From Alphaproteobacteria bacterium (GTDB taxonomy: Bacteria > Pseudomonadota > Alphaproteobacteria > UBA828): a stretch of DNA of 64,000 bases. The translations under genes were made by a program, and so were the position numbers. Under the pieces are notes generated by a model that was not told the DNA's origin, ran no database searches, and worked only from the letters and a program-made list of their open reading frames with translations. Each line of letters begins with the position of its first letter. The stretch's first letter is position 1. Below are positions 1 to 64,000 of this stretch, piece by piece. The stretch covers positions 704,001 through 768,000 of the forward strand of contig CBDCQT010000013.1 in NCBI GenBank assembly GCA_965220745.1. The letters are read 5' to 3'.

Positions 1-830
1 CGGGCAATAACGAGCCGGGCTGTGCCGGCAGGAGGCGCGAACGCGCCGAGGCTGCCGGCGGACAGCGCGGCGGCGGCGACGGTGTCCGGCATCGCGGTGA
101 CCAGCGACAGCACGGTCTCGATGCCCTCGCCGACCAGCAGCGTGCCGGCCGCCGGGTTGCCGAAGCGCACGGCGAGGCCGTGGACACGGCCGAGCGCCTT
201 GCGCGGCCGCGCCACGGGCGCTTTGGCCGGGCGCACCGGATCGAGCCAGGTGCGGTGGACGCCGGTAATGGAGCGGTGACCGGGGTGTTCCCCCGGAACA
301 GGGTGTTCCCCTGCGTCGCCGGTGACGGCGGCGACCAGCGCCGGCAGGCGGCGTATGCCGCCGCCGTCGCGGTAGAAGAGCGAGGGGTGGAAGCGGAGCG
401 CGGGGAAGCGGCAGCGGTGGATGTGCCGGGCGCGGAGATAGGCCTCGGCATGGGTGCCGTCGATGGCGCGGCAGCGCTGCCACAGGCGGCGCGCCGCTTC
501 CGTGCGGTCGTATGAGTCGGGGCCGCCGGCGACGGCCGCGGGCGGCAGCGCGAGGAAGGCGCGCGCCTCGGTGAGGGCGGCGCGGAGCGAGCCCGCGCCG
601 GAGGCGATGCGGATGAGATCGAGCAGGTCGCCGTGCTCGCCGGTGGCCGCATCCGTCCACTTGCCGGGGACGCCGGGCGGCGAGAGGCGGACGAAGAGCG
701 AGCGCCCGCGGGCGCCGCGAATGTCGCCGGCGGTCCAGTAGCGGCCGTGCTTGCGGCCGTGGGGAAGGTAGCGGCGGCAGACCTCCTCCGCGCGCGCGCC
801 GAGGGCGGCGGCGACGGCGGTGGCGTTCAT
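1..830 (-). CDS. Toprim-domain primase-like protein (outer element; runs off the window edge)
   Basis: Manual translation from ATG at 830: MNATAVAAALGARAEEVCRRYLPHGRKHGRYW...VGEGIETVLSL. Clear paralog of 10903..11883. Missing from the ORF track because it has no stop in the window. Confidence 0.85.
   Translation of the reverse strand, partial: MNATAVAAALGARAEEVCRRYLPHGRKHGRYWTAGDIRGARGRSLFVRLSPPGVPGKWTDAATGEHGDLLDLIRIASGAGSLRAALTEARAFLALPPAAVAGGPDSYDRTEAARRLWQRCRAIDGTHAEAYLRARHIHRCRFPALRFHPSLFYRDGGGIRRLPALVAAVTGDAGEHPVPGEHPGHRSITGVHRTWLDPVRPAKAPVARPRKALGRVHGLAVRFGNPAAGTLLVGEGIETVLSLVTAMPDTVAAAALSAGSLGAFAPPAGTARLVIA
277..312. repeat. Two tandem 18-bp units inserted in frame in the primase gene
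   Basis: TGACCGGGGTGTTCCCCC + GGAACAGGGTGTTCCCCT; they encode GEHPVP-GEHPGH, which is absent from the paralog (VTGSDEAVCGV). Confidence 0.8.
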
Positions 831-1354
831 GGCGCGCCTCCGGCGCGCCTGACGGCACCGGCGCGACCGGGACGACGGACAGGATCGGAGAGCATGGGAG
901 CACCTCGCTCGCGGCTGCCGGGGGAACGCCCGGTCCCGGCCCCTCTCCGACTCCTGCCGGCGCCGGGACGGCGGGCGATGCGCGAAGCGCGAGCCTTGCC
1001 GTCCGGCCGGGAGCGGCTCTGAACGGGCTGCAAAAAGGGGGCCACGCCGAAACGTGGCCCCGAGGGAGAGGGAGAGGCGAATGGAGGCTAGGACTTGCGG
1101 ATTGTGCGACTGACGAAGGCCCTGCCCGGACGGAAGCCCTTCATCGCGTCAACCGGCCCGTGGGCACGGCGGACGATCTTGAGGGAATCGCCAACCCTGG
1201 TCCATGTGGCGTAGGTCGTCTTCATGGTTCGTGCTCCTCTGCGGGTGACGGGAGTGAGGGGCGACCTCGCCTCGATCTCCCCTGGGATCACGCGTGAAGC
1301 GCACCCCTCTGACTCTTTGTCGGGACGGCGAGGCCTAGGGAAGGAGCGAAAAAA

Positions 1355-1391
1355 TGGCCGGTCCCGCGCGGGAGGAACGCGGAACCGGCCA
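1355..1391 (-). promoter_or_regulatory. Hairpin downstream of outer ssb, conserved in the inner element
   Basis: TGGCCGGTCCCGCG/CGCGGAACCGGCCA near-perfect stem; homologous hairpin at 10657..10695. Confidence 0.55.
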
Positions 1392-1467
1392 GGGTCAGCG
1401 GGAGGGAGGGACCCGCCGAAACGATGTTGGGAGGGGAAAAGTTACAAAGTCGAAATCGTCTAAAGCG

Positions 1468-1499
1468 AAAGCCCGCAGGGAGTTATCCCTGCGGGCTTT
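1468..1499 (-). terminator. Intrinsic terminator after ssb
   Basis: Perfect 14-bp inverted repeat AAAGCCCGCAGGGA-gtta-TCCCTGCGGGCTTT, about 20 bp past the ssb stop. Confidence 0.75.
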
Positions 1500-1520
1500 A
1501 CAGTTCCGGCAATGGGCCCT

Positions 1521-1816
1521 TTAGAAGGGGATACCGGAGCCGTCGTCCGTGTCGGACGGGGCGGCATCGGCGGTGGCCGTCGCCTCACCGTTGGCGGGCG
1601 GGGCGCCGTTGCCGTTGGTGCCGGCAGGCTTGTCCAGGAACTGGACGCGCCCGCCGGGGACCAGCAGGATCTCGGTGGAGAAGCGGTCCGAGTCCTCGCC
1701 GTCCTTGCGCCAGTTGCGGGTCTGGAGCTTGCCCGAGACGTAGACCAGGCGGCCCTTCTTCGCGTGCTTCTCGAGCATGTCGATCAGCCCGTCCTGGAAG
1801 GTGACGCAGCGGTGCC
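1521..1816 (-). pseudogene. ssb: 3' half of the interrupted single-stranded DNA-binding protein gene
   Basis: HRCVTFQDGLIDMLEKHAKKGRLVYVSGKLQTR...STEI...DDGSGIPF (acidic IPF tail). Joins in frame to 40846..41012. Confidence 0.92.
1810..1816. repeat. Left att core CGGTGCC
   Basis: Identical to 40846..40852; ssb similarity stops exactly here. Confidence 0.85.
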
Positions 1817-2043
1817 TTTCAGTAAGCAGAGGATTCTGCACAGGACACACGCACGCGGAGATACGATCAGGTACGATGAATTGGATGAAAACCGCAGAGT
1901 TCTGCCACTTTTCCGCCATAATGCCGTATCGCACTCCCGACAGGAGCACGCTCCGCTACGCGTCCATTCGACATCAGTCGCTTGCAAGGTGCTTACTGAG
2001 CGCCTACCATGCCCGACCGTCGAAAACTCGCTACACCCGACCC

Positions 2044-3225
2044 ATGCCCAGACGCGCCGAACGCAAACTCTCCAAGCGCACCATCGACGCCCTCGCCGTT
2101 GACGAGCGCGACGCCGTCTTCTGGGACCGCGACCTGCCCGGCTTCGGGGTCAGGGTCTATCCCTCCGGCCGCAAGGTCTACCTCGTGCAGACCAGGGGAC
2201 CGAAAGGCTCGAAGCGGGCAACGCTCGGCCGCCACGGAGACCTCACCCCGGACCAGGCTCGCAAGAAGGCTGCGGACGCCATCGACCGCATCAAGCGCGG
2301 CGAGGACCCGCTCCCGGCTGAGCCCAAGCCCGAGCCCACCGTGGCCGACCTGGCCGCGCACTACATGCGCGCCCATGTTGAGGTGAACTGCCAGCCGGCG
2401 ACCGTGAAGGACTACCGGCGCACCCTCGATCTGCACATCCTGCCCGCGCTCGGGGAGATGGCGCTCGCCTCGGTTGAGCGCAAGCATGCCGCCGACCTCC
2501 ACTACCGGCTTCGCGAGACGCCCACACGAGCGAACGCGGCGCTGAAGATCCTGTCCCACATGTTCGCCCTGGCTCCGGGCTGGGGCTTCGAGACGGGCGG
2601 CAGGAACCCCTGCCGCTTCGTGCGCGGCTATCGGGAGCGCAAGCGCGAGCGCTTCCTGACGCGCGACGAGTACCGCCGGCTGGGCGACGTCCTGGACGAG
2701 GCGGAGAAGGGCCGGATGTCGGTGTACACGGTGACCGCGATCCGCGTGCTGATGCTGACCGGGTGCCGGCGCAACGAGGTCCTTGAGCTGACGTGGGACG
2801 ACGTGGACCGGACCACGGGGGAGCTGCGGATTCGTCACGCCAAGACCGGCCCGCGCCGGGTGCCGCTGACGCCGCTCGTGGCGGAGATCCTTGACGCGCT
2901 CCCCCGCGTGGAGGGCAAGCCCTGGGTGTTTCCGGGCCGGGGCGCCGACGGCCGCCTGGTCAACATCAACGCGCCGTGGCAGGCCCTGTGCGCGCGCGCC
3001 GGGCTCAAGGACGTGCGCATCCATGACCTGCGTCATTCGTACGCCTCGCGCGCGCTGGCGCTGGGCGAGAGCCTGACCACCATCGGCGGTCTGCTCGGTC
3101 ACACGAAGGTGCGGACCACCGCGCGCTATGCGCACCTTGCGCGCGACACGGAGATCGCGGCTTCGGCGAAGATCGGGGCCAGCATCGGCGCCCATGTCCT
3201 GCAGGACGGGACCGAGCCTGCCTGA
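2044..3225 (+). CDS. Tyrosine integrase 1 with N-terminal arm-binding domain
   Basis: WDRDLPGFGVRV arm domain; catalytic TGCRRNE, AKTG, HDLRH, LLGH, TARY. Start placed at ATG 2044. Confidence 0.95.
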   Translation: MPRRAERKLSKRTIDALAVDERDAVFWDRDLPGFGVRVYPSGRKVYLVQTRGPKGSKRATLGRHGDLTPDQARKKAADAIDRIKRGEDPLPAEPKPEPTVADLAAHYMRAHVEVNCQPATVKDYRRTLDLHILPALGEMALASVERKHAADLHYRLRETPTRANAALKILSHMFALAPGWGFETGGRNPCRFVRGYRERKRERFLTRDEYRRLGDVLDEAEKGRMSVYTVTAIRVLMLTGCRRNEVLELTWDDVDRTTGELRIRHAKTGPRRVPLTPLVAEILDALPRVEGKPWVFPGRGADGRLVNINAPWQALCARAGLKDVRIHDLRHSYASRALALGESLTTIGGLLGHTKVRTTARYAHLARDTEIAASAKIGASIGAHVLQDGTEPA

Positions 3226-3252
3226 CGCGGCGTTCGGGGAAGAGGTGCAGCG

Positions 3253-4494
3253 ATGGCGAAGCTGAAGCGGCGGTCGATCTCGCGCCGCACGGTCGACGCG
3301 TTGTCCGTCGACAAGGACACCGTGTTCTGGGACCGGGAGCTGACGGGCTTCGGAGTCCGCGTCTATCCGTCGGGGGCGAAGTACTACATCGTGCAGGTGC
3401 GCGGCCCGGAGGGCTCGAAGCGTCTCACGGTGGGCCGGCACGGCGTTATCACGGCGGACCAGGCGCGGCAGCGGGCGGCGCTGATCATCGCCCGGATCAA
3501 GGCGGGGGAGGACCCGATCCCGGCACCATTGCCGCCATCCCCGGACGGCCCGACGGTCGGCGAGATCGCGGCACGCTACCTTGAGCAGCATGTGGCGGTA
3601 CGCTGCAGGGCGAGCACGGCGAGCATGTACCGGCGCAAGATCGAGCGCTACATCCTGCCGGCCTTCGGCGCGTTGCCGCTTTCTGCGGTGACGCGCGAGC
3701 AAGTCGCGGCGCTGCACTACGAGCTTCGCGACAGGCCGGTGCTGGCGAACCACGTGGTCGAGGTCCTGTCGCGCCTGTTCACCATGGCCGAGTACTGGGG
3801 CCTTGCGGCCGAGGGCGGCAACCCGTGCCGGTTCGTGAAGCCCCACCGGGTGCGTCGGCGTGAGCGCTTTCTGACGGAGGAGGAGTTCACCCGCCTGGGC
3901 CGGGTTCTCGCCGAGGCGGAGACGGACGGCCCGGCGATGCCGAGCACGGTTGCGGCGATCAGGCTCCTCATGCTTACCGGGTGCCGTCGCAGCGAGATCC
4001 TGGAGCTTCGGTGGGACGACGTGGACCTGGAGCGCCGCGAGCTGAGGTTGCGCCACACCAAGACGGGGCCGCGCACGGTGCCGCTGAACCCTGCTGCGGT
4101 GCAGGTGCTGGCGGGGCTGCGGCGGGTGCCGGACAATCCCTGGGTGCTGCCGGGCCGGCAGCCGGGCCGGCGCATCTCGAGCCTCAACGAGCCCTGGCTG
4201 CGGCTTCGCAAGCGTGCCGGGCTGAAGGACGTGCGGCTTCATGACCTGCGTCACAGCTTTGCGTCGCGCGCGCTGGCGCTTGGGGAATCGCTTCCGATGA
4301 TCGCGCGGCTGCTGGGCCACGCCGAGGTGCAGACGACGGCGCACTATGCCCACCTGAGCCGCGAGGCCCTGAATGCGGCAGCGGCCAGGATCGCGGACAG
4401 CATCGGCGAAGACATCCTGCGCGGCAGCGCCGGCCTTCGCGCCGCTGAGAGGCGGGGCCGAGACGGACGCGGAACGGCAGGGGCAAGAGGGTAG
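3253..4494 (+). CDS. Tyrosine integrase 2 (paralog of integrase 1)
   Basis: WDRELTGFGVRV, TGCRRSE, TKTG, HDLRH, LLGH, TAHY. Confidence 0.95.
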   Translation: MAKLKRRSISRRTVDALSVDKDTVFWDRELTGFGVRVYPSGAKYYIVQVRGPEGSKRLTVGRHGVITADQARQRAALIIARIKAGEDPIPAPLPPSPDGPTVGEIAARYLEQHVAVRCRASTASMYRRKIERYILPAFGALPLSAVTREQVAALHYELRDRPVLANHVVEVLSRLFTMAEYWGLAAEGGNPCRFVKPHRVRRRERFLTEEEFTRLGRVLAEAETDGPAMPSTVAAIRLLMLTGCRRSEILELRWDDVDLERRELRLRHTKTGPRTVPLNPAAVQVLAGLRRVPDNPWVLPGRQPGRRISSLNEPWLRLRKRAGLKDVRLHDLRHSFASRALALGESLPMIARLLGHAEVQTTAHYAHLSREALNAAAARIADSIGEDILRGSAGLRAAERRGRDGRGTAGARG

Positions 4495-4508
4495 GCCCGG
4501 CTGACCCG

Positions 4509-5180
4509 TCAGTTCGACCCGCAGCAGCGCTCGTAGATCCGCCCCGAGCCGCAGCGACAAGGCGCGCCGCCGACCGCCTCGAAGCCGCCGCGCGCGGCGG
4601 CCATCCCCAGTTCGCCCCCGAATCCTTTGGATAGCGCCCACGCAGCGAGCGCCCGAACGCAGTCCGGGATCAGATCGGACGCGGACCGGCGGATCTCTTC
4701 GACCGCGTCCTCCGCCAGGTCCGAGACACCCTCGCCGATGTCGTTCATCGTCTCGATCATGGCGAGCGAAGCCATGGCCTCCCCATCGCCGCTCGCCCCG
4801 ATCTGCAGCCATGCCTCCGGCCGCAGGCCCTTCGCCTGCCGGAAGCCCCAGACCCAGGGCTCCCACAGCAACTCGCCCGTGCCCGGATAGAAGCCGAGGA
4901 CCACCCTGTATCCCTGTGGATCGCTGGCGAGGTCTTCGGCCACCCGCCGGTAGTGGTCCATGACCGCAAAAGTCGCGTCCACCGACTCTTCGACATCCTC
5001 CGACGCCCTGTCGCCGCCCCATACCAGCGGCAGCCACTCCGCCGGCCCGACCCACTCGGGACAAAGCACGAGCCCGGCGACGAAGCCGTCCAGCTCGACC
5101 ACCGTCATCGCCTCCCGCTCTTCCCCCAGCCGGTCCAGCAGGTCCGTCAGGAACGCGATCTCTTCTCCCGTGTGTCTCAT
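4509..5180 (-). CDS. YecA/UPF0149-family protein with SEC-C motif
   Basis: ELDGFVAGLVLCPEWVGPAEWLPLVWG, EPWVWGF, C-terminal PCRCGSGRIYERCCG. Confidence 0.85.
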   Translation of the reverse strand: MRHTGEEIAFLTDLLDRLGEEREAMTVVELDGFVAGLVLCPEWVGPAEWLPLVWGGDRASEDVEESVDATFAVMDHYRRVAEDLASDPQGYRVVLGFYPGTGELLWEPWVWGFRQAKGLRPEAWLQIGASGDGEAMASLAMIETMNDIGEGVSDLAEDAVEEIRRSASDLIPDCVRALAAWALSKGFGGELGMAAARGGFEAVGGAPCRCGSGRIYERCCGSN

Positions 5181-5269
5181 GGCGTGGGCATATGATGTCT
5201 GCCGCGCGGCGAGGTCAACGGCGGAGGGCAAGCCGGAGCGCCGCCGCCCTGCCGGCCGGGTCGGCCTGC

Positions 5270-5490
5270 ACAGGGACTTGGATGCGCCCCAGGCTGCAAC
5301 GGCTGCGGTTGCACGATTTGAGGCACATCGCCGCCAGCCAGGCCGTCATGTCCGGCGAGAACCTGCCGTTGGTCGGCAAGCTGCTCGGACACTGCAGGCA
5401 CGAGACGATGGCGGGGTATGCCCATCTTGCGGACGCCCACCTTGTCGCCGCGGCTGAACAGGTTGGCTCGGTCATCGCAACGGCTATGGA
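5270..5490 (+). pseudogene. C-terminal remnant of a third tyrosine integrase
   Basis: LRLHDLRHIAASQAVMSGENLPLVGKLLGH...GYAHLAD with no N-terminal part. Confidence 0.8.
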
Positions 5491-5739
5491 GTCCGCCCAG
5501 CCAAGGGGTTGCCGGATCGATCCCGAAGTCCGACAATCGCCCCTGCGACAACCGGCAGAGACCCGATGTCGGGTCACCTGCTGAATAGAACAGCACCGAT
5601 CCGGCGACGGTTTGGCCACCATCGCCTGGCGCGAATAGGCAGGACTTCTTCGCATTCTCTGCGTGGTTGTCGCATGGCCCGGCACCAATCCCGTGCCGGG
5701 ACACGGACACGATGCTGATCAAGGGAGTGAGAAAGGCGC

Positions 5740-7215
5740 ATGACTTACCCGGATAGAAAATTGGGGCGAGCCGCGACGCTGGCCGTCGCTGCCACGTTCG
5801 CCCTGTCAACTCTTGCTGCCTGTGGCGGTGGCGGCGGTGGAGGCGGACCCACATCGATGATGCCTCCCGGCGGCGGTCAAACGATTCCGACACGGGCAGA
5901 TGCCCTGACAAATTCGGTGACGGCGGCCAACGCGGCCGCCAAGATCGCGCGAGCCGCAGCAGCCCAACCCGCGCCGGGCAGCGTCACGCAGTCCTCGAAC
6001 GTGGACAGCAGAAACATTACGATCGATCAGGTGGAAATCACCGCGCGGCACGGGTCCGGCGGCCCCAGCTTCTCCGTTCGTAACGGCACGGCGTGGTCTA
6101 TCGGCACGAGCGACGGCGATCCCCAACGGATCTCCGGCACTCCGTCGCCGTGGCAAGGCGTCGAGTTGGCCAAGCGCATTGGCGACGGCACACTCTACGT
6201 CGATGCCTACACGGATATCGAAGCGCCCGCGACACGGCAAGTCGGCGGTGGCGACGACGGTACGAGAGATGTTCTGCTCGGGACGATGATCCTGAGCTCC
6301 GGAACCACGATATCCGCCGGCGGCGGAATCTCCGGGCAGCGAGGAACCCTGGACGGCGACCCGGGAACTTTCAACTGCAGCGGGGGATGCACAGTATCGA
6401 ATGGAACCGCGACGAGAGGAATGTGGACGTTTACGCCGGATCGTCCGCCCGGAGCCGTCGATGTTTCGAGTTCCGACACGGTGGCGTGGTCCGGATCGTT
6501 TAACAGCAGTCGTCTTCCGGGAACCCGCAACGGCCAGCAGGGATGGTTCCGCTGCGTTTCGCTGTCGTGTGGCCACAGCACATCGACCGTCAATGGTCAA
6601 ACCCGAAGGATGCTCACAGGGAGTTGGATTTTCGTATCCTCGACGGCGACGACGGTCACGACGCCGGATGCCGACTATCTCGCGGGCGGCGTATGGCTGA
6701 TTGTCCCCGACGATGCGGCCAGCGCTGCCAACTATGAGTTCGGTGCATTCGCCGATGGCAACGATCCGTTCTTGCAGAGCAGGCTTGCCGCCGTCAGGGG
6801 CAGGGCAACCTACACAGGCGACGCGACCGGCGTGTACTCGGCGAAGGAAGCTGGAGAGACTGCCGTCGGGTACCTGGAGGCGGATGTCCGATTGACCGCA
6901 AACTTCGGCGGCGCGACCGACCTCGGCACGATCAGCGGGTCGATGACCAATTTTGTTGTCGATGACTATCCCGAGGAAGGCACATTGATCTTGGGGGCGG
7001 CCCGCATCGGCGCACGGAACGCGGGATTCTTCCAGGGCTCGGTTTCCGACGACGGCGCCAGCGATTCGTATCGTTTCACTGGACACTGGGGCGGCCAGTT
7101 TTTCGGCAACGGGGAGTCGGACGGCAAACCGGGTTCGGTCGCCGGAACGTTTGGCGCGCATTCCACAGACAATGTCGTCAGCTTCGTCGGCGCGTTCGGC
7201 GCTCACAAGCAGTAG
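5740..7215 (+). CDS. Surface lipoprotein with TbpB-like C-terminal beta-barrel
   Basis: Lipobox LAAC plus poly-Gly linker; ATYTGDATG, WGGQFFG, VAGTFGA, VGAFGA strands; two internal Cys-pair modules. Confidence 0.7.
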   Translation: MTYPDRKLGRAATLAVAATFALSTLAACGGGGGGGGPTSMMPPGGGQTIPTRADALTNSVTAANAAAKIARAAAAQPAPGSVTQSSNVDSRNITIDQVEITARHGSGGPSFSVRNGTAWSIGTSDGDPQRISGTPSPWQGVELAKRIGDGTLYVDAYTDIEAPATRQVGGGDDGTRDVLLGTMILSSGTTISAGGGISGQRGTLDGDPGTFNCSGGCTVSNGTATRGMWTFTPDRPPGAVDVSSSDTVAWSGSFNSSRLPGTRNGQQGWFRCVSLSCGHSTSTVNGQTRRMLTGSWIFVSSTATTVTTPDADYLAGGVWLIVPDDAASAANYEFGAFADGNDPFLQSRLAAVRGRATYTGDATGVYSAKEAGETAVGYLEADVRLTANFGGATDLGTISGSMTNFVVDDYPEEGTLILGAARIGARNAGFFQGSVSDDGASDSYRFTGHWGGQFFGNGESDGKPGSVAGTFGAHSTDNVVSFVGAFGAHKQ

Positions 7216-7486
7216 GTCGTTTACCAACCCGCTTCGAAAGCGGCAGAAGGGCAGTCCTGTGGCTGCCCTTCTCGTTTGTCAGCGATACCCGCATTGATGT
7301 GTCATCTCGCGCTTCCTGTACTACCGCCCGGAAGCCGCGCGGCGAAGCAGAGACTGTCTTCACAAGTGCGCGGTGGGCGCTGCCGCTCAAGCGTCGCTCG
7401 GGCTAAGTGCCTGTACAACGGGCTTTCGTCGCCTGACGGATTGAGCGGGCAGCGCGATGGGGACGCCCTGCGGCGTCCAAATCTCA

Positions 7487-7633
7487 CTGCGGATCGCAGG
7501 TCAGAACCTCGGCCACCCGCCGGTAATGGTTCACGGCCGCAAGCGTCGTGTCCCGACTCTTCGACATCCTCCGACGCCCTGGCGCCGCCCCACACCGGCG
7601 GCAGCCGCTCCGACGGCCCGATCTACTCGGGAC
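7487..7633 (-). pseudogene. Degenerate copy of an internal yecA-like segment (4914..5062)
   Basis: Alignable direct repeat sharing CGACTCTTCGACATCCTCCGACGCCCTG. Confidence 0.8.
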
Positions 7634-7828
7634 GGTCCCCCGCCCCGGTCGTCCCGGGCACTAGGAATCGGCGGCGTCAGTCGAACCGCGCGCCGCCGTC
7701 ACGCCGCTTTCCGTCGTTGACGCCCGTGCGCCGCCATGAGCGAGAGGCTGGCCGTGACGCGGGCGGCGGGGGCGGCGCTGCGGAGCGGGTCCCCGCCGTC
7801 GACAACCACCACCGGGGGAGACGGCAAG

Positions 7829-8152
7829 ATGCGAACCGGCCGGATGTTCCATCGCGACGCGCAGACGTTCCTGGTCCACCTGTTCGGAAGAGGCCTCGAC
7901 GACGAGCGCTACGTGGTCGAGAAGTACCGCTCGCATCCCAACGGACAGATCGAGCCCATCCAGGCGAAGCAGCCCACGACGAAGGGCCGGCGCAGGCAAC
8001 GGCGCACGATCGCGAGCCTGGCCGCCGTCAAGCGGATGCGGCCTGGGCGAGATGAGATCATCGTCTGCACGGCGCTCAACCAGAAAGGATCCGGCGTCCA
8101 GCTCTGGGGCCTCGCGGCCAGCGGTCTCCGCGCCGCCCGCCAGTTGCGCTGA
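7829..8152 (+). CDS. Hypothetical basic protein
   Basis: GGAG Shine-Dalgarno before ATG 7829; typical codon usage; abuts the next ORF. Confidence 0.55.
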   Translation: MRTGRMFHRDAQTFLVHLFGRGLDDERYVVEKYRSHPNGQIEPIQAKQPTTKGRRRQRRTIASLAAVKRMRPGRDEIIVCTALNQKGSGVQLWGLAASGLRAARQLR

Positions 8153-8155
8153 TCG

Positions 8156-8977
8156 GTGACCCCGGTCATGCCGCCGGAAATGACCGCCGAGGAGGGGGCG
8201 TGCGGCCGCAGCCGCCAGCAGCGGCTCCGTGCCGCGCGCACCGCGAACGGCCGTTGCCCGCGCTGTGGCAAGGCCGCGCCGGAGCCCGGCCTCAAGCTGT
8301 GCCGTCGCTGTGGCGAGAAGCGCCGCGCCGCCGAGCGTGCCCGCCGCGAGAAGGCGCGGGCCAAAGGTCTCCCCTACGCCGGCCGCGATCCGGAGCGCTG
8401 CCGCCGCGCCGCTCGCGCCGGGGACAGGCAGCGGAGGAAAGCGTGGCGCGACGCGGGACTTTGCACATCCTGCGGGCGCGGGAGGCCCGCCGACCGCCGC
8501 TCCGTCTGCGAGCCATGCGCCGACGCAGCCCGCGCCGCTGCCCGCGCCCGCTACGCCGCGCGCAGAGCGGCCCGTATCTGTGTGCGCTGCAAGCAGACCA
8601 CGGTTGGCGGTTCGTCCAGATGCGGCCGGTGCTCGGCGCTGGAGGCGGAACGCGCGTCTCCCGTACGCCGCAGCTCCGCGCGCAAGAAGCGATACGTCAG
8701 AAGGCGTGCCAGGCATCTTTGCGTTGATTGCGGGGTCGATACGGCGGGTTCAGCGCGCTGTCCGCGCTGCGCGTATCGATCCAATGCACGCGCGCCCATG
8801 CGCCACGACGTGGCGATCTCGCCCTTCTACACCGTGATCGAAATTGCCAGCGGCGCCGATCACGGCACCTACGAAAGCGAGAGCGAGGTGGCGGCCTGCC
8901 TCGTCTTCGCCGGGCTGCGGCCCGACCAGGTGGAAGTGCGGACCAACGTGCCCCTCCTCGCGATTTGCGCGCAGTGA
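8156..8977 (+). CDS. Arg-rich protein with eight CxxC motifs (multi zinc-finger-like)
   Basis: CPRC, CRRC, CTSC, CEPC, CVRC, CGRC, CVDC, CPRC, arranged as four pairs. Confidence 0.7.
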   Translation: MTPVMPPEMTAEEGACGRSRQQRLRAARTANGRCPRCGKAAPEPGLKLCRRCGEKRRAAERARREKARAKGLPYAGRDPERCRRAARAGDRQRRKAWRDAGLCTSCGRGRPADRRSVCEPCADAARAAARARYAARRAARICVRCKQTTVGGSSRCGRCSALEAERASPVRRSSARKKRYVRRRARHLCVDCGVDTAGSARCPRCAYRSNARAPMRHDVAISPFYTVIEIASGADHGTYESESEVAACLVFAGLRPDQVEVRTNVPLLAICAQ

Positions 8978-9142
8978 CCGTCCACACACCGCCAGGCACG
9001 CACCGGCGGGTCCGCCGTGACCTTCCGCAATCTGCGTCCGTCAGGGACGTGCCGGCGGTCAAGGCGCTCTTGCGGACAAATCGCCTTGACGCAGGTCGTG
9101 ACGATCCATGAATGTACTATCTACTAGCGTGAGGGAAGAGCC

Positions 9143-9391
9143 ATGCGCACCGTCTCCCTGATGACCGCCAACCAGGAGTTCTCGAAGCTCGTCCGCGAAG
9201 TCGAGCGCGGCGAGGGCTTCCTGATCACCCGCCGCGGGCGGCCCGTTGCCAAGCTCGTACCCCACAGCGCCGACAAGGACGCCGATCCCGAGTGGGCGGC
9301 GGCCCACCGGCGCATGATGGCGCGGCTGAAAGAGGGAGCGTCGCTCGGCGGCCTCAGGATCGAACGGGCCGCGCTTTATGACCGTGGTTAA
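9143..9391 (+). CDS. Phd/YefM-family antitoxin
   Basis: ANQEFSKLVREVERGEGFLITRRGRPVAKLVP; overlaps the toxin start. Confidence 0.9.
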   Translation: MRTVSLMTANQEFSKLVREVERGEGFLITRRGRPVAKLVPHSADKDADPEWAAAHRRMMARLKEGASLGGLRIERAALYDRG

Positions 9392-9839
9392 GGGGCGCTT
9401 CTCTCTGGATACCAACATTCTGGTCTATGCGGTCGACCGGGACGGCAGCGAGCGGCACTGGCTCTCCATGGAGCTGGTGGGGCGGGCGGCCCGGCGCGAC
9501 TGCGTCCTGACGGTTCAGGCGCTGGCCGAGTTCTTTCATGCCACCACCCGGAAGAACCTGCTCGAACCGTCCGAAGCCGGCCGGTTCGTGCGCGACTGGC
9601 TGGAGGTGTTCGAGGTCGCATCGGCCGACGGCGCGGCTCTCGCCGAGGCGATGGCAGCGGTGGACGAGCACCGGTTCTCGTTCTGGGACGCGATGCTCTG
9701 GGCGACCGCGAGGCAGGCGGGCTGCTCTGTCCTCGTGAGCGAAGACATGCAGCATGGACGCCGTCTAGGCGGCGTGGAGTTCGTCAACCCGTTCGCGCCC
9801 GACGGCCCCCCGGCGATGGCGACGATGTTCGATCTGTGA
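9378..9839 (+). CDS. vapC: PIN-domain toxin
   Basis: LDTNILVY, QALAEF, FSFWDAML, VSEDMQHG. Confidence 0.9.
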   Translation: MTVVKGRFSLDTNILVYAVDRDGSERHWLSMELVGRAARRDCVLTVQALAEFFHATTRKNLLEPSEAGRFVRDWLEVFEVASADGAALAEAMAAVDEHRFSFWDAMLWATARQAGCSVLVSEDMQHGRRLGGVEFVNPFAPDGPPAMATMFDL

Positions 9840-10167
9840 GCTCCGCCGGCTAACCCGAGCTCTGCGCCTCCCGGCTCCGCAGGCCGCCCCGCCCTGGCGC
9901 TCCCGCCGACGCGGCACCGAGCCGCCGCACCCCTCAAGCAAGGGCAACAGCATCCCGCTCTACCGATCCTCCTGGCGCCGAGCGTAGCGCCGCCATAGGG
10001 GCGGCAGGACGTGCGGGCTGCGATGTCCTTGAGAACCCGGCAGGCGTCGGGGCAGGCGGCGGCCGGGAGGAGGAGAGTGGCTTTGGAGAAGTGAACGTGA
10101 GGTGGATCGAGAGAGATCGCCCCGTTCGCCAACCATCGTCAGAACTCGCACGTGAAGGAGCACGATC

Positions 10168-10617
10168 ATGAGTTTCGGACTGAACCGCGCAGAAGTCATT
10201 GGCCGCCTGGGTGCGGACGTCACCATCAACAGCCTCGCCTCCGGCGGGCGCGTGGCCAACATGAGCGTGGCGACCGATGAGTCGTATATCGACAGGGCCG
10301 CCGGCGGCGAGCGGATCGACAAGACAGAGTGGCATCGCGTCGTCAGCTTCCAGGACGGGCTGATCGACATGCTGGCGAAGCACGCGAAGAAGGGCCGGCT
10401 GGTGTACGTCGCGGGCAAGATGCAGACCAGGAAGTGGCGCAAGGAGGGCGAGGACAGCGACCGGTTCTCCACCGAGATCCTGTTGGTGCCCGGTTCGCGC
10501 GTCCAATTCCTGGACAAGCCTGCCGGCACCAACGGCAACGGCACGGCACCGGCCGACGGTGAGGCTCCGCCGGCCGGCGATGCCGCTTCGACAGGTGCCG
10601 ACGGCATTACATTCTAG
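10168..10617 (+). CDS. ssb: Single-stranded DNA-binding protein (intact copy in the inner element)
   Basis: LNRAEVIGRLGAD, VATDESY, TEWHRVV, GKMQTRKW, acidic tail; AAGGAG SD. Confidence 0.95.
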   Translation: MSFGLNRAEVIGRLGADVTINSLASGGRVANMSVATDESYIDRAAGGERIDKTEWHRVVSFQDGLIDMLAKHAKKGRLVYVAGKMQTRKWRKEGEDSDRFSTEILLVPGSRVQFLDKPAGTNGNGTAPADGEAPPAGDAASTGADGITF

Positions 10618-10656
10618 CGACCCTCCCCGCAGCGGGTTCCTACGCCCGCTCGCCCC

Positions 10657-10695
10657 ATGGCCGGCCCCGCGTCCCTCCCGCGCGGGGTCGGCCAT
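10657..10695 (+). promoter_or_regulatory. Hairpin downstream of inner ssb (terminator or ssDNA signal)
   Basis: ATGGCCGGCCCCGCG/CGCGGGGTCGGCCAT stem followed by TTCTT; homolog at 1355..1391. Confidence 0.55.
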
Positions 10696-10902
10696 TTCTT
10701 ATGCAGCCCGATCCGAGCCCTTCACAGGACGGACGGCGGGGCTCGCGCTTCGCGCGCCGCCCCTCGTCCCGGCGCCGACAAGAGTAAGGAGACGCCGGGA
10801 CCGGGGCGCGTCCCATGCTGCGTCCAGCGAGGTCCCCATGCTCCCCATGACCGCCGACGGTCCCGGCTTCGCCGGCTCCCGCCCACGCCCGAGGAGTGCG
10901 CC

Positions 10903-11883
10903 ATGAACGCGGCCGCCGTCGCCGCAGCGCTTGCCGAGCGCGCCGAGGAGGTCTGCCGCCGATACCTGCCCTACGGACGCCGCCGGGGCCGGTACTGGGT
11001 CGCGGGCGACCTCGACGGCGGGCGCGGGCGATCCCTCTTCGTCCGCCTCGCGCCTCCGGGCGTGCCGGGGAAATTCACCGATGCGGCCACGGCCGAGCAT
11101 GGCGATCTTCTCGACATCGTCCGCCACCGCATCAACGCGCCGACGCTTCGCGCGGCGCTCGACGAAGCGCGCGCCTTCCTCGCCCGGCCGGCCGTGCCGG
11201 CCCAGGGCGCGGGCGACGCCTACGACGCCACCGAGGCGGCACGCCGCCTCTGGCGCCGCTGCCGCGCCATCGACGGCACCCATGCAGAAGCCTACCTTCA
11301 CGCTAGGGGGCTCGCGCGCTGCCGCTTCCCCGCCCTGCGCTATCACCCTGCGTTGCTCTACAGGGGTGTCGGTGGCGTGCGCCGCCTGCCGGCCCTGGTC
11401 GCCGCCGTCACCGGCTCCGATGAAGCCGTCTGCGGCGTGCTGCGAACGTGGTTGCACCCGACCGAGCCCGCCAAGGCGAATGTGAGTCGCCCGCGCAAGG
11501 CGCTGGGCCGCGTACACGGCCATGCCGTGCGCTTCGGCCGCCCCGCCGACGGAGCTTCGCTCCTCGTCGGCGAGGGCATCGAGACGGTGCTCTCCCTGGT
11601 GACCGCCTCGCCCGAGATCACCGCCGCCGCAGCGCTGTCCGCCGGCAGCCTCGGCGCCTTCGCGCCGCCTGCCGGCACAGCCCGCCTCGTCATCGCCAGG
11701 GACAACGACGAAGAAGGCGAGCGCGCGGCTCTCCGCCTCGCCCGGCGCTGCGCGCGGGCGGGCGTCGCCGCCACCGTCATCGTGCCTCGCGGCACCGACT
11801 TCAACGAGGATTTGCTCACCTTCGGTCCCGCCGCGCTCGCCGCCTGGACGGCGGCCGCGCTCGCAGACCGGGAGCCCGGGTGA
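10903..11883 (+). CDS. Toprim-domain primase-like protein
   Basis: GEGIETVLS and IARDND toprim acidic motifs, TDFNEDL; GAGGAG SD before ATG 10903. Confidence 0.88.
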   Translation: MNAAAVAAALAERAEEVCRRYLPYGRRRGRYWVAGDLDGGRGRSLFVRLAPPGVPGKFTDAATAEHGDLLDIVRHRINAPTLRAALDEARAFLARPAVPAQGAGDAYDATEAARRLWRRCRAIDGTHAEAYLHARGLARCRFPALRYHPALLYRGVGGVRRLPALVAAVTGSDEAVCGVLRTWLHPTEPAKANVSRPRKALGRVHGHAVRFGRPADGASLLVGEGIETVLSLVTASPEITAAAALSAGSLGAFAPPAGTARLVIARDNDEEGERAALRLARRCARAGVAATVIVPRGTDFNEDLLTFGPAALAAWTAAALADREPG

Positions 11884-11959
11884 AGCGGGCAAGGGGCGAG
11901 CCGCATGGAGAGCAGAGAGAGTCCTCTCCGCGCCGGCAGCACGCTACGGGGAGAAGACC

Positions 11960-12187
11960 ATGAGCAGCGACATCAGGTTCCGGCGGGTGGGCGAGAACGA
12001 GGCCCGCGTCTATCAGGACGGCGACCACGTCGGGGACGTCTATCGCCAGGACGACATCCTCAACCGCGGCGCGGTGTTCTACGTGGTGCATCTCAGCGAA
12101 GACCCCCGCGGCCCCGTCAGGGTGCACGAGCGCCATCGCGTCCGCGAGGTCGCCCGCCACCTCCTCGACACCCATCCGATGCTGTGA
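11960..12187 (+). CDS. Small hypothetical protein
   Basis: GGGAG SD, typical codon usage, 75 aa. Confidence 0.6.
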   Translation: MSSDIRFRRVGENEARVYQDGDHVGDVYRQDDILNRGAVFYVVHLSEDPRGPVRVHERHRVREVARHLLDTHPML

Positions 12188-12834
12188 GCGGTGACGAGCG
12201 GCACCGGCGGTGTCATCGGCGGCACCGGGAGCGGCTCGCTCTCGATCCCGTCGCCCGGCCCGCGGCCGGCACCGTGCCTCCCATCGCCTCGACGGCGCCA
12301 CGCCGCTCTCTCTCTTGCAGGATACAGAAACAAGGGGTCCGTCCGTCGTGATGTCCGAGGGTTCCACGCGTGCTCGCGGCAGCAACCCTGCGGGTCCTTC
12401 GGTCGCTCCGCTCCCTGCGGCCTGGCCCAAGGAACTGTAAGGCGGGCCGTGAAGTTCGGCGACCGTGAAGATGGCTTGCGAGTAATCGCCAACCGCCTCG
12501 TCTCGCAGCGCGCCGGCCCCTGACGCGGGGCCGTCGCGTCACGCTGCACCGCCTCAAATCCATTCGCGGAACCGTTCGTGGCGGCGCCTAGACGCCGGGC
12601 AGGCCCAAGCGGGCCTCCCCGGCCCGGCGCCGTAATGACCACTGGAATGGATTTGCTGCGGAGCACCGTTCCCACCGGCACGCCGGCACCATCTTCCGCA
12701 CCAGCTCGCCGAACTTCCGCGCCACCCCGCCTAACAGTTCCTAAGGCCAGGTGCTGCCTCTGCGCGCGCGTGAATCAAGAAGGACATCACAACGGGGCAC
12801 AGGGTCCCGGAGGTTGAACCAACAGGAGATCGTC

Positions 12835-13749
12835 ATGATCGACACTACCGCAACTGCTTCCTCCACTGCCACGGTCTGCGAGAGCATGGCCCTCTACGGC
12901 GCAGCGCCCGAGCGCGGCGAGCTCGACAGCAGGGTCGTCTGGGACGAGGACGACGCCATCGACGCGCTGAACGAAGCCATCCGCGTCATCGTCGAGGGTA
13001 TCACCGTAGACGGCACACAGATGGCCGACGAGCGCGAGCCCCTGATGTGGGGCCTGACCAACATGCTGCACTCCCAGATCACCCGCCTCGACCGCGCCGT
13101 CGACCGCATCGCGCCCGAGATGCGCGACCTCGAGAAGGCGCAGGATGGATCGGAGGTGAAGGCGCACGAGCTCGAGACGATGACCGACCGTGCCCGGAAC
13201 CTCGGCGACCGGCGCGACGCCTTCGAGAAGATGCGCGACCTCGCCGCCGACGCCTACCGCGTCGAGACCGGCGACACCTGGCGCCCGAGGCACGGCTCGC
13301 ACACGAGCCAGACCGGACAGCTCACCTCCGCCGCCATCGACGCCCGCGACTTCCGCAGAGCCCGCAAGGACCGCGAGACAAGAGCGCACCTGCCCGAGGG
13401 CACCCTGGTCGCCATCACCGGCGGCAAGACCGTCAGCGATGCCGACGCCGTCTGGAGCACGCTCGACATGGCGCGCGCCAAGTACGGCGACATGGTCCTG
13501 CTCCACGGTGGCGGTCCCGGCGTCGAGAAGGTCGCCGCGAGCTGGGCCGAGGCCAGAGGCGTCAACCAGGTCGTCTGCCGCCCCGACTGGACCGCCCACG
13601 GCAAGGCCGCGCCCTTCCGCCGCAACGACGAGCTGCTGAACTTCCTGCCCAAGGGCGTCATCGCATTCCCCGGCAGCGGCATCACCGGCAACCTCGTCGA
13701 CAAGGCGAAGACGTTGGGCATACCTGTGATGACCGTCAAAGCCGCGTAA
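12835..13749 (+). CDS. DUF2493 (YspA/SLOG-like) domain protein
   Basis: C-terminal VAITGG, LLHGG..GVEKVA, AAPFRRND, IAFPGSGIT; AGGAG SD. Confidence 0.8.
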   Translation: MIDTTATASSTATVCESMALYGAAPERGELDSRVVWDEDDAIDALNEAIRVIVEGITVDGTQMADEREPLMWGLTNMLHSQITRLDRAVDRIAPEMRDLEKAQDGSEVKAHELETMTDRARNLGDRRDAFEKMRDLAADAYRVETGDTWRPRHGSHTSQTGQLTSAAIDARDFRRARKDRETRAHLPEGTLVAITGGKTVSDADAVWSTLDMARAKYGDMVLLHGGGPGVEKVAASWAEARGVNQVVCRPDWTAHGKAAPFRRNDELLNFLPKGVIAFPGSGITGNLVDKAKTLGIPVMTVKAA

Positions 13750-13767
13750 GCGGCGCTCGCCTCGACG

Positions 13768-13801
13768 AAGCGGCCGATCCCCGATGCGGGATCGGCCGCT
13801 T
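13768..13801 (+). terminator. Intrinsic terminator
   Basis: Perfect 14-bp stem AAGCGGCCGATCCC/GGGATCGGCCGCTT just after the stop codon. Confidence 0.7.
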
Positions 13802-14029
13802 TCGTCGTGTTTCACGACGGGCATCACGAGCGTCGGCCTGTGCGCCGGCACATCGGCATGCGCACCGGAAAACCGAGTGCGTGCGCTCAGGCCGGCGTCG
13901 CCGCGCTTCGCGCTGCCTTGGTCAGTGTCGGCAGCAGCTGCGCTCGCGCCCGGCTCGGCGCTGCGCGCCGTCGCCGGACGCTCGCCTCGCAGCGGCGCGC
14001 GCATGGACTGCGCGCGCTCCCGCTTGTGC

Positions 14030-14705
14030 CGGTGACGATGATCGCGGCGATGAAGATGGCGAGGATGCACCGGCGAGTGCGGCCGCCGACATCGTTCCGC
14101 AAATCACCTTCGACCCATGGACTGCATCTCCCATGCGCGTGCTCGGCGTCAGCGCCGTCGCCGATGGCGACGAGCGCCTCGACGCCTCGCCCGACATCGG
14201 CGCCGCCGCGCCCGAACGGCCAGGCGTCGTCAAGCCCTGCACTCGTGGCGATCAAGGCGATCGGCACGCTGCGCCGATCGTGATCGCCAGCCTCTGCACG
14301 TCTTCCCGGTTGCCCTCCGGCCAACCAGCGCCGGATCGTTGCGGTCGCGTGTCCACCCTCCGCGAAAGCCGACCCTCGGCCCAGTCGCATGCCGCCGTCG
14401 CCGAGTGCTGCACCGGTGCGAGTGTCGCTGCGAGCGCCCCCGCTGCCGAAGATGACCATGACCATGACGATCGCAACGGAGCATCGCCGAGTGCGACAGC
14501 TACCGCCGTGCCGAACTTCACCTCCGGGAGACGAACTGCGAGACCCCTGTGCAGGCTCCCCGTCAGTGCCGCCGCCGATGGCGACGAGCGCTACGACGCC
14601 TCGCCCGACACTGGTGCCGCCTCGCCTGAACGGCCCGGCGTCACCGAGCCCCGCACTCGTGACGATCATGGTGATCGGTCAACTGCGCCTGCCATGATCG
14701 CATGC
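14030..14705. repeat. Degenerate direct repeat of about 260 bp, offset 414 bp
   Basis: CCGATGGCGACGAGCGC..CGACGCCTCGCCCGACA at 14161 and 14575, with flanks alignable. Confidence 0.75.
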
Positions 14706-15357
14706 CCGATCCGGTCGCGATGCACATCGTTGCGTGCCCGACCCGATCGCCCCTAAGCCCTGCGGACTCCGGTCTTATTCCTGCCGCAATTCAAAAGGGC
14801 TGGCCCTGACCGCTTCTATATCGAACTTGTGTCCCCCTCGACGCTTGCGCGCTTCTGTTCTCACACCTGACGCAGCTCGCTGCCAGCCTACGACATCACT
14901 ACGCTCAAGCACGTGGAGGATACGGTCTGCTACGATACTTCGTAGAAGAGCGTAGCTCAGAGGAGCCGGAATAACTGCGTCGCATTTTGCGTCGCTCCGA
15001 GCTACATAAGAATTGTTCCCAATGAAGCAATGACTTGAGCGTCACGTTCGATAGAGCCTCGGGCATGGCGCTCAGATAGACATGGCACTGTTCCCATACC
15101 CGCATCCCGTTCTGCACCCGCATTCGGGGCACGGTCAACTGCTGCACATTGCGTTCGGTAGCGCGTAATCGAGTCAAAATCGACGACAATGTTTCCGTCA
15201 GAGGCCCTCCAATCGTCCAACAAACAACCCCGTTTCAGCTTCAAGGTTCCGCCAAACTCCGGTCACGGCGTCGCGCTGAGCACGATTCACCGTCGCGAAT
15301 GCGCGCCGCTTCACGGAAAATAGTGCGCGCATCGGCGCTGTAGGGGGGAATGGAACC

Positions 15358-15708
15358 ATGCCCGGGACGATCAGCAAGCACATCCGCATCGACGAGGAGC
15401 TCTGGAAACGCCTCGAAGTGGCCGCCGGGGAACAGGACATGACCGCCAACCGATTTCTCGCCGAGCTCGCTGAGCAGTGGCTGGAGACGAGGGAGTGGCC
15501 GCAATCCGAGGTGCAGGTCCGCGTCGCGCGCGCCTCTCTCTTCGCCGCACAGGCCATTGCGCTCGACATGATCGCCGCAGGCCGCAAGACCGAGGTCGAC
15601 CAAATCCTCGAGCATGTGGCCACTATCGTTCCCGGCGTCGCTCCCGAACCGTTGGCGGAGAGAGAGGCGGTCTCGCAGAAGCGTGATCCAGAACGGGAAG
15701 ACTCGTGA
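15358..15708 (+). CDS. Ribbon-helix-helix-like small DNA-binding protein
   Basis: ISKHIRIDEELWKRLEVAA...TANRFLAELAE fits the beta-alpha-alpha pattern. Confidence 0.6.
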   Translation: MPGTISKHIRIDEELWKRLEVAAGEQDMTANRFLAELAEQWLETREWPQSEVQVRVARASLFAAQAIALDMIAAGRKTEVDQILEHVATIVPGVAPEPLAEREAVSQKRDPEREDS

Positions 15709-15956
15709 ACCTTGCGCGCCGTCAGCCGTCGACGGCGGGCGCGGTGCTGCCTGGGCTGGCCTACGGACGCGAGAATTCCATCGTCGGCCCGCTCGACTTT
15801 CCCAAAGTCTCGCTTCACATGGTAGAAGGCCCGAGTTCCGGTGCCATTGGGGGGGCTCAAAAACGTGGACGGCATCAAGAATTTCGCGCCTCTTGTCCCG
15901 GCTGCGGCGCCTGCCGTTGGCGGCCTTCTTGAGCGACTTCGACCGCTGCATGGCTC

Positions 15957-16790
15957 ATGACTGCTGAAGACCGCTCGGCCAGCGGTGCGTCGAACGCCTC
16001 GACGCCGGCAGCAGCGGCACCGGGAAACAGGTTTCTGCCGGGCGTTCCGGGCGCCGACATCGAGCGAATCATCGACGCTGCGCCGGGCAACGAGATCGCC
16101 AGCGGCAAGTTCGACAGCCCGGAGTCCTCCGCTGCGCTCGCCGCCAACGCCTTCGGCCTTTTTCTCCACCGGCCGCAAATGCTACCGGCTTTGCCCGGCT
16201 GCAAGAGCTTGTCATGGCCCGCCCGCTCTCTGTCGATCGAACAGACCGTGCGTTTTCCGTGGCGCGGCGGCCGCCGTCCGGTTCTGGACTGTCTCGTGTT
16301 CACGCCCTCCGCTCTCATCGGCATCGAGTCCAAGCGCTTCGAGCCCTATCGCGGCGGCAAGCCCGCAGAATTCAGCGACGCCTACTGGCGTCCGGTCTGG
16401 GGAGACCGCATGAAGGGATTCGAACGAGTGCGGGATCGGCTTCGCGAGAGCCCACGTCTGTTCGACTTTCTTGATGCGGCGCAACTGGTCAAGCATGCCC
16501 TCGGTCTGCGTTCCGAAGTTCACGGACCGGGCGGACATCGCGGCCTTCTCCCCGTCCTTTACTACGTCTACGCGGAACCTGCCTGCTGGCCCAGAACCGG
16601 GCAGCGCGTCGACATCGCCGCCGTTGCCGCGCACCGGGAGGAGATTGCCCGCTTCGCAGGGCTCGTAGAGGGCGACGAAGTGGCCTTCGTGCCTTGCACC
16701 TACCGGCGTCTGCTGGAGGCGTGGAAGCACGACCGCGGGGAGGAAGTCGCAGCCCATGCGGAAGCAGTGGAGGTGCGCTATTCGCCCTGA
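15957..16790 (+). CDS. PD-(D/E)xK nuclease, PGN_0703-like putative restriction endonuclease
   Basis: SSAALAANAF, PVLDCLV...IGIESKRFEPY, QLVKH. Confidence 0.7.
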   Translation: MTAEDRSASGASNASTPAAAAPGNRFLPGVPGADIERIIDAAPGNEIASGKFDSPESSAALAANAFGLFLHRPQMLPALPGCKSLSWPARSLSIEQTVRFPWRGGRRPVLDCLVFTPSALIGIESKRFEPYRGGKPAEFSDAYWRPVWGDRMKGFERVRDRLRESPRLFDFLDAAQLVKHALGLRSEVHGPGGHRGLLPVLYYVYAEPACWPRTGQRVDIAAVAAHREEIARFAGLVEGDEVAFVPCTYRRLLEAWKHDRGEEVAAHAEAVEVRYSP

Positions 16791-16796
16791 CCGCTC

Positions 16797-17669
16797 TCAG
16801 GCGGTCGAATTCATGGGCTCGCTGCGGTCCACCACCTTCTCGGCCGTGCCCACAATCAGCGGGTCCGGCCCTGTTACCACCGCGGGATCACGGTCCGAAT
16901 AGGGCAGGTTGGTGAGAAAGTGCTGCATGCACGCGAGCCGCGCGCGCTTCTTGTCGTCGGACTTGATCACCGTCCACGGCGCGTCGGCGGTGTCGGTGTA
17001 GAAGAACATCGCCTCCTTGGCCTGCGTGTAGGCGTCCCACTTGTCCAGTGAGGCAAGGTCGATGGGCGAGATCTTCCACTGCTTCAGCGGATCGGTCTTC
17101 CGGCTCTCGAACCGGAGCGCCTGCTGCTCCTGGGAAACCGAGAACCAGTATTTGAACAGACGGATGCCGCTGCGCACCAGCATCCGCTCGAGCTCGGGAC
17201 ACTGGCGCATGAACTCCAGGTATTCCGAGCCGGTGCAGAAGCCCATCACGCGCTCCACACCGGCGCGGTTGTACCAGGAGCGGTCGAACAGGACGACCTC
17301 GCCCGCTGCCGGCAGGTGTCGGACGTAGCGCTGGAAATACCATTCGCCGCGTTCGCGGTCGCTGGGCTTTTCCAGAGCCACCACGCGGGCGCCGCGCGGG
17401 TTCAGGTGTTCCATGAAGCGCTTGATCGCGCCGCCCTTGCCGGCCGCGTCCCGTCCCTCGAAGAGGACGACCACCTTCTCGCCGGATTCCCTCACCCAGT
17501 GCTGCGCCTTGAGCAGCTCGATCTGGAGCCCGGCCTTGAGGCGCTCGTACTCGGCTCGCTTCATGCGGTTCGCGTAGGGGTAGATCCCTTCCCGAAACAC
17601 CCGCACAGGGTCTGCCGCGGCCGCTCCCTCCGGCCCCGTTCCGTTTCCCCTTGTCGTTCCTTCCTGCAT
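16797..17669 (-). CDS. ppk2: Polyphosphate kinase 2
   Basis: FEGRDAAGKGG, WYFQRY, FDRSWYNRAGVERVMGFC, KSDDKKRAR. Confidence 0.95.
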   Translation of the reverse strand: MQEGTTRGNGTGPEGAAAADPVRVFREGIYPYANRMKRAEYERLKAGLQIELLKAQHWVRESGEKVVVLFEGRDAAGKGGAIKRFMEHLNPRGARVVALEKPSDRERGEWYFQRYVRHLPAAGEVVLFDRSWYNRAGVERVMGFCTGSEYLEFMRQCPELERMLVRSGIRLFKYWFSVSQEQQALRFESRKTDPLKQWKISPIDLASLDKWDAYTQAKEAMFFYTDTADAPWTVIKSDDKKRARLACMQHFLTNLPYSDRDPAVVTGPDPLIVGTAEKVVDRSEPMNSTA

Positions 17670-18156
17670 GTCGGGCCTCACTTCGGGATAGATATGCGAC
17701 GGCTCGCCAATGTCCGTCTCGGGCTGGCGACGATCTCCCTCGTCGCTGACGCAATTGTCATCGTCGGCCTCTTCCCTGCTGCCGTCCCGGCGCACGGCGA
17801 TGGAGCAACGGCAGGCGTGTCCGGGGCCGACGAGACAGCCGCTTCACCGATTACCATTTTTTGCTGCGCGGGTTTATGTCCGCAGGACGATTGCGGCGGC
17901 GGCGGCGAATCAACCATACAGCCATCGCGAGCACGTAGCACGCGGCGAGCAATGCGCCACCGGCGATCAATTCGGACGAGGCAGGGTCGAGCGGCACAGT
18001 GCCGCACCTATATCAGAGCGATTGCTTTCGAACCATCAACCTGACCAAGCGGACAACGGTGGGGTGCCCTCGACGAACGCGCGGTACTTGACGACAACCT
18101 CGTGCTCTCAGCCGGCGGACGCAGTGCGTCTCGCCAAGGGACCGCGACGAGTTCAC

Positions 18157-18560
18157 CCATCCTGCCCGAGACATCGGTCGGCCCGCGATGGTGGAGAACA
18201 TCGCGGACGGCATTCGCGCGGCGATGGCCGACGCGGGGACCGGCGATCCGGCGGACGTCCACTACGTCCAGACCAAGACGCCGCTGCTCACCATCGACAT
18301 GGTGCGGGACGCGCACGCGCGCTGAGACCTTGGCCGAGGTGGTCCGTGAATTGATGGGGGTTGGCGCACCAATGGCACCATCGGGCTCGGCATCGCGGTC
18401 GTGCTTGGCGAAGTCGCCATGCCCTGGGCCGACGAAATCTGCCACAGCGTCGACCTCTGCTCATCGATCGCCTCGTGCTCGTCGGGCGTGGAACTCGACC
18501 GCGGGAAGATCGCCCTCTTCGGCAATGCGCCGGGGGTCGGCGGGCGCTTCCGCATCGTCC
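18157..18560 (+). pseudogene. Fragment of barbiturase/cyanuric acid hydrolase (ring-opening amidohydrolase)
   Basis: DIGRPAMVE...[16 protein letters not shown], stop at 18323, then LGIAVVLGE...[12 protein letters not shown]...GVGGRFRI; frameshifted and truncated at both ends. Confidence 0.8.
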
Positions 18561-18564
18561 CAGA

Positions 18565-19206
18565 TCAAGGGCGGACGCAACATCCATCCAGTATGACTCG
18601 GGTCATCGTCTCGGCTGCGGTGTCGAAGTCATTTCTCGTGAGCCGTCGCTGCCTGAGCACGTCGGCGGCCAACATCCCGAAGTCCGCATAGAACTGGGTC
18701 GCGGACCACAGCACGATGAAGAAGTGGCGCGGGTCCACCGGCGCCATCTTCCCGAGGCGGATCCACTCCTCCACCACATGGGCGCGCTGGTCAGTGACCT
18801 CGCGAATGTGCTGGCGCTGGCGCCGCTCCAGGAACTGCGCGCCGCGCAGGATCTCGTTGGCGAAGAAGCGGGATTCCGTAGCGTGGCGGCGTGAATACTC
18901 GAGCTTCGCGCGAATGTAGGCAGCGATGGCCTCGCGCGGTTCGCGCTCGGACACAATGTGCTCGAAGGCTCGGTCCCATTCCTCGATCAGGCGCTCGATA
19001 ACCGCCGCGTAGATGCTCTCCTTGGTCGGAAAGTAGTAGTAGACGTTGGTCTTCGGCAGGCCGCTGACCCGGGCGATCTCCTTCATGTGCGTGCCGTGAA
19101 AGCTCTTGTCGGCAAAAAGGCCGACGGCGGCGCGCAGGATCTTTTCCTCGTTCCGGGCCCGGATACGCGGCGTCCCCCCCGCATCTTCTCGCTTCGTTTT
19201 CGTCAT
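18565..19206 (-). CDS. TetR-family regulator, RutR-like
   Basis: [18 protein letters not shown]; [24 protein letters not shown] typical of the RutR group. Confidence 0.85.
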
Positions 19207-19330
19207 GCCTGTGCCCCACCTCACACTACAACTTTCTGCGCTATCGCGGCCGGCCTCAGTCTAACCCCGCTCGGCTGTTGCCGGGCCAGAAATTACTTGA
19301 CGTGCGTGTCACGTTGCCAGATCGTGAAAC

Positions 19331-20230
19331 ATGACATTGGTGTCAGGTCCTGACGCATTGGAGCGGTCGGACGCCATGGCGATGCAACTCAGAGCGGCGC
19401 TCCGGGAGTCGCTCGACGGCTGGCAGGAAGACATCGCCTCTCCCTGGCGTGATGTCGTCGGCGATGTCGCGCTGGGTTTCGACGATATGGACCCCGCGCT
19501 CGAGCTCGAACCCTGGGAGCCGATCTTTCCCGCCCGGCGGGGCCGGACCTTTCCCGGCGCGCCGGCGGACGCGCACATGCTCCGCGCCTTCGACGGCATT
19601 GTGCCAGAGGATGTGCGCTGCGTGATCCTGGGTCAGGATCCCTATCCCTGCCCCGCCTTTTCGACCGGGCGGGCCTTTGAGGCCGGCAACGTTTCCCACT
19701 GGCGGGAGCTCGACAAGATGTTCTCCCCAAGCGTGCGCGCGGTCATCCAGCTCATCGTCGGCGCGCGCACGGGCGAGATTCACTACGCCCGGAGCTTCGC
19801 GCAGTGGCCGGCGACGCTGGCTGCCATCGAAGCCGGCGCGGTCGACTTGGAAGCGCCCTCTGCCCTCGCCGACCACTGGGTGAAGTCCGGTGTATTGCTC
19901 CTCAACACCTCGCTCACGCTGACGCGCTTCCGGCGGGAGGGCGATCCCCACCAGATGCGCGGGCACCTGCCGCTCTGGCGGCCGTTCATGGTGCGGGTGC
20001 TCGATCATCTCGCGCGGAGAAGAACGCCGGTCGTTTTCCTGGGCTTCGGCGGTGCGGCGTCTGAGACCCTCGCGGCAGTGGGCCTCAGTGAGGCAAGTGC
20101 GGGCACTGACCAGCGCGTCATCCTCCGCCCGCACCCGGCCGCTGCCGATGCCGTGCTGATGCCGGAGAACCCGTTCACGCTTTGCAACCGGCGCCTCCAG
20201 GCGATAGGCGCAGACCCGGTGGACTGGTAG
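19331..20230 (+). CDS. Uracil-DNA glycosylase superfamily protein (divergent family-1-like)
   Basis: VILGQDPYP, GVLLLNTSLT, C-terminal HPAAA, F..CN..L...G..PVDW. Confidence 0.85.
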   Translation: MTLVSGPDALERSDAMAMQLRAALRESLDGWQEDIASPWRDVVGDVALGFDDMDPALELEPWEPIFPARRGRTFPGAPADAHMLRAFDGIVPEDVRCVILGQDPYPCPAFSTGRAFEAGNVSHWRELDKMFSPSVRAVIQLIVGARTGEIHYARSFAQWPATLAAIEAGAVDLEAPSALADHWVKSGVLLLNTSLTLTRFRREGDPHQMRGHLPLWRPFMVRVLDHLARRRTPVVFLGFGGAASETLAAVGLSEASAGTDQRVILRPHPAAADAVLMPENPFTLCNRRLQAIGADPVDW

Positions 20231-20233
20231 GCG

Positions 20234-21892
20234 ATGCCATACGCGCCCTCCTTCGACTACATCGTCGTTGGCGCAGGCTCGGCGGGATGCGTGCTCGCCA
20301 ACAGGCTCTCGGCCGATCCCGACCGCTCGGTGCTGCTGGTCGAGGCAGGCGGAAAGGACCGCAATCCCCTGTTCCGCCTGCCGATGCTGATGGGCAGGCT
20401 GTTCCACTCCGGCATCTACAACTGGCGCTATCACACCGAGCCGGTGCCGAGCCTGGACGGCCGCTCGCTTTACTGGCCGCGCGGCAAGGTGCTCGGCGGC
20501 TCGTCCACCATCAACGGCATGATCTACGTGCGCGGCAATCGCCACGACTACGACCGCTGGGCCCAGATGGGTTTCACCGGCTGGTCCTATGACGATGTGC
20601 TCCCGGCCTTCTGCCGCTCCGAAGGGCACGCGGAGCGGGACGGGGCCTATCACGGAGGTAAGGGTGAGTTGACCGTCTGCCGAGCGCGCAGCGCCAATCC
20701 GCTCTTCGACGTGTTCGTCCAGGCGGGCCGCGAGGCCGGACATCCCGTCAGCGACGACTTCAACGGGGCCGAGCAGGAGGGCTTCGGCCGGTACGACTTC
20801 ACCATCAGGCGGGGCAAGCGCTGCTCCGCATCGACTGCCTTCCTCAACCCGATTCGAAATCGGCGCAACCTGTCCATCGCCACCGGAAGCCTCGTCCGCC
20901 GCGTGGTCGTCGACGGCAGCCGCGCGACCGGGGTCGAGGTCGCTGGCGGCGCCGACGTCCGCACCATCCGCGCGGCGAGCGAGGTCATTCTCTGCGCCGG
21001 CACGGTCAACACGCCCCAGCTCCTCATGCTCTCGGGCATCGGGCCCGGCGACGATCTGAAGCGGTACGGTATCGACGTGATCCACGAGCTCCCCGGCGTC
21101 GGCCGCAACCTGCAGGATCACGTGGACTGCGTTCTCTCGTACGCGTGCACGAAGCCGGTCACCCTCTATCGCGAGCTCCGGGTAGACAGGATGATCCTCT
21201 CGGTGGCCGAGGGGCTGCTCTTCGGCCGCGGCATCGCTACCACCTTCCCTTACGAGGCGGGCGCCTTCCTCAAGTCCCGGCCGGAAAGGGTGACGCCGGA
21301 CATCCAGGTGCACTTTATGCCGGCGCTGGAGAAAGCGGCGAACCTGCACTTTCCCAAGCCCTTCAGGAAGCCACCGCTTGAGGAGACCCACGGCTTCTCC
21401 ATGCGCGTGGGCCCGGTCAACCCCGAGAGCAAGGGCTGGATCGGCCTGCGTTCCGCCGATCCTGCCGATGCGCCGCTGATCCAACCCAACTATCTGCAGA
21501 GCGAGGCCGACTGCCGCACGACCATCGCCGGTATCCGCATGGTGCGCGACGTGGTGGCGCAGCCTGCCTTCGACACCTATCGCGGCCCCGAGCTTGCGCC
21601 CGGCGAGGCTATGCAGAGCGACGAGGAGTTGACCCGCTGGCTCCGCACCAACGCCATGACCACGTTCCATCCCGTCGGCACCTGCCGCATGGGCACGGAC
21701 CCGCTGGCAGTGGTGGACGCGCGACTCGCAGTACACGGCATCAAGGGGCTCAGGGTCGCCGATGCGTCCGTCATGCCCGTCATCACGAGCGGCAACACCA
21801 ACGCGCCCGCCATCATGATCGGCGAGAAGGCAGCCGAGTTCATTCTCCGCCCGGACCAAGCCCACGCGTCATTGGAAGGGAATCAGCAATGA
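20234..21892 (+). CDS. GMC-family FAD oxidoreductase
   Basis: GAGSAG, GKVLGGSSTINGM, VGRNLQDH, FHPVGTC, GNTNAP. Confidence 0.95.
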   Translation: MPYAPSFDYIVVGAGSAGCVLANRLSADPDRSVLLVEAGGKDRNPLFRLPMLMGRLFHSGIYNWRYHTEPVPSLDGRSLYWPRGKVLGGSSTINGMIYVRGNRHDYDRWAQMGFTGWSYDDVLPAFCRSEGHAERDGAYHGGKGELTVCRARSANPLFDVFVQAGREAGHPVSDDFNGAEQEGFGRYDFTIRRGKRCSASTAFLNPIRNRRNLSIATGSLVRRVVVDGSRATGVEVAGGADVRTIRAASEVILCAGTVNTPQLLMLSGIGPGDDLKRYGIDVIHELPGVGRNLQDHVDCVLSYACTKPVTLYRELRVDRMILSVAEGLLFGRGIATTFPYEAGAFLKSRPERVTPDIQVHFMPALEKAANLHFPKPFRKPPLEETHGFSMRVGPVNPESKGWIGLRSADPADAPLIQPNYLQSEADCRTTIAGIRMVRDVVAQPAFDTYRGPELAPGEAMQSDEELTRWLRTNAMTTFHPVGTCRMGTDPLAVVDARLAVHGIKGLRVADASVMPVITSGNTNAPAIMIGEKAAEFILRPDQAHASLEGNQQ

Positions 21893-22215
21893 TCGTCGAG
21901 CATCGCACCTACACGTTCCGTCCCGGCACGGTGGAGGGCTGGCTCAGGAAGTACGAGGCGGAGGGCCTGCCGATCCAGCGGCGCCATCTCGGCCGTCTGA
22001 TCGGCGTCTACGTCTCCGAGATCGGCCGGCTGCACCGGGTCGTCCTGATCTGGGCTTACGAAAGCCTGGCCGACCGCGAGCGGCGCCGCGCCGCGATGGG
22101 CGCGGACCCCGCGTGGCAGGCGTTCATCCAGTCAGTCTGGGCTCTGGACGCGATCCAGGAGCAGGACGTGATGGTGATGAACCCCGCGCCATGCTCGCCG
22201 CCCATCGGCGATTGA
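21889..22215 (+). CDS. NIPSNAP-family protein
   Basis: VEHRTY, EIG.LHRVVLIWAYESLADRERRR, ADPAW. Confidence 0.9.
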   Translation: MIVEHRTYTFRPGTVEGWLRKYEAEGLPIQRRHLGRLIGVYVSEIGRLHRVVLIWAYESLADRERRRAAMGADPAWQAFIQSVWALDAIQEQDVMVMNPAPCSPPIGD

Positions 22216-22292
22216 ATGGTCCGCTGGTGAGGGCCTGACAACGAATTCCAGCCGGGCGCAAGGGGCGCCCGCGGGAGAAGAGGAGAAACGCC

Positions 22293-23366
22293 ATGTCGAA
22301 CAAACCGAATGCGAATGGCCCAGGCGCGCCGCTCGCGCGCCTCAGTCGCCGCAGGTTCCTGGCGGCTACCGCCGGAGTCTCGGCGGTCGTTGGGGCGAGT
22401 ACCACGTTTCCGCTCGCAGCGCGCGCGGACGCTGGTCTGGTCGCCCTGGTCCACACCCAGGCGGCCGGCGACAGCGGTCCCATCGATTCCATGATGGGCC
22501 GACTCAACCAGCTCTCTGAGGCGCAAGGCTTCGAGACCCGCGCCATCTACGCGCAGGACCCGGCCACTTACGAGACGGTGCTGCGCACCCTCGGCGATGC
22601 GGGCGCCTCCATCGTGTTGGGCACCTTCCCGGTCATCTCCGAGGCCTTCAAGGCGGTGGCGCCGCTCTATCCCGACACCAGGTGGATCCAGCTCTTTGGC
22701 GACGCCGTCGACCCGCCAATCGCGAACCTGGTGACGGTCTCCTACGATTACTATCTCGGCTGCTACCTGTCGGGCATCTTTGCCGCGCACGTCTCGCAGT
22801 CGAAGCAGATCGGCTTCATCGGCGGCATCAGCATTCCGCCGATCAACGCCGACTTCAACGCGCTCCAGGCAGGCGTGCACGCGGTCGATCCCGAGGCCAG
22901 CGTTACCGCCGCCTTCGCGGGCTCCTTCCAGGACCCGGCCAAGGGCTACGAGATCGCGAGCCAGATGTTCCTGGACGGGATCGACTACATCCAGACCGAT
23001 TCTGCCGCGACCGACGGCGGCATTATCCAGGCGGCCAACGAGCGCGAGGGCGCCATGGTCAGCGCGCTCGATCCGGCCCAGTACCCTCTCGGACCCGCCT
23101 CCGTGATCGGCGTGGTCAGCCTCGACTTCGGCCAGTCGCTCCATAACGAGACCAGCGCAGCGCTTGGCGCCGACTGGCAGGGCGGGCGGCATGTGCCGAC
23201 CGGCCTTGGCAGCGGCGTCATCGACTTCCTCCGGTCTCCGCTCTATCGGGAGCAGGGGCCTGCGGCTATCGTCGCCCGGTCCGACGAGGCGTGGCCTGCG
23301 GTCGAAGCGGCGCGGGCGGGCATCCTCGACGGATCGGTTTCGGTGCCGTTCAACACGGAGCTCTGA
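22293..23366 (+). CDS. BMP-family (nucleoside-type) ABC substrate-binding protein, Tat-exported
   Basis: SRRRFL twin-arginine signal; IGFIGG, GSFQDPAKG. Confidence 0.85.
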   Translation: MSNKPNANGPGAPLARLSRRRFLAATAGVSAVVGASTTFPLAARADAGLVALVHTQAAGDSGPIDSMMGRLNQLSEAQGFETRAIYAQDPATYETVLRTLGDAGASIVLGTFPVISEAFKAVAPLYPDTRWIQLFGDAVDPPIANLVTVSYDYYLGCYLSGIFAAHVSQSKQIGFIGGISIPPINADFNALQAGVHAVDPEASVTAAFAGSFQDPAKGYEIASQMFLDGIDYIQTDSAATDGGIIQAANEREGAMVSALDPAQYPLGPASVIGVVSLDFGQSLHNETSAALGADWQGGRHVPTGLGSGVIDFLRSPLYREQGPAAIVARSDEAWPAVEAARAGILDGSVSVPFNTEL

Positions 23367-23401
23367 TCGCACTCGCGGACCAGGAGGCGCTCTCGGCACG
23401 G

Positions 23402-24982
23402 ATGACAGACGCGGACCCGCCGGCCCTCAGTTGTCGCGGGATTCGGGTCACATACGGCGAGGTGACGGCGCTCGCCGACCTCGATATCGCCTTCGCGCGT
23501 GGCGCCATCCACGCCGTGGTCGGCCAGAACGGCGCCGGCAAGACGACCTTCGCTCGCGTCGCGGCGGGTCTTGTCCGGCCCGACGCGGGCTCTCTTGCCA
23601 TCGACGGGAGCCCCTTGCGGCTCGGTCGGGTCGCGGGGGCGCGTGCGGCGGGGGTCGAACTCGTTCACCAGAGCTTCGCGCTGCCGCCCTCGTTCACTGT
23701 GGCCGAGGCACTGGAGTTCGGCGCTGGCGGTGGCATCGGCCTCTACGGCCGCCGGCAACTGTTGAGGCGTTGCCGCGAGCGGCTCACAGACCTCGATCTC
23801 GACGTCGATCCGCGCCGGCGTATTCGCGACCTGCCGGTGGAAGCGCAGCAGGGCGTTGAGATCGCCCGCGCGCTGGTAACCGACGCGCGTGTGCTCATCC
23901 TGGACGAGCCGACCGCTGTGCTGCCTCCGGCCGGCATCGAGGCGCTGTTCGAGCGTATCCGCAGACTCAAGCGGCATGGGGTCACGGTTATCCTGATCCT
24001 GCACAAGCTGCGCGAAGTGATGGCGGTCGCCGACACGATCTCCGTCCTTCGTGGCGGCCGGCTGGTCGCGGGGCCCGTCCCCCGCGACCGGGCAGACGAG
24101 AGGCGCATCGCCGAGATGATCGTCGGCCAAGCCGCGGCGGGTTCCGTCAGCGCCGACGATGCCCGGGCGCTCGTGGGGGCGGCGCCGGTTCGTGGCGCGG
24201 CCGCCCGGGATACAAGCGCCTCTGCGGCGCTCGACTCTCACGAATCGGTCCTCGAACTGGCGGACGTGAGCACGGTGAAAGAGCCGGAAGAGCCACCGTT
24301 GGATCGGGTGTCGCTGCTAGTCAGGCCAGGAGAGATCGTCGGCGTCGCCGGGGTTCAGGGCAACGGTCAACGGACGTTGGTGCAGGCGATCGCCGGCCTC
24401 GCCGACACCACGGGCGGAGACATCCACCTGGGTGGCACGCGCGTGAGCCGCTTGAGCCCCGTCTCCCGCCGTGCCCTCGGGCTGCGTGTTATTCCCTTCG
24501 AGCGCAACAGCGAGGGACTCAGCCTCACCAGCGCGCTGTGGGAGAACTGGTCCGTCCGCGAGCTTCTCCAAAAGCCGCTGTTCAGTTTCGTCGATCCGTC
24601 CGCCCTGCGGCTGCGTTGCGATGAAGCGCTACGGACCTGGGGCGTGCGCTATGCGTCCGCGACCCAGAACGCCGGCGCCCTCTCCGGCGGCAACGCGCAG
24701 AAGGTAATTCTGGCGCGGGAAATCGATAAAGACGCGCGCCTCATCGTCGCCGCGCAGCCCGCGCGCGGGCTCGATATCGGTGCCACCGCTTTCGTCTGGT
24801 CGGCGCTGCGCGAGGCGGCCGGACGAGGCTGCGGCGTGTTGCTGATCTCCTCTGACCTCGACGAGCTGTTCGACATCAGCCACCGCCTGGTGGTGATGCT
24901 CTCGGGCCGTGTCGTCGCAGAGTTCGTCCCGCCCTACGACATCGGGGCGGTGGGCCGCGCCATGACCGGGGCGTCCGCGTGA
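23402..24982 (+). CDS. ABC transporter ATPase with two nucleotide-binding domains (nucleoside/sugar type)
   Basis: GQNGAGKT, ILDEPT, GVQGNGQ, LSGGNAQK, ISSDLDE. Confidence 0.93.
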   Translation: MTDADPPALSCRGIRVTYGEVTALADLDIAFARGAIHAVVGQNGAGKTTFARVAAGLVRPDAGSLAIDGSPLRLGRVAGARAAGVELVHQSFALPPSFTVAEALEFGAGGGIGLYGRRQLLRRCRERLTDLDLDVDPRRRIRDLPVEAQQGVEIARALVTDARVLILDEPTAVLPPAGIEALFERIRRLKRHGVTVILILHKLREVMAVADTISVLRGGRLVAGPVPRDRADERRIAEMIVGQAAAGSVSADDARALVGAAPVRGAAARDTSASAALDSHESVLELADVSTVKEPEEPPLDRVSLLVRPGEIVGVAGVQGNGQRTLVQAIAGLADTTGGDIHLGGTRVSRLSPVSRRALGLRVIPFERNSEGLSLTSALWENWSVRELLQKPLFSFVDPSALRLRCDEALRTWGVRYASATQNAGALSGGNAQKVILAREIDKDARLIVAAQPARGLDIGATAFVWSALREAAGRGCGVLLISSDLDELFDISHRLVVMLSGRVVAEFVPPYDIGAVGRAMTGASA

Positions 24983-26025
24983 GCGGCATCAGCATCCGCG
25001 CGGGCGCGGTGGTCCGCACGCTCGCTTTCATCGTGCTGGCGCTCGCGCTCTGCGGCGTCGTCTTCGAGCTCGCCGGCTACTCGGCGCTCCTGATGCTCGA
25101 AAGCGTCGTCGAGGGCGGCTTCCTGCGCGCGGGCGGATGGGCGCAGAGCCTGCGTTGGGCGCTCCCCCTCTTCATCACCGCGACCGGCGTCGCGATCTCA
25201 TTCCGCTGCGGCTTCTTCAATATCGGTGCACAGGGCCAGTTCTACGTGGGCGCCATCTGCGCCGCCTTCGTCGCCGATGTTCTCGGCGGCGCCCCGGCCG
25301 CCCTCGTGCTGCCGACGACCTTTCTCGCCGGCATGACGGGCGGCGCGCTCTGGGCGCTCTGGCCGGGATATCTCAGGCTCCGCTCGGGCACTGACGAAGT
25401 CATCACGACGCTGATGGGCAATTTCATCGCAGCGCTCGCGTTGGTCTACGTCACCTCCGGCCCGCTCAAGGACCCCTCCGGCACCGGCCAGCAGGCGGCG
25501 AGCCCGCTACTGCCGGCGGCCTATCGCATCAGCGATTCCCAGGGTATCTCGCCCGCCATCATCGGCATCGCAGCCGCCGTCGCGCTCGCCATGTGGGTCC
25601 TGGTCAACCGCACGCCTTTCGGCATGCTGGCGAGCCTGGCCGGGCGGAACCCGACCATGGTGCGCTTTCAGGGTGCGCGCCTCTGGACCCTGGGACTTTC
25701 GAGCTTCCTCATCAGTGGCGGGCTGGCCGGGCTCGCAGGTACCATCGAGCTTCTCGGCCCGACCGGGCGCATCGCGAGCGGCTTTTTGCCCGGCCACGGC
25801 TTCACCGCAGTGCTGATCGCGCTGGTCGCGAACCTCTCGGTGCTCGCGACTGCGGTCGTCAGCATGTTCTTCGGCGGCCTTGCGTCGGCTGCGCTCTACC
25901 TGCCGATCCTCGCCGGCCTACCGGCCGCTGCCATCGACATCTTCAATGCCTCCGTCGCGCTCTTCATCACCGCGAAGTCGGGATTGCTGGACCGCCTGCT
26001 GCGGGCAGCGAGGCTCCCCACATGA
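24979..26025 (+). CDS. ABC permease
   Basis: Hydrophobic; FNIGAQGQ, EVITTLM. Confidence 0.9.
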   Translation: MSGISIRAGAVVRTLAFIVLALALCGVVFELAGYSALLMLESVVEGGFLRAGGWAQSLRWALPLFITATGVAISFRCGFFNIGAQGQFYVGAICAAFVADVLGGAPAALVLPTTFLAGMTGGALWALWPGYLRLRSGTDEVITTLMGNFIAALALVYVTSGPLKDPSGTGQQAASPLLPAAYRISDSQGISPAIIGIAAAVALAMWVLVNRTPFGMLASLAGRNPTMVRFQGARLWTLGLSSFLISGGLAGLAGTIELLGPTGRIASGFLPGHGFTAVLIALVANLSVLATAVVSMFFGGLASAALYLPILAGLPAAAIDIFNASVALFITAKSGLLDRLLRAARLPT

Positions 26026-26924
26026 CCGAGTTCCACGAGTTCATGGTGGCGATCCTGCGCTCCGGCACGCCGCTGGTCTACGTCACCATGGCGGGCGTCA
26101 TCGCCCAGCGCGCCGGCGTCTGGCACCTCGGCCTCGAAGGCGTGATGATCGTTGGTGCCTGCGCGACGATCCTCGGCATCGTGCTTACCGGCTCGTTTGC
26201 GGCCGCCATCGTCATCGCCTGCGTGCTCTGTGTTGCCGCTTCGGTCCTGCTCTGGTTCGTGATCGAGAAGCTGGGCGCCAACCCCATCATTGCGGGACTC
26301 GGCCTCACGGGGCTCGGAATCGGCGGGACAGCGCTCGCCGTCCAGGCGCTCTTCGGCAGCCTCGCCGCCGTGACCGCACCCTTCGGCGTGCCCAGGCTGG
26401 GCGCCGCTTTCGGCCCCTACGGCGCGCTCTCGATCTTTGTGCTGATGATGCCCTTCGTCGTCTGGAGCATGTGGGTGCTGCTCTGCCGCACGCGCTTCGG
26501 CCTGCGGCTGGCCGCTGCCGGAGAGCACCCGCTGGCGGCGCGCAGCGTCGGCACCGATCCGGCCCGTGTCAGGCTCATCGCGCTCGCCGCAGGCGGGGTT
26601 CTCTGCGCCATCGGCGGCGCTGAGCTCGCAGCCGGCGGCCTCACCATCTTCGCTCAGAACATGACCGCCGGGCGCGGCTTCATGAGCTTCGCCGCCGTCA
26701 TCTTCGGCGCGGGCCACCCCATCGCGGCCGCCTTCGCCGCGATGTTCTTCAGCCTGGTGGGGGTCGCGGGAATCAGGCTGCAGCTCCTGTTCGGCGCGAG
26801 CATCCCGCACGACGTGCTGCTCTCGCTGCCCTATCTGGCGACGATCCTCGGCGTCTGGATCAGCGGCCGTATGCGCGGCGGCGCCAAGGCCGCCACCGAG
26901 GCCTCGGAGCTGCGCGATTACTAG
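26022..26924 (+). CDS. ABC permease
   Basis: LGLEG, TRFGLRL.AAGEHP, MTAGRGF, LPYLAT. Confidence 0.9.
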   Translation: MTEFHEFMVAILRSGTPLVYVTMAGVIAQRAGVWHLGLEGVMIVGACATILGIVLTGSFAAAIVIACVLCVAASVLLWFVIEKLGANPIIAGLGLTGLGIGGTALAVQALFGSLAAVTAPFGVPRLGAAFGPYGALSIFVLMMPFVVWSMWVLLCRTRFGLRLAAAGEHPLAARSVGTDPARVRLIALAAGGVLCAIGGAELAAGGLTIFAQNMTAGRGFMSFAAVIFGAGHPIAAAFAAMFFSLVGVAGIRLQLLFGASIPHDVLLSLPYLATILGVWISGRMRGGAKAATEASELRDY

Positions 26925-26949
26925 CGAGTGGGATCATTTGCCCGTAGCC

Positions 26950-27300
26950 AGACGAGGGGCGTGCGCACTGCACGACAGAGCGGCAAGTGATGCGAAAGCG
27001 TGCGGCCAAGGATCGACGGCGCAGGGAACACGTAGGCGCTCTCCGAGCGTGGCTGCCTCCCGAGAATGGCGCGTGCTGGCGCATTGAGAATGACCCGCCT
27101 CGGTCCGGACTTGGCGTCGACGAGACTGAGCGTGTCGCTGCCCACATCCTGCCAGCACAGGGCTACGGATTCGGTCTTCCGGTAGCCGGTCAGCAACAGA
27201 AGGAGGATGAAATCTGCCTGCCGCGCGCGACGGTCGCGCGTCATCGTGGTGATCCAGCATCCCATGGAGTCGACACACCTCCTCGCGCGAAAGTAAGCGG
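26950..27300 (-). pseudogene. Frameshifted internal remnant of a tyrosine integrase
   Basis: RLLSREEVCRLH, then a frameshift to LLLLTGYRKTE...DAKSGPRRV...YVFP. Confidence 0.8.
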
Positions 27301-27550
27301 GTGAGCGTGGCACCGGGTGGACGTGGGGACCTGACCGCGCTGCCGCCCCCCCTGCCGTGCCTCCGCCCCGCGACCGGCGATAGCCGGCGCCGGCCGACGC
27401 TGTCGATCCTCCCGCAGCCCGCGGGTCGGAGAGGTTCACCAAGACCCTCTTGGCCCGCACGACGACGATTCGGGCGAGGATGGTCGGAGGCGGCAGCGAA
27501 AGAAGCGGGGCATCCGGTGCTACCGAAGCACGAGCGCGGCCAGACTTCCT

Positions 27551-30500
27551 CTACAGTTCCAGCTCGAGCTCGTACTCGTAGGTCTTCTCGCGCTTCGGCC
27601 GCGCAGGCGGAGCAGGCCGTCGATCGGCCGGGGCGGGGTCGCCGACATCGGCGCGCTCCAACGGCGCAGGTGCCGGCGCACCGCGTTCACGGTCCCGCTG
27701 CGGCACAGACTTGGGCTCTACCGGCTGGCGCGCCGCATCGTCCCTGGCCTTGCCGTCCCTCGCCGGACTGTCCGCCGGCGACGGCGCGATGGCTTCGAGG
27801 GCGGCGATGCGTTCTCCCGTCGCCGCCTCCAGGCGCTCGCGCAGTGCGCGGCGGTCGTCGGTCACCAGCTCGGCATGAAGGCGGGCACGGCTGATCTCCA
27901 CGTAGAAGGTTTTTTGGGTGGTCAGATGGGCGTGCTCCGCTTCCATCGCCGCGATCACCCGGTCCACGGTGCGGCCCTGGAACGCGTGCACCGTCGCTGC
28001 CCAGGCCCGGTCGATATGGCGCAGCTGGGGATCGTCCCGGCGCAGCGTCAGAGCCCGGCCGTCCTCCAGCCGGAACGAGACGGCTCTCTCGCCGACCGCC
28101 GACACCTCCGCCGTGCCGCTGTTCACCAGCCCGTGCCTCCTGTCGTTGCGGGTCCAGCACACCCGGTCGCCGCGGCGAAGCTCCATGGCATCCACGGCGT
28201 AGACCTCCACCCCGCCGCGCCGCGCCGCCAGCCTGGCGGGTTCCCAGGCGACGGTAGCGCCATGCTTGCCTTGCAGCGTCACCACGCCTGCGGCGCGGTC
28301 GACAGCTGCGACGCTGATCTCGTCGCCCTTGTCGACCCCGAGACGCTTGTAGCGGCGGTGGAAGGCCACGACATCGCCCGGGACATAGTTCGCGGCAAGC
28401 GACTTCTCGGCATTGGTATAGCCGCGCGAGACGAGCCTCTCGCCATCGATCGCAGGCCCATCGATGACGCCGTCGCGGACCAGGCGCTCGCGGACGATGG
28501 TGTTGGTCTTCTCTCTCAGCGCGTGGCTGGGGGCCATCAGCCCCGTGACCTCCCGCTCTCCGGGCGAGAGCGCAAGCCAGCGCGCGGCGGCAGCGCCCGC
28601 AAGATTGTCCGCCTTCACCTCCGCGACGTTGTCGCCGAGTTTTCGGAAGGCCCGGTGAATGTCGCCGGCGAGGCTGGCCTCGACGGCCTCCTTCAGCGCC
28701 GGCTCGCGCTGGCGCACGATCTCATCCATCACCGCGCACGTCATGCCTGCGGTCTGCAGCTGCGCGAAGGGCTTGCCGGCGTCGACGGCATCGAGCTGCT
28801 TCTCGTCACCCACCAGGATCACACGGGGGATGCGGAGCGTGTCGGCGATCCTGAGAAGGTCGCGGGTCTGCGCGGTGGAGGCGAGGGAGCCCTCGTCCAC
28901 CACCAGCACGGTCTTGCGGAACCGTGCCTTCATGGCCCGCTCGCCCCTGCGGGAGAGCCGATCCTCGGCAACGCCCGCGTTGCGGGCGAGGAAGCCCTGC
29001 AGGGTCTCGCTGGCAATGCCGGCCTCCGCATCGAGAGTGCGCGCCGCAGAGGCCGACGGCGCCAGGCCCCTGACCTCGAAGCCGCGCTTCTCCAGCAGAG
29101 CCCGCGCCCTGTTCAGCATGGTGGTCTTGCCGGTGCCGGCATAGCCCTGCACGCCCACGACGCGATCGTTGTGGGACAGGATCACCTTCACCGCCTCCTT
29201 CTGCCCGGTCGTAAGGGGGCCGTTGCGGAGCGCCTTGTCGACGGCGCGCCCGCGCATGGGAGCAGCACCCCGCCCCTGTCCGCGTTCCATCAGCGCTATG
29301 GTCTCGCGTTCGTCGGCGACAGTCCTGTCGGTGGTGAGCGAATCCCCCGGCACGGGGTAGTCCGCAGCCAGCAGGGTGCCGGCCTTCTCCAGCCGCGTGA
29401 CGGCGGCCTCAGCCTCGCCGATGCTCACCTTGCCGGGATTCCAGGCGAGAGTCGAGGTGAGGAGATCGGTTCGCGAGAATACCGCCTCTCTCTCGGAGAG
29501 GTGCGCCACGGCCCAGGCGGCCGCCCGGTCCACTTCCGCCGTCGTACCAGGCTCCGCCTCCCGGTGCTGGCCTGCACGGGCGAGGGGTCGGTCTCCGTAG
29601 GCCGCCTGCCGGTGCCGGGCCTCGTTCACGAACTCACTTGCGTCGAAGCCCAGTTCCGAGGCCTGCCTCTGCCAGCTCTCGCGCAGGGCGTCCCTGTCCA
29701 CCTCGCGCTTGTGGGCGCGGGTCATGAGCGCCGCGCGCGCCGCCAGATGGGGGTTGCTTCCGGGATCGCCCTGGCTGCGAGCGTCCATCGCCGCCTCGAT
29801 CTCGGCGCGCCTGGTGGAAAAGGCCTCGACGATGGACCGCGATACGGGGGACCGCCCTGGTGCACCCGCGATCTCGAACCGCCCGTCCGCGTGGGTCTTC
29901 TCGATGCCGTAGCCGAGCTCCTCCAGGCCTCTCGCCAGCTCGGCGCGGTAGAGCGCGCCGATCAGCATCTTGGACGCATAGAGCTTCTCGTTGGCCATGG
30001 TGCGCCACTTCGCGGAACGGGGCGTTTCCCCGGACCGGGGCGTTCCCCCGTCCTGACCCTGCACCATGTTGGCGATCACCGCGTGCGTGTGGAGCTGTGG
30101 GTCGAGGTTGCGCGAGACCTCGTGGCGGAAGGTGGCGATCACCGCCTTCTGGTCTCCGGTGCGCACCATGCGGCCGCTGTCTGCATCCATCGTCCTGGTC
30201 TCGACCGCGTTCTTCTCGATCCAGGCAAGTGTCCTGCGCACGGCGGCGTCATGGGCAGCGACGATGCGTTCGTCGCCGCCGATCAGGGCCGCGATGGATA
30301 CGGACTTGGGCGCGGAGAAGGTGACGTCGCGGCCGGGGCGGTGGTCGATCGTACCGTCCCCCAGCCTGCGGCCGAGCCGGCGGCCCGAGCCGTCGGGGAC
30401 TTCGCCCGCGAGGATGTCGCTGAAGACGTCCGGATCGACCGGCCCGGAGAGCCCCAGAGCGTCCGCGCCCCTGCCCGCCCAGGCGCTGGCCTCCCGGTGG

Positions 30501-30589
30501 GCGTCGTCGTCCTTGGCGTAGTAGCCGTCTCGCTCGTAGTAGGAGACCCCCTGGGCAGGCGAGGCGATGGCGCCGATGGAGGCGACCAT
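27551..30589 (-). CDS. mobF: MOB-F (TrwC/TraI-like) relaxase-helicase
   Basis: YYERDGYY, DVTFSAPKSVS, HEVSRNLDPQLHTH (HUH), FSTRRAEI, GYAGTGKT, HAFQGRT; start at ATG 30589. Confidence 0.95.
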   Translation of the reverse strand: MVASIGAIASPAQGVSYYERDGYYAKDDDAHREASAWAGRGADALGLSGPVDPDVFSDILAGEVPDGSGRRLGRRLGDGTIDHRPGRDVTFSAPKSVSIAALIGGDERIVAAHDAAVRRTLAWIEKNAVETRTMDADSGRMVRTGDQKAVIATFRHEVSRNLDPQLHTHAVIANMVQGQDGGTPRSGETPRSAKWRTMANEKLYASKMLIGALYRAELARGLEELGYGIEKTHADGRFEIAGAPGRSPVSRSIVEAFSTRRAEIEAAMDARSQGDPGSNPHLAARAALMTRAHKREVDRDALRESWQRQASELGFDASEFVNEARHRQAAYGDRPLARAGQHREAEPGTTAEVDRAAAWAVAHLSEREAVFSRTDLLTSTLAWNPGKVSIGEAEAAVTRLEKAGTLLAADYPVPGDSLTTDRTVADERETIALMERGQGRGAAPMRGRAVDKALRNGPLTTGQKEAVKVILSHNDRVVGVQGYAGTGKTTMLNRARALLEKRGFEVRGLAPSASAARTLDAEAGIASETLQGFLARNAGVAEDRLSRRGERAMKARFRKTVLVVDEGSLASTAQTRDLLRIADTLRIPRVILVGDEKQLDAVDAGKPFAQLQTAGMTCAVMDEIVRQREPALKEAVEASLAGDIHRAFRKLGDNVAEVKADNLAGAAAARWLALSPGEREVTGLMAPSHALREKTNTIVRERLVRDGVIDGPAIDGERLVSRGYTNAEKSLAANYVPGDVVAFHRRYKRLGVDKGDEISVAAVDRAAGVVTLQGKHGATVAWEPARLAARRGGVEVYAVDAMELRRGDRVCWTRNDRRHGLVNSGTAEVSAVGERAVSFRLEDGRALTLRRDDPQLRHIDRAWAATVHAFQGRTVDRVIAAMEAEHAHLTTQKTFYVEISRARLHAELVTDDRRALRERLEAATGERIAALEAIAPSPADSPARDGKARDDAARQPVEPKSVPQRDRERGAPAPAPLERADVGDPAPADRRPAPPARPKREKTYEYELELEL
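29846..29863 (-). repeat. Single 18-bp unit, inverted orientation, in the relaxase gene
   Basis: GCACCAGGGCGGTCCCCC (15/18 identical to the unit at 30032); gives FEIAG[APGRSP]VSR. Confidence 0.65.
30014..30049. repeat. Two tandem 18-bp units in the relaxase gene
   Basis: GGAACGGGGCGTTTCCCC + GGACCGGGGCGTTCCCCC; encode GGTPRS-GETPRS before AKWRT. Confidence 0.8.
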
Positions 30590-30590
30590 G

Positions 30591-32588
30591 TCAGAACTTG
30601 ACCCAGGGCGGCTGCGTCTTCTTCTCTTCCGCCGGCGTGCCGACTGCCGCCTTCTCCGTGCCTTCGCCCGATGAGGACGCGGCTCCGTTGCCGTCAGGGT
30701 CAGCGCTGGCCGGCCCCTCCGCCGTCTCGGGCGGAGGCTCCGCATTGGGGGTCTCGTCGGATTGCCGCGCGTCCGGCGCCGGCACGGCGCCTTCGCCGGC
30801 CGGGTGTGTCAGTCGAGCCGGCGGTCCGCCGGCGCGGCTCGGATCGCGGCTGTCGTCGGGCCTCGGCACGAAGCGCACCGCGACGATGTCCCGCTTCCGG
30901 TACTTCAGCCTGATCCGTGCGACCGGCGAGGGGCCGGGGAACTTCAGGTAGCCCGACAGGTTCTCAAGACGCGATACCTCCGACGGAAGAACCAGGGGAC
31001 GCTCCTCGCGCCGCGTGCTCAGCGTCACGCCGCCGTGCGCGGTCTCGTAGCTCACGCCCTCCGAGAGGGTCTCGACCTCCACTTTGCCCAGGCTCCCCGC
31101 CGACCACTCGGACGTGTCCTTGTCGGGTGACGCCAACACGACCCGGGTGCCGCACAGCCCCGAGATCGTCTGCGCAAGGTCGCGCCCGTAGAGGTCCCGC
31201 AGGGCGGAGAACACCTGCACGCCGAGCACGAAGCAGCCTCCGAACTGCCGGCTCTCCGAAAGGCCGGGATCGAGGCTCGGGAGCTGGTGCAGGGTCGGCA
31301 GCTCGTCCAGGATCACCCAGATGCGGCGTGAGTCGGAGCGCGACAGCGAGAGCAGCGAGTTGACCGCGATCTCCAGCCAGGTGGAGATCAGCCCCCGCAG
31401 GCTCGCGTGCTGGTCGCCCCGCGACGTGAGAAACAGGCAGCCGCCGCTTCCCTCGCGTTCGATCCACTTCCTGATGGAGAAGGGGTCGCCCTCGTCGGGC
31501 AGCACCTCCATGGCGCCGATGTTGGCAGTCAGCATGGCGCGCACCGAGAGCGCGGTCTTCGGGTTGGCGAGATCGACGATGGACTGGGTCACGGTGCCCT
31601 CCATGGCCTCCGCGAGCTCGCTCAGATCGGTCTTGAGCAGACGGTCCACCAGCACCCGGTTACGTGTCTCTCCCCGCTGCCAGAGCACGGCCGCGCCGTG
31701 AGAGAAGAGCTGGCGTGCGGCGGTGATCCAGAAGGGGTCTGCGGCATCCTTCTGGCGGGGGATCAGCGCTGCCGCCATCGTGTCGAAGTCCAGCGCGGTG
31801 CGGGCCTCGAGGAAGGGCGACCAGCGCGGCGCGCGGTCGTCGAGGGGATTGAGCAGGACGTCCCGGCGCTTGTCGAAGAAGGTTTCGGTATAGCTCCCCA
31901 TCTTGTCGTAGATGACGCAACGCTCGCCCCGGCTGCGGATCTGCTCGACCAGGTCCGAGATGAGCACCGTCTTGCCCGAGCCCGTGGTGCCGGAGACGAT
32001 CGTGTGGTGCCTCTCGGCACCCTTCGGCCAGGGGATGCCGGCGATGCGGTAGGGCCGGGCCTCGGCGGGGCGGTCCCGCGGCCGCAACCGCCGCCACCAT
32101 GGCAGGGTGCGATGCCTCAGCTCCTTCGCGCTTGCCAGCTCGCCGCCCCGCAAGCGCTTGCCGCGCCCCAGTCTTTGCCCCAACAGGCGCAGCCCGAAGA
32201 GGACGGCGGCGGCCAGGCCCGCACAGCCGCCGCCACCGAGCAGAGCGGCATCGACGGCATCCCCCAGCAGGCGATCCCGATAGTCGAGGATCACGGGGTG
32301 TCTCGTGATGGTGTCGAGGGTCATGACCAGGACGGTTCCGTCCACGTCGCGGATCTTCTTGGTCTTGTCGGGCTTGAAATCGGCAACGAGCATGAACTCG
32401 CTCAGCGCGTAGACGCCGAAGACGTGCCAGTCGTGGTTGGTGTAGTCGCTGGTGGTCTTCCAGACAGCAGCGCCCAGGCCCGCGAGGATGACGCCGATGC
32501 CGATCCACCAGCCGAACCTGAACCACGTGCGAAAGCCCCGGGTAGCAACCCGGAGTCCGCGACCGGTGTCGCCGCCCACCCCGGTCAT
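30591..32588 (-). CDS. traD: Type IV coupling protein (TraD/TrwB-like)
   Basis: N-terminal TM helices, GTTGSGKT, IYDKMG, LNPLDDR, ILDELPTL, SRQFGG. Confidence 0.92.
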   Translation of the reverse strand: MTGVGGDTGRGLRVATRGFRTWFRFGWWIGIGVILAGLGAAVWKTTSDYTNHDWHVFGVYALSEFMLVADFKPDKTKKIRDVDGTVLVMTLDTITRHPVILDYRDRLLGDAVDAALLGGGGCAGLAAAVLFGLRLLGQRLGRGKRLRGGELASAKELRHRTLPWWRRLRPRDRPAEARPYRIAGIPWPKGAERHHTIVSGTTGSGKTVLISDLVEQIRSRGERCVIYDKMGSYTETFFDKRRDVLLNPLDDRAPRWSPFLEARTALDFDTMAAALIPRQKDAADPFWITAARQLFSHGAAVLWQRGETRNRVLVDRLLKTDLSELAEAMEGTVTQSIVDLANPKTALSVRAMLTANIGAMEVLPDEGDPFSIRKWIEREGSGGCLFLTSRGDQHASLRGLISTWLEIAVNSLLSLSRSDSRRIWVILDELPTLHQLPSLDPGLSESRQFGGCFVLGVQVFSALRDLYGRDLAQTISGLCGTRVVLASPDKDTSEWSAGSLGKVEVETLSEGVSYETAHGGVTLSTRREERPLVLPSEVSRLENLSGYLKFPGPSPVARIRLKYRKRDIVAVRFVPRPDDSRDPSRAGGPPARLTHPAGEGAVPAPDARQSDETPNAEPPPETAEGPASADPDGNGAASSSGEGTEKAAVGTPAEEKKTQPPWVKF

Positions 32589-33271
32589 TGCGAAGCCTCC
32601 ACGGCGGCAGCTGGCGGAGCGCCGGCAGCGCCCCTCCTGTCATGGACATTGCCGCCGGGAGAAGAGCCGGCCAGGTCTCTGAACCGCGCGAGCCAGCGCT
32701 CTGCGGCGGCTTTGGGCGCGAGCGGGCGAATGGTGCGGCGCAGCGGCGGGAAGGGGGTTCTGCCGCCTCCCACCCCGAGGTCGCGCCTTGCCAGGGTGTT
32801 CCCCTGTTCTGCCGCATCCGTCATGAGGGCGACGAAGCGGAGCACCTCGCTCCAGTCTTCCGGCGGCTCCGGGTCGAGGCCTGCGACTTCGCGCACCGCC
32901 CGGTCGACAGCAGCGCCCAGCGCCTTGGCGCGTGCCGCCGCCTTGGCCGATGCGGGGAGACCCGCCTCTTCGTCGCCGAGCCAGGCGGCACGCGCGGGAG
33001 TGAGAAGTGCGTGGAGCGCCAGGCAGCGGCGGTCTTCGCCGGCGATACCCTCCAGCGCCTCGATTTCCTTGGACATGGTGATCCCGTGCCGGGCGAGCGA
33101 GAGGAAGCGCTGCGTCCGTCCGCCCCAGCGGCAGGTGTCGGCGAGCACATTGGCGATCGCCTCGACATCCACGTCGATGTCCTCGCCCTGCTCCGGATCG
33201 CCGGGCCAACGAGATGGCGGCGACTGGTTCGATGCCGGGCGCCGGCGGCGCGTGACGGGGGAGTCTGTCAT
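32585..33271 (-). CDS. Degenerate HD-fold (YfbR-like phosphohydrolase) protein
   Basis: EAIANVLADTCRWGGRTQRFLSLARH resembles DIAHALS..CRF.GH...FYSVAQH; the HD dyad is missing (ALLTPA). Confidence 0.55.
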   Translation of the reverse strand: MTDSPVTRRRRPASNQSPPSRWPGDPEQGEDIDVDVEAIANVLADTCRWGGRTQRFLSLARHGITMSKEIEALEGIAGEDRRCLALHALLTPARAAWLGDEEAGLPASAKAAARAKALGAAVDRAVREVAGLDPEPPEDWSEVLRFVALMTDAAEQGNTLARRDLGVGGGRTPFPPLRRTIRPLAPKAAAERWLARFRDLAGSSPGGNVHDRRGAAGAPPAAAVEASQ

Positions 33272-33310
33272 CGTTTCGATCCTCGTGAAGTACCTTCAGT
33301 GCTGTTGCTC

Positions 33311-33406
33311 ATCGGGGGCCGACTCAGGATCGGCCCCCGATGTCGTTTCGGTGGGAATGGCCGTAGCCGGAAGAGCCGGCACGGAGGCGCGAACCGCCGT
33401 GCCGGC
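33311..33406. promoter_or_regulatory. Two perfect inverted repeats upstream of the mob operon
   Basis: ATCGGGGGCCGA/TCGGCCCCCGAT (33311-33341) and GCCGGCACGG/CCGTGCCGGC (33375-33406). Confidence 0.45.
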
Positions 33407-33482
33407 AACCCGTCTCAGCCGCCCGTTGCCGATCCGGCCGATGCTGTCGGCGGCCGGGCCCGCGAGAACGGCTCAGGCACCG

Positions 33483-33800
33483 TCATCGCCGCCCCCGGTC
33501 CGGCGGCAGACCGGCTTCGCCCCAGAACGCCGCCCGCAGAGCCTCCAAGAACTTGAATGTGAGCACCCCCAATGCGAGCAACAGCGTCCCCCCAAGCGTG
33601 AATATCAGCAGGAGGAGCAGGGTTTCGATCTCGCAGGTGCTCCAGGAGCAAAACTCCGCAGCAGTTCCCGACAGGGTCTCTTCATATTCCAACGGCAGAG
33701 GCGGGGACGTCTCCGCATATGCCGGGGCGGCCTGCGGCATGACCGGCGCAGGCTCCCCGGTCTGCCTGCCCGGCGGCAGACCGGCGCCGACCGTCATCAC
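33483..33800 (-). CDS. Small membrane protein
   Basis: One long hydrophobic segment; ATGA overlap with the upstream HTH gene. Confidence 0.5.
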   Translation of the reverse strand: MMTVGAGLPPGRQTGEPAPVMPQAAPAYAETSPPLPLEYEETLSGTAAEFCSWSTCEIETLLLLLIFTLGGTLLLALGVLTFKFLEALRAAFWGEAGLPPDRGRR

Positions 33801-34084
33801 CGTACCCTCCCGGGGCCGTCGGCGCCCTCATCCTCGTCGTCCTCGTCATTCTCCTCGTCCCCGTCGTTCGGGATCGGACCCTGCAGCCCGTCGTCGGAGG
33901 TTGAATGCCTGCGCCGCTTCGACGCCCACTTGATGACATCGGAAAGCAGATAGCGCACGACGCCTTCGAGGTCATAGTAAGGCGGACCCCCACCGCGGGA
34001 GCGGTAGCTCTCCAGCGTGCGCGGGCTCAGGCCCAGGTACTCCGCCACCCTCTTGGTGGATATGAACTGAGTGTTCTCGTCCAT
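33797..34084 (-). CDS. Excisionase/AlpA-like HTH protein
   Basis: ISTKRVAEYLGLSPRTLESYRSRGGGPPY...VRY; GGGAG SD. Confidence 0.85.
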   Translation of the reverse strand: MDENTQFISTKRVAEYLGLSPRTLESYRSRGGGPPYYDLEGVVRYLLSDVIKWASKRRRHSTSDDGLQGPIPNDGDEENDEDDEDEGADGPGRVR

Positions 34085-34149
34085 TTCTTTCTCCCATGTG
34101 TCCTGACGCATCGACCGCAACAGGCGTGACGCCGTCCCCGACCGAGTCC

Positions 34150-34578
34150 CGCACCTGGCTCCACCGCGCTCGCGGTGTTCGCCATCAAGGCACCCACCCT
34201 GTGGTCGGTGCCGGGCGTCGGGACCCGTCCCCGCCCCGGCCTGAGCACGAAGCCGGGACTGCTCATTGCCTTCTCGCCGAGCCTTTTCGCCTTTATGCCG
34301 GTCTCCTCGATGAGGGCCTCGGCCTCCCGCAGGAAGCAGGAGCCGACGGGCTCCAGGTTCATGGAGGCCGGCACCGTGTCGGCAGTGCCGAGGCGCACGT
34401 CCAAGCCCCGACCGAGGCGGCCAGAGCATGACGCGTCGCCGGGCACGGCGCTGCCGAGGGCGCAATACCAGAGCTTCTTGCTGTCGATGTTCGCCTCGAT
34501 GCTGTGCGCCTCGGTGCTGTCGATCGGCGCCTGCCAGCTGCCTGGGGTAATGCGGTCGATGTGGAGTGACGTGCTCAT
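34150..34578 (-). pseudogene. Degenerate HTH-repeat protein, paralog of 34913..35200
   Basis: ALG...DAS..GRLGRGLDVRLGTAD...LEPVG..FLREAEALIEETG shared with the neighbouring copy. Confidence 0.45.
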
Positions 34579-34912
34579 GGAGAGAACATATAGGCAACAC
34601 TTCTATCTATGCAATTGTATGGAATCGGAGATTGGATGTAGCATTTGGCATAAAGCGACGACATAAGGTGTCAGGAGTACTCAGGAGTACCATCTAGTAC
34701 GACGATCACTTTTTTGTGATGCCAGCACGGCTCCCTTCCGGGAGCGAGATCGCGCTTGCCATCGACCGCAAGCGCTACAGGGTCGGCGGTCAGGGGGAAT
34801 TCGGAAAGCCGAGGGTGCCTGCCGCCGGAGACATCGGGATGCCCGCGGAACTCCTCAGATGGCGAGACCGAACACCCGCGCCACGTGCCGAGCTTCAGGG
34901 ACCTTCCCTTCT

Positions 34913-35200
34913 TCAGCCTGAGCGCGAAGCTGGGATCGCCAGCACTTCCTCGCCGGGCACATGCGGCTCGATGCCGGTCTCCTGGAGGAAGGCATCGAGC
35001 TTCCGCAGGAAGCGTGGGCCGATCGGCTCCAGCCTCACGTAGGTCAGCTCCTTGTCGGCGGTGCGAAGACGCACCTCCGAGCCCTGGCCGAGCCGGCCGA
35101 GAAAGGACGCATCGCCAAGCGCGGCCAAGCCGAAACCGGCACGCGAGAGCTTCTCGCGATAGCCCGCTGGTCCCGAGCGATGATCACGCCACATGCTGCC
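34913..35200 (-). pseudogene. Degenerate HTH-repeat protein, paralog of 34150..34578
   Basis: ALGDASFLGRLGQGSEVRLRTAD...LEPIGPRFLRKLDAFLQETG. Confidence 0.45.
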
Positions 35201-35365
35201 GTCATTGAACCAACATGAAACGGCCTCTTTCCCCGCACCGCTGATTGATCTCTCCGGTCGGTACGGCAACCAAGTCTGCGTACGACTTTACTGTTGACCC
35301 ATTTTGCGCGATGGAGGCTCATGCCGATCACTTGAGAATCGGATCAGCTGCTCCATGCTTGATGC

Positions 35366-38300
35366 ATGAACATCGGTGCCGCAGTCTCGGGCAGCCTCTT
35401 TGCCAACGATTTCCTTTGTGAATCCGTTGGCCAGACGCCTGACTGGCAGGATCTGAACGCAACCTCATTCGACGCATTCGAGGCGGCGTTGCGGGCCATC
35501 GTTGACAACTTCCCCTTCGCCGGCGCGCCCAACGAGAGCCAGACAGAGGACGACCTGATCTGGCCCGTGCTCGGGGTCCTTGGCTGGTCGGCCAGCCTGC
35601 GGCAGCAAAACCTCAGCGCACACGGCATGACGGACGTGCCGGATGGCTTGCTGTTCGCGGACGAGGCGACGAAGGGCCAAGCCAACCGCTTCGCCCAGGA
35701 GTGGAGGCGCTACGAGCTTGGCCTTGCGGTGGTGGAGTCCAAACGCTGGCAGCGCCCGCTCGACCGCCGCTCCGGGAGAGCCGGCGAGGAGACGGCGCCA
35801 TCGACCCAGATGCTGCGCTATCTGCGGCGCGTCGACGATCTCACCACCGGCAGGCTGCGCTGGGGCATTCTCACCAACGGCGCACGCTGGCGGCTCTACT
35901 ACCAGGGCGCGCGCTCGGTGTCTGAGCAGTTCTTCGAGGTCGATCTCCCGGCGATCCTCGACCTCCCCGGCCACAACGACGGCCTCTTCGCCCTCGACGA
36001 CGCGGAGCGGCGCCACTGCCTCAAGCTGTTCGCGCTGGTCTTCCGGCGCGAGGCCTTCCTGCCCGGTGCGGTGGACGAGCGCACCTTCCATCAGCGCGCC
36101 ATCGAGGAAGGCCGCTTCTACGAGGAGCGTGTTGCCGCCAGCCTCTCCGATCTGGTCTTCGGCCAGGTCTTCCCCGAGCTCGCCCGTGCGATCGCCGCCG
36201 CCGCGCCGGACTCGCCCCTGCCCGAGGTACGCGAGGCCACGCTGATCCTGCTCTATCGGCTGCTGTTCATCCTCTATGCCGAGGACCGCGACCTGCTGCC
36301 GGTCCGGGACGAGCGCTACGACGACTACGCGCTGCGCGACCGCGTTCGCGACGATATCGGTCGTCGCAAGGACCAAGGAGACACCTTCGCCGAAACCCTA
36401 ACGACCTATTGGTCGGCGGTGGACGATCTTTGCCGTGCCATCGACCAAGGCGAGGTCTCCATCGGCCTGCCGCCCTACAACGGCGGCCTGTTCGACCGCG
36501 CACGTGTGCCGCTGCTCGACCGCATCCGGCTCGGCGACCGGATGATGGCGGATGTCATCGACGCGCTTTCCTTCGAGCAGAGCGAGGCAGGGCGCCGCTA
36601 CATCAACTATCGCGATCTCGGGGTTCGCCAGCTCGGCTCGATCTACGAACGCCTTCTGGAACACGAGCTCGTCCGAGAGGGCGACGCGGTGGCCGTGCGC
36701 CCCAACATCTTCGCCCGCAAGGGCTCGGGCAGCTACTACACGCCCGACGACCTGGTGGGACTGATCGTCGAGGAGACCATCGGCCCCCTGGTGCAGGCGC
36801 GCATGGACGGCTTCATGGAAGAAGCTGGGCGCGTGCCCGAAAATGGACACGCCCGCGAGCGGGCCGTGGCGCGCCTGGCGGAACACGACCCCGCCGAGGC
36901 GATTCTCGCCGTCAAGGTCTGCGATCCCGCCATGGGATCAGGCCACTTCCTCGTCACGCTGGTGGATTATCTCGCCGACCAGGTGGTCGGCGCCATGGCC
37001 GAGGCAGAAGCGGCGGTCGAGGGCTACGTCTCGCCGCTCGCCAGCCGCATCCAGGCCATCCGCGACCGGATCGTGGCGAACGCGGAAGAGCGCAACTGGG
37101 CCTTGGACAAGGACCGGCTCGACGACCGTCACATCGTCCGACGCATGGTGCTGAAGCGCTGCGTCTACGGGGTCGACAAGAACCCGATGGCGGTGGAGCT
37201 GGCCAAAGTCGCGCTCTGGCTGCACACCTTCACCGTCGGCGCGCCGCTCAGCTTCCTGGATCACCACCTCCGCTGCGGCGACAGCCTGTTCGGCGCCTGG
37301 GCGCGGAGCGGAATCGACAAGGCGACCGACTATGGCAGCCCCCTGCTCTTGCACGGCTCAATCGCCGAAGCGGAACGGTCGGCGCGGTCGATGCAGACGA
37401 TCGAGGACCTGACCGACGCCGAGATCGCCGAGGCGCATCGCTCCGCTGAGACCTTCGCCGAGGTGGAGGCGGCAACGGCGCCCCTCGATGCCGTCCTTCG
37501 CCTCGTGCATGCCCTCGATTGGCTGGAGGTGAAGGACCGGGACGGCAAGACGGCGCTACAATCCTTCTTCGGCGGCCTGCTCGGTGATCCTATCGACATC
37601 GCGCTGGGCCAGGTAGAGGTATCGACGGAGCGAGTGGAGAGCGCGTCGTTCATCGGACTGTTGGGTGAGGCCCGGCGCATCGTCGCGGAGGAGCGCTTTC
37701 TCAACTGGCAAGCGGCGTTCCCCGGCGTTTGGTTGAACTGGCAGAGCGCGGGCCTCGAAGGCGGCTTCGACGCCGTGATCGGCAATCCGCCCTGGGACCG
37801 GATGAAGCTGCAACAGGTGGAGTGGTTCGCGACGCGGCGGCCCGAGATCGCGCTTGCGCCGCGCGCGGCCGACCGCAAGCGCATGATTGCGGCGCTGGAG
37901 CGCGACGGCGATCCGCTGGCGAGGGACTACGCGCTGGCAAGCGAGCGAGCGGCGATGGCCGTCCGTACGGCGCGGCGATCCGGCGATTATCCGCTGCTGT
38001 CGAGCGGGGACGTGAACCTCTATTCACTCTTCGTCGAGCGCGCGATGACACTCGTGAAGCCCGACGGCATGATGGGGCTCCTCACGCCCTCCGGCATTGC
38101 GTCGGACAAGACGGCCGCCCGCTTCTTCAAGGGCGTGGCGACCGAAGGGCGGCTGAAAGCGCTCTATGACTTCGAGAACCGGCGCACGCGTTATGACGCG
38201 CCGCCTTTCTTCCCCGACGTGGACAGCCGCTTCAAGTTCTGTGCCTTCGTGGCCAGCCCGTCCCCCCTCGCCGACACCGCGCGGTGCGCGTTCTTCCTGC

Positions 38301-39445
38301 AGGATATCGCAGAACTTGAAGACAGCGAGCGTTGCTTCCCGTTGACAGCGGAAGCCTTCGCGCGCGTCAACCCCAACACCGGCACGGCGCCGATCTTCCG
38401 CACCCGCCGCGATGCGGAGCTGACCACGGCGATATACGAGCGCCTGCCGGTCTTGGTCGACCGCTCGGCGGGCGAGGAGGTGAAAGCGTGGCCGGTGAGG
38501 CACGTCCGCATGTTTGACACCGACCTTGATTCGCATTGGTTCCGCTCGCGGGCGGAGCTTGAGGAGCGGGAGAGCGCGTACCCCATCAGCGGCAACCGTT
38601 TCGGCAGTCCGACCGGCGAGTGGGTGCCGCTCTACGAGGGCAAGATGGTGCAGGCGTTCGATCACCGAGCTGCAAGTGTCACCGTTAATCCGCGAAACCT
38701 GCATCGACCAGCCCAACCCGCCCCAACGACGTTAGGGCAGCACCAAGATCCGGGTTGGGTTCCCGATCCACAGTTTTGGGTCCCAGCCTCGCAGTGCGAA
38801 TATCCTGCTGGAGCGAAATGGGTTCTTGGATTCAAGCGAATTACCTCCACCACTAATTCTCGCTCGTTAATTTCATCGCTATTGCCGGCGGTCGGCTTTA
38901 ATGACCTTCTTCCCATTCTACTTCCCGATACGTTGGATCGAGGAGAGTGGCTACTTGTGGCCAACTTTAATTCTGCGCCTTTAGACTACGTGACGCGCCA
39001 AAAGGTTCAGGCCAATCATCTGAATCTCTTTATTGTTGAACAACTCCCCGTCGTCCCGCCCGAGCGCTACGAGTGCGTGCGCTTCGGGCGGAAGACGGCA
39101 GCGGAAATTGTCCTCGAGGCGGTACTTGAGCTGACTTATACGGCCCACGACATGGTGCCCTTCGCCCGCGACATGGGACATGTGGACGACGCCGGCGACG
39201 TGCTGCCGCCCTTCGTATGGGACGAAGAGCGGCGCCTCTTCCTGCGCGCGAAGCTGGACGCCGTGTTCTTCCACCTCTACGGCGTCACCGACCGCGACGA
39301 CGTGCGCTACATTTATTCCACTTTCCCCATAGTCGAGCGCGAACAGACCGTCGCCTACGGCACCTACCGCTCCCGCGACCTCTGCCTCGCCTGGATGAAC
39401 GCCCTCGCGGCTGGTGATCCAGACGCGGAAGTCACCCTGCAATAG
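35366..39445 (+). CDS. Type IIG (Eco57I-like) fused restriction endonuclease-methyltransferase
   Basis: PDGLLF...VESK nuclease motif, GILTNG..WRLY, GSYYTP, DPAMGSGHF (motif I), IGNPPW (motif IV), C-terminal specificity region. Confidence 0.92.
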   Translation: MNIGAAVSGSLFANDFLCESVGQTPDWQDLNATSFDAFEAALRAIVDNFPFAGAPNESQTEDDLIWPVLGVLGWSASLRQQNLSAHGMTDVPDGLLFADEATKGQANRFAQEWRRYELGLAVVESKRWQRPLDRRSGRAGEETAPSTQMLRYLRRVDDLTTGRLRWGILTNGARWRLYYQGARSVSEQFFEVDLPAILDLPGHNDGLFALDDAERRHCLKLFALVFRREAFLPGAVDERTFHQRAIEEGRFYEERVAASLSDLVFGQVFPELARAIAAAAPDSPLPEVREATLILLYRLLFILYAEDRDLLPVRDERYDDYALRDRVRDDIGRRKDQGDTFAETLTTYWSAVDDLCRAIDQGEVSIGLPPYNGGLFDRARVPLLDRIRLGDRMMADVIDALSFEQSEAGRRYINYRDLGVRQLGSIYERLLEHELVREGDAVAVRPNIFARKGSGSYYTPDDLVGLIVEETIGPLVQARMDGFMEEAGRVPENGHARERAVARLAEHDPAEAILAVKVCDPAMGSGHFLVTLVDYLADQVVGAMAEAEAAVEGYVSPLASRIQAIRDRIVANAEERNWALDKDRLDDRHIVRRMVLKRCVYGVDKNPMAVELAKVALWLHTFTVGAPLSFLDHHLRCGDSLFGAWARSGIDKATDYGSPLLLHGSIAEAERSARSMQTIEDLTDAEIAEAHRSAETFAEVEAATAPLDAVLRLVHALDWLEVKDRDGKTALQSFFGGLLGDPIDIALGQVEVSTERVESASFIGLLGEARRIVAEERFLNWQAAFPGVWLNWQSAGLEGGFDAVIGNPPWDRMKLQQVEWFATRRPEIALAPRAADRKRMIAALERDGDPLARDYALASERAAMAVRTARRSGDYPLLSSGDVNLYSLFVERAMTLVKPDGMMGLLTPSGIASDKTAARFFKGVATEGRLKALYDFENRRTRYDAPPFFPDVDSRFKFCAFVASPSPLADTARCAFFLQDIAELEDSERCFPLTAEAFARVNPNTGTAPIFRTRRDAELTTAIYERLPVLVDRSAGEEVKAWPVRHVRMFDTDLDSHWFRSRAELEERESAYPISGNRFGSPTGEWVPLYEGKMVQAFDHRAASVTVNPRNLHRPAQPAPTTLGQHQDPGWVPDPQFWVPASQCEYPAGAKWVLGFKRITSTTNSRSLISSLLPAVGFNDLLPILLPDTLDRGEWLLVANFNSAPLDYVTRQKVQANHLNLFIVEQLPVVPPERYECVRFGRKTAAEIVLEAVLELTYTAHDMVPFARDMGHVDDAGDVLPPFVWDEERRLFLRAKLDAVFFHLYGVTDRDDVRYIYSTFPIVEREQTVAYGTYRSRDLCLAWMNALAAGDPDAEVTLQ

Positions 39446-39668
39446 GAATACAGTCAGCCCAAGGCACCCAATGCCATGAATTCAAGACTCGTCCTCCGCC
39501 CCTCGGGCGCCAGGGACCGACTCCGTCGGGGCACCCAGCGATCGGTCGCTCGGTGGCGGCGCAACGAACATGGATAAGGACAAGTGATTCCGATTGTCCC
39601 GCTTCGGACTCTGCTATGGATTACGCGATGAATCCGACATGCGGGAATCGGCTTGAGGAGAATGAGCC

Positions 39669-40004
39669 ATGACAGGGACCGACGATGCGCTCTTGCAGCG
39701 TATGGTAGCCACAATCGTGAAGGAGGTGGACCCCGAACAGGTGATACTCTTCGGCTCCCGTGCGCGCGGCAACGCAGCTACGGACTCCGACGTCGATCTG
39801 GTGGTAATCGAAACCGCACCGTTCGGCGAAGAGAGGGACCGCCGCACGGAAGCAGTGCGCCTTTGGAGAGCGCTGGCGGGCTTTCGCGTTCCCAAGGACA
39901 TTCTGGTCTATAGCCGCGACGAGGCCGAATATTGGCGGCACTCCCTCAACCATGTGCTCGCGCGCGCTTTGCGCGAGGGCAGGGTCCTCTATGAGCGACC
40001 ATAG
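39669..40004 (+). CDS. Minimal nucleotidyltransferase (MNT) antitoxin
   Basis: LFGSRARG...DSDVDLVV. Confidence 0.9.
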   Translation: MTGTDDALLQRMVATIVKEVDPEQVILFGSRARGNAATDSDVDLVVIETAPFGEERDRRTEAVRLWRALAGFRVPKDILVYSRDEAEYWRHSLNHVLARALREGRVLYERP

Positions 40005-40413
40005 GCAAGCGCGTATCCTCGTAGGAGCGGCGGAAAAGGATATCACCGCCCTGCGCGGCATGAGCGATGCCGACATCTTCGCTGACGAGATTTTCGGCTT
40101 TCATGCACAACAGGCGGTGGAAAAGCTGTTCAAGGCGTGGCTCGCTCTGTTGGGTCGAACCTACCCGCCAATCCACGACCTATCCGAACTTCTCTCGATG
40201 TTGATCGAATGCCAGTCAGACGCCGCGCGATTCGAGCCCTTGATCGAATACACTCCCTACGCCGTCCAGTTCCGCTACGGAATCGGCGACACCGGCAGCG
40301 TGCCACTCGATCGGGACGCCGCCCTTCTGGGAACAGAAGCGTTGCTTGCCGAAGTTCAGTGCAAACTGCCAGACGAAGACGACCCGACTTCGACGGTTGA
40401 TTCGCGTAAGTAG
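39991..40413 (+). CDS. HEPN-domain protein (MNT-HEPN pair)
   Basis: GFHAQQAVEKLFKAWL, HDLSELL, YAVQFRY; start at ATG 39991. Confidence 0.88.
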   Translation: MSDHRQARILVGAAEKDITALRGMSDADIFADEIFGFHAQQAVEKLFKAWLALLGRTYPPIHDLSELLSMLIECQSDAARFEPLIEYTPYAVQFRYGIGDTGSVPLDRDAALLGTEALLAEVQCKLPDEDDPTSTVDSRK

Positions 40414-40688
40414 ATGATATTCCCCAGCTCTCATTTCTGGCACTGCATCCGGCATTTTTTCGAGCCTAGGCCGGGCTTCGTTGGCATTCAGGCGAGCTGG
40501 TACGGGGTGATCGTCAGGGGCAGACCCATGGTGGCGTAGATCTGTTCCGCCGCCCGTGTCGGCTTCGAGGGAATGACGTAGCGGTTGCCCGATTGCCGGC
40601 AGCGCAGCACGGAGCATTGGCGGTGGATGAAGGCGGAGCGGATGACCTCCGGGGACATCCGCTGCTTCTGGATGGCGACGCGGTACGT
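40383..40688 (-). mobile_element. IS remnant, probably IS1634-family: transposase C-terminus plus right end
   Basis: 40688..40488 reads TYRVAIQKQRMSPEVIRSAFIHRQCSVLRCRQSGNRYVIPSKPTRAAEQIYATMGL..stop; end-like CCCGACTTCGACGGTTGA at 40383. Family call is from recall. Confidence 0.55.
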
Positions 40689-40845
40689 CGGGTGGCAAAC
40701 AACAGAATCCCGTAGGTTTGTTGCGAAGTCCGCTCGCAGGCCTACGCGAGAGCTACATCGAATCCTCTTGCATTTTGCTTACGGAGAAATTCATTGTTCC
40801 AAATTATCTCGCTATAGAGACAATTTAGTCAAATTCAATCTCTAT

Positions 40846-40852
40846 CGGTGCC
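40846..40852. repeat. Right att core CGGTGCC
   Basis: Identical to 1810..1816; AT-rich palindromic DNA lies just inside. Confidence 0.85.
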
Positions 40853-41012
40853 ACTGGGTCTGGTCCTTCCGCTCGCCGGTCTGGCGATCGATATAGCTCT
40901 CGTCGGTCGCGATGCTCATGTTGGCAACGCGCCCGCCGGAAGCCAGGTGGTTGACAGTGACGTCGGCGCCGAGGCGGCCGATCAACTGCGCCATGTTGAG
41001 TCCGAAAGCCAT
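40846..41012 (-). pseudogene. ssb: 5' half of the interrupted ssb
   Basis: MAFGLNMAQLIGRLGADVTVNHLASGGRVANMSIATDESYIDRQTGERKDQTQWHR, then an immediate stop inside the insert; AGGAG SD. Confidence 0.92.
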
Positions 41013-41173
41013 GATTCGTCTCCTGTTCATCCTGGTTGATGACGATGGGTTGACGAACGGGTCGGGAACCTCTCTCGGTCCCCTTCCCGTTCACCTCTCC
41101 AAGGCTCCTCTCAACCTCTCCTTCGCCGTCCGCCCCGATGGCTGCCGGGTGGCCGACGACCTTGCCTTCGGCA

Positions 41174-41439
41174 CGGACGAAAACGGCAGTGGAAATCACG
41201 ACTGCCGCGTCCTGAAGGTCGCAGAGTGTCGCGTCGCGGCCCGGTGCGCGTTGGCGTCGGGGTCGATTCCGTGCATCCAGGCGCTCCCGGCGGGTGGCCG
41301 GGAGCCTTGCCTGGGGTACGGACGAAACGGCGGCGGAAGTCACGACCGGAGCGTCCTGAAGGTCGCGGAGAGACGCGTCGCGTCGCGGCTGGCGTTGGCG
41401 GCGGGATCGATTCCGTGCATCCAGGCGCTCCTGGCGGGT
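41174..41439 (-). repeat. Diverged tandem duplication (about 120 bp) of the alkB-like 3' end
   Basis: 41174..41295 vs 41319..41439; the extra copy reads AWMHGIDPDANAHRAATRHSATFRTRQS-stop. Confidence 0.8.
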
Positions 41440-42416
41440 CCGCGCAGGACGAGCGCGGCGCGGCGCGGCAGCAGGGCCACCTCGTCGGACGCCAGCCCGT
41501 CGCGGACGTAGGGGCGGGCCGAACGGGGCCGGAAGTTCATGGTCCAGGCGTCGGCGAGCGAGAGCGACACGACGACATCGCCGAAGGAGGCGTGGTCGGC
41601 GTGCATGCCGATCCCCTGGCCGGGCCGGTACTCGTTGACGATGCACTGCTCGGGCATGGCCCCGTCGAAGAAGGGGCTGAGGCGCTCGCCGATCACGCTG
41701 GCCCAGCGCGGGAAGGGTGCGGCAGGGTCGTGCCGGCCAGTGCCGCGCTGCCGGTAATCGTAGCGGAAGCCGTAGTGCTGAACGCGGCGGCTGAGGTCGG
41801 TCATCCAGGGCGCTTGGGAGATGCGCAGCAGGATGCGCTCTTCCTCGGCCTCGGTGACGATGTCGGGCACCAGCGTGGCGCCATGGTCGAAGATGCTCGT
41901 GGTGTCGGTAGTCATCGTCTCTCTCTCCTCCCGTAAGCGGACGCCCGCACCTGCGCACGGCTCCGCCTCTGGCGCCGGTTCGAGAACGATGACCGTGCCC
42001 GCGATGTCCGCGAGGCAGGCGGTGATGAGGGGGCGCACCGCGCACCAGTCGAGACCGCCCAGGCCGCACCCGAGCGGCGGGATGGCGATGGAGCCGATGC
42101 CGTGGCTCGCGAGGGTTGCGGGGAGGCCGCGAAGCCCGGCCTCGATGTCGCCGATCGCGCTGCGGTCGCGCCAGTGACGCTTGGTGGGGAAGTGGACGAT
42201 CCAGCGGGGGCTGTCGCGGCCGGTGTCGAACATGAAGATGCGGCCCGGCCGCAGCCGGCGCTCGGCGCAGGCGCGGCGGTAGGCTTGGAAGGCGTCGGGG
42301 TGGCGGCGCCTGAACTCGAGGGCGAGGCCGGCGCCTGCGACGCCGACGCAGTTGACGGGATTGACGACGGCCTCGGCAGGCTGGGCGAAGATGTCGCCGT
42401 GCGTGAAACGGATCAT
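41340..42416 (-). CDS. DarG/TARG1-like macrodomain in frame with an AlkB-family 2OG-Fe(II) dioxygenase
   Basis: GDIF, NPVNCVGVAGAGLA, FPTKRHW, IPPLGCGLGGLDW; then VNEYRPGQGIGMHAD, WMHGI, RLSATFR. Internal GGAGGAG SD plus ATG at 41915. Confidence 0.88.
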   Translation of the reverse strand: MIRFTHGDIFAQPAEAVVNPVNCVGVAGAGLALEFRRRHPDAFQAYRRACAERRLRPGRIFMFDTGRDSPRWIVHFPTKRHWRDRSAIGDIEAGLRGLPATLASHGIGSIAIPPLGCGLGGLDWCAVRPLITACLADIAGTVIVLEPAPEAEPCAGAGVRLREERETMTTDTTSIFDHGATLVPDIVTEAEEERILLRISQAPWMTDLSRRVQHYGFRYDYRQRGTGRHDPAAPFPRWASVIGERLSPFFDGAMPEQCIVNEYRPGQGIGMHADHASFGDVVVSLSLADAWTMNFRPRSARPYVRDGLASDEVALLPRRAALVLRGPARSAWMHGIDPAANASRDATRLSATFRTLRS

Positions 42417-42446
42417 GGCATGCTCCCATCTTCCAGGGGGGACGGA

Positions 42447-42992
42447 TCAAGCTGGACGGGTGCCGGTGGATGACGCGGCGCGGATCTCCTCCAGGCGCTC
42501 GCACACGGCACGTGGGTGGAGCACACCGAGGTTCAGCACGGGAATGCCGTAGTGCCGGGCGACGCGGATACCCATCCCGGTGCCGCCGCTCGGCAGTCCG
42601 TCCCGAGTCCAGCATGCGACGGCGTCGACCGGTACGTCGGTATCCGCTGCGAGGATGCTCACGTTCCGGGCGTGGAGCTTGCGCGCAGCGGGCGAGCAGC
42701 GGTGCCACGCGGGATGCAGAGCGGCGGCGATGGCGAGGCAGGTGTGCATACGATCCCGTGAGAGGGTGCGGCAGTCGGGTCCCCGGCAGCCGCGATACCC
42801 GGGCCACGGCAGGAACACGGTGCGGCGCTCGGCCGGGGCTCCCGCTGCGAATGCGGAGTCGGCCCCGGCAGCACCGCCGGAGTGAAGGTGCCATCCGCGG
42901 CGCGCGAGCCAGGTGGCCATGGTGGTCATATCGCGGAGTGTCTCCGGGGGCGTGGCGCGCGATCCGATGCCGGCATAGACGAGCTGTGTCAT
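42447..42992 (-). CDS. SLOG/DprA-like Rossmannoid protein
   Basis: YAGIGSR.TP, SGGAAGADSAF, HARN, GGTGMGIRVA..YGIPV.NL. Confidence 0.8.
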   Translation of the reverse strand: MTQLVYAGIGSRATPPETLRDMTTMATWLARRGWHLHSGGAAGADSAFAAGAPAERRTVFLPWPGYRGCRGPDCRTLSRDRMHTCLAIAAALHPAWHRCSPAARKLHARNVSILAADTDVPVDAVACWTRDGLPSGGTGMGIRVARHYGIPVLNLGVLHPRAVCERLEEIRAASSTGTRPA

Positions 42993-43268
42993 GGTCCTCT
43001 CCTCCCTCCGATGACTTCACTCGAGAGAGGCTCGTCTCGGACTCTCCTTCCGGGTGCCGGATGTGGCGGTGGCGCCGGCGCCGGAGGCTCTGCCCTTGAG
43101 CGTGGCGGAAGCCGCCGGCTCGTGGGGCAGGTGCGGTCCGGCCGGTTCACGGATCGGCCGCGCCTGCGCGTAGGAGCCGGATCGAGAAGGCGCGGGATGA
43201 GCGCACCGGTTGGGGGGGGAGCGGGCAGAGCCCGGCAGGGAGGGTGCGTCAGCCCGGGCGGAAGCCGT

Positions 43269-43661
43269 TCATGTGGTGCGATCCAGGAAGGCGCGCGGAG
43301 AGAGCACCTCGACTGTCGCGTATCGCGGCTCGGTGAAGTCGCGTGTGTTGCCGGTGATCAGAACGGCGCTGCCGGCCAGGGCGGTCGCGAGATAGATCTC
43401 GTCGTCAGGATCTCGCAGGCCGAACAGGGTATCGGCCGGCTCGACGATGACGGCGAGCCGCTCGATCTCCTGGATGACGGCCAGCAGGGCCTGGCGATAT
43501 GCGGCCTGCCTGGGCCGGTCGGCGACGTGAACGTACTCCGCCAGGACTGGTTCGGAGAGGACGATATCGTGGTGCCGCACCACCCTGTCGACGACAGCCC
43601 GGCAGGTGCCGTCGACGCGCGCCGCCGACACGATGACGTTGCAGTCGAGGACGACGTTCAT
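43269..43661 (-). CDS. PIN-domain toxin
   Basis: VVLDCNVIVSA, RDPDDEIYLATA, LITGNTRDF. Confidence 0.88.
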   Translation of the reverse strand: MNVVLDCNVIVSAARVDGTCRAVVDRVVRHHDIVLSEPVLAEYVHVADRPRQAAYRQALLAVIQEIERLAVIVEPADTLFGLRDPDDEIYLATALAGSAVLITGNTRDFTEPRYATVEVLSPRAFLDRTT

Positions 43662-43951
43662 GTGTCACGGCTGCGGCGGTCCCGGCGCGAATCGGCGATG
43701 TCGGCGATGGTGTCTTCCATGATCTCGTCTTCGGCGCGTCCGACGTCCTCGAGCAAGGGCCGTCCGGCGGAGACCGCGGCCGCGATACGGTCGGCGGCCG
43801 CGTCGCGGTCGACCACCTGTTTGGGGCGGAAGAGGATGCCGTCGCCCATGAGGGTGGCTTCCATGATGTCGCCCTCGCGAAGATCGATGTCTTTACGCAG
43901 CCTGGCGGGAATGGTGACCTGGAACTTCGACTTGACGGTGACCAGGGGCAT
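43658..43951 (-). CDS. AbrB/MazE/SpoVT-family antitoxin
   Basis: VKSKFQVTIPARLRKDIDLREGD. Confidence 0.88.
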   Translation of the reverse strand: MPLVTVKSKFQVTIPARLRKDIDLREGDIMEATLMGDGILFRPKQVVDRDAAADRIAAAVSAGRPLLEDVGRAEDEIMEDTIADIADSRRDRRSRDT

Positions 43952-44110
43952 GGGGTCCTCGCGCGGGCAGAGTTGGAATTTCCGACATTCATACCGGTGG
44001 GCGGCGCCGACGGCAAGGGGACGGCGCGCTGCGGCGCTTGTGGAGGCCCGGGAATTCGCCGGAGGCGCGTCCGGAGGTCTTGGATTGGGTAATGGGTGCT
44101 GAGATCGGGC

Positions 44111-44371
44111 TCAGTGAAGCGGTGGGTCGCCCCGGCCGGCGGCCATGGACCGCGCGACCAGTCGGCTCCATGCCTCCCGATCCAGCCCAAGCCTGGCGTT
44201 CAGGCGATCGCACAGCCGTTCCGCATCTGCGAGCGTCAAGGCTACGAGAGCTGTGGGTATGTAGCCCGTCATGTTCTCGAAGACGATGCGGATCTGCTGG
44301 GGCTCGTCGGGCAGCTCATAGGCCGGTGCGAAGGCGAAGACCGGCTCCTCGGGAAGCTCGTGCGTGGTCAT
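44111..44371 (-). CDS. Hypothetical protein (86 aa)
   Basis: AAGGA SD before ATG 44371; co-oriented with neighbours. Confidence 0.6.
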   Translation of the reverse strand: MTTHELPEEPVFAFAPAYELPDEPQQIRIVFENMTGYIPTALVALTLADAERLCDRLNARLGLDREAWSRLVARSMAAGRGDPPLH

Positions 44372-44465
44372 GGAAGGAATCCTTGTTGCGGTGGGGCGGA
44401 GCGGCCCGCGCGACGGCGGGCGGCAACGTGAGGCGACCAGCGGATCGACGCCGCAGGCGGGGCGG

Positions 44466-47400
44466 TCAGGACGTCTCGGGCGCCGCGACGGGCCAGCGGT
44501 CCACGATGCGCTCCAGGGTTTCGCGGTCGGGCGCGAACAGTCGGGTGCGCCACGAGACGATTTCGGCGATGCAGCCCATGCGCTTGAGCGCGTCGGTGTC
44601 GCTGTCCGAGGGACCTTCGATCTCGATGCGGAAGACCCCCATGAGGCGGCGGCGCGCAAGCTTCCAGCCGTTGGAGAGATGGAAGGAGGCACCGCATTTC
44701 ATGATCTCGTCGTGAACCTCGGCGGCGGTGAGGCCGGGGCCGCCGTCGAGACCGAGGGCGGCGCGGAACTCGCCGAGCTCGGCGGGGCCGAGGATGCGGC
44801 CGATCAGGTGCTCCCCATCATCGGCGACGAGGCGCCGGACGCGCATGCTCTCGTCGGGCAGCCGGTCCCAGATCGGCAGCAGCAGGCCCGCAACCAGCCA
44901 GAATCGGGACTCGCGGTGGGACGGCAGGCCGGCGATCTCGGTGTCCCAGACCATGCGCCAGCGATCCTCGTCCGCATCCCGCCATTGCGATGCGTCGAGG
45001 GCCTTCTGCGCCATGGTCTCGCGGACTGCGGGACGCACCAGGCGCACGCGCTCCTGCACGCCCCCGTCGTCGAGCGTGCGCGAGGGCGCGGACATCACGA
45101 GTGCGGCGCGGCCGGATTGCGCGTTGACCATGAGGCGGGGCCTGCCGCTGGAGGTCTGGGAGTGAACCGAGAGCGCCCCGTCGGCGGTGAGCGGCTCCAG
45201 CCTGTCCTTGCGCGCGATCTCGACGATCTCGGTCTCGGCGCCGGAGCCCTCGTGCGTGAACACGGACTCGCGTGAGGCGACGGAGATCGAGTCGGCGGCG
45301 ATGGTCTCGACGCCGCGCTCGAAAGTGCCGGCCTCGATCGCGATCTCGATGTTGGCCTCGATCCGGGTCTCGAGCGCGGCAAAGAGCTGGTTCTGCTCGT
45401 CGATGGGGAGGGCCAGCAGCCGGTTGAGGAACTGCGGCATAGGCGGCAGGTCCTCCTTCAGGTTGCCCTCCCAGGTGAGCTTGAGCCCGGTGGCCTCTTC
45501 GAAGTCCTTGATGGACCAGCCCTCGATGTGGCCGTGCGAGAGGGCGATGTAGAACTGGCGCAACGCCGATTTGGCGTAGAGGCTCTCCAGGTTGTCGCTG
45601 GCCCTGAACAGCGCGGTGTCGTCGCCCCCCATGGCGGTCTGCGAATCCCGCTGACCCCGCGTGATCGCGCCTAAACTGTCCAGCCTCCGCGCGATGGTGG
45701 CGATGAACCTGCGCTCGCCCTTTACGTCGGTGGCGACGGGGCGGAAGAGCGGTGCAGAGGCCTGGTGCGTGCGGTGGGTCCGGCCCAGGCCCTGGATGGC
45801 CTGGTCGGCCCGCCAGCCCGGCTCCAGCAGGTAATGGATGCGGCGCTCGGTATTGGGACAGCCGAGGTCGGCGTGGTAGCTGCGGCCGATGCCGCCTGCC
45901 ATCGAGAACACCAGGATGCGCTTCTCCCCTTCCATGAAGGCGGCGGTCTCGGCGAGGTTGGCGGAGGCCGGCCGCGAGCGGAGCGCGAGGCGCTCGCCCT
46001 TCGCGTCCTCGATCCTGAGCACGCGGCGCGAGCGTCCGGTGATCTCGGCCACGGCGTCGTGCCCGAAACGGTGGACGATCTGATCCAGCGCCGACTGCAC
46101 CGGCGGCAGCGCGCCGAGTTTCTGGATCAGGGCGTCGCGCTTCGCCAGGGCCTCCTGGCACAGCACCGGGTTGTTGTCGGCGTCGAAGACGGGGCGCGAC
46201 ATGAGGTTGCCGTCGTCGTCTTCGAAGGGCTCCTGCAACTGCACCGGGAAGGCGTGCTCCAGGAAGTCGAGCACGTATTCGCGGGGCGTCAGGTCGATGG
46301 AGAGGTCGTCCCACTCGGACGCCGGGATCTCGGCGATGCGGCGCTCCATCAGCGCCTCGCCGGTGGACACCAGCTGCACCACGGCGGAGCGGCCCTCGTC
46401 GAGGTCGGCCGCGATGGCGCGGATCAGCGAGGGGCACTTCATCGAGGTCAGCAGGTGGCCGAAGAAGCGCTGCTTGGCGCCTTCGAAGGCCGAAATCGCG
46501 GCGGACTTCGCGTTCTTGTTGAGGGTGGAGTCCCCATCCACGATGCCGGTGGCCTTGAGCGTCTCCTGGATGTTCTGGTGGATGATCTTGAAGGCTCCCG
46601 CATAGGAATCGTAGATGCGCCGCTGCTCCGGCGTGAGCGGGTGCTCCAGGATGTCCACTTCCACCCCGTCGTAGGAAAGCGCGCGGGCCTGGTAGAGACC
46701 CAGGGCCTTGAGGTCGCGTGCCACCACTTCCATGGCGGCCACGCCGCCGGCCTCCATGGCGGCAACGAAGGCGGTGCGGGTCTCAAACGGCGTCTCGCCC
46801 GAGGCCCAGAGCCCGAGGCGCCGGGCATAGGCGAGGCCGGGGACGGTGGTGGCCCCGGTGGCGGAGACGTAGAGGATGCGAGCGTCGGGCAGCGCGTTCT
46901 GCAAGCGCAGTCCCGCGCGGCCCTGCTGCGACGGCCTCACCTCGCCGCGCGAGCCCTTGGACCCCGCGGCGTTGGCCATGGCGTGGGCCTCGTCGAAGAC
47001 GATGACGCCCGAGTACGCGTGGCGCTCCTCCTCGTCCTTGCCGTCCGCGAGCCAGGCCACGATCTGGTCGAGGCGCGACGGCTTCCCCTGCCGCGCGGGG
47101 GAGCGCAGCGTGGCATAGGTGGCGAACAGGATTCCCTCTGCATGGGGGATGTCGGACCCCTGGCGCAGCTTGCCGAGGGGGATCACGTCGTCCTCGCGGC
47201 CGCCGACGGCGCACCAGTCCCGGCGCGCGTCCTCCAGCAGCTTGTCGGACTGCGAGAGCCAGAGTGCGCGCTTCCGTCCCCTGAGCCACTGGTCGAGGAC
47301 GATGGCGGCGACCTGCCTGCCCTTGCCGCAGCCGGTGCCGTCGCCCAGCATCCAGCCGCGCCGGAAGCGGACCGGGTCGGACAGCGGCTCGTCGGCGTCG

Positions 47401-49019
47401 ACGATCTCAGCGTCGTCGTCCGTTTCCGGTGCAGCATCGTCGCCGTCGGCGTCGATGCGTTGCACGGTCTGCGGCACGAGTGTCTGCGGCACGAGTGTCT
47501 CCCAGCCGGCACCGATGCGGTACTCGGCGGCGAGGTGACGCTCGTGGGCCTGGCCCGCGAGAACCACGCTCTCGAGCTGCGCGTCGGAGAGCAGTCCCTC
47601 GGTCACCACCTTCTCCGGCAGCATCGGGCGGTAGGACGGCATGGGGTGCGGCACCGCCGCCATGGCGCCCGACTGCACCAGAGGCGTCGGGTGCTCGACC
47701 GCGCCCGGCATATGAATGCTTGATGCCCGCCATCGTGCGTAGGAGCCGTCGGGTTGGGCGCCCTCGGCGGGACCGCCGCCGGCCGGCACTGCCTCGTATG
47801 CGAGCTCGGCGACCTGGCCCCAGTCATGGGGCTTCGTCTCCGGCGGATGGGCGGCGGTCCCGGTGCGTCTGGCCCGCGTGGGCGGGGACCGTCTCGATGG
47901 TGCTGGCGCCTGGCCGAAGAGGTCCGCGCCCGGCACGGGCTCGATGGAACGCCGTGCCGGCACGGTGCCGGTGACCGCCTGCAAGAGGTGGCCGGCGTCG
48001 CGCACGGGATGGCCGGCATAGACCCGGGCGGGTTTGTCGCCGCCTCTGTCGAGAACGGTGAGGCGGGTGTCGAAGGTGGTGCCGCGCCGCGCATAGGCGC
48101 GGCCGTCGATGGGCGCGGTGAACACCGCATGGGCCGGCGGGTCGAGGGAGGCGAAGGCGTCTTCCCAGGCGGCATCGCCGGGGACGCAGTGCGCGGACGA
48201 GATCGCCACGAGCCGTCCGCCCGGCGGGAGCATCGAGAAAGCCGAGCGGATGTGATGCAGGTCGGCATGATGGCGGATGCGGTCCACGCCGGGGCTGGCC
48301 GAGAAGGGCGGGTTCATCAGCACCACGGTGGGCCTGAGCTCCGGGAGCCGGTCCCTGATGGACTCCGCGTTGTGGCGGGTGACCGTGCTGCCGGGAAACA
48401 GACCGGCGAGGAGGCCCGCGCGGACGGCGGCGATCTCGTTGAGGTGCAGCGCGCGGGCGCCCCCGTTGCCAATGGCAAGCTGCGCCATGACGGCGAGCAT
48501 GCCGGTGCCTGCCGACGGTTCGAGCACGACGTCGCCCGGCCGGATCATGGCCGCCTGCAGTGCGGCGTAGGCGAGCGGCAGCGGCGTCGAGAACTGCTGG
48601 TACTTGAGCTGCTCCTCCGAGCGCCTGGTCTGCGAGGGCTCCAGCGCCGCGAGGGTCTCCAGCATCCGCAGCATGGCGGCGGGTCCGCCGGGACCGGCGC
48701 CGGCTTCGCGCCGCATGGCACGGCCGTAGCGCTGGAGGAACAGCACCAGCGCTGCTTCGGCCGCCTCATAGGAGTCCTTCCAGAGCCAGGCGCCGTCCGC
48801 GTCGGAGGCGCCGAAGGCGGCCGTCATGGCCTCCCGCAGCGTGCGGGCATCCAGCTCCCGGCCGGCTTCGAGTACCGGCAGCAGGGTGCGGGCCGCGGTC
48901 AGCAGCGCGGAAGGAGTGGAATGGGACTGCAGGGCTGCGGGTTCGCCGATCGCGCTTCTGGGGCGTGCGGCGGTAGGTGGATGTGCAGGGGCGGGCGGCG
49001 CCGGGTGGGCGTCGAGCAT
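44466..49019 (-). CDS. Methyltransferase / strawberry-notch helicase fusion
   Basis: QQFSTP, LEPSAGTG, MNPPF; LSDAQLE, GDGTGCGKGRQ, FDEAH, SATGA, QGLGRTHR. Confidence 0.92.
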   Translation of the reverse strand: MLDAHPAPPAPAHPPTAARPRSAIGEPAALQSHSTPSALLTAARTLLPVLEAGRELDARTLREAMTAAFGASDADGAWLWKDSYEAAEAALVLFLQRYGRAMRREAGAGPGGPAAMLRMLETLAALEPSQTRRSEEQLKYQQFSTPLPLAYAALQAAMIRPGDVVLEPSAGTGMLAVMAQLAIGNGGARALHLNEIAAVRAGLLAGLFPGSTVTRHNAESIRDRLPELRPTVVLMNPPFSASPGVDRIRHHADLHHIRSAFSMLPPGGRLVAISSAHCVPGDAAWEDAFASLDPPAHAVFTAPIDGRAYARRGTTFDTRLTVLDRGGDKPARVYAGHPVRDAGHLLQAVTGTVPARRSIEPVPGADLFGQAPAPSRRSPPTRARRTGTAAHPPETKPHDWGQVAELAYEAVPAGGGPAEGAQPDGSYARWRASSIHMPGAVEHPTPLVQSGAMAAVPHPMPSYRPMLPEKVVTEGLLSDAQLESVVLAGQAHERHLAAEYRIGAGWETLVPQTLVPQTVQRIDADGDDAAPETDDDAEIVDADEPLSDPVRFRRGWMLGDGTGCGKGRQVAAIVLDQWLRGRKRALWLSQSDKLLEDARRDWCAVGGREDDVIPLGKLRQGSDIPHAEGILFATYATLRSPARQGKPSRLDQIVAWLADGKDEEERHAYSGVIVFDEAHAMANAAGSKGSRGEVRPSQQGRAGLRLQNALPDARILYVSATGATTVPGLAYARRLGLWASGETPFETRTAFVAAMEAGGVAAMEVVARDLKALGLYQARALSYDGVEVDILEHPLTPEQRRIYDSYAGAFKIIHQNIQETLKATGIVDGDSTLNKNAKSAAISAFEGAKQRFFGHLLTSMKCPSLIRAIAADLDEGRSAVVQLVSTGEALMERRIAEIPASEWDDLSIDLTPREYVLDFLEHAFPVQLQEPFEDDDGNLMSRPVFDADNNPVLCQEALAKRDALIQKLGALPPVQSALDQIVHRFGHDAVAEITGRSRRVLRIEDAKGERLALRSRPASANLAETAAFMEGEKRILVFSMAGGIGRSYHADLGCPNTERRIHYLLEPGWRADQAIQGLGRTHRTHQASAPLFRPVATDVKGERRFIATIARRLDSLGAITRGQRDSQTAMGGDDTALFRASDNLESLYAKSALRQFYIALSHGHIEGWSIKDFEEATGLKLTWEGNLKEDLPPMPQFLNRLLALPIDEQNQLFAALETRIEANIEIAIEAGTFERGVETIAADSISVASRESVFTHEGSGAETEIVEIARKDRLEPLTADGALSVHSQTSSGRPRLMVNAQSGRAALVMSAPSRTLDDGGVQERVRLVRPAVRETMAQKALDASQWRDADEDRWRMVWDTEIAGLPSHRESRFWLVAGLLLPIWDRLPDESMRVRRLVADDGEHLIGRILGPAELGEFRAALGLDGGPGLTAAEVHDEIMKCGASFHLSNGWKLARRRLMGVFRIEIEGPSDSDTDALKRMGCIAEIVSWRTRLFAPDRETLERIVDRWPVAAPETS
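47469..47499 (-). repeat. Two tandem 15-bp units (AGACACTCGTGCCGC)
   Basis: Encode WE[TLVPQ][TLVPQ]TV. Confidence 0.75.
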
Positions 49020-49228
49020 GAGCAGGCTCCGATGACGGGGGTGCAGGAAGGGCCGCAGCGGCACGGCGCGGGGCACTGCCCTCCACGCCGCTCCGCCCGG
49101 CCAACCCCGCCTCCGCCATCCGTGCTCCTCGCGGTGGAGCGCGGTGGGGCGGTCAGGCCGCGCGGCCGGTCAGCGGCAGGAAAGTCGATCCGGGGTGGCG
49201 GACGCCGCGGGAACGGGTCAGGGACGCG

Positions 49229-49462
49229 TCAGCCGAAGCGCTCGCCCCTGGCGGCAAATGTCCACTGGTTGGCAGCGAGGGTCGCGTAATCGGGTGCGCA
49301 GCCGAACTCGTAAAGCGCCGCCGCGAGCTCGTCGATGAAGACGCCGTTGACCGCGGGCCGGTCGAACAGTTCGCGGATGACGGCGGCGGCCTCATGCGTG
49401 GGCACGCCGGCGATCGCGGCGGGGACGCACTTGACGGCGCGGCCGGTGATCCTGTGAAGCAT
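49229..49462 (-). CDS. Hypothetical protein
   Basis: GGAGG SD, 77 aa. Confidence 0.6.
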   Translation of the reverse strand: MLHRITGRAVKCVPAAIAGVPTHEAAAVIRELFDRPAVNGVFIDELAAALYEFGCAPDYATLAANQWTFAARGERFG

Positions 49463-49519
49463 GGGCGGCCTCCGTGCGGGGAGTCCGGCGCACCGGGCGG
49501 ATGACGGGGCCGGGGCGCT

Positions 49520-50263
49520 TCAGAGCAGGCCTTTTGTGCGGAAGCTGAACGCGTCGCCCGGCGCGACGACGATATGGTCGTGGAGGTCGACGTCGATGGT
49601 CTTGAGGGCGTCGCGCAGCTTGGTGGTCATCTCGACGTCCGCCCTCGACGGAGTGGGGTCGCCACTGGGGTGTTGATGTAAGACTACCAGGGCGGTGGCG
49701 CCCACCTCCAGCGCGCGAACGCAGACCTGGCGGGGATAGACTGGGGTGTGGTTGACGGTGCCGGTCTGGTGAACCTCGTCGCAGATGAGGGCGTTCTTGG
49801 TGTTCAGGAACAACAAGTGGAACACCTCGACGTCGCGGTGCGCCGCCAACGACCGGCAGTACTCGACGACTTTCTCGTAGGTCGCGAGCTGGGGATGGAT
49901 GTTCTCGGGCAGCGCGGCCCTGGCCATGGCGATGCCGAGCGCTTCGGCGGTCTTGACGGCAGCGATGCCGGCCTCGTTCAGCCCGGCGACGGTGCGCAGC
50001 GTGTCGGGACGCGCGGCGAGGACGCGGGCGGGCGAGCCGAAGGTGTCGAGCAGGACCGTTGCGAGTTGCGAGGCTTCGGCGGCGGAGTGGGATCCGGCCA
50101 GGAGGAGCAGCAGAAGTTCCCGGTCGTCGACCGCCTCGCGCCCGGCGCGGAGAAGGCGCGCGCGCAGTTCGTCGTGACCGGTGCTGGCGGGGTGCTGCGT
50201 TGCGGGCGCGGGGAACGGCGTCACGTCGCGCAGGCCGGGGGCGGGCGCATCGGAGAGACTCAT
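49520..50263 (-). CDS. radC: RadC/JAB-domain protein
   Basis: DRELLLLLL, HhH region, GTVNHTPVYPR, HQHPSGDPTPSRAD, LHDHIVV. Confidence 0.92.
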   Translation of the reverse strand: MSLSDAPAPGLRDVTPFPAPATQHPASTGHDELRARLLRAGREAVDDRELLLLLLAGSHSAAEASQLATVLLDTFGSPARVLAARPDTLRTVAGLNEAGIAAVKTAEALGIAMARAALPENIHPQLATYEKVVEYCRSLAAHRDVEVFHLLFLNTKNALICDEVHQTGTVNHTPVYPRQVCVRALEVGATALVVLHQHPSGDPTPSRADVEMTTKLRDALKTIDVDLHDHIVVAPGDAFSFRTKGLL

Positions 50264-50634
50264 CGCCCGGCCCTCCGGAGTTTGGCCACCAGCGCATCGA
50301 TCATGTGCGCATCGGCGCCGCAGACCTGGCCCCAGCCCCGCAGGTTGCGCTCGAATTCCTCCAGCGCGCCGAGATGGGCGTTGAACAGCGGATCGTCGGA
50401 CGTGGCGGCGAGGACGGAATTGCCGGAGACGGCGATACCGGTGATCGCCGGGTCGGTGATCGGTTCCAGGACCAGCAGCCAGCACAGGAAGGCTGCGAAC
50501 ATCGGCGAGAGGTTCTCGCCCCGGCGCGGGTCCATGGGGTGCATGGCCGGGGACACTCGTGCCGGAGACACTCGTGCCGGAGACGGTGCGGGAGGCAGGT
50601 CGGGGATCGCGAGGGCGGCGTTCGTATGGGGCAT
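50260..50634 (-). CDS. Hypothetical protein
   Basis: ATGA coupling to radC; contains PARVS twice. Confidence 0.6.
   Translation of the reverse strand: MPHTNAALAIPDLPPAPSPARVSPARVSPAMHPMDPRRGENLSPMFAAFLCWLLVLEPITDPAITGIAVSGNSVLAATSDDPLFNAHLGALEEFERNLRGWGQVCGADAHMIDALVAKLRRAGR
50552..50584 (+). repeat. Two tandem 15-bp units (GACACTCGTGCCGGA)
   Basis: Same unit as 47469..47499 except one base, opposite orientation. Confidence 0.75.
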
Positions 50635-50662
50635 GGCACGGCTCCATGAAGCGGAATGGAAA

Positions 50663-50697
50663 CGCCCCGCCGCGGGAGGAGAGACCGCGGCGGGGCG
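50663..50697 (-). terminator. Terminator-like hairpin
   Basis: CGCCCCGCCGCGG/CCGCGGCGGGGCG 13-bp stem followed by TTT on the minus strand. Confidence 0.5.
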
Positions 50698-50808
50698 CCG
50701 AAGGAGAGCGGGAGGCGGCGCCGGAGTCCTCCAGGTTCCGCGCCGCTCGCCCGACCGGAGCCGGCCTCCGCTCCTGGCGGCGCCGGAGAGACCAGGGGGA
50801 AGGCGCGC

Positions 50809-51225
50809 TCAGTCGTCCTCGTCGAACATTATGGTGATGACGGCCCGACCCTCGTCGCCGGCGCCGCTCGCCACGATGGGGAAGTGCTTGCGGGGCGGCC
50901 GGTTGCTGTCGCGGAGGTCCTTGCGGATGTCGCGCACCAGCACGCACATGGTCACGCGGTCGCTGTTGGAGGCGCCGAGCGCGTAGTGGCGCGCCATCCA
51001 GAGCACGTCCCAGAGGCGTCCTCGCTCGTCCTGGAAGCCTCGGTAGCCCTCGGGCAAGGCGACCAGGCGGGTCCAGACGGTGCGCGTGAGCGCGACGGGG
51101 ATGTTGAAGCCCGCTTCGCGCGCGGTGTCGGAGACGTCGACGAGAATGCCGTCTTCGATCGCCTGGGCGCGTGAGTATGTGGAAATCGCGGGGCCGAATG
51201 CGGCGGTGTTGCCGGGTTCAGGCAT
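50809..51225 (-). CDS. DUF6573-like protein
   Basis: YSRAQAIEDGILVDVS, IPVALT, GRLWDVLWM. Confidence 0.7.
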   Translation of the reverse strand: MPEPGNTAAFGPAISTYSRAQAIEDGILVDVSDTAREAGFNIPVALTRTVWTRLVALPEGYRGFQDERGRLWDVLWMARHYALGASNSDRVTMCVLVRDIRKDLRDSNRPPRKHFPIVASGAGDEGRAVITIMFDEDD

Positions 51226-51712
51226 GGTCGATTCCCTCCCAACCCTGGACGCGGACAATTGCCTTGCCGCCGGCGACCTCGACCTCGGGGGCGCGATCGG
51301 GGCGGGGCCGGACCGTGACCACCGGCTTGTTGCCGGGGGGCGGCGGCGGATCGGAAACTTCCGTGGTGACCGTCGCGGCGTCATCGACGAATCGGATCTG
51401 CGCGGTGCCCCCTGTCACCTCGACGGCGCCGGGCGGGCGGGGGCCGGTCAGGGTGACGACCGGCGGTTCGCCCTTCTCCGTAAACCTGGCCGGCACGGGC
51501 AGAGACTTGCCGTCGTCCCACGGATCCTCGTCCCGGCCCATGCAACAAGCATCCACGAAGCTCGGCCCGCAGTGGTCCACCGGCTTCCAGTTGGGGTCCT
51601 GGTTGGCCACCTCGATGGCTTTCTCCAGCGCCTCCTCGAGGGTCTCGGCTTCGACCGAGACCGTGTTGGCGTGGTATGCGGCATAAGAAGCTTGCACCGT
51701 GTACCAGGTCAT
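51218..51712 (-). CDS. Hypothetical protein
   Basis: Overlaps both neighbours; typical codon usage. Confidence 0.7.
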   Translation of the reverse strand: MTWYTVQASYAAYHANTVSVEAETLEEALEKAIEVANQDPNWKPVDHCGPSFVDACCMGRDEDPWDDGKSLPVPARFTEKGEPPVVTLTGPRPPGAVEVTGGTAQIRFVDDAATVTTEVSDPPPPPGNKPVVTVRPRPDRAPEVEVAGGKAIVRVQGWEGIDHA

Positions 51713-53463
51713 GCCGCCACCCCCTGCGGCGCCGGAGTCTCGGGGCCGAACTCGACCGCGACCTTGCCTTCTCGGACCTTGATGGAAACCTCGCGGTCGC
51801 GCGGAATGACCCAGAGGATCTCGCGCCAGACGGCTTCCGCGATCGTGTGCTTCCTGGCCTCGTCCTCCGTGGCGAGAAGCTTGATCGCCATGTGCGTCGC
51901 GTCCTCGCGGAAACGCCGGCGCTGGGTGTCGTGGCTGTCCGCGTCCGGGTCGTCGGAGGCCGAGAAATACGCCGCCTGCAGGAGCTGGCAGAGTGCCGGG
52001 GGCTGCAGGTCGCTGTCCCTGGTGACGAGCGGATGCGCGTCCTCGACCCAGGAGCCGTCCTCGCCGATGAAGGCGACGTCGGCCGGGATGGCGATGGTCT
52101 CGGGCGGCCCGTCCCTGTGCGCTACGTCAAGGTGAATGTGGATGGCCTCGGGCCGCGCCAGCGTGTCCGGCAGGCCCGGCGCGGTGGCGGTATCCGGCGA
52201 AGAAGACCCGTCCGTGCCGCGCAGGGCATCGAGCAAGTGGGTGGCGTCCGCCTCGGTGATGTCGATGCGCACGCCCTCCACCCGCGCCAGCGCGTCGTAC
52301 CAGTCGTATCCCTCCAGGCGCGTGTCGGCCTCGAACAGACGGCCGGCGATCCCTGCCCGTTCCGCCGCCCGCCAGAGGCATTGCTGGTCCTGGGTCTCGG
52401 GATCGACCGCCATGACCAGGGTGTCGGGGCGGACCGGCTCACGGTCCGGCGTGTCGCGCCAGTCGTCGATATCGGCGATGGCCGGGCGCCAGGGGCGGAG
52501 CACGGCAGGCGCGATCGGCATGTCGATGCCCGCCTTCCGGGCCGCGGTGAAGCGGGCGTGGGAGAGCGCAGGCGTGCGGTCGGCGGCGCGCATGGCCCGG
52601 TAGATGGCGACGCGGGCCGCCTGGCGCATCTCGTCCAGGAAGGGCGTCTGCACCGCCTCGCGGCGGGCGGGCAGGACCAGCTCCAGCTCGGGGCAGGTGT
52701 CGACGTCGGCGCGCACTGACCAGGTGCCGCCGTCGATGGTGTCCATCGTGGGCAGGCACACGGAGAGCGTGAGTCCGTGGAAGTTGAGGTCGGAGTTGTT
52801 GAAGCCGGGGAACCTGCTGTCGAAGACGCCGAAGGAGAGTCCCTGCCAGCGCTCGACGTGAAGGGCGCCGTGGAGGAAGGACGTGCGCTCGACAGCCTCG
52901 CCGTTGACAGCCACGGCCAGCGGGCAGTGGCGCGCCGCGGCAGCGAAGGCGGCGCGGATGCCTTCCCGGCCCTCTTCCGCGCGGAAGGAGATCGCGGTGC
53001 CGCTGGGCAGGGGGGCATCTTCGCAGGAATCAATCCGGGCTTCCTGCTTTCCGAGGAAACAGTCGGGCGTGAGCTCGACGCGCCAACCGGGCATGGGTGC
53101 GCGCCCGGCGGTGCCCGGCCGCGATGAGATGACGCAGCCGCGCTTGGACAGCGCATAGACGCCCATGCCGGCGGGGTCCTCGCGCTTTGCCGTGGTGGCG
53201 TTCCAGCCGCTCTCGCCGAAGGAGAGGAGGACGGCCGGGTCGGCGATGCCGAAACCGTCGTCGGTAACGGTGACGACGGTGCCGCCCTCGGGCACGTCCT
53301 CGGTGGCAACGTCGAGGCGTGTGGCGCCGCTGCGGCGTGAGTTCTGGATCAGCTCCGCCGCCGCGTCCGCGACGGTTGCGTTGAAGAATCTCGAGACCCG
53401 GTCGATGGCGCCGTCGTGGACGCGGGCCCGGATCGTGGCGGGCAGTCGTGAAGGATCGTTCAT
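51709..53463 (-). CDS. GHKL/HATPase-domain protein
   Basis: ELIQNSRRSGA (N box), VTDDGFGI (G1), DPAGMG (G2). Confidence 0.8.
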   Translation of the reverse strand: MNDPSRLPATIRARVHDGAIDRVSRFFNATVADAAAELIQNSRRSGATRLDVATEDVPEGGTVVTVTDDGFGIADPAVLLSFGESGWNATTAKREDPAGMGVYALSKRGCVISSRPGTAGRAPMPGWRVELTPDCFLGKQEARIDSCEDAPLPSGTAISFRAEEGREGIRAAFAAAARHCPLAVAVNGEAVERTSFLHGALHVERWQGLSFGVFDSRFPGFNNSDLNFHGLTLSVCLPTMDTIDGGTWSVRADVDTCPELELVLPARREAVQTPFLDEMRQAARVAIYRAMRAADRTPALSHARFTAARKAGIDMPIAPAVLRPWRPAIADIDDWRDTPDREPVRPDTLVMAVDPETQDQQCLWRAAERAGIAGRLFEADTRLEGYDWYDALARVEGVRIDITEADATHLLDALRGTDGSSSPDTATAPGLPDTLARPEAIHIHLDVAHRDGPPETIAIPADVAFIGEDGSWVEDAHPLVTRDSDLQPPALCQLLQAAYFSASDDPDADSHDTQRRRFREDATHMAIKLLATEDEARKHTIAEAVWREILWVIPRDREVSIKVREGKVAVEFGPETPAPQGVAA

Positions 53464-53575
53464 GGCGTTGATCTCCCATGAAAGCGGTGGACGGAAATGC
53501 GCCCCGCCGAACGGACCCGAGGGCCGCTGACCCGAGGGCCGCCGACCGGCGGGGCGCAGGGAAGTGACGCGGCGC

Positions 53576-56164
53576 CTACGAACGGCGCAGGAAGGCGGGG
53601 ATATCCAGCGCGTCGCCGCCGCTCGCGCTGGCGGTATCGTGGCCGTTGCCCGGGACCGGCGGCGCGGGCGGGATGTCTTCGGCGGATGAATCGCCGTTGC
53701 CGTCACCGCCGTTCTCGAAGCCGACGGTGTTGACGATCACCCTGGGTCCGCCGCCCGCGACAGGCACGGCGTTCACGGCGTCGATCGCGTCGTGGCCGGT
53801 GGGGGCGATGGTTTCACCATCGGGGGCGCCGGGCGATCCGGTGGTCTCCGGCACAGGGGTGCCGTTGGACGATTCGGACGGGTCAGCCTGTTCCGCATCG
53901 GCGGTATCGGGCGCCCGGCTCTCGGTGGCCTCGCCGTCGGCGTCCGGTTCGGGCTGCTCCGCCGCGGCGTCCTGCTGTCCACCGGACTGCGCGTCGTCCG
54001 AAGGTTCCGCGTCCACGGGTGAAGTCTCCTGCGCGGAGTCGGCCTCGGCCGCACAGGGCGCGGGCTCCGTCACCGTCTGACCGGACGCTGCTCCCTCGGC
54101 CTGGGCCGGCGTCGCCGCATCGCCGTCGTCGGCGTGGCCTGTGTCGAAAGCGGCGAAGCCGGGCGGCACCCAGGCCAGCGCAGCCGCGCGTCCTTCCTTC
54201 GGGACGCCCAGAGGCACTGCGTCTCCGGCCGCGAAGGCGGTCTCCATTGCCGTGGCGAGCGCCGCCTTCTTGTCTTTGCGGTGGGTGTGCGCCCACTCGA
54301 TGCCCAGGGTCTCGCGGGCGACCTTGAGCATCCGGTCCTTGCGCACCCGCGACCAGAACATTTCGGCGGTTGGACGGACGTGCTCCGCGAACTCGATGTC
54401 GAGCCGCGCCACCGTCGATTCCGTCTCGGGCCGCGCATTGGCCTCGAAGGCGAGCTGGCCCTTGAGCGTGCGCGCGACGCAGGCGGCGAACAGCCGCTTC
54501 TTGTCCTTAGGGGCAAGTGCCCTCAGCGCGGCGAAGGATTCCGCGCCGTCCCCGATCTCCAGCCACTCGAAGCGGAGCGAGGAGCGATCTTCCAGCATGG
54601 CCTCGCCGGGGCTCGACTCGTGGAACGTGTCGTCGTTGGCACGGAGCGGCGGACGGTCCGGGGTCTCGCGCACCGCGATGTCGAGCGCATGGTCGTGATA
54701 GCCGGGGGTGAACACCGCGCGCCCCATCTGGAACAGCATGAGGTCGAAGGCGGCCCCGAAGTCGTCGGCGAGATGCGCCTTGACCAGCGTGGTCCTGATA
54801 GCGCGGAGATCGTCGGCGAGTCCGATGCCCACGCCGGCCTCCTTGCGCGCCTCGGCCTCCGGGTCGGGCCGCGCGGGCGGCATGGCCGGGCCGGAGACGG
54901 AGGGGGACTGGATGCCGGAGCCGACCTGTCGGCCGTCGTCCTGACCGACACCGTCCTGGGAGGCGGCGCCCGACGTGGCGGTGTCGGGATCGGCCGGCAT
55001 GTCCTCGGGCTTGACCAGACCATGCACGACCTGGAGCGTGCCGTCGTTGCCGACTGTGACGATGCACCCGGCGATGGAGATATCCTCTGGCTTGAAGACG
55101 GCGCGGGCCTTGACGGCATCCTGGATCTGCTCGAGGCGGGTGTCGATGCCCTCGGCTTCCTCGGCCAGGGTCTCGGTCCACTCGTCGTCGTCCAACTCGG
55201 CGAACTCGCCCTGACGGGTGTGCAGGCGCTCGATTTCGGCCTGCTCCTCGCAGGTCTGCTCGGCCGGGGTGGGATGCACGCGTCCGAAGCGGGCGAGATC
55301 GGACCACTCGACGTCGAGCCGGGCCTCGGCCCACTTCCAGCGGGTCGCGAGCTCGTCCGCCGCCACCTTGATCCGGTCCATGGCGAGCTGCATCAAGAGC
55401 GCCGGGTCTTCCAGCCAGACGCCGTTCTCGTGCTCGTCAGCGAAGAGGTCGCGCAGCACCGGTCCGCCGGCCGCCTCGTAGGCGTCGATGCCGACGAAGC
55501 GGGCGAGCGCGGCACCGGCGGGGATGCGGTCCTCGGTGAGCATGCGCCTGATCTGCCAATCGGTGGGCCGGTAGCCCTGGTCCTTGACCTGCTCCCACAC
55601 CGCCATCTGGCGCGCGGTGTCAGTAGTGACGGCGAAGGCCTTGAGGGTGGCCAGGTCGATGGCGTTCTCCCGGTAGGCGTCGAGCAGCTCCGGCGCGGCG
55701 TGGCCGAGGCGGAGGCGCTGCTCGACGATGCGCTCGGAGACGCCGAAACGGGCGGCGATGTCGGCAACGGTGGCGCCGGCGAGGGCAAGCGCGCCGAAGG
55801 CCTGGACCTGGTCTGCGGGGTGCATTGCGACGTGGAGCACGTTCTCGGCGAGCGAGATCTCGGTGTCGCTCACGCCGTTCTCGATGACACGGCAGGGCAC
55901 GGGGAAGTCGGAAGAGATGGTGCCCTTGCTGGCGAGCTCGTCGAGCGCGGCCAGGCGCCTGGCGCCTGCGATGACAGCGAAGCGCTCGCCGCCGTCCTCG
56001 CCGGGGCCGATGGAACGGGCCACAAGGTTCTCGATGAGGCCGTGGGCGGCGATGGATGCCTTGAGCTCGGCGAAGGCGGCCTTGCCGGCCTCGGTCCTGC
56101 GGACGTTGGCGGGCGAGCGCTCCAGCCGGTCGAGGGGGATGGATCGGATGACGGGGTCGTGCAT
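53576..56164 (-). CDS. parB: Long ParB/Spo0J-family protein of mobile elements
   Basis: SPANVR, ASIAAHGLIENL, AGARRL, SLAEN, HPADQ, HTH; low-complexity tail. Confidence 0.9.
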   Translation of the reverse strand: MHDPVIRSIPLDRLERSPANVRRTEAGKAAFAELKASIAAHGLIENLVARSIGPGEDGGERFAVIAGARRLAALDELASKGTISSDFPVPCRVIENGVSDTEISLAENVLHVAMHPADQVQAFGALALAGATVADIAARFGVSERIVEQRLRLGHAAPELLDAYRENAIDLATLKAFAVTTDTARQMAVWEQVKDQGYRPTDWQIRRMLTEDRIPAGAALARFVGIDAYEAAGGPVLRDLFADEHENGVWLEDPALLMQLAMDRIKVAADELATRWKWAEARLDVEWSDLARFGRVHPTPAEQTCEEQAEIERLHTRQGEFAELDDDEWTETLAEEAEGIDTRLEQIQDAVKARAVFKPEDISIAGCIVTVGNDGTLQVVHGLVKPEDMPADPDTATSGAASQDGVGQDDGRQVGSGIQSPSVSGPAMPPARPDPEAEARKEAGVGIGLADDLRAIRTTLVKAHLADDFGAAFDLMLFQMGRAVFTPGYHDHALDIAVRETPDRPPLRANDDTFHESSPGEAMLEDRSSLRFEWLEIGDGAESFAALRALAPKDKKRLFAACVARTLKGQLAFEANARPETESTVARLDIEFAEHVRPTAEMFWSRVRKDRMLKVARETLGIEWAHTHRKDKKAALATAMETAFAAGDAVPLGVPKEGRAAALAWVPPGFAAFDTGHADDGDAATPAQAEGAASGQTVTEPAPCAAEADSAQETSPVDAEPSDDAQSGGQQDAAAEQPEPDADGEATESRAPDTADAEQADPSESSNGTPVPETTGSPGAPDGETIAPTGHDAIDAVNAVPVAGGGPRVIVNTVGFENGGDGNGDSSAEDIPPAPPVPGNGHDTASASGGDALDIPAFLRRS

Positions 56165-56290
56165 GAAACGGTCTCCGGGAATGCGTGGATGGGGAGAGGA
56201 GCGACTCCCTCCACGGAAATCGATCCTCGCCACGCGGCCGGGCTGACCGGGACACTCGTCGCCGTATCGGCGGGGACATGTGGGAAAGAT

Positions 56291-57199
56291 TCAGTCGGTG
56301 CAGTGGCAGTCGAAGGAGTCCGACTCGGCGCTCTCGCCGGAGGATGCCGCCGCATCGTCGAACAGGTCGCGGTGGGCAAGCGCCGCGGCCTTGAGCTCAA
56401 CGTAGGTCTCGGCGAGGCGGAAGCGCTTCATGGATTCGCAGGCGCGGCCGTCGGGGCCGGTGCGCTTCGCCACCCTGGACTCCTGTTCGATCCACCAGTC
56501 GGCGAGAGTGGGGTCCTCGCGGATGAGGCGGATCAGCTTGGAACGAGCCTTCACCATGCAGAGCGTGCAGTTTCCGGCGTAGGAGGGAATGCTGAGATCG
56601 AAGGGTTGGCGCTTCCACCAGTCGAGGACGTCCGACTCGCGGACCCCGTCATCGGCCAGCGGCAGCACGGCGCGGGCGCCGGTGCGCGAGCCGCAGTTAC
56701 GGGCGCGCATCCTCAAGACACGTCGCTGTTCGTCGGCGCGCAGCCCGATCACCGAATGCCAGTGCTTGAGGCCGAGGCGGTAGCGGGCGAAGGAGTCGAT
56801 CCTGTCGCGCTTCAGAAACGAGGAGCAGAATTTAGTGGTGATGTTTGGGACGAATCCCTTGCGATCGATGAGCGCGGCATAGGGCTCGCCGTTGCGGGAC
56901 GCGGTGGCGAAGTCGACGACGCGGGTGCGGCGCGGCGCGTCCCAGTCGTACTCGACCCAGTGCACCGTGACCGACCAGGCTGCGGCGCACGTGTCTACAA
57001 AATCCAAAGTCTCAGGGCGTTCCATTCCGGTATTGGCGTAGACGACCGCAATGTCTGAGGGGAGCCGGCCACCGTAGGCGTCGACGATCTTTTTCAGCAT
57101 GAATCCCGAAGTGCGGCCGCCGGAGAAACTGATCACGGCAGGGAGCGGCACGCGGTAGGGATTCCGTATCGTGCGGGGGAGACGGGCGGCGGCGGTCAT
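56291..57199 (-). CDS. PAPS-reductase-like (PP-loop) protein
   Basis: ISFSGGRTSG, NTGMERPETLDF, FCSSFLK, IGLRADE..R, GNCTLC, terminal CHCTD. Confidence 0.8.
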   Translation of the reverse strand: MTAAARLPRTIRNPYRVPLPAVISFSGGRTSGFMLKKIVDAYGGRLPSDIAVVYANTGMERPETLDFVDTCAAAWSVTVHWVEYDWDAPRRTRVVDFATASRNGEPYAALIDRKGFVPNITTKFCSSFLKRDRIDSFARYRLGLKHWHSVIGLRADEQRRVLRMRARNCGSRTGARAVLPLADDGVRESDVLDWWKRQPFDLSIPSYAGNCTLCMVKARSKLIRLIREDPTLADWWIEQESRVAKRTGPDGRACESMKRFRLAETYVELKAAALAHRDLFDDAAASSGESAESDSFDCHCTD

Positions 57200-57618
57200 C
57201 GTCCGCGCTCCGTGCCCCGGGAGCGGCCGCCCGAGTGCTTGTCGCAATGCCTGTCGGCGTCGGCGATCGCGATGTCGAAGGCGTGGACGATGCAGCTGTG
57301 ATTGGTCTGGTCGTTGTAAGTGGTGGCCTCCGTGTAGTGGCCGAGGGTGAGCGCCCGCACGGTGTTCGTGAGAATGGTCCCGGCCTGGTTGCGGGCATGC
57401 TGTAGCGGCGGCGGGATGTCCAGGGAATCCGCATGGCGGTACATGGCGCAGTTGATCGCGCCGGTGGCGCACCACGAGACGGCGTCCTCGTGCTCGACGC
57501 CGACGGGCTCGCCCTCGGCGTCGCGCGCGGCGGCGCCCTGGGTCCAGTCCTCGGGCCTGGCGATGAGCGTGCGCGCCTCGACGAGGAGGTCGCGGGGCGT
57601 GGGGGCGGTGGCGGTCAT
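57196..57618 (-). CDS. DUF6197-like protein
   Basis: ARTLIARPEDWTQGAAARD...WCATGAI...YND. Confidence 0.65.
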   Translation of the reverse strand: MTATAPTPRDLLVEARTLIARPEDWTQGAAARDAEGEPVGVEHEDAVSWCATGAINCAMYRHADSLDIPPPLQHARNQAGTILTNTVRALTLGHYTEATTYNDQTNHSCIVHAFDIAIADADRHCDKHSGGRSRGTERGR

Positions 57619-58370
57619 GGCCGGCTTGCCTCCTTGTCTGGGGCGGAGTCCGCGCGCGCCATGTAGAGGGCGTGGTCGAACATGGCGACGACCTTGGCGT
57701 GAGTGTCGTGTTCGTTGAGGCCGATGTAGCTCTGGTGCTCACCCAGCGCGTAGGCGGCGCAGTCGAGCAGGCGCTCGGCCTGGTCGAAGGGGGACCCGCC
57801 GAGGTTGCCGTCCGGGGGCCGCTCGGTCAGCACGTGGCTGGCAAGGCCGAGCGCGCCTGCGGCGCAGAAGCGGCAGCCGCCGTCGAAGGTGACGAGGGCG
57901 CGGCCGCGCCGGTCGAGGGCGATGGCGCCTTGGGCCCAGCGCTCGGGCCGGGCGATCAGGGTGCGGGCCACGGCGAGGGCGTGGAGCGGGCCGGGAGCGG
58001 GCGGCTTGCGCAGGATGTCGAGCGCTTCGTCGAAACACGCCACGGTCATGGCGTGCGCGGCCTCGGTGCTGAGGAGCCAGGGCGTGCCGGTCCACTTGCG
58101 CCCGGCGATGACGGACGCGTCCTTGAGGTGCTGCTGGGCGTCGAGGAAGTTGACGTGCACCGCGCCGGCGTCGGCGGCCGCCCGATCGAGGGCGCCGACG
58201 GCGCCCCACGCGGCGGCGCGGTCCGAACGTCCTTCGCAGGTGTGGCCGTTGGCGTCGCGGGCGTGGTGGTAGTGGCACCAGCGCGCGGGATCGGCGACGA
58301 TCGCGCGGGCGGTGACGAGAATGGCCGCGAGGACGGTGTGGCGGCCGAGTGTCTCGGCGGAAGGCATCAT
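57615..58370 (-). CDS. Protein with two tandem DUF6197-like domains
   Basis: ARAIVADPARW....ARD and ARTLIARPERWAQGAIALD...FCAAGAL; GGAGG SD. Confidence 0.65.
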   Translation of the reverse strand: MMPSAETLGRHTVLAAILVTARAIVADPARWCHYHHARDANGHTCEGRSDRAAAWGAVGALDRAAADAGAVHVNFLDAQQHLKDASVIAGRKWTGTPWLLSTEAAHAMTVACFDEALDILRKPPAPGPLHALAVARTLIARPERWAQGAIALDRRGRALVTFDGGCRFCAAGALGLASHVLTERPPDGNLGGSPFDQAERLLDCAAYALGEHQSYIGLNEHDTHAKVVAMFDHALYMARADSAPDKEASRP

Positions 58371-58558
58371 GGGGTGTTCCTCCGTGGTTCGCGAAGGGAG
58401 GCGGCAGGGCGAGAGTTCGGTGCGGTGGGACGGGGGCGGGAGCGCGCCCATGCAGGCCCCGCCCGGGCGCCCTGCGTGAGGCTGCCCGGACCTCCCGGCG
58501 GCGGGAGACGGGGCCGGGGCGCAGGCAGCGAGGTTGTGGCGTAGCTCGGGTGTGAGGG

Positions 58559-58897
58559 TCAGGACGGGCGGGCTTCGCGCGTGTGTGCCCATGGGCACTG
58601 TTGCCACAGCTTGCGCAGCGTGCGCGGCATGCCGGCCCACTCTCCATCGTTGTGGTCGTAGGAGGGCCAGTCCTCGTCGCGCATCCAGGTGGAGCCGTCG
58701 AGCCAGTAGGTGCCGCCGGGGCACTTGCGGCGGATGGGCGCGCCGTCGGCGCGGCGCCATTCGTAGCCGATCAGCGTGTGCTCGTGGTGCGGGGAGCGGT
58801 AGAGGGTGAGCCGCCATTCGTGCTTGCCGATTGTCATGGGCTCCGACTGGCGGAGGATCCGGCTGCCGCCGAAGTCGAACGCGCTCCTCTCCTGCAT
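58559..58897 (-). CDS. Hypothetical Trp-rich protein
   Basis: TGATG coupling to the upstream gene. Confidence 0.6.
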   Translation of the reverse strand: MQERSAFDFGGSRILRQSEPMTIGKHEWRLTLYRSPHHEHTLIGYEWRRADGAPIRRKCPGGTYWLDGSTWMRDEDWPSYDHNDGEWAGMPRTLRKLWQQCPWAHTREARPS

Positions 58898-59403
58898 CAC
58901 GCGGCCTCCGTGAACGGCTTCATCGTGTAGCTGCACTTGAGGTCGCAGTCCGCGCAGATGGCGACTGCCTCAAAGGTGGAGTGCAACTCCCAGCGCTGCC
59001 AGCGCGTGTCCCAGCGAGCCCATGCGTCGACGCGAACGCTTGTGCCGCCGCAGGCATTGCAGACGGGGCGAACAGGCGGCCCCGCCGCCAGCGCCTTGCG
59101 GGCGGAATCGGCGAGCTGCCTGATATAGGCGCCGATGGGCGCGCGCAGCCTGCCCGAATAGATGTTTCGATGGAGCAGGTCGAGATCCAGCATCAGGGCT
59201 TCCATCTCGGGGCGCAGGTCGCCCATGTGCTGGCGCTGCTCGTCGAGCATGGCGTTCGCGCCGCATTCAGGGCATTCGCCCGCGGGCATGACGTCGCCCA
59301 CGGCGACGCGCTCCGGCAGATAGCGGGGCGCGATCGGCTCGCAGTGCGCGACGGCCCCCTTCCACCCGCAGTCCTGACAGGTGACGGTTTGTACCTTGGT
59401 CAT
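58897..59403 (-). CDS. Zinc-ribbon protein
   Basis: CQDC, CPEC, CNAC, CADC; GAGGAG SD. Confidence 0.7.
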   Translation of the reverse strand: MTKVQTVTCQDCGWKGAVAHCEPIAPRYLPERVAVGDVMPAGECPECGANAMLDEQRQHMGDLRPEMEALMLDLDLLHRNIYSGRLRAPIGAYIRQLADSARKALAAGPPVRPVCNACGGTSVRVDAWARWDTRWQRWELHSTFEAVAICADCDLKCSYTMKPFTEAA

Positions 59404-59431
59404 GGTGTTGCTCCTCGCAGTGCGGGGGAAA

Positions 59432-59537
59432 TGGTGGGGCGGGCGGGATTCGAACCCGCGAGGTCGTTCCCTCCAGCTGACTCCGGGTACTCCCGTGCAA
59501 GATGCGCGTTCGCAATTTCTCCAGAGCCTCACGCCCC
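59432..59537 (-). ncRNA. 106-nt tRNA-like RNA (acceptor stem, T arm, CCA; atypical core)
   Basis: 5' GGGGCG pairs with CGCCCC-A-CCA; perfect T arm GCGGG-TTCGAAT-CCCGC; intergenic. Confidence 0.6.
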
Positions 59538-59553
59538 GAGGGCGCCGCTGTGC

Positions 59554-59940
59554 TCACGCCGTCTCGATGCGCAGGTAGCCGCGCGGGACGGTCTCGCGCT
59601 TCGGTGTCTCGAGGTAGACCGCGACCCGGAAGCCGGATGACCCGAGGTCCTCCACGCGGTAGCTGTACCTGTTGGCGGCAAGCCACATGACGTCGGCGAG
59701 GGCCTCCGCGGTCGAGCGGACGCCGAACTTGGTGGCGCGTTCCGGTACCAGCGTGGTGACGATCGTGGCGCCGGGCTCCTGCCTGGCCTCGTCGAGCATC
59801 GCGGAGGCGTTGCACTTCGGGCACTCGCCGGCCGGCACCGTGTCTCCTGGTTGGAGGCGCTCCCAGGCATTCTTGAGCGGGTCGCATTGGTCTGCCGGCC
59901 CGTTCCAGCCGCAATACTGGCAGGTGGCCGTGGGCATCAT
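59554..59940 (-). CDS. Zinc-ribbon protein, N-terminal paralog of 58897..59403
   Basis: TCQYCGWNG...PAGECPKCNASAMLDE; AAGGAG SD. Confidence 0.7.
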   Translation of the reverse strand: MMPTATCQYCGWNGPADQCDPLKNAWERLQPGDTVPAGECPKCNASAMLDEARQEPGATIVTTLVPERATKFGVRSTAEALADVMWLAANRYSYRVEDLGSSGFRVAVYLETPKRETVPRGYLRIETA

Positions 59941-60003
59941 GGCGTGCTCCTTGATTGGTGGTCTGGCGCTCGGCGGAGGGGCGTAGGCGCCGCTCCCCCG
60001 ACC

Positions 60004-61398
60004 TCAGCCGTCGATCCTGATGTGCTCGCCCCAGGGTGGCGGTTCCGGTGACAGCCCGTCGGCGGCGCTGTAATCCGCCCAGATCACGTCGTAGCCGGGC
60101 TCCGTCTCGGGATAGCGGTCGCAATCCATGTCCGTGAAATACAGGCACACGGCGGGCCGGATGTCCTGCTCCGCGAGGCGGGCGAAGCCCGGCCGGAAGT
60201 CGGTGCCCCACCGCCCCTTGACGACGATTTGCTCCGGCAGCTCGCCCGGCGCGTAGTGCTCCTCGTCCTGCACCGCGGCGTCGACTTGGAGCACGACGGT
60301 GCGCTCGGGCTCGACCTCGGCCGCAACCTCGCGCACCTCCGACCAGAACGCCGCGAGGGCATCGCTGTCCACGGAGCCCGAGGTGTCGATGATGACGGCG
60401 AGCGTGCCCATCCCCTCGGAACGGATCGAGGGGAGATAGAGGCCTGAGTCGATGAAGCGCCGGTTGGGCACGCTCCAGGAATAGTCGTGGGCGGCCGCGT
60501 CGGTCATGTAGCGGCGCAGCAAGGAACGCCAGTCCAGGGTGCTGCAGTGGGCGTCGCGGATGGTTTCCTCCACCGCGCCGGGCGTTGCGCCTTGCGCCTT
60601 GGCGAGGTTGAGCGCCTGGTGCATGGCCTCGTCCCACACCTGTTCCTCGGCGGTGACGTCGGGCGGGCCCTGGCCGGCGGATGCGTCGTCGCCGCTGCCG
60701 ACCGGTGCGTCCATCACCTCCCCGGTGCCCGACGGATCGCAGCTCGGCGGCGTGCCGGAGTCGCTGTCGCCTGAGGAGTCGTCTCGGGGCTGCGGGTCCC
60801 CGTCATCTGCGGAAGCGCCGTGGCCGGCAGCGCCGTCGGTGTCGGGGCCGTCCTCGCCCTGAGGCTTTTGCTGCTGCGGTTCGCCGTCATCGTCGTCGCC
60901 GCTGGCGGCGTCATCGCCGGGGTCGGGTTGCGACTCGCCTTCCGCGCCGCCGTTGCTTGCCGATGGCGGGCCGTCGCTCCCTCCCCCCTCGCCCTCCTGG
61001 GGCTCGGGCAGGCGGTCGTAGGCCTGCTCGACGCTGATGCCGTCCCAGGCTTGCGTGTCGGGAGGGAGCTTGAAGCCCGCATCGCGCAACAGGCCGTGGG
61101 TGACGAGCTGCGAGGCCTGCTGCCAGCGCCCGGGCTCGCGCTCGCCCCGCCGCGTGTGGTGCTTGAGCGCGCAGGCCAGCACCACCCTGCCGATCGCCGT
61201 CTTGATGAGATCGGCGTCGGTGTTGGCCACCCAGTGGGGCGAGTAGCGGATCTCGCGCCCGTCGCTCGCAAGGGTCTCGCGGGCCACGTCCGCCCTGATC
61301 GGCAGCCTGAGCGCGAGGCTGCCGAAGAAGGGCTGGTCACGGAGCAGCGCGGTGATGCAGTCGCTGACGCGGCTGGCCGACTCCCGGCGGGCGGCCAT
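60004..61398 (-). CDS. DUF2201-like (metallopeptidase-like plus VWA) protein
   Basis: QPFFGSL, TLASDG, ALKHHTRR, LDWRSLLRRY, YLPS, IDTSGS (MIDAS), GTDFRP, YFTD; start at ATG 61398. Confidence 0.85.
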   Translation of the reverse strand: MAARRESASRVSDCITALLRDQPFFGSLALRLPIRADVARETLASDGREIRYSPHWVANTDADLIKTAIGRVVLACALKHHTRRGEREPGRWQQASQLVTHGLLRDAGFKLPPDTQAWDGISVEQAYDRLPEPQEGEGGGSDGPPSASNGGAEGESQPDPGDDAASGDDDDGEPQQQKPQGEDGPDTDGAAGHGASADDGDPQPRDDSSGDSDSGTPPSCDPSGTGEVMDAPVGSGDDASAGQGPPDVTAEEQVWDEAMHQALNLAKAQGATPGAVEETIRDAHCSTLDWRSLLRRYMTDAAAHDYSWSVPNRRFIDSGLYLPSIRSEGMGTLAVIIDTSGSVDSDALAAFWSEVREVAAEVEPERTVVLQVDAAVQDEEHYAPGELPEQIVVKGRWGTDFRPGFARLAEQDIRPAVCLYFTDMDCDRYPETEPGYDVIWADYSAADGLSPEPPPWGEHIRIDG

Positions 61399-62294
61399 CA
61401 GGCGGCCTCGCGGTCGACGACAGGGGCGCCGAAGTACCCCGCGAACTTCTCCTTCAGCGCATCGGCGTCGCTCTTCACCTGGCGCCGCACGTTGGGGTTG
61501 AACTGCGCGGACGGCCTGAGCGTCGCCGGATCGGCGTGGGCGATCCTGTCCTTGACCTCCTGGCAGAGGCTGGCGAGCCGGTCGTCCCCAAAAATGTTGA
61601 GGCGGGGCACAACGTCGACCAGGTCCCGGACGTTGGAGATCATCGTGTCGCGGAACACCAGCGGCTTGCCCTCGCCGTCCTCGGTGAGGCGCTCCGAGAC
61701 CCGCTCCACGGCCTCGCCGAGACGCCGGTAGAGATCGCCCACGGCGTCGTGCAACCGCTCCTCGATCTCGCGCTCGATGCCGCGCTTGACGCGCTCGGTG
61801 TCGTCTGACGCGAGCTTCGCCATGAAGTGGTCCGCGTCCGGCACGGGAACGATGCGGTAGCGGATGCCGAACTTGCCCTGCAGTGCCTCCTTGGAGGGGT
61901 AGTCCCCGATGCGGAACAGCTTGCCGAGGTCCAACCGGGCGCGGTCGATGTTGTCGTCGTAGTCCTCGATGAAACGTGCGCGCTCGCGCACCATGCGCTC
62001 GCGCAGGCCATCCATCAGTTCCGTGTATGCCTCGTAGTTGGTGACCGTGAGCAGCCGCGAGCCCTGGTCGTCCCAGGGAAGCGAGTTCGCATAGTGCTGT
62101 GAGCGGGCTTCGCTCACGGTGGCGGTGAGCGCGGCGAAGGCGGCCTTGGGCAACAGGCGCTTGTTGTAGCGCCCGGCGGTGGCGGCCGCGTCGTGCTGGG
62201 CCGCGACGTGGTTGGAGGCCTGGCGGTCGTAGAGCCGGCCGGACCAGGCGGTGATGCGCAAGCTGACCAGCATGGCGTCGTGGGTGAGGTTCAT
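61398..62294 (-). CDS. DUF3150-like helical protein
   Basis: AMLVSLRITAWSG, NSLPW.D.G.RLL, DYPS, PRLNIFGD; located between the AAA and VWA genes. Confidence 0.65.
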   Translation of the reverse strand: MNLTHDAMLVSLRITAWSGRLYDRQASNHVAAQHDAAATAGRYNKRLLPKAAFAALTATVSEARSQHYANSLPWDDQGSRLLTVTNYEAYTELMDGLRERMVRERARFIEDYDDNIDRARLDLGKLFRIGDYPSKEALQGKFGIRYRIVPVPDADHFMAKLASDDTERVKRGIEREIEERLHDAVGDLYRRLGEAVERVSERLTEDGEGKPLVFRDTMISNVRDLVDVVPRLNIFGDDRLASLCQEVKDRIAHADPATLRPSAQFNPNVRRQVKSDADALKEKFAGYFGAPVVDREAA

Positions 62295-62321
62295 GGTCGG
62301 TGTCTCCCGATGGGCTGGGGT

Positions 62322-62705
62322 TCACTGGGTCCGGGCGGCGGCCCAGCGGATGAAGGCGTCGGTGTGCTGGAGCGCGGGCTCGCGGCGCACGCACGAGCCG
62401 ACGAGGAACTCGCCCACCTCGCGCCGGAGTCTCATGGCGTAGCTGACGATCGAGCCGAGGTTGACGTCGTCGGCCATGCGGTAGAGCGAGCCACAGAGCG
62501 CGATCAGCGCGCTCGCGTTCTCGGGCACGTCCGCGTTCTCGGGATCGTCGATGACGGCCCTCGGGTGGGGCAGCTCGCGCCAGACCTTGAGGAAGGCCGA
62601 GAACTCGACCGCCGCCGCTTCGCCGACGGCGCCCCGGAACAGCGCGCGCTCCGCGGCCGGATCGAGGTTGCCGCGCTGGTTCACCACGTTTGAGACAAAC
62701 TCCCA
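62322..62705 (-). pseudogene. C-terminal part of a MoxR/CobS-like AAA ATPase, cut by an insertion
   Basis: WEFVS...GAVGEAAAVEFSAF resembles the segment after the PRsW motif; upstream DNA switches to lower GC at about 62706. Confidence 0.7.
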
Positions 62706-62787
62706 ATATCGCGACCTCGCAGATATGGCGAGGACGGGGCGACGGCCCCCGGAGCGCCTGCTCCGGAGGCTGAATCGCTCAACATAT

Positions 62788-63789
62788 TCAGGGACAGGGT
62801 ACGTGCTTGAGAATCTGCTCCAGTTGATCGCGAGCGCCCTTGAACGAGCCCTTCCTGATCTCTGACGGCAAGTCTCCTGCCACCCCATCGAACGCCTTCT
62901 TGGGATTCACTCGCAGATAGATAGCTGTGCTCTGTGCGCTGGCATGACCCAGCCAGAGCGACACAAAGCCGATATTGTCCGTCTCCTCGAGTATGAGGAC
63001 CGCGCAACTGTGCCGAAGCGAGTGCGGAGTTACATTCTTTCTCCCTATCGACGGCATCCGCTGCTGAGCAGTCTTGGTATGTACCGCCAGGCGATGAGCG
63101 AAGCCGTGGCGGGTTATCGGGCGACCACGAGCATTGATAAAAACGTGATCGGTTTTACCGGTCTCTCGGACGTCGAGCCAGCTGGCCAAGGCTTCTTTGG
63201 TAATCTTCCAGAGTGGAAGAATCCGCTCACGACGTCCCTTTCCCATCACATGCACGATGTCAAGATCAGGCTGATCGAGATCATCGAGCCTTAGCGACAC
63301 GAGCTCAGAGACGCGCAGGCCAGCCGTATACGCAAGTAGCAACATCGCTCGATCGCGAAGCCCAGAGATTGTATTGACGTCCGGCACCGCGAGAAGCACC
63401 TCCATTTCTTCACCGGTCAACCAATCTATCAGCTTCTCGTCAGCGCGCTTTTCGGGGATTGCACGAACCTGCCGGCATTGCTCCAGACAGGCTGGAGCCT
63501 TGTATTCCAGGTAGCGGAAGAATGACTTGATAGCGACGAGCCTTGCATTGCGCGTGCGTACTCCACTTCCCCGTTCTTGCTCGAGGAAGTCAAGGAACTC
63601 CAGGATAGTTTGTGGGCTAAGTTGCTCGATTTCTACTAAGCAGGCTTCCTCGTCGAGTTGGTCCTTAATGTACCTGTTTAGTAGCCGGAAGGTGGCGGTA
63701 TAGCTTGATGCTGTATGTTTGCTTGCCCGCCTGTCTCTCGGTAAGTGCTGGTGCAAGAACTCACTCAGATGTGTCGCCAGCGCTGTCAT
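62788..63789 (-). CDS. Tyrosine recombinase, RitC-like
   Basis: ASKHTASSY, TRNARL, AGLRVSEL, GKGRRER, HSLRH, WLGH, TAIY. Confidence 0.9.
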   Translation of the reverse strand: MTALATHLSEFLHQHLPRDRRASKHTASSYTATFRLLNRYIKDQLDEEACLVEIEQLSPQTILEFLDFLEQERGSGVRTRNARLVAIKSFFRYLEYKAPACLEQCRQVRAIPEKRADEKLIDWLTGEEMEVLLAVPDVNTISGLRDRAMLLLAYTAGLRVSELVSLRLDDLDQPDLDIVHVMGKGRRERILPLWKITKEALASWLDVRETGKTDHVFINARGRPITRHGFAHRLAVHTKTAQQRMPSIGRKNVTPHSLRHSCAVLILEETDNIGFVSLWLGHASAQSTAIYLRVNPKKAFDGVAGDLPSEIRKGSFKGARDQLEQILKHVPCP

Positions 63790-64000
63790 TTTTTCATCCT
63801 CCCTATGTATCCACTTTCTGTTTTTTCCGCGATCTGATTGAGCAGGGTCGGAGTTGCCTCCATGTACCAGTAGGTGTGGGTCACCTGGGCATGACCAAGG
63901 GAGACCGAAAGGGCAAGCATGTGCCTGCTATGATCGGCGCCATCAGGTATGTTTTCGAGCGATCTCACGGCGAAGGAATGGCGCAAGCTGTGCAAGCTCG
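63786..64000 (-). CDS. Tyrosine recombinase C-terminus, RitB-like (partial)
   Basis: HSLRHSFAVRSL...LGH...TYWYMEATP; ATGA overlap with the next gene. Confidence 0.85.
   Translation of the reverse strand, partial: SLHSLRHSFAVRSLENIPDGADHSRHMLALSVSLGHAQVTHTYWYMEATPTLLNQIAEKTESGYIGRMKK

Follow-up and report, generated by a model that had tools for sequence, protein, structure and literature searches.

Units of 18 bp were found inside unrelated genes of conjugative elements, and alignment with empty homologous sites showed every copy to have arisen by insertion of exactly 18 nucleotides, at sites and in copy numbers that turn over fast. We propose, tentatively and with somewhat less than even confidence, that the units are a non-autonomous hairpin micro-element, selfish or neutral, which multiplies within one lineage of conjugative elements, presumably by single-stranded DNA copying by the element's strand-transfer enzyme.

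Units and their host elements

About 47 copies of the unit lie in 24 arrays of 1-7 units each within G000:C13:662,730-736,806. This stretch consists of two adjacent conjugative or mobilisable elements, A and B, with type IVB secretion, TrwC relaxases and Toprim primases, and units occur in both of them, as a reading of the DNA letters alone (the sequence-only reading) had stated. The window, the 64,000-nucleotide stretch analysed, carries 5 of the approximately 24 arrays; most of the others are located upstream of the window, up to 41 kb away. An MmeI-like restriction-modification gene adjoins element B. The features in the window are as follows.

1..830, minus strand: 3' part of the element-A primase gene (G000:C13:703799-704830), Pfam DUF7146 and Toprim_3 (7.5e-31 and 3.7e-24)
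278..313, plus strand: tandem unit pair GACCGGGGTGTTCCCCCG, GAACAGGGTGTTCCCCTG (25.9 and 26.7 bits), inside the Toprim/DUF7146 primase gene
919..936, minus strand: single degenerate unit GGACCGGGCGTTCCCCCG (16.9 bits), shortly before the primase start, probably non-coding
1777..4494, plus strand: two tandem tyrosine recombinase genes (1777-3225 and 3253-4494), Phage_integrase 5e-22 and 3e-26, with arm-binding domains
10657..11883, plus strand: element-B primase paralogue, the empty site for the 278-313 insertion
27551..30745, minus strand: TrwC-type relaxase-helicase B (open frame; likely start near 30598), TrwC 2.7e-80
29845..29862, minus strand: single degenerate unit at relaxase site 2 (16.9 bits), FEIAG/APGRSP/VSR
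30015..30050, plus strand: unit pair at relaxase site 1, ..QGQDG/GTPRSGETPRSA/KWRTM
30591..32588, minus strand: type IV coupling protein B (TrwB/TraG-D), profile match 1.2e-131
32585..33271, minus strand: 228-aa gene with no Pfam family and one unit, upstream of the coupling protein
32789..32806, plus strand: single unit TGCCAGGGTGTTCCCCTG, translated QGNTLA

The four sites reported earlier were all recovered, displaced by 1-3 bases, together with a fifth, weak copy at 919-936. The peptides GEHPVP, GETPRS, QGNTLA and APGRSP proved to be the actual gene-frame translations, and the claim of conservation at the DNA level was confirmed, as the units use all six reading frames, in both orientations and also at short range. 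At least 20 of the 24 arrays lie inside open frames, dispersed over about 20 genes; some arrays fall in C-terminal tails, such as a lipoprotein tail.

A position-matrix scan of the 4.82-Mb genome placed 34 of 37 sites of at least 18 bits within C13:655-745 kb, and one of the three strong matches outside this region is inside a third TrwC relaxase, on contig C3. The excess over background was evident, with 34 such sites on contig C13 against 0, 0 and 0 in three third-order Markov simulations. In the window, the core GGGGYGTTYCCCC (at most 1 mismatch) was found 5 times against 0.75 expected, a count reached in 1 of 100 shuffles. Ancestral or convergent peptides, chance and assembly artefact can therefore be regarded as refuted. 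Of random 18-mers at 67% G+C, 46% have no stop in any of the six frames, so being stop-free alone is not special and would suit a chance origin. However, the insert at relaxase site 1 is absent from most homologous relaxases, six frames are used, and the units were recovered in independent short-read and long-read assemblies and in contigs from several public runs.

Within the genus, 14 of 20 genomes contain the tandem dimer; among genomes from outside the genus, 0 of 40 do so, and a control search with the reversed pattern gave 0 in all 61 genomes. Homologues of element genes are encoded at 8 of 8 dimer loci in relatives and on 7 of 9 metagenome contigs with the dimer, and 72,556 plasmids gave no match. 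The elements that carry units form a single family of conjugative elements, found in bacteria associated with sponges.

Empty sites and turnover

For 66 of 115 arrays, homologue alignments gave an orthologous site that is empty and free of gaps, and such clean empty sites indicate that the peptides are not ancestral. On the minus-strand primase gene, the units at 278-313 translate as the 12 residues AGEHPVPGEHPG. The element-B paralogue, with 72% identity, has a single 12-residue gap of exactly this segment, in line with the earlier remark that the insert is missing from the paralogue, and the relative L016 also carries 2 units at this position of the primase. Relaxase site 1, following ...NMVQGxDG, is empty in 73 of 80 homologous relaxases. 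The AlphaFold model places residues 182-198 at this site between two strands with pLDDT <50, and the site is modelled as a low-confidence loop at the tip of a beta-hairpin. Relaxase site 2 contains 1-4 units in the relaxases of L051, L052, L080, L088 and C3:232755 and is empty in the others. For the insertion at 32789-32806, empty sites were found in G005_C3b, G020_C4 and L018 with flank identity of 85-86%. Empty homologues thus exist for the inserts at relaxase site 1, at FEIAG/V and in the gene at 32585-33271.

The arrays represent 68 distinct insertion sites, of which 48 were seen in a single element only. Inside arrays, contigs of other sponge samples differed by 18 nt in one case and by 54 nt in another. 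The same two positions of the relaxase contain units in clades that are not related to each other, and are empty in sequences that are sisters of these or nested among them. By relaxase insert count, L015 carries 2 units, its sister L018 has none, and L080 has 0 within a clade otherwise with 2. In addition, near-consensus units are kept at one site common to lineages in which the flanking gene is only 36-42% identical, and the array at C13:688721 is decayed, an example of old arrays.

Hairpin, junctions and proposed routes of insertion

The consensus of the 18-bp unit is KACCRGGGYGTTCCCCYG, with the stem CCRGGG/CCCYGG and a loop of 5 nt; the predicted fold has a stem of 5-6 bp and a 5-nt loop. 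Stem pair 5/17 is AT in 132, GC in 63, GT in 51 and AC in 5 of 260 units (70, 36, 30 and 4 among 147 distinct 18-mers), and pair 7/15 is GC in 239 and CG in 8 of 260. This pattern, in which the stem covaries and tolerates G·T, on one strand only, but not A·C, implies that the hairpin matters on one defined strand and is formed by single-stranded DNA. The register is constant, every unit reading KACC...CCCYG. The 3' end is CYG, with CTG as the terminus of most units at the foot of the hairpin, and the next base is usually T or G. At position 1, A is the rarest base (14 of 260 units), and an A there would make TGA.

A constrained hairpin could also indicate functional cis-acting sites under selection, either hairpins at which the Toprim primase of the element would start priming on single-stranded DNA or binding sites of a lineage-specific partition, silencing or regulatory protein, with units that differ by lineage like iterons. 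The lineage-specific families (an 18-bp unit in this element's clade, a 15-bp one in G003/G004) and the near-consensus units beside a diverged flanking gene would suit such a function, and the CTG at the foot of the hairpin presumably resembles G4-type priming signals. We nevertheless consider this explanation unlikely, given the many private sites, the copy numbers that differ between samples, the decay of old arrays and the location of the units, which lie within genes in either orientation and in every frame instead of at promoters or origins. An Rfam search with the unit matched no family, and an insertion mechanism would still be needed. The element of G016, from the same genus, shares the full syntenic backbone yet carries 0 units, so the units are not required by the element.

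Insert length is always 18n, and the spacing of neighbouring units is 18 or 36 bp in 111 of 111 cases. The unit length is thus intrinsically fixed, and the suggestion that survival of multiples of 3 acted as a length filter was abandoned. The test for target duplication gave 14 matches in 37 against 14.2 expected, hence none, and no larger parent element was found, both of which speak against the excision footprint once considered. Of 38 empty sites, 26 have G as base -1, while base +1 is mainly T (20 sites) or C (13 sites), and the aligned alleles show insertion mostly at a G/T or G/C junction. Mismatches between filled and empty alleles become more frequent in the 1-2 nt next to the junction (0.30-0.43 against about 0.15-0.2). 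Neighbouring units are identical in 15 of 95 cases against 1.1 expected; therefore slippage acts in the arrays, and it accounts for only part of their growth. A simple tandem repeat grown by slippage only was rejected, as the same 18-mer family occupies 68 unrelated sites. Heterogeneous two-unit blocks common to non-orthologous sites were not observed (0 against 0.52 expected), so what moves is the single unit.

Enzyme-free template switching is a real, if minority, possibility. A polymerase would stall at a hairpin on single-stranded element DNA, its nascent ...YG end would anneal over 1-4 nt to a unit elsewhere on the molecule, copy one and switch back, and slippage would alter the copy number. 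The G at -1 and T at +1 match the unit's own junction, the mismatches are raised exactly at the junctions, the identical neighbours testify to slippage, array lengths differ between samples by multiples of 18, and restriction in cis would be natural with template and target on one molecule. In the G003/G004 elements, a sister lineage, the 15-bp family GAGACCCTCGGGCCG has no obvious hairpin, and the bases that follow it, GAGA/GGGA, are the start of its own unit, a 4-nt microhomology. Together with the raised junction mismatches, this microhomology makes polymerase template switching fit at least as well as our favoured reading. Template switching accounts less readily for the constant register with its exact spacings, since permuted or partial in-frame copies would survive selection and none was noticed in passing. 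In addition, 68 sites would seemingly take very many double switches on 1-2 nt of microhomology, identical nucleotide positions are hit in diverged relaxase clades, and the strand-specific asymmetry of G·T and A·C requires a further assumption.

Very improbable, in our judgement, are repair patches, by which restriction or CRISPR breaks in incoming element DNA would be closed with one uniform filler, itself templated, so that survivors with an intact frame would escape further targeting. The confinement of units to mobile DNA, the private and recurrent sites and the MmeI-like gene beside element B would be compatible with them, but the genome itself has no CRISPR array, the junctions show neither deletions nor variable fillers, and we know of no source of a constant 18-nt filler.

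For the hairpin micro-element, we propose that one unit is copied as single-stranded DNA and joined in cis into the same element, in the single-stranded phase that this element passes through in conjugative transfer or rolling-circle replication. The enzyme would be the element's own strand-transfer enzyme, with the TrwC-type HUH relaxase as first candidate and, as second, the tandem tyrosine recombinases, candidate strand-transfer enzymes encoded at the border of elements A and B. Because the unit ends in CYG, usually followed by T or G, insertion would recreate the preferred junction, and re-insertion with replication slippage would lead to exact 18-bp arrays. Selection would retain the copies that keep the frame, contain no stop and lie in loops or protein tails, each insertion adding six tolerated amino acids to the host protein. 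A narrower proposal, which we regard as doubtful, is that an activity encoded or recruited by the conjugative element in its single-stranded phase writes the 18-nt hairpin at G/Y junctions without duplication or loss of flanks, possibly as a side reaction of a TrwC-type relaxase or a hairpin-recombining tyrosine recombinase.

Several observations weigh against the micro-element reading. MOBF origins of transfer are nicked about 8 nt 3' of a hairpin, a geometry that the unit does not appear to match, and no transfer origin was located. Both orientations at short range are not predicted by a process on the transferred strand only. The genome has 14 TrwC profile matches (at least 12 relaxase genes), yet only three elements bear units, and units from one element differ among themselves as much as units from different elements do (3.94 and 3.86 differences). 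No gene of the secretion-to-relaxase backbone separates unit-rich from unit-free elements. 

The master array and the linked reverse transcriptase or primase-polymerase that the sequence-only reading had looked to were not found. Known small-repeat mobilising genes are not linked to the units either: the Y1 transposase PF01797 has 0 matches in this 99.96%-complete genome and positives in 6 of 14 control genomes, the sole RVT_1 match is on contig C6, and Y2/IS91 matches are only on C8.

Known analogues and significance

MITEs have terminal inverted repeats and a target-site duplication and measure roughly 50-500 bp; this identity was rejected for a unit of only 18 bp with no target duplication. 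In IS200/IS605 "peel and paste" transposition and in site-specific integration by relaxases, an HUH enzyme cuts and joins single-stranded DNA guided by a hairpin, a possible model for the units in that there is no duplication and a short preferred target. IS200/IS605-type elements measure hundreds of bases, their two ends differ and they are cut at a distance from the hairpin, and to our knowledge no such reaction, nor one of the relaxase type, has been described on an 18-nt unit. Plasmid iterons and centromere-like arrays are direct tandem repeats of 17-22 bp, similar in size and likewise specific to a replicon lineage, but iterons are conserved in non-coding origin or partition regions, whereas the units are polymorphic and lie in about 20 genes in both orientations. 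Iterons and centromere-like arrays were rejected on the dispersal of the units in coding DNA, the 48 private sites and the unit-free G016 backbone. Solitary CRISPR repeat units were also rejected, as a search of the same genome (20-mers at least 4 times at 50-85 bp spacing) revealed no CRISPR-like array.

By analogy, the unit set appears to be a variant close to Rickettsia palindromic elements (RPEs) and yeast mitochondrial GC clusters, its closest analogues. In the account of PMC10969869, citing Ogata et al. 2000, 2002, RPEs are selfish palindromic repeats in frame within unrelated protein-coding genes, tolerated as extra peptide segments and with no linked transposase, as the units are; RPEs are about 150 bp long and scattered over the chromosome of an intracellular genus, whereas the units have 18 bp and are confined to conjugative elements. 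Exact tandem arrays distinguish the units, and the conserved peptide of RPEs has no counterpart in a unit read in six frames as six different peptides. The mobile G+C clusters of yeast mitochondria (GC42 and relatives), as described in PMC4478555, which cites Weiller et al. 1989, are also short GC-rich hairpin units, single or tandem, with rapid gain and loss and a stem more conserved than the loop, but they are organellar, longer (GC42) and mostly in AT-rich spacers, with a putative AG target duplication. REP sequences, mobilised by RAYT (Y1 HUH) transposases, share with the units a small GC-rich stem-loop, strand-specific recognition of single-stranded DNA and no target duplication, but according to PMC3733652 they are extragenic, of 20-40 bp and with a GTAG or CGTC tag, and they occur together with a RAYT gene. 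The REP/REPIN-RAYT system was rejected because the genome has no Y1_Tnp (PF01797), most arrays are in open frames and neither tag is present in the consensus.

Enzyme-free template switching, if it is the source, would still make the units an unusually clean natural case of templated insertion in bacteria. If a hairpin-writing activity at G/Y junctions exists, the unit would be smaller than any transposable unit known so far, and the activity would be a natural "DNA writer" of short inserts. If actively inserted, the units would represent selfish DNA near the lower size limit, one hairpin of six codons, stop-free, inside the genes of another mobile element, and the reaction, giving precise 18-nt insertions, would be of interest for genome writing. 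Active insertion would also show that in-frame micro-insertions reshape loops and tails of conjugation proteins, and would provide hypervariable markers for tracing elements among sponge symbionts.

The 18-bp unit in its own genome

All four sites that the sequence-only reading took for 18-bp frame-preserving micro-insertions at 277-32808 are present in the window and belong to one sequence family, with the consensus KACCRGGGYGTTCCCCYG. A genome-wide scan (4.82 Mb, 67% G+C) with a position matrix built from 23 seed copies revealed 37 sites of at least 18 bits, 34 of which lie within C13:655-745 kb, on the contig of the window. Comparison with background supported the family, as the 1.08-Mb contig, simulated three times with a third-order Markov model, gave no site of at least 18 bits. 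With the threshold lowered to 14 bits, the scan yielded 24 arrays with 47 units at C13:662,730-736,806, each array consisting of 1-7 units with a period of exactly 18 bp throughout. Only the last five arrays therefore fall within the window; most are located upstream of it, as far as 41 kb away. This region of C13 is organized as follows.

C13:~659-705 kb: conjugative element A, encoding an S24 repressor-like protein, an HTH protein, type IV pilus ATPases, a TcpQ-like protein, DotI/DotH/TrbI-like type IVB secretion proteins, a TrwB coupling protein, a TrwC relaxase-helicase, zeta-toxin-like and SLOG proteins, and a DUF7146-Toprim primase
Window 1777-4494: two tyrosine recombinase genes, after element A
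After the tyrosine recombinase genes: mobilisable element B, with a primase paralogue, cargo genes, relaxase B, coupling protein and a 228-aa gene

Nearly all arrays are found inside open frames, in both orientations and all six phases, and the encoded peptides include DQGVPL, PGRSPV, QGNTLV, GEHPGP and GTPRSG. The TrwC relaxase domain gave 14 matches in the genome (contigs C3, C5, C10, C12 and C13), indicating at least 12 relaxase genes. The genome is crowded with elements of this family, and 18-bp units occur in only three of them. Three strong sites are found outside this region. That at C3:233410 belongs to a third TrwC relaxase and corresponds in position to window 29845, while those at C12:31543 and C12:182821 are identical unit-like 18-mers, GCCCGGGGCGTTCCCCTG (20.3 bits), with identical flanks; the copies are 151 kb apart, each adjoins an integrase-like frame and one is near a TrwC fragment. 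No Rfam family reached the gathering score in the 124 kb searched, and mimicry of a CRISPR repeat was rejected, with no CRISPR array found in this genome. Two further features were recorded in the window: a 1359-aa MmeI/Eco57I-like type IIL restriction-modification gene directly adjoining element B (35366-39445, + strand), and a tandem repeat of 144 bp at 41146-41439 (2.0 copies, 84% matches).

Insertion and turnover of the units

We compared 90 kb of this genome against ten 40-kb pieces of related elements of the same genus and nine further loci. Alignment to homologues bore out the proposal that the units are insertions: a gap-free empty orthologous site was found for 66 of 115 arrays, and the difference was always 18n. 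The spacing of neighbouring units is 18 or 36 bp in all 111 cases. The primase paralogue is without exactly the 12 inserted residues. In the relaxases, site 1 is empty (...NMVxGxDG|KWRTM...) in 73 of 80 homologues, with one unit in one relative and two in relaxases A and B and three relatives. When relaxase B is modelled with AlphaFold (mean pLDDT 76), no long stretch other than this site falls below a pLDDT of 50, and the site is predicted to be a loop between two strands; other arrays lie in C-terminal tails, such as that of a lipoprotein. Target duplication was not detected at the empty sites (14 matches in 37, against 14.2 expected). The base at -1 is G in 26 of 38 empty sites and that at +1 is T in 20 and C in 13, and these junction bases equal the junction between units. 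An apparent 18-nt insertion at L005:4991 in run X1 proved to be a diverged homologous stretch and not a unit.

Occupancy varies strongly between elements. The 115 arrays fall into 68 sites, 48 of which are filled in one element only, and the load ranges from 35 to 0 units per 40 kb, with a complete syntenic backbone and no unit in the element of G016, another genome of the genus. Comparison of C13:660-699 kb among relatives revealed no backbone gene that marks unit-rich elements. Relative to this genome, the contigs of other sponge metagenomes show differences inside arrays, of 18 nt in one case and 54 nt in another; these are assembled contigs, from which rare variants and rates are not readable. 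In the relaxase tree, site 1 holds 0, 1 or 2 units inside each of two well-supported clades, with sister sequences carrying 2 and 0 units and one empty sequence nested among filled ones, and site 2 (window 29845 in relaxase B) is filled in clade B and in one unrelated lineage. It follows that insertion recurs at identical nucleotide positions, that the loss of units is precise, or that both processes operate.

Site occupancy showed no correlation with unit score as a measure of age against decay (rho 0.09), nor did the arrays show polarity, with the newest unit at one end, the last unit scoring above the first at 18 sites and below it at 17. Neither block copying of multi-unit stretches nor, by mean difference, homogenisation of units within an element was found. 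The variant composition at unit position 9 differs among elements (chi-square p 0.008, on units that are not independent). Orthologous arrays have more mismatches in their left flanks than in their right (4.9 against 2.4 in 20 nt); drawn from 88 non-independent pairs, this is no more than a hint of polarity.

Hairpin structure and possible mode of insertion

As DNA, the unit folds into a hairpin with a 5-nt loop and a 5-6 bp stem (roughly -4 to -6 kcal/mol). Covariation is seen between stem positions 5 and 17, which are AT in 132, GC in 63, GT in 51 and AC in 5 of 260 units, and 70 AT, 36 GC, 30 GT and 4 AC among 147 distinct 18-mers. About 39 AC are expected under independent choice, and the matrix puts no penalty on AC relative to GC here. 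Wobble is allowed on just one of the strands, so the constraint acts on a hairpin that is single-stranded and has a defined polarity. A role in mRNA is unlikely because the units stand in both orientations relative to genes, and the constraint is most simply read as that of a single-stranded DNA intermediate. As to why genes tolerate the units, 42 of the 48 variants of the consensus contain no stop in any of the six frames, and the remaining six all have A, the rarest base at position 1, making TGA. Random 18-mers of the same composition are stop-free 46% of the time, so stop-freeness is a filter rather than a design.

We tentatively favour a mechanism in which the unit would be copied in cis, as a single strand, by a strand-transfer enzyme that the element itself encodes. 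Arrays would then grow by re-insertion at the regenerated junction together with slippage, the latter being shown by identical neighbours in 15 of 95 cases against 1.1 expected. Enzyme-free template switching, itself doubtful, is nearly as likely as this cis copying, and is favoured by the microhomology at junctions, the raised mismatch beside them and the existence of a second, 15-bp micro-repeat family. It is improbable that the units are functional binding or priming sites. The linked transposase or reverse transcriptase that the sequence-only reading suggested seeking did not appear: Y1_Tnp is absent from the genome, RVT_1 occurs only on contig C6 and Y2_Tnp (IS91-type) only on C8.

No nick site was found among the inverted repeats and conserved words examined upstream of the coupling-protein operon. 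The sole find was a GC-rich inverted repeat common to both elements (C13:692632-692665 and window 33310-33342), with arms CATCGGGGGCCGA-N7-TCGGCCCCCGATG in one and TGCCGGGGG-N16-CCCCCGGCA in the other. It occupies the same place in elements A and B, upstream of the operon of the 228-aa gene, coupling protein and relaxase, and could represent a transfer-origin repeat, an operator or a terminator; its arms are similar to the stem of the unit. The coupling-protein frame has 916 aa in element A (G000:C13:692860-695610 = L006:4860-7610), against 665 aa in element B. Immediately before the former lies DNA (C13:~692,690-692,860) similar to the beginning of element B's separate 228-aa gene (window 33129-33291). 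This match would be explained by fusion of a homologue of that gene to the element A coupling protein, or by a mis-called start.

No description of such units in conjugative elements was found in the open-access literature searched. Among bacterial systems, the Rickettsia palindromic element comes closest; it is likewise inserted in frame but is about 150 bp long and chromosomal (PMC10969869). In behaviour, the closest analogue is the mobile GC cluster of yeast mitochondria. These clusters are also hairpins found singly and in tandem arrays, with the mechanism left unexplained, but differ in a putative AG duplication (PMC4478555). Membership of the REP/RAYT family fails on three tested features.

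Relatives and a second micro-repeat family

Of the 20 other genomes in the genus, 14 carry the tandem dimer, compared with 0 of 40 outside it, and the reversed control pattern was found in none. All eight loci returned from relatives lie inside homologues of the element's genes. The 80 loci with relaxase homologues come largely from sponge-associated genomes and span several phyla; a unit scoring 16 bits or more is present in just 10, of which nine are close relatives and the tenth, L063, has a single weak site of 16.4 bits. A scan of the metagenome collection gave 9 contigs with matches, 7 with homologues of the element's genes, and the plasmids of PLSDB gave no match. Long CRISPR-like arrays with a period of 61-71 bp were seen within 10 kb of relaxase homologues at five loci from other phyla (L035, L066, L087, L045 and L046). 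In addition, other local tandem arrays stand within 40 kb of other relaxase genes of this genome, with periods of 15 bp at C12:274306-274431, 18 bp at C12:143585-143651 and 17 bp at C5:25277-25436; they lack the dispersal seen in the 18-bp family.

In the elements of G003 and G004, two other genomes of the genus, 18-bp units are few, and a unit of 15 bp, GAGACCCTCGGGCCG, is present some 9 and 8 times per 40 kb, respectively (L139-L142). This unit is followed by GAGA/GGGA, occurs in tandem copies and on both strands, and is polymorphic in presence between the two genomes. A loose pattern for the family returned only noise. Its variant GAGACACTCGTGCCG is found in the window with a 15-bp period at three places.

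47467-47500, - strand: 15-bp family variant
50546-50584, + strand: 15-bp family variant
53514-53547, + strand: 15-bp family variant

Both unit lengths, 18 and 15 bp, are divisible by three. Given two such families, in-frame micro-repeats seem to characterise these elements in general.

Follow-up and report, generated by a model that had tools for sequence, protein, structure and literature searches.

The interrupted ssb gene and its empty counterpart

The window analysed here (the whole stretch of 64,000 nucleotides, with positions counted from its first letter) contains an ssb gene that is divided in two by an insert of 39,029 bp, located at 1817–40845. The C-terminal piece of the gene, which extends from the W-H-R core to the stop codon (...HRCVTFQDGL...DDGSGIPF), occupies 1521–1816 on the minus strand, and the N-terminal piece (MAFGL...DQTQWHR, followed by a TAG supplied by the insert) is found at 40846–41012 on the same strand. 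A copy of the 7-bp core CGGTGCC is present at each junction, the attL copy at 1810–1816, where it corresponds to the H-R codons on the minus strand, and the attR copy at 40846–40852. The initial annotation had described two ssb halves on one strand, 39,036 bp apart and sharing this motif, and the coordinates agree, with the two copies spaced by 39,036 bp, start to start. The halves had also been expected to form an uninterrupted ORF of 456 bp, and the scripted joining of their coordinates did produce 456 nt, i.e., 151 codons with no internal stops, in which W-H-R are residues 54–56.

The core motif alone is without meaning, as CGGTGCC occurs 3,040 times in the genome when both strands are considered. 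The split of the ssb gene is a solid observation, given the existence of a natural empty site in a related genome (locus L062, on contig C37 of genome G027), where the backbone is uninterrupted and an intact ssb gene encodes 151 aa. In the alignments, positions 1–1816 of the window match 597–2393 of this locus with 90% identity, and 40847–42352 match 2388–3893 with 97.9% identity. The two alignments share only the core, that is, the single CGGTGCC within the intact ssb, which is identical to the virtual excision product at 443 of 456 nt. The region at 1817–40845 is confirmed as a discrete insertion, for which L062 provides the exact empty site.

A similar arrangement might be produced by an assembly artefact, or by homologous recombination between ssb paralogues, given that six ssb-like loci are distributed in a genome of 13 contigs and that such repeats can mislead assemblers. 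This explanation is extremely improbable, however, as both junctions lie within one contig of 1.08 Mb, insert and target share only 7 bp of identity at either end, the same junctions are present in two other assemblies, and the flanks are collinear with the empty site at L062. The insert's own ssb, furthermore, is encoded 8 kb into the element, in the orientation opposite to that of the host gene.

Inverted arms around the core had also been proposed as part of the target. The match itself stands here, with GACGCAG agreeing with the reverse complement of CTGGGTC at six of seven positions, but the arms are not conserved across targets. In our reading of the alignments, only four of seven positions agree at the occupied site of G027 and in most other ssb alleles, so the dyad carries little weight as evidence.

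Gene content of the insert

The left arm of the element (1817–2043, plus strand) begins with TTTCAGTAAG and includes blocks conserved with its relatives in genomes G035 and G032. In this arm, TCAGTAAGCA is present at 1819–1828, with an inverted copy at 1990–1999, and AGATACGAT and AGGTACGAT are repeated at 1859–1877. Two tyrosine recombinase genes follow on the plus strand, Int1 (2044–3225), with the Arm-DNA-bind_3 and Phage_integrase domains, and its paralogue Int2 (3253–4494), which is 57% identical to it. A UPF0149 family protein (4509–5231, minus strand), which is the PADLOC candidate PDC-S12, overlaps the C-terminal remnant of a third integrase (5192–5584, plus strand).

The plus strand then carries a Phd/YefM antitoxin (9143–9391) with a PIN toxin (9378–9839), the element's own ssb of 149 aa (10168–10617), which is 76–77% identical to the broken host gene and has the core CGATGCC, not CGGTGCC, a primase-like DUF7146-Toprim protein (10657–11883), a YAcAr/SLOG protein (12751–13749) with 85% identity to the host ICE copy, an RHH protein (15358–15708), and a REase-ARP nuclease-like protein (15957–16790). 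The cargo at 16797–26924 includes PPK2, TetR, an AtzD/TrzD fragment, a UDG-like protein, a GMC oxidoreductase, NIPSNAP, and a Bmp-type ABC transporter.

The mobilization genes are on the minus strand, and both the TrwC-type relaxase-helicase (27551–30745; MOBF-like, TrwC 266 bits, with an AAA_30 helicase domain) and the TrwB-type type IV coupling protein, or T4CP (30591–32588; TrwB_AAD_bind 440 bits), are intact. They are accompanied on this strand by a 228-aa protein (32585–33271), a candidate relaxosome accessory protein with 68% identity to the gene directly upstream of the host-ICE trwB, and by an apparently frameshifted HTH_17 (excisionase-like) gene (33797–34600), whose N-part is in the ORF at 34027–34578. 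A Type IIG/MmeI-like restriction-modification enzyme (35366–39445) and a pair formed by an MNT nucleotidyltransferase (39669–40004) and a HEPN protein (39952–40413), all on the plus strand, precede a 319-bp IS end fragment (40383–40696), from an IS found in nine identical copies in G032. The right arm (40697–40845, plus strand) ends in CAATCTCTAT and has a GCTTAC motif near 40780, and CAAATTATCTCGCTAT (40800–40815) and CAAATTCAATCTCTAT (40830–40845) form a repeat, 30 bp apart.

No pore (MPF) family was matched in any insert ORF scanned, and the host pore proteins match nothing in the insert, so the domain scans and these protein searches together confirm the earlier description of integrases at one end, a relaxase and T4CP, and no MPF genes. 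No oriT was located in the insert. The composition is that of an IME, i.e., an integration module with att sites and mobilization genes (TrwC, TrwB), with no complete mating-pair-formation apparatus of its own.

The host element and its pore

The interrupted ssb had been assigned to another mobile element, and this is borne out by the pore cluster, relaxase, T4CP, and integrase found at C13:653918–698778, just to the left of the window on the same contig. The profile matches support the assignment of this host element as a genuine ICE with an IncI/Dot-Icm-like (MPF-I, type IVB) pore, MPF-I reportedly being a class as in Guglielmini et al. 2014. Three matches are above the cut-offs (T4SS_TraI, E = 2.4e-54; DotI/IcmL, E = 1.4e-39; DotH/IcmK, E = 6.7e-44), with 210 bits the DotA/TraY protein exceeds the TIGR04346 cut-off of 100, and the TraO and TraQ matches are weak. 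The cluster also includes two T2SSE ATPases and a TcpQ/prepilin-peptidase set, and the host TrwB and TrwC are at C13:693385–695370 and C13:695698–698748, respectively.

The putative pore ATPase is an ORF of 1045 aa, and among the named Atlas clusters those closest to it (0.96–0.97) are conjugative ATPases. This ORF had no match to PF03135, PF12846, or PF11130, no PDB match, and no significant family match, its TIGR02746 hit (E = 2e-4) is below the cut-off of that family, and TIGR00929 matched only the two trwB genes. When compared with the genome, the host pore proteins have matches in two places, the host cluster itself on C13 and an incomplete set on C1, and no complete pore cluster other than that of the host ICE was found.

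The single integrase of the host ICE is at its left (C13:653918–655117); its right end was not located, and the two sides share no repeat of 13 bp or longer. Within the window, this ICE contributes a DUF7146-Toprim gene (3–830, minus strand), which is downstream of the broken ssb and runs off the window, and a minus-strand backbone at 41340–62699 that includes Macro+AlkB-like, DprA-like, PIN/MazE, Strawberry-notch helicase, DUF6573, HATPase, ParB, PAPS-reductase-like, DUF2201, and DUF3150 genes. The start of a 3,692-bp element present in three copies, with tandem tyrosine recombinases (RIT-like), is inserted in the host ICE at 62700–64000 (minus strand). An XerC-like gene at 62788–63789 is part of this RIT-like element rather than a gene of the host ICE.

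The integrase pair and its relatives

Both integrases of the insert are full length and score above the Pfam cut-off for Phage_integrase (PF00589). In a quick tree of 68 integrases, which included 26 tandem pairs, the 26 first-position integrases group together in a single clade (SH-aLRT 95) that excludes all 26 second-position integrases, and the subclades of the two positions mirror each other. With the exception of one H-to-Q change, the 26 proteins of either position all conserve the R, K, H, R, H, and Y columns, which we take to be the catalytic set of the tyrosine recombinases (R-K-H-R-H/W-Y). Judging from this tree and these columns, the Int1/Int2 pair is ancient and co-evolving, with both catalytic sets kept. 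The core-proximal half-sites of attP are two sequences unlike each other, and the two recombinases may act together, possibly one per half-site, like XerC and XerD.

When 49 genomes of the order were surveyed at a threshold of E <= 1e-165, Int1 was found in four. The copies with 100%, 98%, and 94% identity all adjoin an ssb C-half, with GCGGTGCC joined directly to TTTCAGTAAG, and the two closest relatives (98% and 94%) have this identical junction in different ssb alleles and other backbones. In G027, attR reads CTCTAT followed by CGGTGCCACT and adjoins an ssb N-half; the element itself is 96–97% identical to the present insert, and its flanks are only approximately 75–80% identical. The same genome also has an unoccupied G000-type backbone. 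The element in G035 is a complete ICE, with an Int1–Int2 pair of 94–96% identity and a whole pore cluster. Its right junction was not found; the end concerned is interrupted by a group II intron, and the 120 kb examined contain no ssb N-half. The 79% relative, in G032, is at a non-ssb junction, in which TTCGCATGCC precedes TTTCAGTAAG, and there is no ssb in the 10 kb upstream.

The earlier proposal to look for split ssb genes beside homologues of these integrases led to an ssb C-half at the 98% and 94% relatives and to a non-ssb site at the 79% relative, and the ssb specificity is limited to a narrow clade for this reason. As the three occupied sites are from one genus and involve related elements, they represent few independent insertion events. 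A second integrase lineage and a transposon likewise hit ssb.

The insert might also be seen as a fixed and decaying relic, which entered by site-specific recombination and no longer excises or transfers. The integrase remnant, the IS end fragment approximately 150 bp from attR, and the apparently frameshifted excisionase-like gene are signs of decay or accretion, on account of which the insert may no longer move, and the host ICE itself carries an IS adjoining its integrase and the RIT-like insertion. A relic of this type is unlikely, on the other hand, given that both integrases retain all of the catalytic residues, the two core copies are intact and identical, and the relaxase and T4CP are intact. 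The same IS fragment, moreover, is in the 99%-identical right end of the G027 element, at a different ssb allele, and did not block the movement of that element.

Probable origin and proposed mechanism of the insertion

We consider it quite probable that the region at 1817–40845 is an IME inserted site-specifically at the ssb W-H-R core of a type IVB ICE. The backbone of the insert is equivalent to that of a pore-bearing ICE minus approximately 32 kb of pilus and pore genes, between HTH_17 and the gene upstream of trwB, and the HTH_17 and 228-aa genes have their counterparts in the two genes flanking the host pore cluster. HTH_17, a homologue of the gene that opens the host pore operon, marks the site of the pore-cluster deletion, and the insert appears to derive from an ICE by loss of the pore genes. 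In the proposed mechanism, an attP with the configuration ...CAATCTCTAT-CGGTGCC-TTTCAGTAAG... would recombine with the ssb core, and the reversal of this event would restore ssb exactly. Following excision, the element's own relaxase and T4CP may dock on the type IVB pore of the ICE for transfer. The borrowing of this pore is consistent with the data, as a complete pore cluster was found nowhere else in the genome than in the host ICE.

The initial annotation had gone further, in proposing a satellite that homes on the ssb of its helper. The part on ssb stands, with the junction recurring at the 98% and 94% relatives, but the proposal as a whole is too narrow, because a complete ICE, in G035, uses this integrase pair as well, and the target backbone there is a remnant that lacks pore genes in its vicinity. 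It is possible, although somewhat doubtful, that Int1 and Int2 are simply the attachment system of one ICE-family lineage that uses element-borne ssb genes as attB, in which case the loss of the pore would be recent, with no adaptation for piracy, and the position inside a pore-bearing ICE would follow from where such ssb genes occur. This is favoured by the complete ICE in G035, with its own pore cluster, and by the target remnant there, as pore, TrwB, and TrwC genes are all absent from the 27 kb on its left. The insert and host also share the order of their backbones, with core proteins 64–85% identical, and ssb genes of this type are extremely common in the genus, 19 of the 21 genomes together giving more than 250 DNA matches. 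Against it, the present element is pore-less and sits inside the ICE that has the genome's only complete pore cluster, and the G027 copy has the same pore-less right end in a similar backbone. The attachment-system and satellite readings involve the same recombination mechanism and differ only in what was selected for.

In the IME interpretation preferred here, the element's own ssb (77% identical) would replace the function of the broken host gene, and the synonymous change in its core (CGATGCC) may keep this copy from being targeted. A non-CGGTGCC core is present in the own ssb of 3/3 Int1-type elements, all related, in comparison with 5/17 other distinct ssb sites, which are a convenience sample.

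Comparison with known systems

The host ICE resembles the IncI1 plasmid R64, a type IVB system with TraI, TraM, TraN, TraO, TraQ, and TraY proteins that have Dot/Icm counterparts. It has TraI/DotC, TraM/DotI, TraN/DotH, TraO/DotG, TraQ, and TraY/DotA-like proteins, a DotB-like ATPase, and a type IV pilus set. Unlike R64, the host system is chromosomal, with a MOBF-like TrwC, and its putative VirB4-class (TraU/DotO) ATPase is too divergent for the Pfam and NCBIfam cut-offs. The adjacent genes for a TrwC relaxase with AAA_30 and a TrwB_AAD_bind coupling protein are similar to those of R388, where TrwC and TrwB work with a VirB-like (MPF-T) pore, whereas the only complete pore detected in this genome is of type IVB.

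Systems with two recombinases include XerC/XerD, TnpA/TnpB of Tn554, and the BIM/RIT tandem modules. As in these systems, two paralogous and catalytically complete tyrosine recombinases are kept together, co-diverging, with asymmetric half-sites. Int1 and Int2 are different in that they are arm-binding, P4/lambda-style integrases of large conjugative elements.

The insertion of an IME in an ICE is a known theme, and what is particular here is the ssb target and the replacement ssb that is carried. The initial annotation knew of no description of the ssb W-H-R site as a target, and we likewise found none in the literature searched, with "ssb" occurring zero times in the main texts of PMC5357655 and PMC5704250. 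According to these main texts, streptococcal IMEs are integrated in traG, snf2, and maff2 of ICEs of the Tn5252 superfamily (Coluzzi et al. 2017, PMC5357655; Guedon et al. 2017, PMC5704250). As described there, these IMEs also use their own recombinase to disrupt, site-specifically, a conserved gene of a potential helper conjugative element, but they have mostly serine integrases, are from Firmicutes, and target transfer genes. The present insert targets ssb, likewise a conserved gene of a conjugative element, by means of a tyrosine pair, in an alphaproteobacterial MAG lineage, and it carries a replacement ssb and its own relaxase and T4CP, in a host that is type IVB and not from the Tn5252 superfamily. 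The MGIs of SXT and SGI1, as presented by Guedon et al. (2017, PMC5704250), depend on the pore of a helper, integrate in chromosomal genes, and mostly have no relaxase or T4CP of their own. The dependence on a helper pore proposed here is similar, whereas the insert occupies a gene of an ICE and carries both its own relaxase and its own T4CP.

The Interrupted ssb Gene and Its Empty Counterpart

The ssb gene that carries the insert is found on the minus strand as two halves, an N-terminal half at 40846-41012 (MAFGL...DQTQWHR, then TAG) and a C-terminal half at 1521-1816 (...HRCVTFQDGL...DDGSGIPF*), with the core CGGTGCC at both ends (1810-1816 and 40846-40852), so that the insert proper occupies 1817-40845, or 39,029 bp. 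When the halves are joined by coordinates with a script, 456 nt and 151 codons with no internal stop are obtained, in which W-H-R are residues 54-56. Given that CGGTGCC occurs 3,040 times in the source genome (G000), the 7-mer alone carries no meaning. In G000 the window corresponds to C13:704001-768000.

When the genus was searched at the DNA level with the left flank as query, a natural empty site emerged on contig C37 of the related genome G027. The left flank (1-1816) aligns there with positions 597-2393 of the extracted locus (L062) at 90% identity, and the right flank (40847-42352) with positions 2388-3893 at 97.9%, the two alignments sharing nothing but the core. The site reads GAAGGTGACGCAG-CGGTGCC-ACTGGGTCTGG within an intact ssb that matches the virtual excision product at 443 of 456 nt. 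The splitting of ssb by a 39-kb mobilizable element, proposed in the initial annotation, is thus upheld by both the open rejoined frame and its uninterrupted counterpart, and the empty site rules out homologous recombination as the cause of the split, as well as the misassembly that the initial annotation had named as refuting. An open frame at 1521-1949 on the minus strand (142 aa) runs from a GTG start inside the left arm of the insert into the C-terminal half of ssb, and may encode a fusion product.

The Host ICE and Its Conjugation Apparatus

A plus-strand block (C13:659863-692333) lies directly upstream of the second TrwB-TrwC pair. Encoded in it are an HTH_17 protein, a secretin-like lipoprotein, a TcpQ/prepilin peptidase and two T2SSE ATPases, together with the type IVB proteins T4SS_TraI, DotI/IcmL and DotH/IcmK, a DotA/TraY protein (210 bits, for a cut-off of 100), and weak matches to TraO/DotG and TraQ. 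It also includes a 1045-aa protein, for which conjugative ATPases are the nearest named Atlas clusters, and a PDB sequence search with this protein as query gave no match. The apparatus is IncI/Dot-Icm-like, that is, type IVB, with a candidate VirB4-class ATPase that escapes the usual profiles. The VirB4 family PF03135 was matched in 0 of the 21 genomes of the genus, PF03743, PF12846 and PF11130 had no match in G000, and the matches of TIGR00929 in this genome were P-loop matches on the two trwB genes alone. Despite these zero scores for the VirB4 Pfam profiles, at least G000 and G035, a related genome of the same order, possess type IVB pore clusters, and standard ICE/IME calls in the genus would therefore be wrong. 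The reading of a genome devoid of any pore, with the host pore-less too, was rejected, given that the ORFs to the left of trwB are the type IVB cluster.

The other genes of the host are a single integrase (C13:653918-655117), an S24 repressor, TrwB, TrwC, YAcAr, toprim and the interrupted ssb, with a Sno/ParB backbone at the right. The combination of the pore cluster, integrase, S24 repressor, TrwB/TrwC and backbone identifies the host as an ICE, which agrees with the earlier proposal that the interrupted ssb belongs to another mobile element. The right end of this ICE was not found, and no direct repeats of at least 13 bp link its two sides. In tblastn searches, the host pore proteins had matches here only, plus a partial set on contig C1, and a single complete pore cluster was found for 14 TrwC matches in G000, which places the insert in the ICE with the only complete pore cluster found in this genome.

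A XerC-like gene at 62788-63789 was rejected as the host integrase, as it is part of a 3,692-bp element present in three copies. This element, which extends from window position 62700 to C13:770391, carries tandem tyrosine recombinases, like a recombinase-in-trio element, and its copies (C13:766700, C13:843466 and C5:9102) are 99.97-100% identical. The C5 copy is found at the corresponding position of a backbone with approximately 80% identity, which suggests a preferred site.

Gene Content and Origin of the Insert

The insert begins with the tandem integrases Int1 (2044-3225) and Int2 (3253-4494), which are 57% identical and both have Arm-DNA-bind_3 and Phage_integrase domains. To the right of Int2 there are a UPF0149 protein and an integrase remnant, followed by Phd/PIN, the insert's own ssb (10168-10617), the adjacent DUF7146-Toprim gene, and then a YAcAr/SLOG protein, an RHH protein and REase-ARP. 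A cargo block encodes PPK2, TetR, a GMC oxidoreductase, NIPSNAP and an ABC transporter, and a minus-strand operon comprises HTH_17, a 105-aa ORF, a 228-aa ORF, TrwB and TrwC, with a type IIG restriction-modification enzyme and then an MNT/HEPN pair to its right. A 319-bp end fragment (40383-40696) of an IS that G032 has in nine identical copies contains a 56-aa ORF without a family match and is also present in the G027 copy of the insert. A cargo gene remnant at 18188-18325 corresponds to 45 aa from the middle of an AtzD/TrzD ring-opening amidohydrolase (E = 1e-12).

The insert was said to have integrases, a relaxase and a coupling protein yet no mating-pore genes, and this description holds, as TrwC and TrwB are present and the pore families had no match among the insert ORFs scanned. 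The HTH_17 and 228-aa genes match the two genes that bracket the host pore cluster, and the G035 relative (Int1 94%, Int2 96%) has the same order of ssb, toprim, YAcAr, TrwC and TrwB, followed by a complete pore cluster, HTH_17 and an S24 repressor. Given this, the insert is best read as an ICE that has lost approximately 32 kb of pilus and pore genes. It has signs of decay in the integrase remnant, the IS end fragment and an apparently frameshifted HTH_17.

Integration-Site Specificity of the Int1 Relatives

Int1-like proteins are hugely expanded in the genus, with 53 matches in G000, and are found at E <= 1e-100 in 21 of the 44 genomes of the family. Close relatives (E <= 1e-165) are restricted to four of the 49 genomes of the order, namely G000, G027 (98%), G035 (94%) and G032 (79%). 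Among the 36 loci examined, the C-terminal half of ssb lies beside Int1 in the G000, G027 and G035 loci alone, and in all three the junction joins GCGGTGCC to TTTCAGTAAG. The right junction of the G027 element, on a separate contig, joins ...CTCTAT to CGGTGCCACT... beside the N-terminal half of ssb. Over 1605-5236 and 34534-41100, this element has 96-97% identity with the insert. The backbone that flanks it is different and more distant, and the G000-type backbone is also present in G027, unoccupied. The target backbone of G035 is without the toprim gene. On the evidence of these junctions and backbones, the three copies, all from one genus, arose by separate integrations at a single nucleotide position.

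The expectation that integrase homologues would be flanked by split ssb genes holds for the 98% and 94% copies, each of which adjoins a C-terminal half of ssb. The 79% relative in G032 lies at a non-ssb site, where TTCGCATGCC is joined to TTTCAGTAAG with no ssb within 10 kb upstream. The Int1 paralogues at 55-62% have other integration sites, with flanks that have no match in the host ICE. The flanks of the integrase pairs on C3, C8, C9 and C10 had no tblastx match in the host ICE, and the sole matches from pair flanks, those of the C12 flank, were integrase-to-integrase. The proposal that other clades of integrase pairs also target ICE genes was accordingly rejected, and nesting is not a family-wide trait. 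The paralogous pairs at G000:C8:10772, C9:27372 and C10:809118 share one insertion point, directly in front of the start codon in a small lipoprotein-like gene (MKKTKLTRS...), which looks like a different conserved attachment site.

The right end of the G035 element was not found. A group II intron-like reverse transcriptase is located just past the S24 repressor gene (L077, G035:C3, approximately 371260-373200), where the right end of the G035 ICE would be expected. A search of genome contigs gave one locus, a 33,195-bp MAG contig that was rejected as an independent case, since its length and its 98% identity are those of G027:C82. Among metagenome contigs there was one relative at 92%, whose 3.6-kb contig has only 127 bp upstream, too short to reach the junction, and the plasmid search returned Int1 relatives of 45% or less only.

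The Integrase Pair and the Attachment Arms

A quick IQ-TREE analysis was performed on 68 integrases, collected across loci L009-L036 and the whole of G000 as ORFs no shorter than 300 aa whose blastp alignment with Int1 spanned 340 aa or more at E <= 1e-60. All 26 first-position proteins fell in one clade, along with 12 unpaired ones (SH-aLRT 95), and all 26 second-position proteins fell outside it, with subclades that match across both sides. The six catalytic columns are conserved in 26/26 proteins at each position, bar one change of H to Q.

The left arm has blocks conserved among the G000, G035 and G032 relatives, and its terminal TCAGTAAGCA has an internal inverted copy, while the right arm carries a 16-nt repeat in copies 30 bp apart, ending at the core. 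The two half-sites next to the core resemble neither each other nor the ssb flanks. The dyad arms noted earlier around the core are real here (6/7), and fall to 4/7 at other ssb alleles by manual reading. From this sequence evidence, Int1 and Int2 would constitute a two-subunit recombinase in which each paralogue serves one half-site. We infer that the insert is capable of excision and transfer, and that both integrases are required.

Putative Replacement ssb Copies and a Second Invader

The ssb carried by the insert shares 76-77% identity with the broken host gene, and its core reads CGATGCC, a synonymous change of the His codon. The own-ssb cores of the relatives are CGATGCC in the G035 element and CTGTGCC in the G027 element, and CGGTGCC is found in 12 of the 17 other distinct ssb sites examined. 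These recoded cores give a hint of target immunity. The chromosomal ssb (C5:193952-194410), which is 39-46% identical to the element-borne copies, has an unoccupied core, CGGTGCC-ACT, and insertion there would presumably be lethal.

A second type of element is inserted in ssb at G035:C1:311435-346966 (loci L051/L052/L080/L081, G035:C1:311208-347211) and on G032:C7 (L056). Its single integrase has 31% identity with Int1, and the insertion point is at the M-L-E-K-H codons, 12 codons downstream of W-H-R. The 35.5-kb G035 copy encodes TrwC, YAcAr, toprim and an ssb of its own, in which the M-L-E-K-H spot reads L-T-K-N.

A tentative and, with all its parts taken jointly, rather improbable reading would be a "gene-replacement homing" between conjugative elements by a heteromeric integrase, in which the ICEs of the genus and their pore-less derivatives would form a guild nesting in one another's ssb. 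At least two unrelated integrase lineages would have arrived convergently at the best-conserved segment of this gene, an obligate, co-evolving tyrosine pair at W-H-R and a single integrase at M-L-E-K-H, the invader's replacement ssb would be recoded at its own target, conferring immunity to self- and super-insertion, and the resident element would be left dependent on the invader's copy.

Relation to Known Systems

Streptococcal IMEs are described inside the conserved ICE genes traG, snf2 and maff2, mostly with serine integrases, and ssb is not mentioned in the main text of either report (PMC5357655; PMC5704250). Here, in contrast, the target is ssb and the integrases are paired tyrosine recombinases. 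The initial annotation knew of no description of the W-H-R site of ssb as a target, and the main texts searched likewise describe neither this integrase pair nor attachment within ssb, IME targets being listed in supplements. The present case extends the theme of the IME within its helper ICE to paired tyrosine integrases, to the Alphaproteobacteria, to an ICE of type IVB and to element-borne ssb as a new target. Wider interest lies in the conserved tandem of intact integrases as a possible XerC/D-like heteromer for the integration of large elements, in whether the recoded replacement of a disrupted gene leads to target immunity and to the helper's dependence on its parasite, and in the docking of a MOBF relaxase/T4CP pair on a type IVB pore.

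Finally, a transposon-like insertion is present in ssb of G027 at GCGGT of the W-H-R site (L048, G027:C30, approximately position 2085; L049, G027:C24, approximately 5925). Its TGT...ACA ends, 5-bp duplication and imperfect terminal inverted repeats of approximately 30 bp (23/30 matching, by manual reading) make it look like a Tn7- or Tn402-like transposon.

Follow-up and report, generated by a model that had tools for sequence, protein, structure and literature searches.

Nested integration of mobile elements into the backbone genes of other elements builds composite elements with many cargo genes, and most descriptions so far concern Firmicutes elements with serine recombinases. Indeed, integrative mobilizable elements (IMEs) and ICEs of these bacteria are described as nesting in the traG, Maff2-like and SNF2 genes of ICEs of the Tn5252 superfamily and the ICESa2603 family, including the entry of Tn1806 into snf2 (PMC5704250, PMC12942858). 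The term ssb has no occurrence in the first of these texts, which also describes MTnPi1-3 of Prevotella intermedia as 'Tyr duo' elements with two tandem tyrosine recombinase genes (PMC5704250). No relevant paper came from a literature search on ssb as a site of insertion or integration. Among the papers listed by a second search, on tandem integrases, only one was relevant, on ICEMh1 (PMC6861422), an element which reportedly has an integrase pair. Regarding the gene concerned here, plasmids and ICEs encode accessory SSBs, for example the Ssb of the F plasmid, a non-essential second ssb being found near transfer or establishment genes.

We have analyzed a window of 64,000 nucleotides (the whole stretch of alphaproteobacterial DNA under study) in which an ssb gene is interrupted by an insert bearing an ssb of its own. 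The original prediction was that this insert carries a replacement ssb-primase pair with an altered target core, complementing the gene it destroys while resisting self-insertion. Our main reading, to which we give a probability of roughly 0.7, is that window positions 1817-40852 are an integrative mobilizable element nested in the ssb of a sibling element, that the ssb-Toprim pair belongs to its backbone and that the ssb it carries is poorly suited as a substrate of its integrases, a reading that leaves undecided whether the core mismatch was selected. The features on which this reading is based are collected in Table 1.

Table 1. Features of the nested element and of the interrupted ssb region (window coordinates).
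Feature	Position	Strand	Evidence and remarks
Outer DUF7146-Toprim gene	1..1035, continues past window start	-	DUF7146 4.4e-31, Toprim_3 8e-08 (Pfam); downstream of disrupted ssb
Outer ssb C-part	1524..1816	-	WHR codons to stop, in frame, left core included; tblastn aa 53-149, 76.0% aa identity to inner copy
Left 7-bp crossover core	1810..1816		GGCACCG on minus strand; sole identity common to both junctions; junction recurs in G032 and G040
Left arm, attP-derived	1817..2043		~97% identical to G032 copy; several TACG-containing motifs
Tyrosine integrase 1 of tandem pair	2044..3225	+	Pfam Arm-DNA-bind_3, SAM-like, Phage_integrase; R, HxxR, H, Y motifs
Tyrosine integrase 2 of tandem pair	3253..4494	+	55-58% identical to integrase 1; conserved as a pair in G032 and G040
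Phd/YefM antitoxin and PIN toxin pair	9143..9839	+	Pfam
Element-borne intact ssb	10168..10617	+	149 aa; PF00436 4.7e-22, 78.5 bits; TIGR00621 88 bits (cut-off 53.95)
Pseudo-core GGCATCG in element-borne ssb	10331..10337	+	One synonymous mismatch to GGCACCG
Element-borne DUF7146-Toprim_3 gene	10903..11883	+	DUF7146 2.1e-31, Toprim_3 1.2e-21, Toprim_2 4.3e-06; frame open from 10657
YAcAr (SLOG) domain gene	12751..13749	+	Pfam 3e-23; conserved 3' of ssb-Toprim in the family; homolog in outer element at same relative position
MOBF (TrwC-type) relaxase-helicase	27551..30745	-	Pfam TrwC 5.2e-79; NCBIfam MobF 267 bits (cut-off 100)
Type IV coupling protein (TraD/TrwB-like)	30591..32588	-	Pfam TrwB_AAD_bind 1.2e-131
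Eco57I-like fused restriction-modification gene, cargo	35366..39445	+	Pfam Eco57I 3e-21
Nucleotidyltransferase and HEPN gene pair	39669..40413	+	Pfam; near right end
Right 7-bp crossover core	40846..40852		GGCACCG; same right end, ATAGAGATTGAATTTGAC, meets ssb N-part in G032
Outer ssb N-part	40846..41012	-	aa 1-57, then immediate stop inside element; 77.2% aa identity to inner copy

The insert is 39,036 bp long and interrupts the minus-strand ssb at its Trp-His-Arg codons. Identity between the two junctions is limited to the 7 bp GGCACCG, as in the overlap of a tyrosine recombinase, while the element arms are AT-rich; the same core recurs in G032 and G040, two other genomes of the genus. An intact ssb of G032 (L055) contains exactly the reconstructed empty-site (attB) sequence, and the outer ssb halves align to it with 94.0% (N-part) and 99.0% (C-part) nucleotide identity and no indels. 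Within its own genome, no further copy of the element ends was found. Site-specific recombination has thus demonstrably placed the 39-kb element in the ssb of a sibling element, crossover having taken place within GGCACCG.

The same event can be recognized elsewhere in the genus. Orthologs of integrase 1 stand beside ssb C-parts in G032 (98% identity) and G040 (94%), and among the best 30 integrase-1 loci of the taxonomic order, an ssb C-part adjoins only the three with at least 94% identity. In both genomes the element end meets ssb at the identical base. In G032 this end is ~97% identical to that of the window, compared with ~85% (by eye) for the flanking ssb and 69-77% for the outer context; more generally, element copies 95-98% identical occupy different outer contexts in the three genomes. 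As two other genomes have the same integrase pair (94-98%) at this ssb position, in different ssb alleles, the insertion is both site-specific and recent. For G040, inspection of 60 kb recovered neither the right junction nor the ssb N-part. Scans of public collections for integrase 1 yielded one locus in genome contigs, one in metagenome contigs (3.6 kb, ending 136 bp upstream of the integrase and short of the junction) and five plasmid records, all below 60% identity, and the sample of ssb-targeting elements consequently remained at three. The nesting of an element in the ssb of a related element, while bearing an intact copy of its own, is a recurrent arrangement in this genus.

Both integrases contain the catalytic domain (PF00589, 5e-22 and 3e-26), with the motifs GCRRNE, HDLRHS, LLGH and RYAHL, and an N-terminal arm-type DNA-binding domain (PF13356, 1.3e-13 and 1.2e-11). 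TACG motifs were noted by eye in the left arm and beside other integrase pairs; k-mer and repeat scans of the element arms gave no convincing arm-type repeat family, and the small ORFs tested gave no Xis-like Pfam or NCBIfam match. A 79% identical ortholog of integrase 1 in G037 lies at a non-ssb site reading GGCATGC..., and the integrases may therefore not require the exact core. With integrases, a TrwC relaxase and a coupling protein, the insert has the gene content of an IME: mating-pore genes were not found, no T4SS domain being present among its 35 scanned ORFs and PF03135, the VirB4-like family searched, giving no match in the whole genome. In this organism, neither an excised circle nor an empty site was observed among contigs of public runs, a type of data in which excision products do not show.

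The host of this insertion is itself an element of the same build, with ssb, Toprim, YAcAr, relaxase and coupling protein genes in the same order as in the insert. Insertion has thus broken a conserved gene that belongs to another transferable element, at a site internal to this gene. Compared with the inner ssb at the nucleotide level, the outer N- and C-parts show 76% and 84% identity, and the inner and outer DUF7146-Toprim proteins are 72% identical over 312 aa. Since the disrupted ssb is an accessory copy, its loss is probably tolerated. Moreover, the WHR motif leaves two synonymous positions free, which keeps the target site conserved among diverged ssb alleles. Alongside the element, ssb copies that keep an intact core and are unoccupied occur on contigs C10 and C3 of its own genome and, as L055, in G032, so that the core alone does not define susceptibility.

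Regarding the carried genes, the inner ssb had been called very similar to the disrupted one, which is correct at ~77% protein identity. Its product has the OB-fold and the WHR motif (aa 55-57) of a bacterial SSB, and the gene is under purifying selection (dN/dS 0.15-0.32 vs relatives). It ends in ...GADGITF and lacks the PF tip with which 26 of the 28 family members examined end; in E. coli SSB, the penultimate proline is important for partner binding (ssb-113). The claim that the same primase-like gene follows both ssb copies is accurate insofar as a DUF7146-Toprim gene follows each. As for primase identity, the protein has the Toprim catalytic domain but no zinc-finger or primase Pfam family, and its NCBIfam matches (TraI C-terminal region, PRK07078) are all partial and below cut-off. 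'Primase' is hence a guess, and 'DUF7146-Toprim protein' the safe name.

That the pair is a replacement did not stand. ssb-Toprim is part of the backbone of the element family, occurring also in the disrupted host element and in siblings inserted elsewhere: the same genome has such pairs on contigs C3, C9 and C10, and C3 and C9 also bear integrase pairs, the flanks of which are not ssb. This distribution argues against a purpose-built replacement, and the ssb-Toprim of the invader is an ordinary backbone module rather than an acquisition made to replace the broken copy. It is still plausible that the carried ssb, being intact and under purifying selection, supplies SSB in trans, and the carried pair may offset a polar effect on the Toprim gene of the host element. 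Full complementation is unproven, given the ITF tip in place of PF and the position of the carried gene, on the strand opposite to the disrupted ssb and 8 kb from the nearest element end.

The predicted change of the inner core, from GGCACCG to GGCATCG by a synonymous CAC to CAT substitution, is present at 10331-10337. The dyad arms are degraded as had been described, the target reading GACCCAG-N8-CTGCGTC (6/7 symmetric) and the inner copy GACAGAG-N8-CGTCGTC (4/7); this does not discriminate targets from non-targets, since by our own reading the bona fide G032 target, GACCGAG-N8-CATCGTC, is likewise 4/7 symmetric. Targets and carried copies fall into different allele classes, all three targets being WHR(C/I)VT and all three carried copies WHR(V/A)VS. 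In lambda-type tyrosine integrases, a mismatch in the crossover core is expected to block recombination. With a core mismatch and a right arm of a different allele class, the carried ssb would be a poor substrate for its own integrases and, given the homology that tyrosine recombinases are known to require, recombination between attP and the internal site would be avoided. As judged from sequence, the right-arm differences alone could already protect the carried copy, and self-protection by the core change is plausible, the evidence being suggestive only.

A more ambitious reading is that a functional ssb-Toprim pair has been selected because the element destroys one, and that the synonymous core change has been selected against self-insertion or attP x ssb recombination. 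We regard it as unlikely, although several observations point in its direction. In a comparison of WHR codons between element-borne and other copies, all three carried copies are altered, synonymously and by two routes (CAT in the window and in G040, AGG in G032), vs 38 of the 127 other ssb copies of the genus (one-sided Fisher p = 0.030, for n = 3 and related copies); furthermore, the CAT copy carried in G040 has a CAC copy (L070) as its sister. The same comparison is weakened by frequencies close to neutrality, CAT occupying 28 of 130 cores (21.5%) vs 21.5% in genome-wide codon usage and AGG 10% vs 5.7%, and by the sharing of variants with relatives elsewhere: the CAT of the window is common to its closest relatives L054 and L057, neither of which is in an ssb-targeting element, and the AGG copy of G032 falls within a clade of mixed AGG and CGG. 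The backbone status of the pair in siblings inserted elsewhere also counts against this reading, as do the right-arm differences, which could account for protection without any core change. A family-wide escape of the ssb core from invasion was also considered and rejected, 41 of 130 cores (31.5%) being altered genus-wide vs ~26.8% under the neutral codon expectation.

Two further integration systems hit other positions of the same ssb gene and have been adduced for selection of this kind. The first involves an unrelated integrase targeting codons 68-76, and the ssb of its element reads MLTKNARK vs MLEKHAKK in the family, with an ACC codon unique among 101 copies; this case adds little, since the Glu codon already differs in 44 of the 101. 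In G037, a copy of this integrase type is accompanied by an ssb N-part, with no detectable carried ssb or C-part. In the third type of insertion, the truncated N-part is followed, 250 bp further on, by a full ssb oriented the same way. Generalized, the accessory ssb (~150 codons) would be a contested landing pad for at least three unrelated systems, at codons 44-46, 55-57 and 68-76, with the own ssb of each invader either altered at the cognate site (synonymously for WHR, non-synonymously for MLEKHAKK) or placed directly behind the truncated gene; we hold it doubtful that such a general strategy of replacing what is broken and immunizing one's own copy, with integrases exerting selection on synonymous sites, is at work.

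That the nested arrangement is an artefact or a non-specific event (mis-assembly between paralogous ssb genes, homologous recombination or transposition) is highly improbable: the genome does invite assembly errors, with at least five ssb copies that resemble each other and numerous similar integrases, and in G032 an IS with a 5-bp duplication struck another ssb no more than a few bases away from this position, but the junction is identical to the base in three assemblies whose flanking alleles differ, its two sides share 7 bp only next to AT-rich arms, the two ssb halves sum exactly to an intact allele, and contigs from 2 of 4 metagenome runs (two studies) span the left junction with at least 31 nt on each side.

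The nested IME described here differs from the serine-recombinase cases of Firmicutes in its use of a tyrosine integrase pair, in its setting, an alphaproteobacterial genus in which such elements abound, and in its target, an invariant motif with only two synonymous positions free. If one synonymous base does decide invasion and invaders protect their own copy in this way, this would be a clear case of mobile-element conflict selecting synonymous sites, and studies of how tandem integrases choose their sites could draw on the natural attB variants among the ssb copies of the genus.

Compared with known systems, the integrases resemble those of lambda type in their Arm-DNA-bind_3, SAM-like and catalytic domains, in the 7-bp overlap-like identity and in the AT-rich arms; they differ in that two adjacent diverged genes (55-58%) are present instead of one, with no excisionase identified, and in that integration occurs mid-gene, the gene not being restored. 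Compared with accessory SSBs of the F-plasmid type, the ssb here doubles as an attachment site used by other elements, one genome has as many as 27 ssb matches, and the window copy is without the PF tip. In having two tandem tyrosine recombinases as integration module, the element is similar to MTnPi1-3 and, reportedly, ICEMh1, a likeness by description only, the phyla and targets being different. A further parallel is with the nested IMEs and ICEs of Firmicutes as they have been described: in both cases, an element enters site-specifically inside a conserved backbone gene of another element, the gene is disrupted and a composite is formed. However, whereas the Firmicutes elements that use internal sites are described as relying on serine recombinases (PMC5704250), the present one uses a pair of tyrosine integrases, its host is an alphaproteobacterium, and the invader and the element it enters are siblings, the former equipped with a paralog of the very gene that it disrupts.

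The outer, minus-strand ssb is a single gene split by a 39,036-bp insert (1817-40852, one core copy counted), as GGCACCG (1810-1816 and 40846-40852) is the sole sequence common to both junctions. In this window, of about 68-70% GC, a tblastn search with the inner SSB revealed two more pieces, both on the minus strand. Read on that strand, the N-terminal piece runs through ...CAG TGG CAC CG into AT-rich foreign DNA (ATAGAGATTGAATTTGAC...) and stops at once, and the C-terminal piece follows foreign DNA (...CTTACTGAAA) and is picked up at GGCACCG CTGCGTCACC... At the matching codons, which encode Trp-His-Arg (WHR), the inner ssb reads GAG TGG CAT CGC, giving GGCATCG at 10331-10337. Both ssb genes have a Toprim gene on their 3' side, the two products being 72% identical. 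The original prediction, which described an inner ssb followed by a primase-like gene and carrying a GGCATCG core, was correct in all these sequence details.

Features of the element and of the interrupted ssb locus (window positions; element genes from left to right)
Feature	Position	Strand	Description
Outer ssb, C-piece	1823-1524	-	aa 53-149, 76% identity to inner SSB (tblastn)
Outer ssb, N-piece	41012-40845	-	aa 1-57, 77% identity to inner SSB (tblastn)
Outer Toprim gene	1035 to past window start		DUF7146 + Toprim_3; 3' of outer ssb
Integrase 1	2044-3225	+	Tyrosine integrase; arm-binding domain, full R / HxxR / H / Y set
Integrase 2	3253-4494		Tyrosine integrase; arm-binding domain, full R / HxxR / H / Y set
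UPF0149 gene			After integrase pair
Phd/PIN pair			Toxin-antitoxin; before ssb
Inner ssb	10168-10617	+	149-aa SSB, PF00436
Inner Toprim gene	10903-11883		DUF7146 + Toprim_3; 3' of inner ssb
YAcAr (SLOG) gene			After Toprim gene
Metabolic cargo			PPK2, TetR regulator, GMC oxidoreductase, ABC transporter
Relaxase	27551-30745	-	MOBF/TrwC
Coupling protein	30591-32588	-	TraD/TrwB type
Eco57I-like gene			Restriction-modification; after coupling protein
Nucleotidyltransferase/HEPN pair			Last in element

The disrupted gene has not decayed: joining its halves across one core gives an empty-site sequence that is found exactly in an intact ssb (L055) of genome G032, and over their lengths the two halves match this allele at 94.0% and 99.0% identity with zero indels. 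Mis-assembly is very unlikely, since the left junction is crossed, with 31 nt or more on either side, by contigs of two of four metagenome runs (two studies). Pieces of the left junction region (window 1400-2400) also occur in sponge, coral and marine metagenome contigs from several studies.

Integrase 1 has few close orthologs: a single locus among the species-representative genomes (L017, 98%) and, in 49 genomes of the order, one each in G032 (98%, the same record as L017), G040 (94%) and G037 (79%), the next being at most 65% identical. Among the best 30 loci, three (window, G032 and G040) have the ssb C-part, from aa 53, just upstream of the integrase. Their element/ssb junctions (...CTTACTGAAA GGCACCG ...) are base-for-base identical, whereas the flanking ssb allele differs (CTGCGTCACC in the window, CATCGTCACC in G032 and CTGCGTGACC in G040). 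Indeed, the G032 element end is ~97% identical to that of the window and the adjoining ssb clearly less so (roughly 85% by eye); at the right junction, the corresponding values are 97% for the element and 69-77% for the host context. Judged from these sequences, the three loci are independent insertions of an element that has moved recently. It is a real mobile element, whose specificity is for the WHR core in some of the ssb alleles. No other copy of its ends was found in its own genome. At the 79% ortholog (L021, G037:C9:170176-171339), the element end is similar (TTTCAGTAAG), but its neighbour is AT-rich DNA other than ssb, with the sequence ...CGCATGCC; either this site is a secondary one or the specificity has shifted.

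Gene order was established by Pfam and NCBIfam scans. The two adjacent integrases share 55-58% identity, and no mating-pore gene was seen in the element; by gene content it would be an integrative mobilizable element (IME), the genome-wide mating-pore search consisting of the VirB4/TrbE profile PF03135, which had zero matches in the whole 4.8-Mb genome. Several relaxase and coupling-protein modules are nevertheless present in this genome. The disrupted host element is a sibling of the invader: outside the insert, the split ssb is followed by Toprim, YAcAr, TrwC relaxase and coupling-protein genes in the same relative order as inside it, the last three immediately left of the window. To the right of the insert lie ParB-like, DUF3150, DUF6197, Strawberry-notch helicase, macro/2OG-oxygenase and toxin-antitoxin genes. 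A minus-strand gene for a 333-aa XerC/D-like tyrosine recombinase (window 62788-63789) adjoins a GC dip, down to 54.5% at 63001-64000, and together they may mark where the host element ends on the right; beyond lie genes of the ordinary chromosome (TonB receptor, LysR).

The insert had been proposed to carry a replacement ssb-primase pair. An ssb-Toprim pair is present, but it does not look purpose-built, since the host element likewise has one and additional pairs occur on contigs C3, C9 and C10 of the same genome. On C3, another tandem integrase pair is located 5 kb upstream of the ssb-Toprim pair, a layout identical to that of the window's element, and C9 also contains a tandem integrase pair. 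Across 21 genus genomes, the carried SSB has 1-27 matches per genome (chromosomal gene and fragments included), and the great majority of the 150 matches listed represent full-length genes of the kind found in these elements. From its distribution, the ssb-Toprim pair is a backbone module of the family, which any invader belonging to it brings automatically. The flanks of the C3/C9-type integrase pairs are not ssb. Those on C9, C10 and C8 (C9:27360-28260, C10:809106-810006, C8:10772-11672) all border a small lipoprotein-like gene of one kind at its start (product starting MKKTKLTRSL...), which gives sibling integrase pairs a conserved attachment site distinct from ssb; CTACG/GTACG motifs are repeated in their flanks.

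As for the idea that the element complements the ssb it destroys, the carried gene, which is intact, evolves under purifying selection (dN/dS 0.15-0.32 in comparisons with eight relatives spanning 100 codons), and trans-complementation is plausible. The insertion probably separates the host Toprim gene from the ssb promoter. In E. coli SSB, partner binding needs the penultimate proline (ssb-113); the carried SSB ends in ...GADGITF (window 10597-10617), and 26 of 28 family members examined have a ...PF tip. This ITF tip and the location of the carried gene, on the opposite strand and 8 kb into the element, speak against a perfect replacement. An ssb of G040 (L051) has an identical tail and an N-terminal part of a different clade, a pattern that suggests mosaic recombination among ssb copies.

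The carried copy was further predicted to resist self-insertion. Lambda-type integrases require identity across an overlap region of ~7 bp, and a single core mismatch should therefore keep attP from recombining with the internal ssb, an event that would leave the excised element inverted or split. All three carried copies are synonymously altered within the core, by two routes (CAT CGC in the window and in G040, L068; CAC AGG in G032, L052). An anchored pattern search of the 21 genus genomes, tallied by hand, gave 130 ssb sites (89 CAC CGN, 28 CAT CGN and 13 CAC AGG), and the difference between 3/3 carried copies and 38/127 others is suggestive (one-sided Fisher p = 0.030, kinship ignored). 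From codon usage in the window's genome (993 long ORFs; His CAT 21.5%, Arg AGG or AGA 6.8%), 26.8% altered cores are expected under neutrality and 31.5% are observed, so that the 130 sites show no family-wide sign of core escape. A tree built from 27 ssb genes, WHR codons masked, clusters the window's copy with L054 and L057, both CAT and neither within such ssb-targeting elements, places the G032 copy in a mixed AGG/CGG clade, and gives a CAC sister (L070) to the G040 copy only. Intact-core ssb copies stand unoccupied alongside the element on C10 and C3 and, in G032, at L055.

The right arm may already exclude the carried copies, because all three real targets belong to the WHR(C/I)VT class (31/130 sites) and all three carried copies to the WHR(V/A)VS class, whose AGC codon is present in 24/127 others. 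Degraded dyad arms, by eye, do characterize the window's carried copy (4/7 symmetric positions, against 6/7 in the window target) but fail to discriminate targets, the real G032 target also having 4/7. The carried copy is very probably a poor integrase substrate. Self-immunity by way of the synonymous change makes mechanistic sense and has weak statistical support; that it is an adaptation is weakened by the background codon frequencies and by the CAT shared with L054 and L057, even though every carried copy is altered. Overall, the original interpretation is partly supported.

Within the genus, ssb has been struck repeatedly. In a second system (G040:C1:311208-347211, L083 and L084), a single, unrelated tyrosine integrase, ~30% identical to the window's, sits immediately after an ssb N-part (aa 1-76); the C-part (aa 68-149) and then a Toprim gene follow ~35.5 kb further on, with a relaxase and another ssb-Toprim pair in between. 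A 90% ortholog of this integrase occupies the same position behind an ssb N-part in G037 (L089, C7:269043-270659). The crossover point falls near GAGAA, within the MLEKHAKK codons (68-76), for which the carried ssb has MLTKNARK. Among 101 sites, this carried copy alone has ACC at the Glu codon, but the change is weak support for immunity because 44 of these already differ there. A third insertion type breaks ssb after codon 44 (G040:C3:63058-70452, L082; G037:C22:69377-70174, L085), its element end TCTCGTGTTTCATGATGCACC being conserved between both. Some 250 bp downstream, a complete ssb that has a ribosome-binding site of its own points the same way, and the host promoter could drive its expression. 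Partial hits suggest several further cases in G046. Moreover, an IS-like element with inverted ends beginning TGTAAAAGGAC and a 5-bp duplication (ACCGC) splits another G032 ssb within the WHR codons, the halves lying on separate contigs (C24, L073; C30, L069). The genus is crowded with such elements: integrase-1 homologs occur at E <= 1e-120 in 19 of 20 other genomes, often as adjacent pairs, G040 alone has 27 ssb matches, and 40 integrase matches in the window's genome reach E <= 1e-10.

Tandem tyrosine recombinases have reportedly been noted in ICEMh1 (PMC6861422). A 'Tyr duo' is also noted for Prevotella MTnPi elements in a review (PMC5704250), which describes, for Firmicutes, site-specific nesting in conserved ICE genes by serine-recombinase IMEs (traG, Maff2-like and SNF2 genes) and does not mention ssb. 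Likewise, Tn1806 targets snf2 of ICESa2603-family elements (PMC12942858). In the main text of openly accessible papers, no element was found to be described as attaching at ssb. Since nested integration into ICE genes has been described, nesting itself is known; in contrast to the serine recombinases of these Firmicutes IMEs, a tyrosine-integrase pair is at work here, and what is new is the combination of this pair with ssb as the target and an alphaproteobacterium as the host, in a like-in-like nesting where the invader has a paralog of the target aboard.
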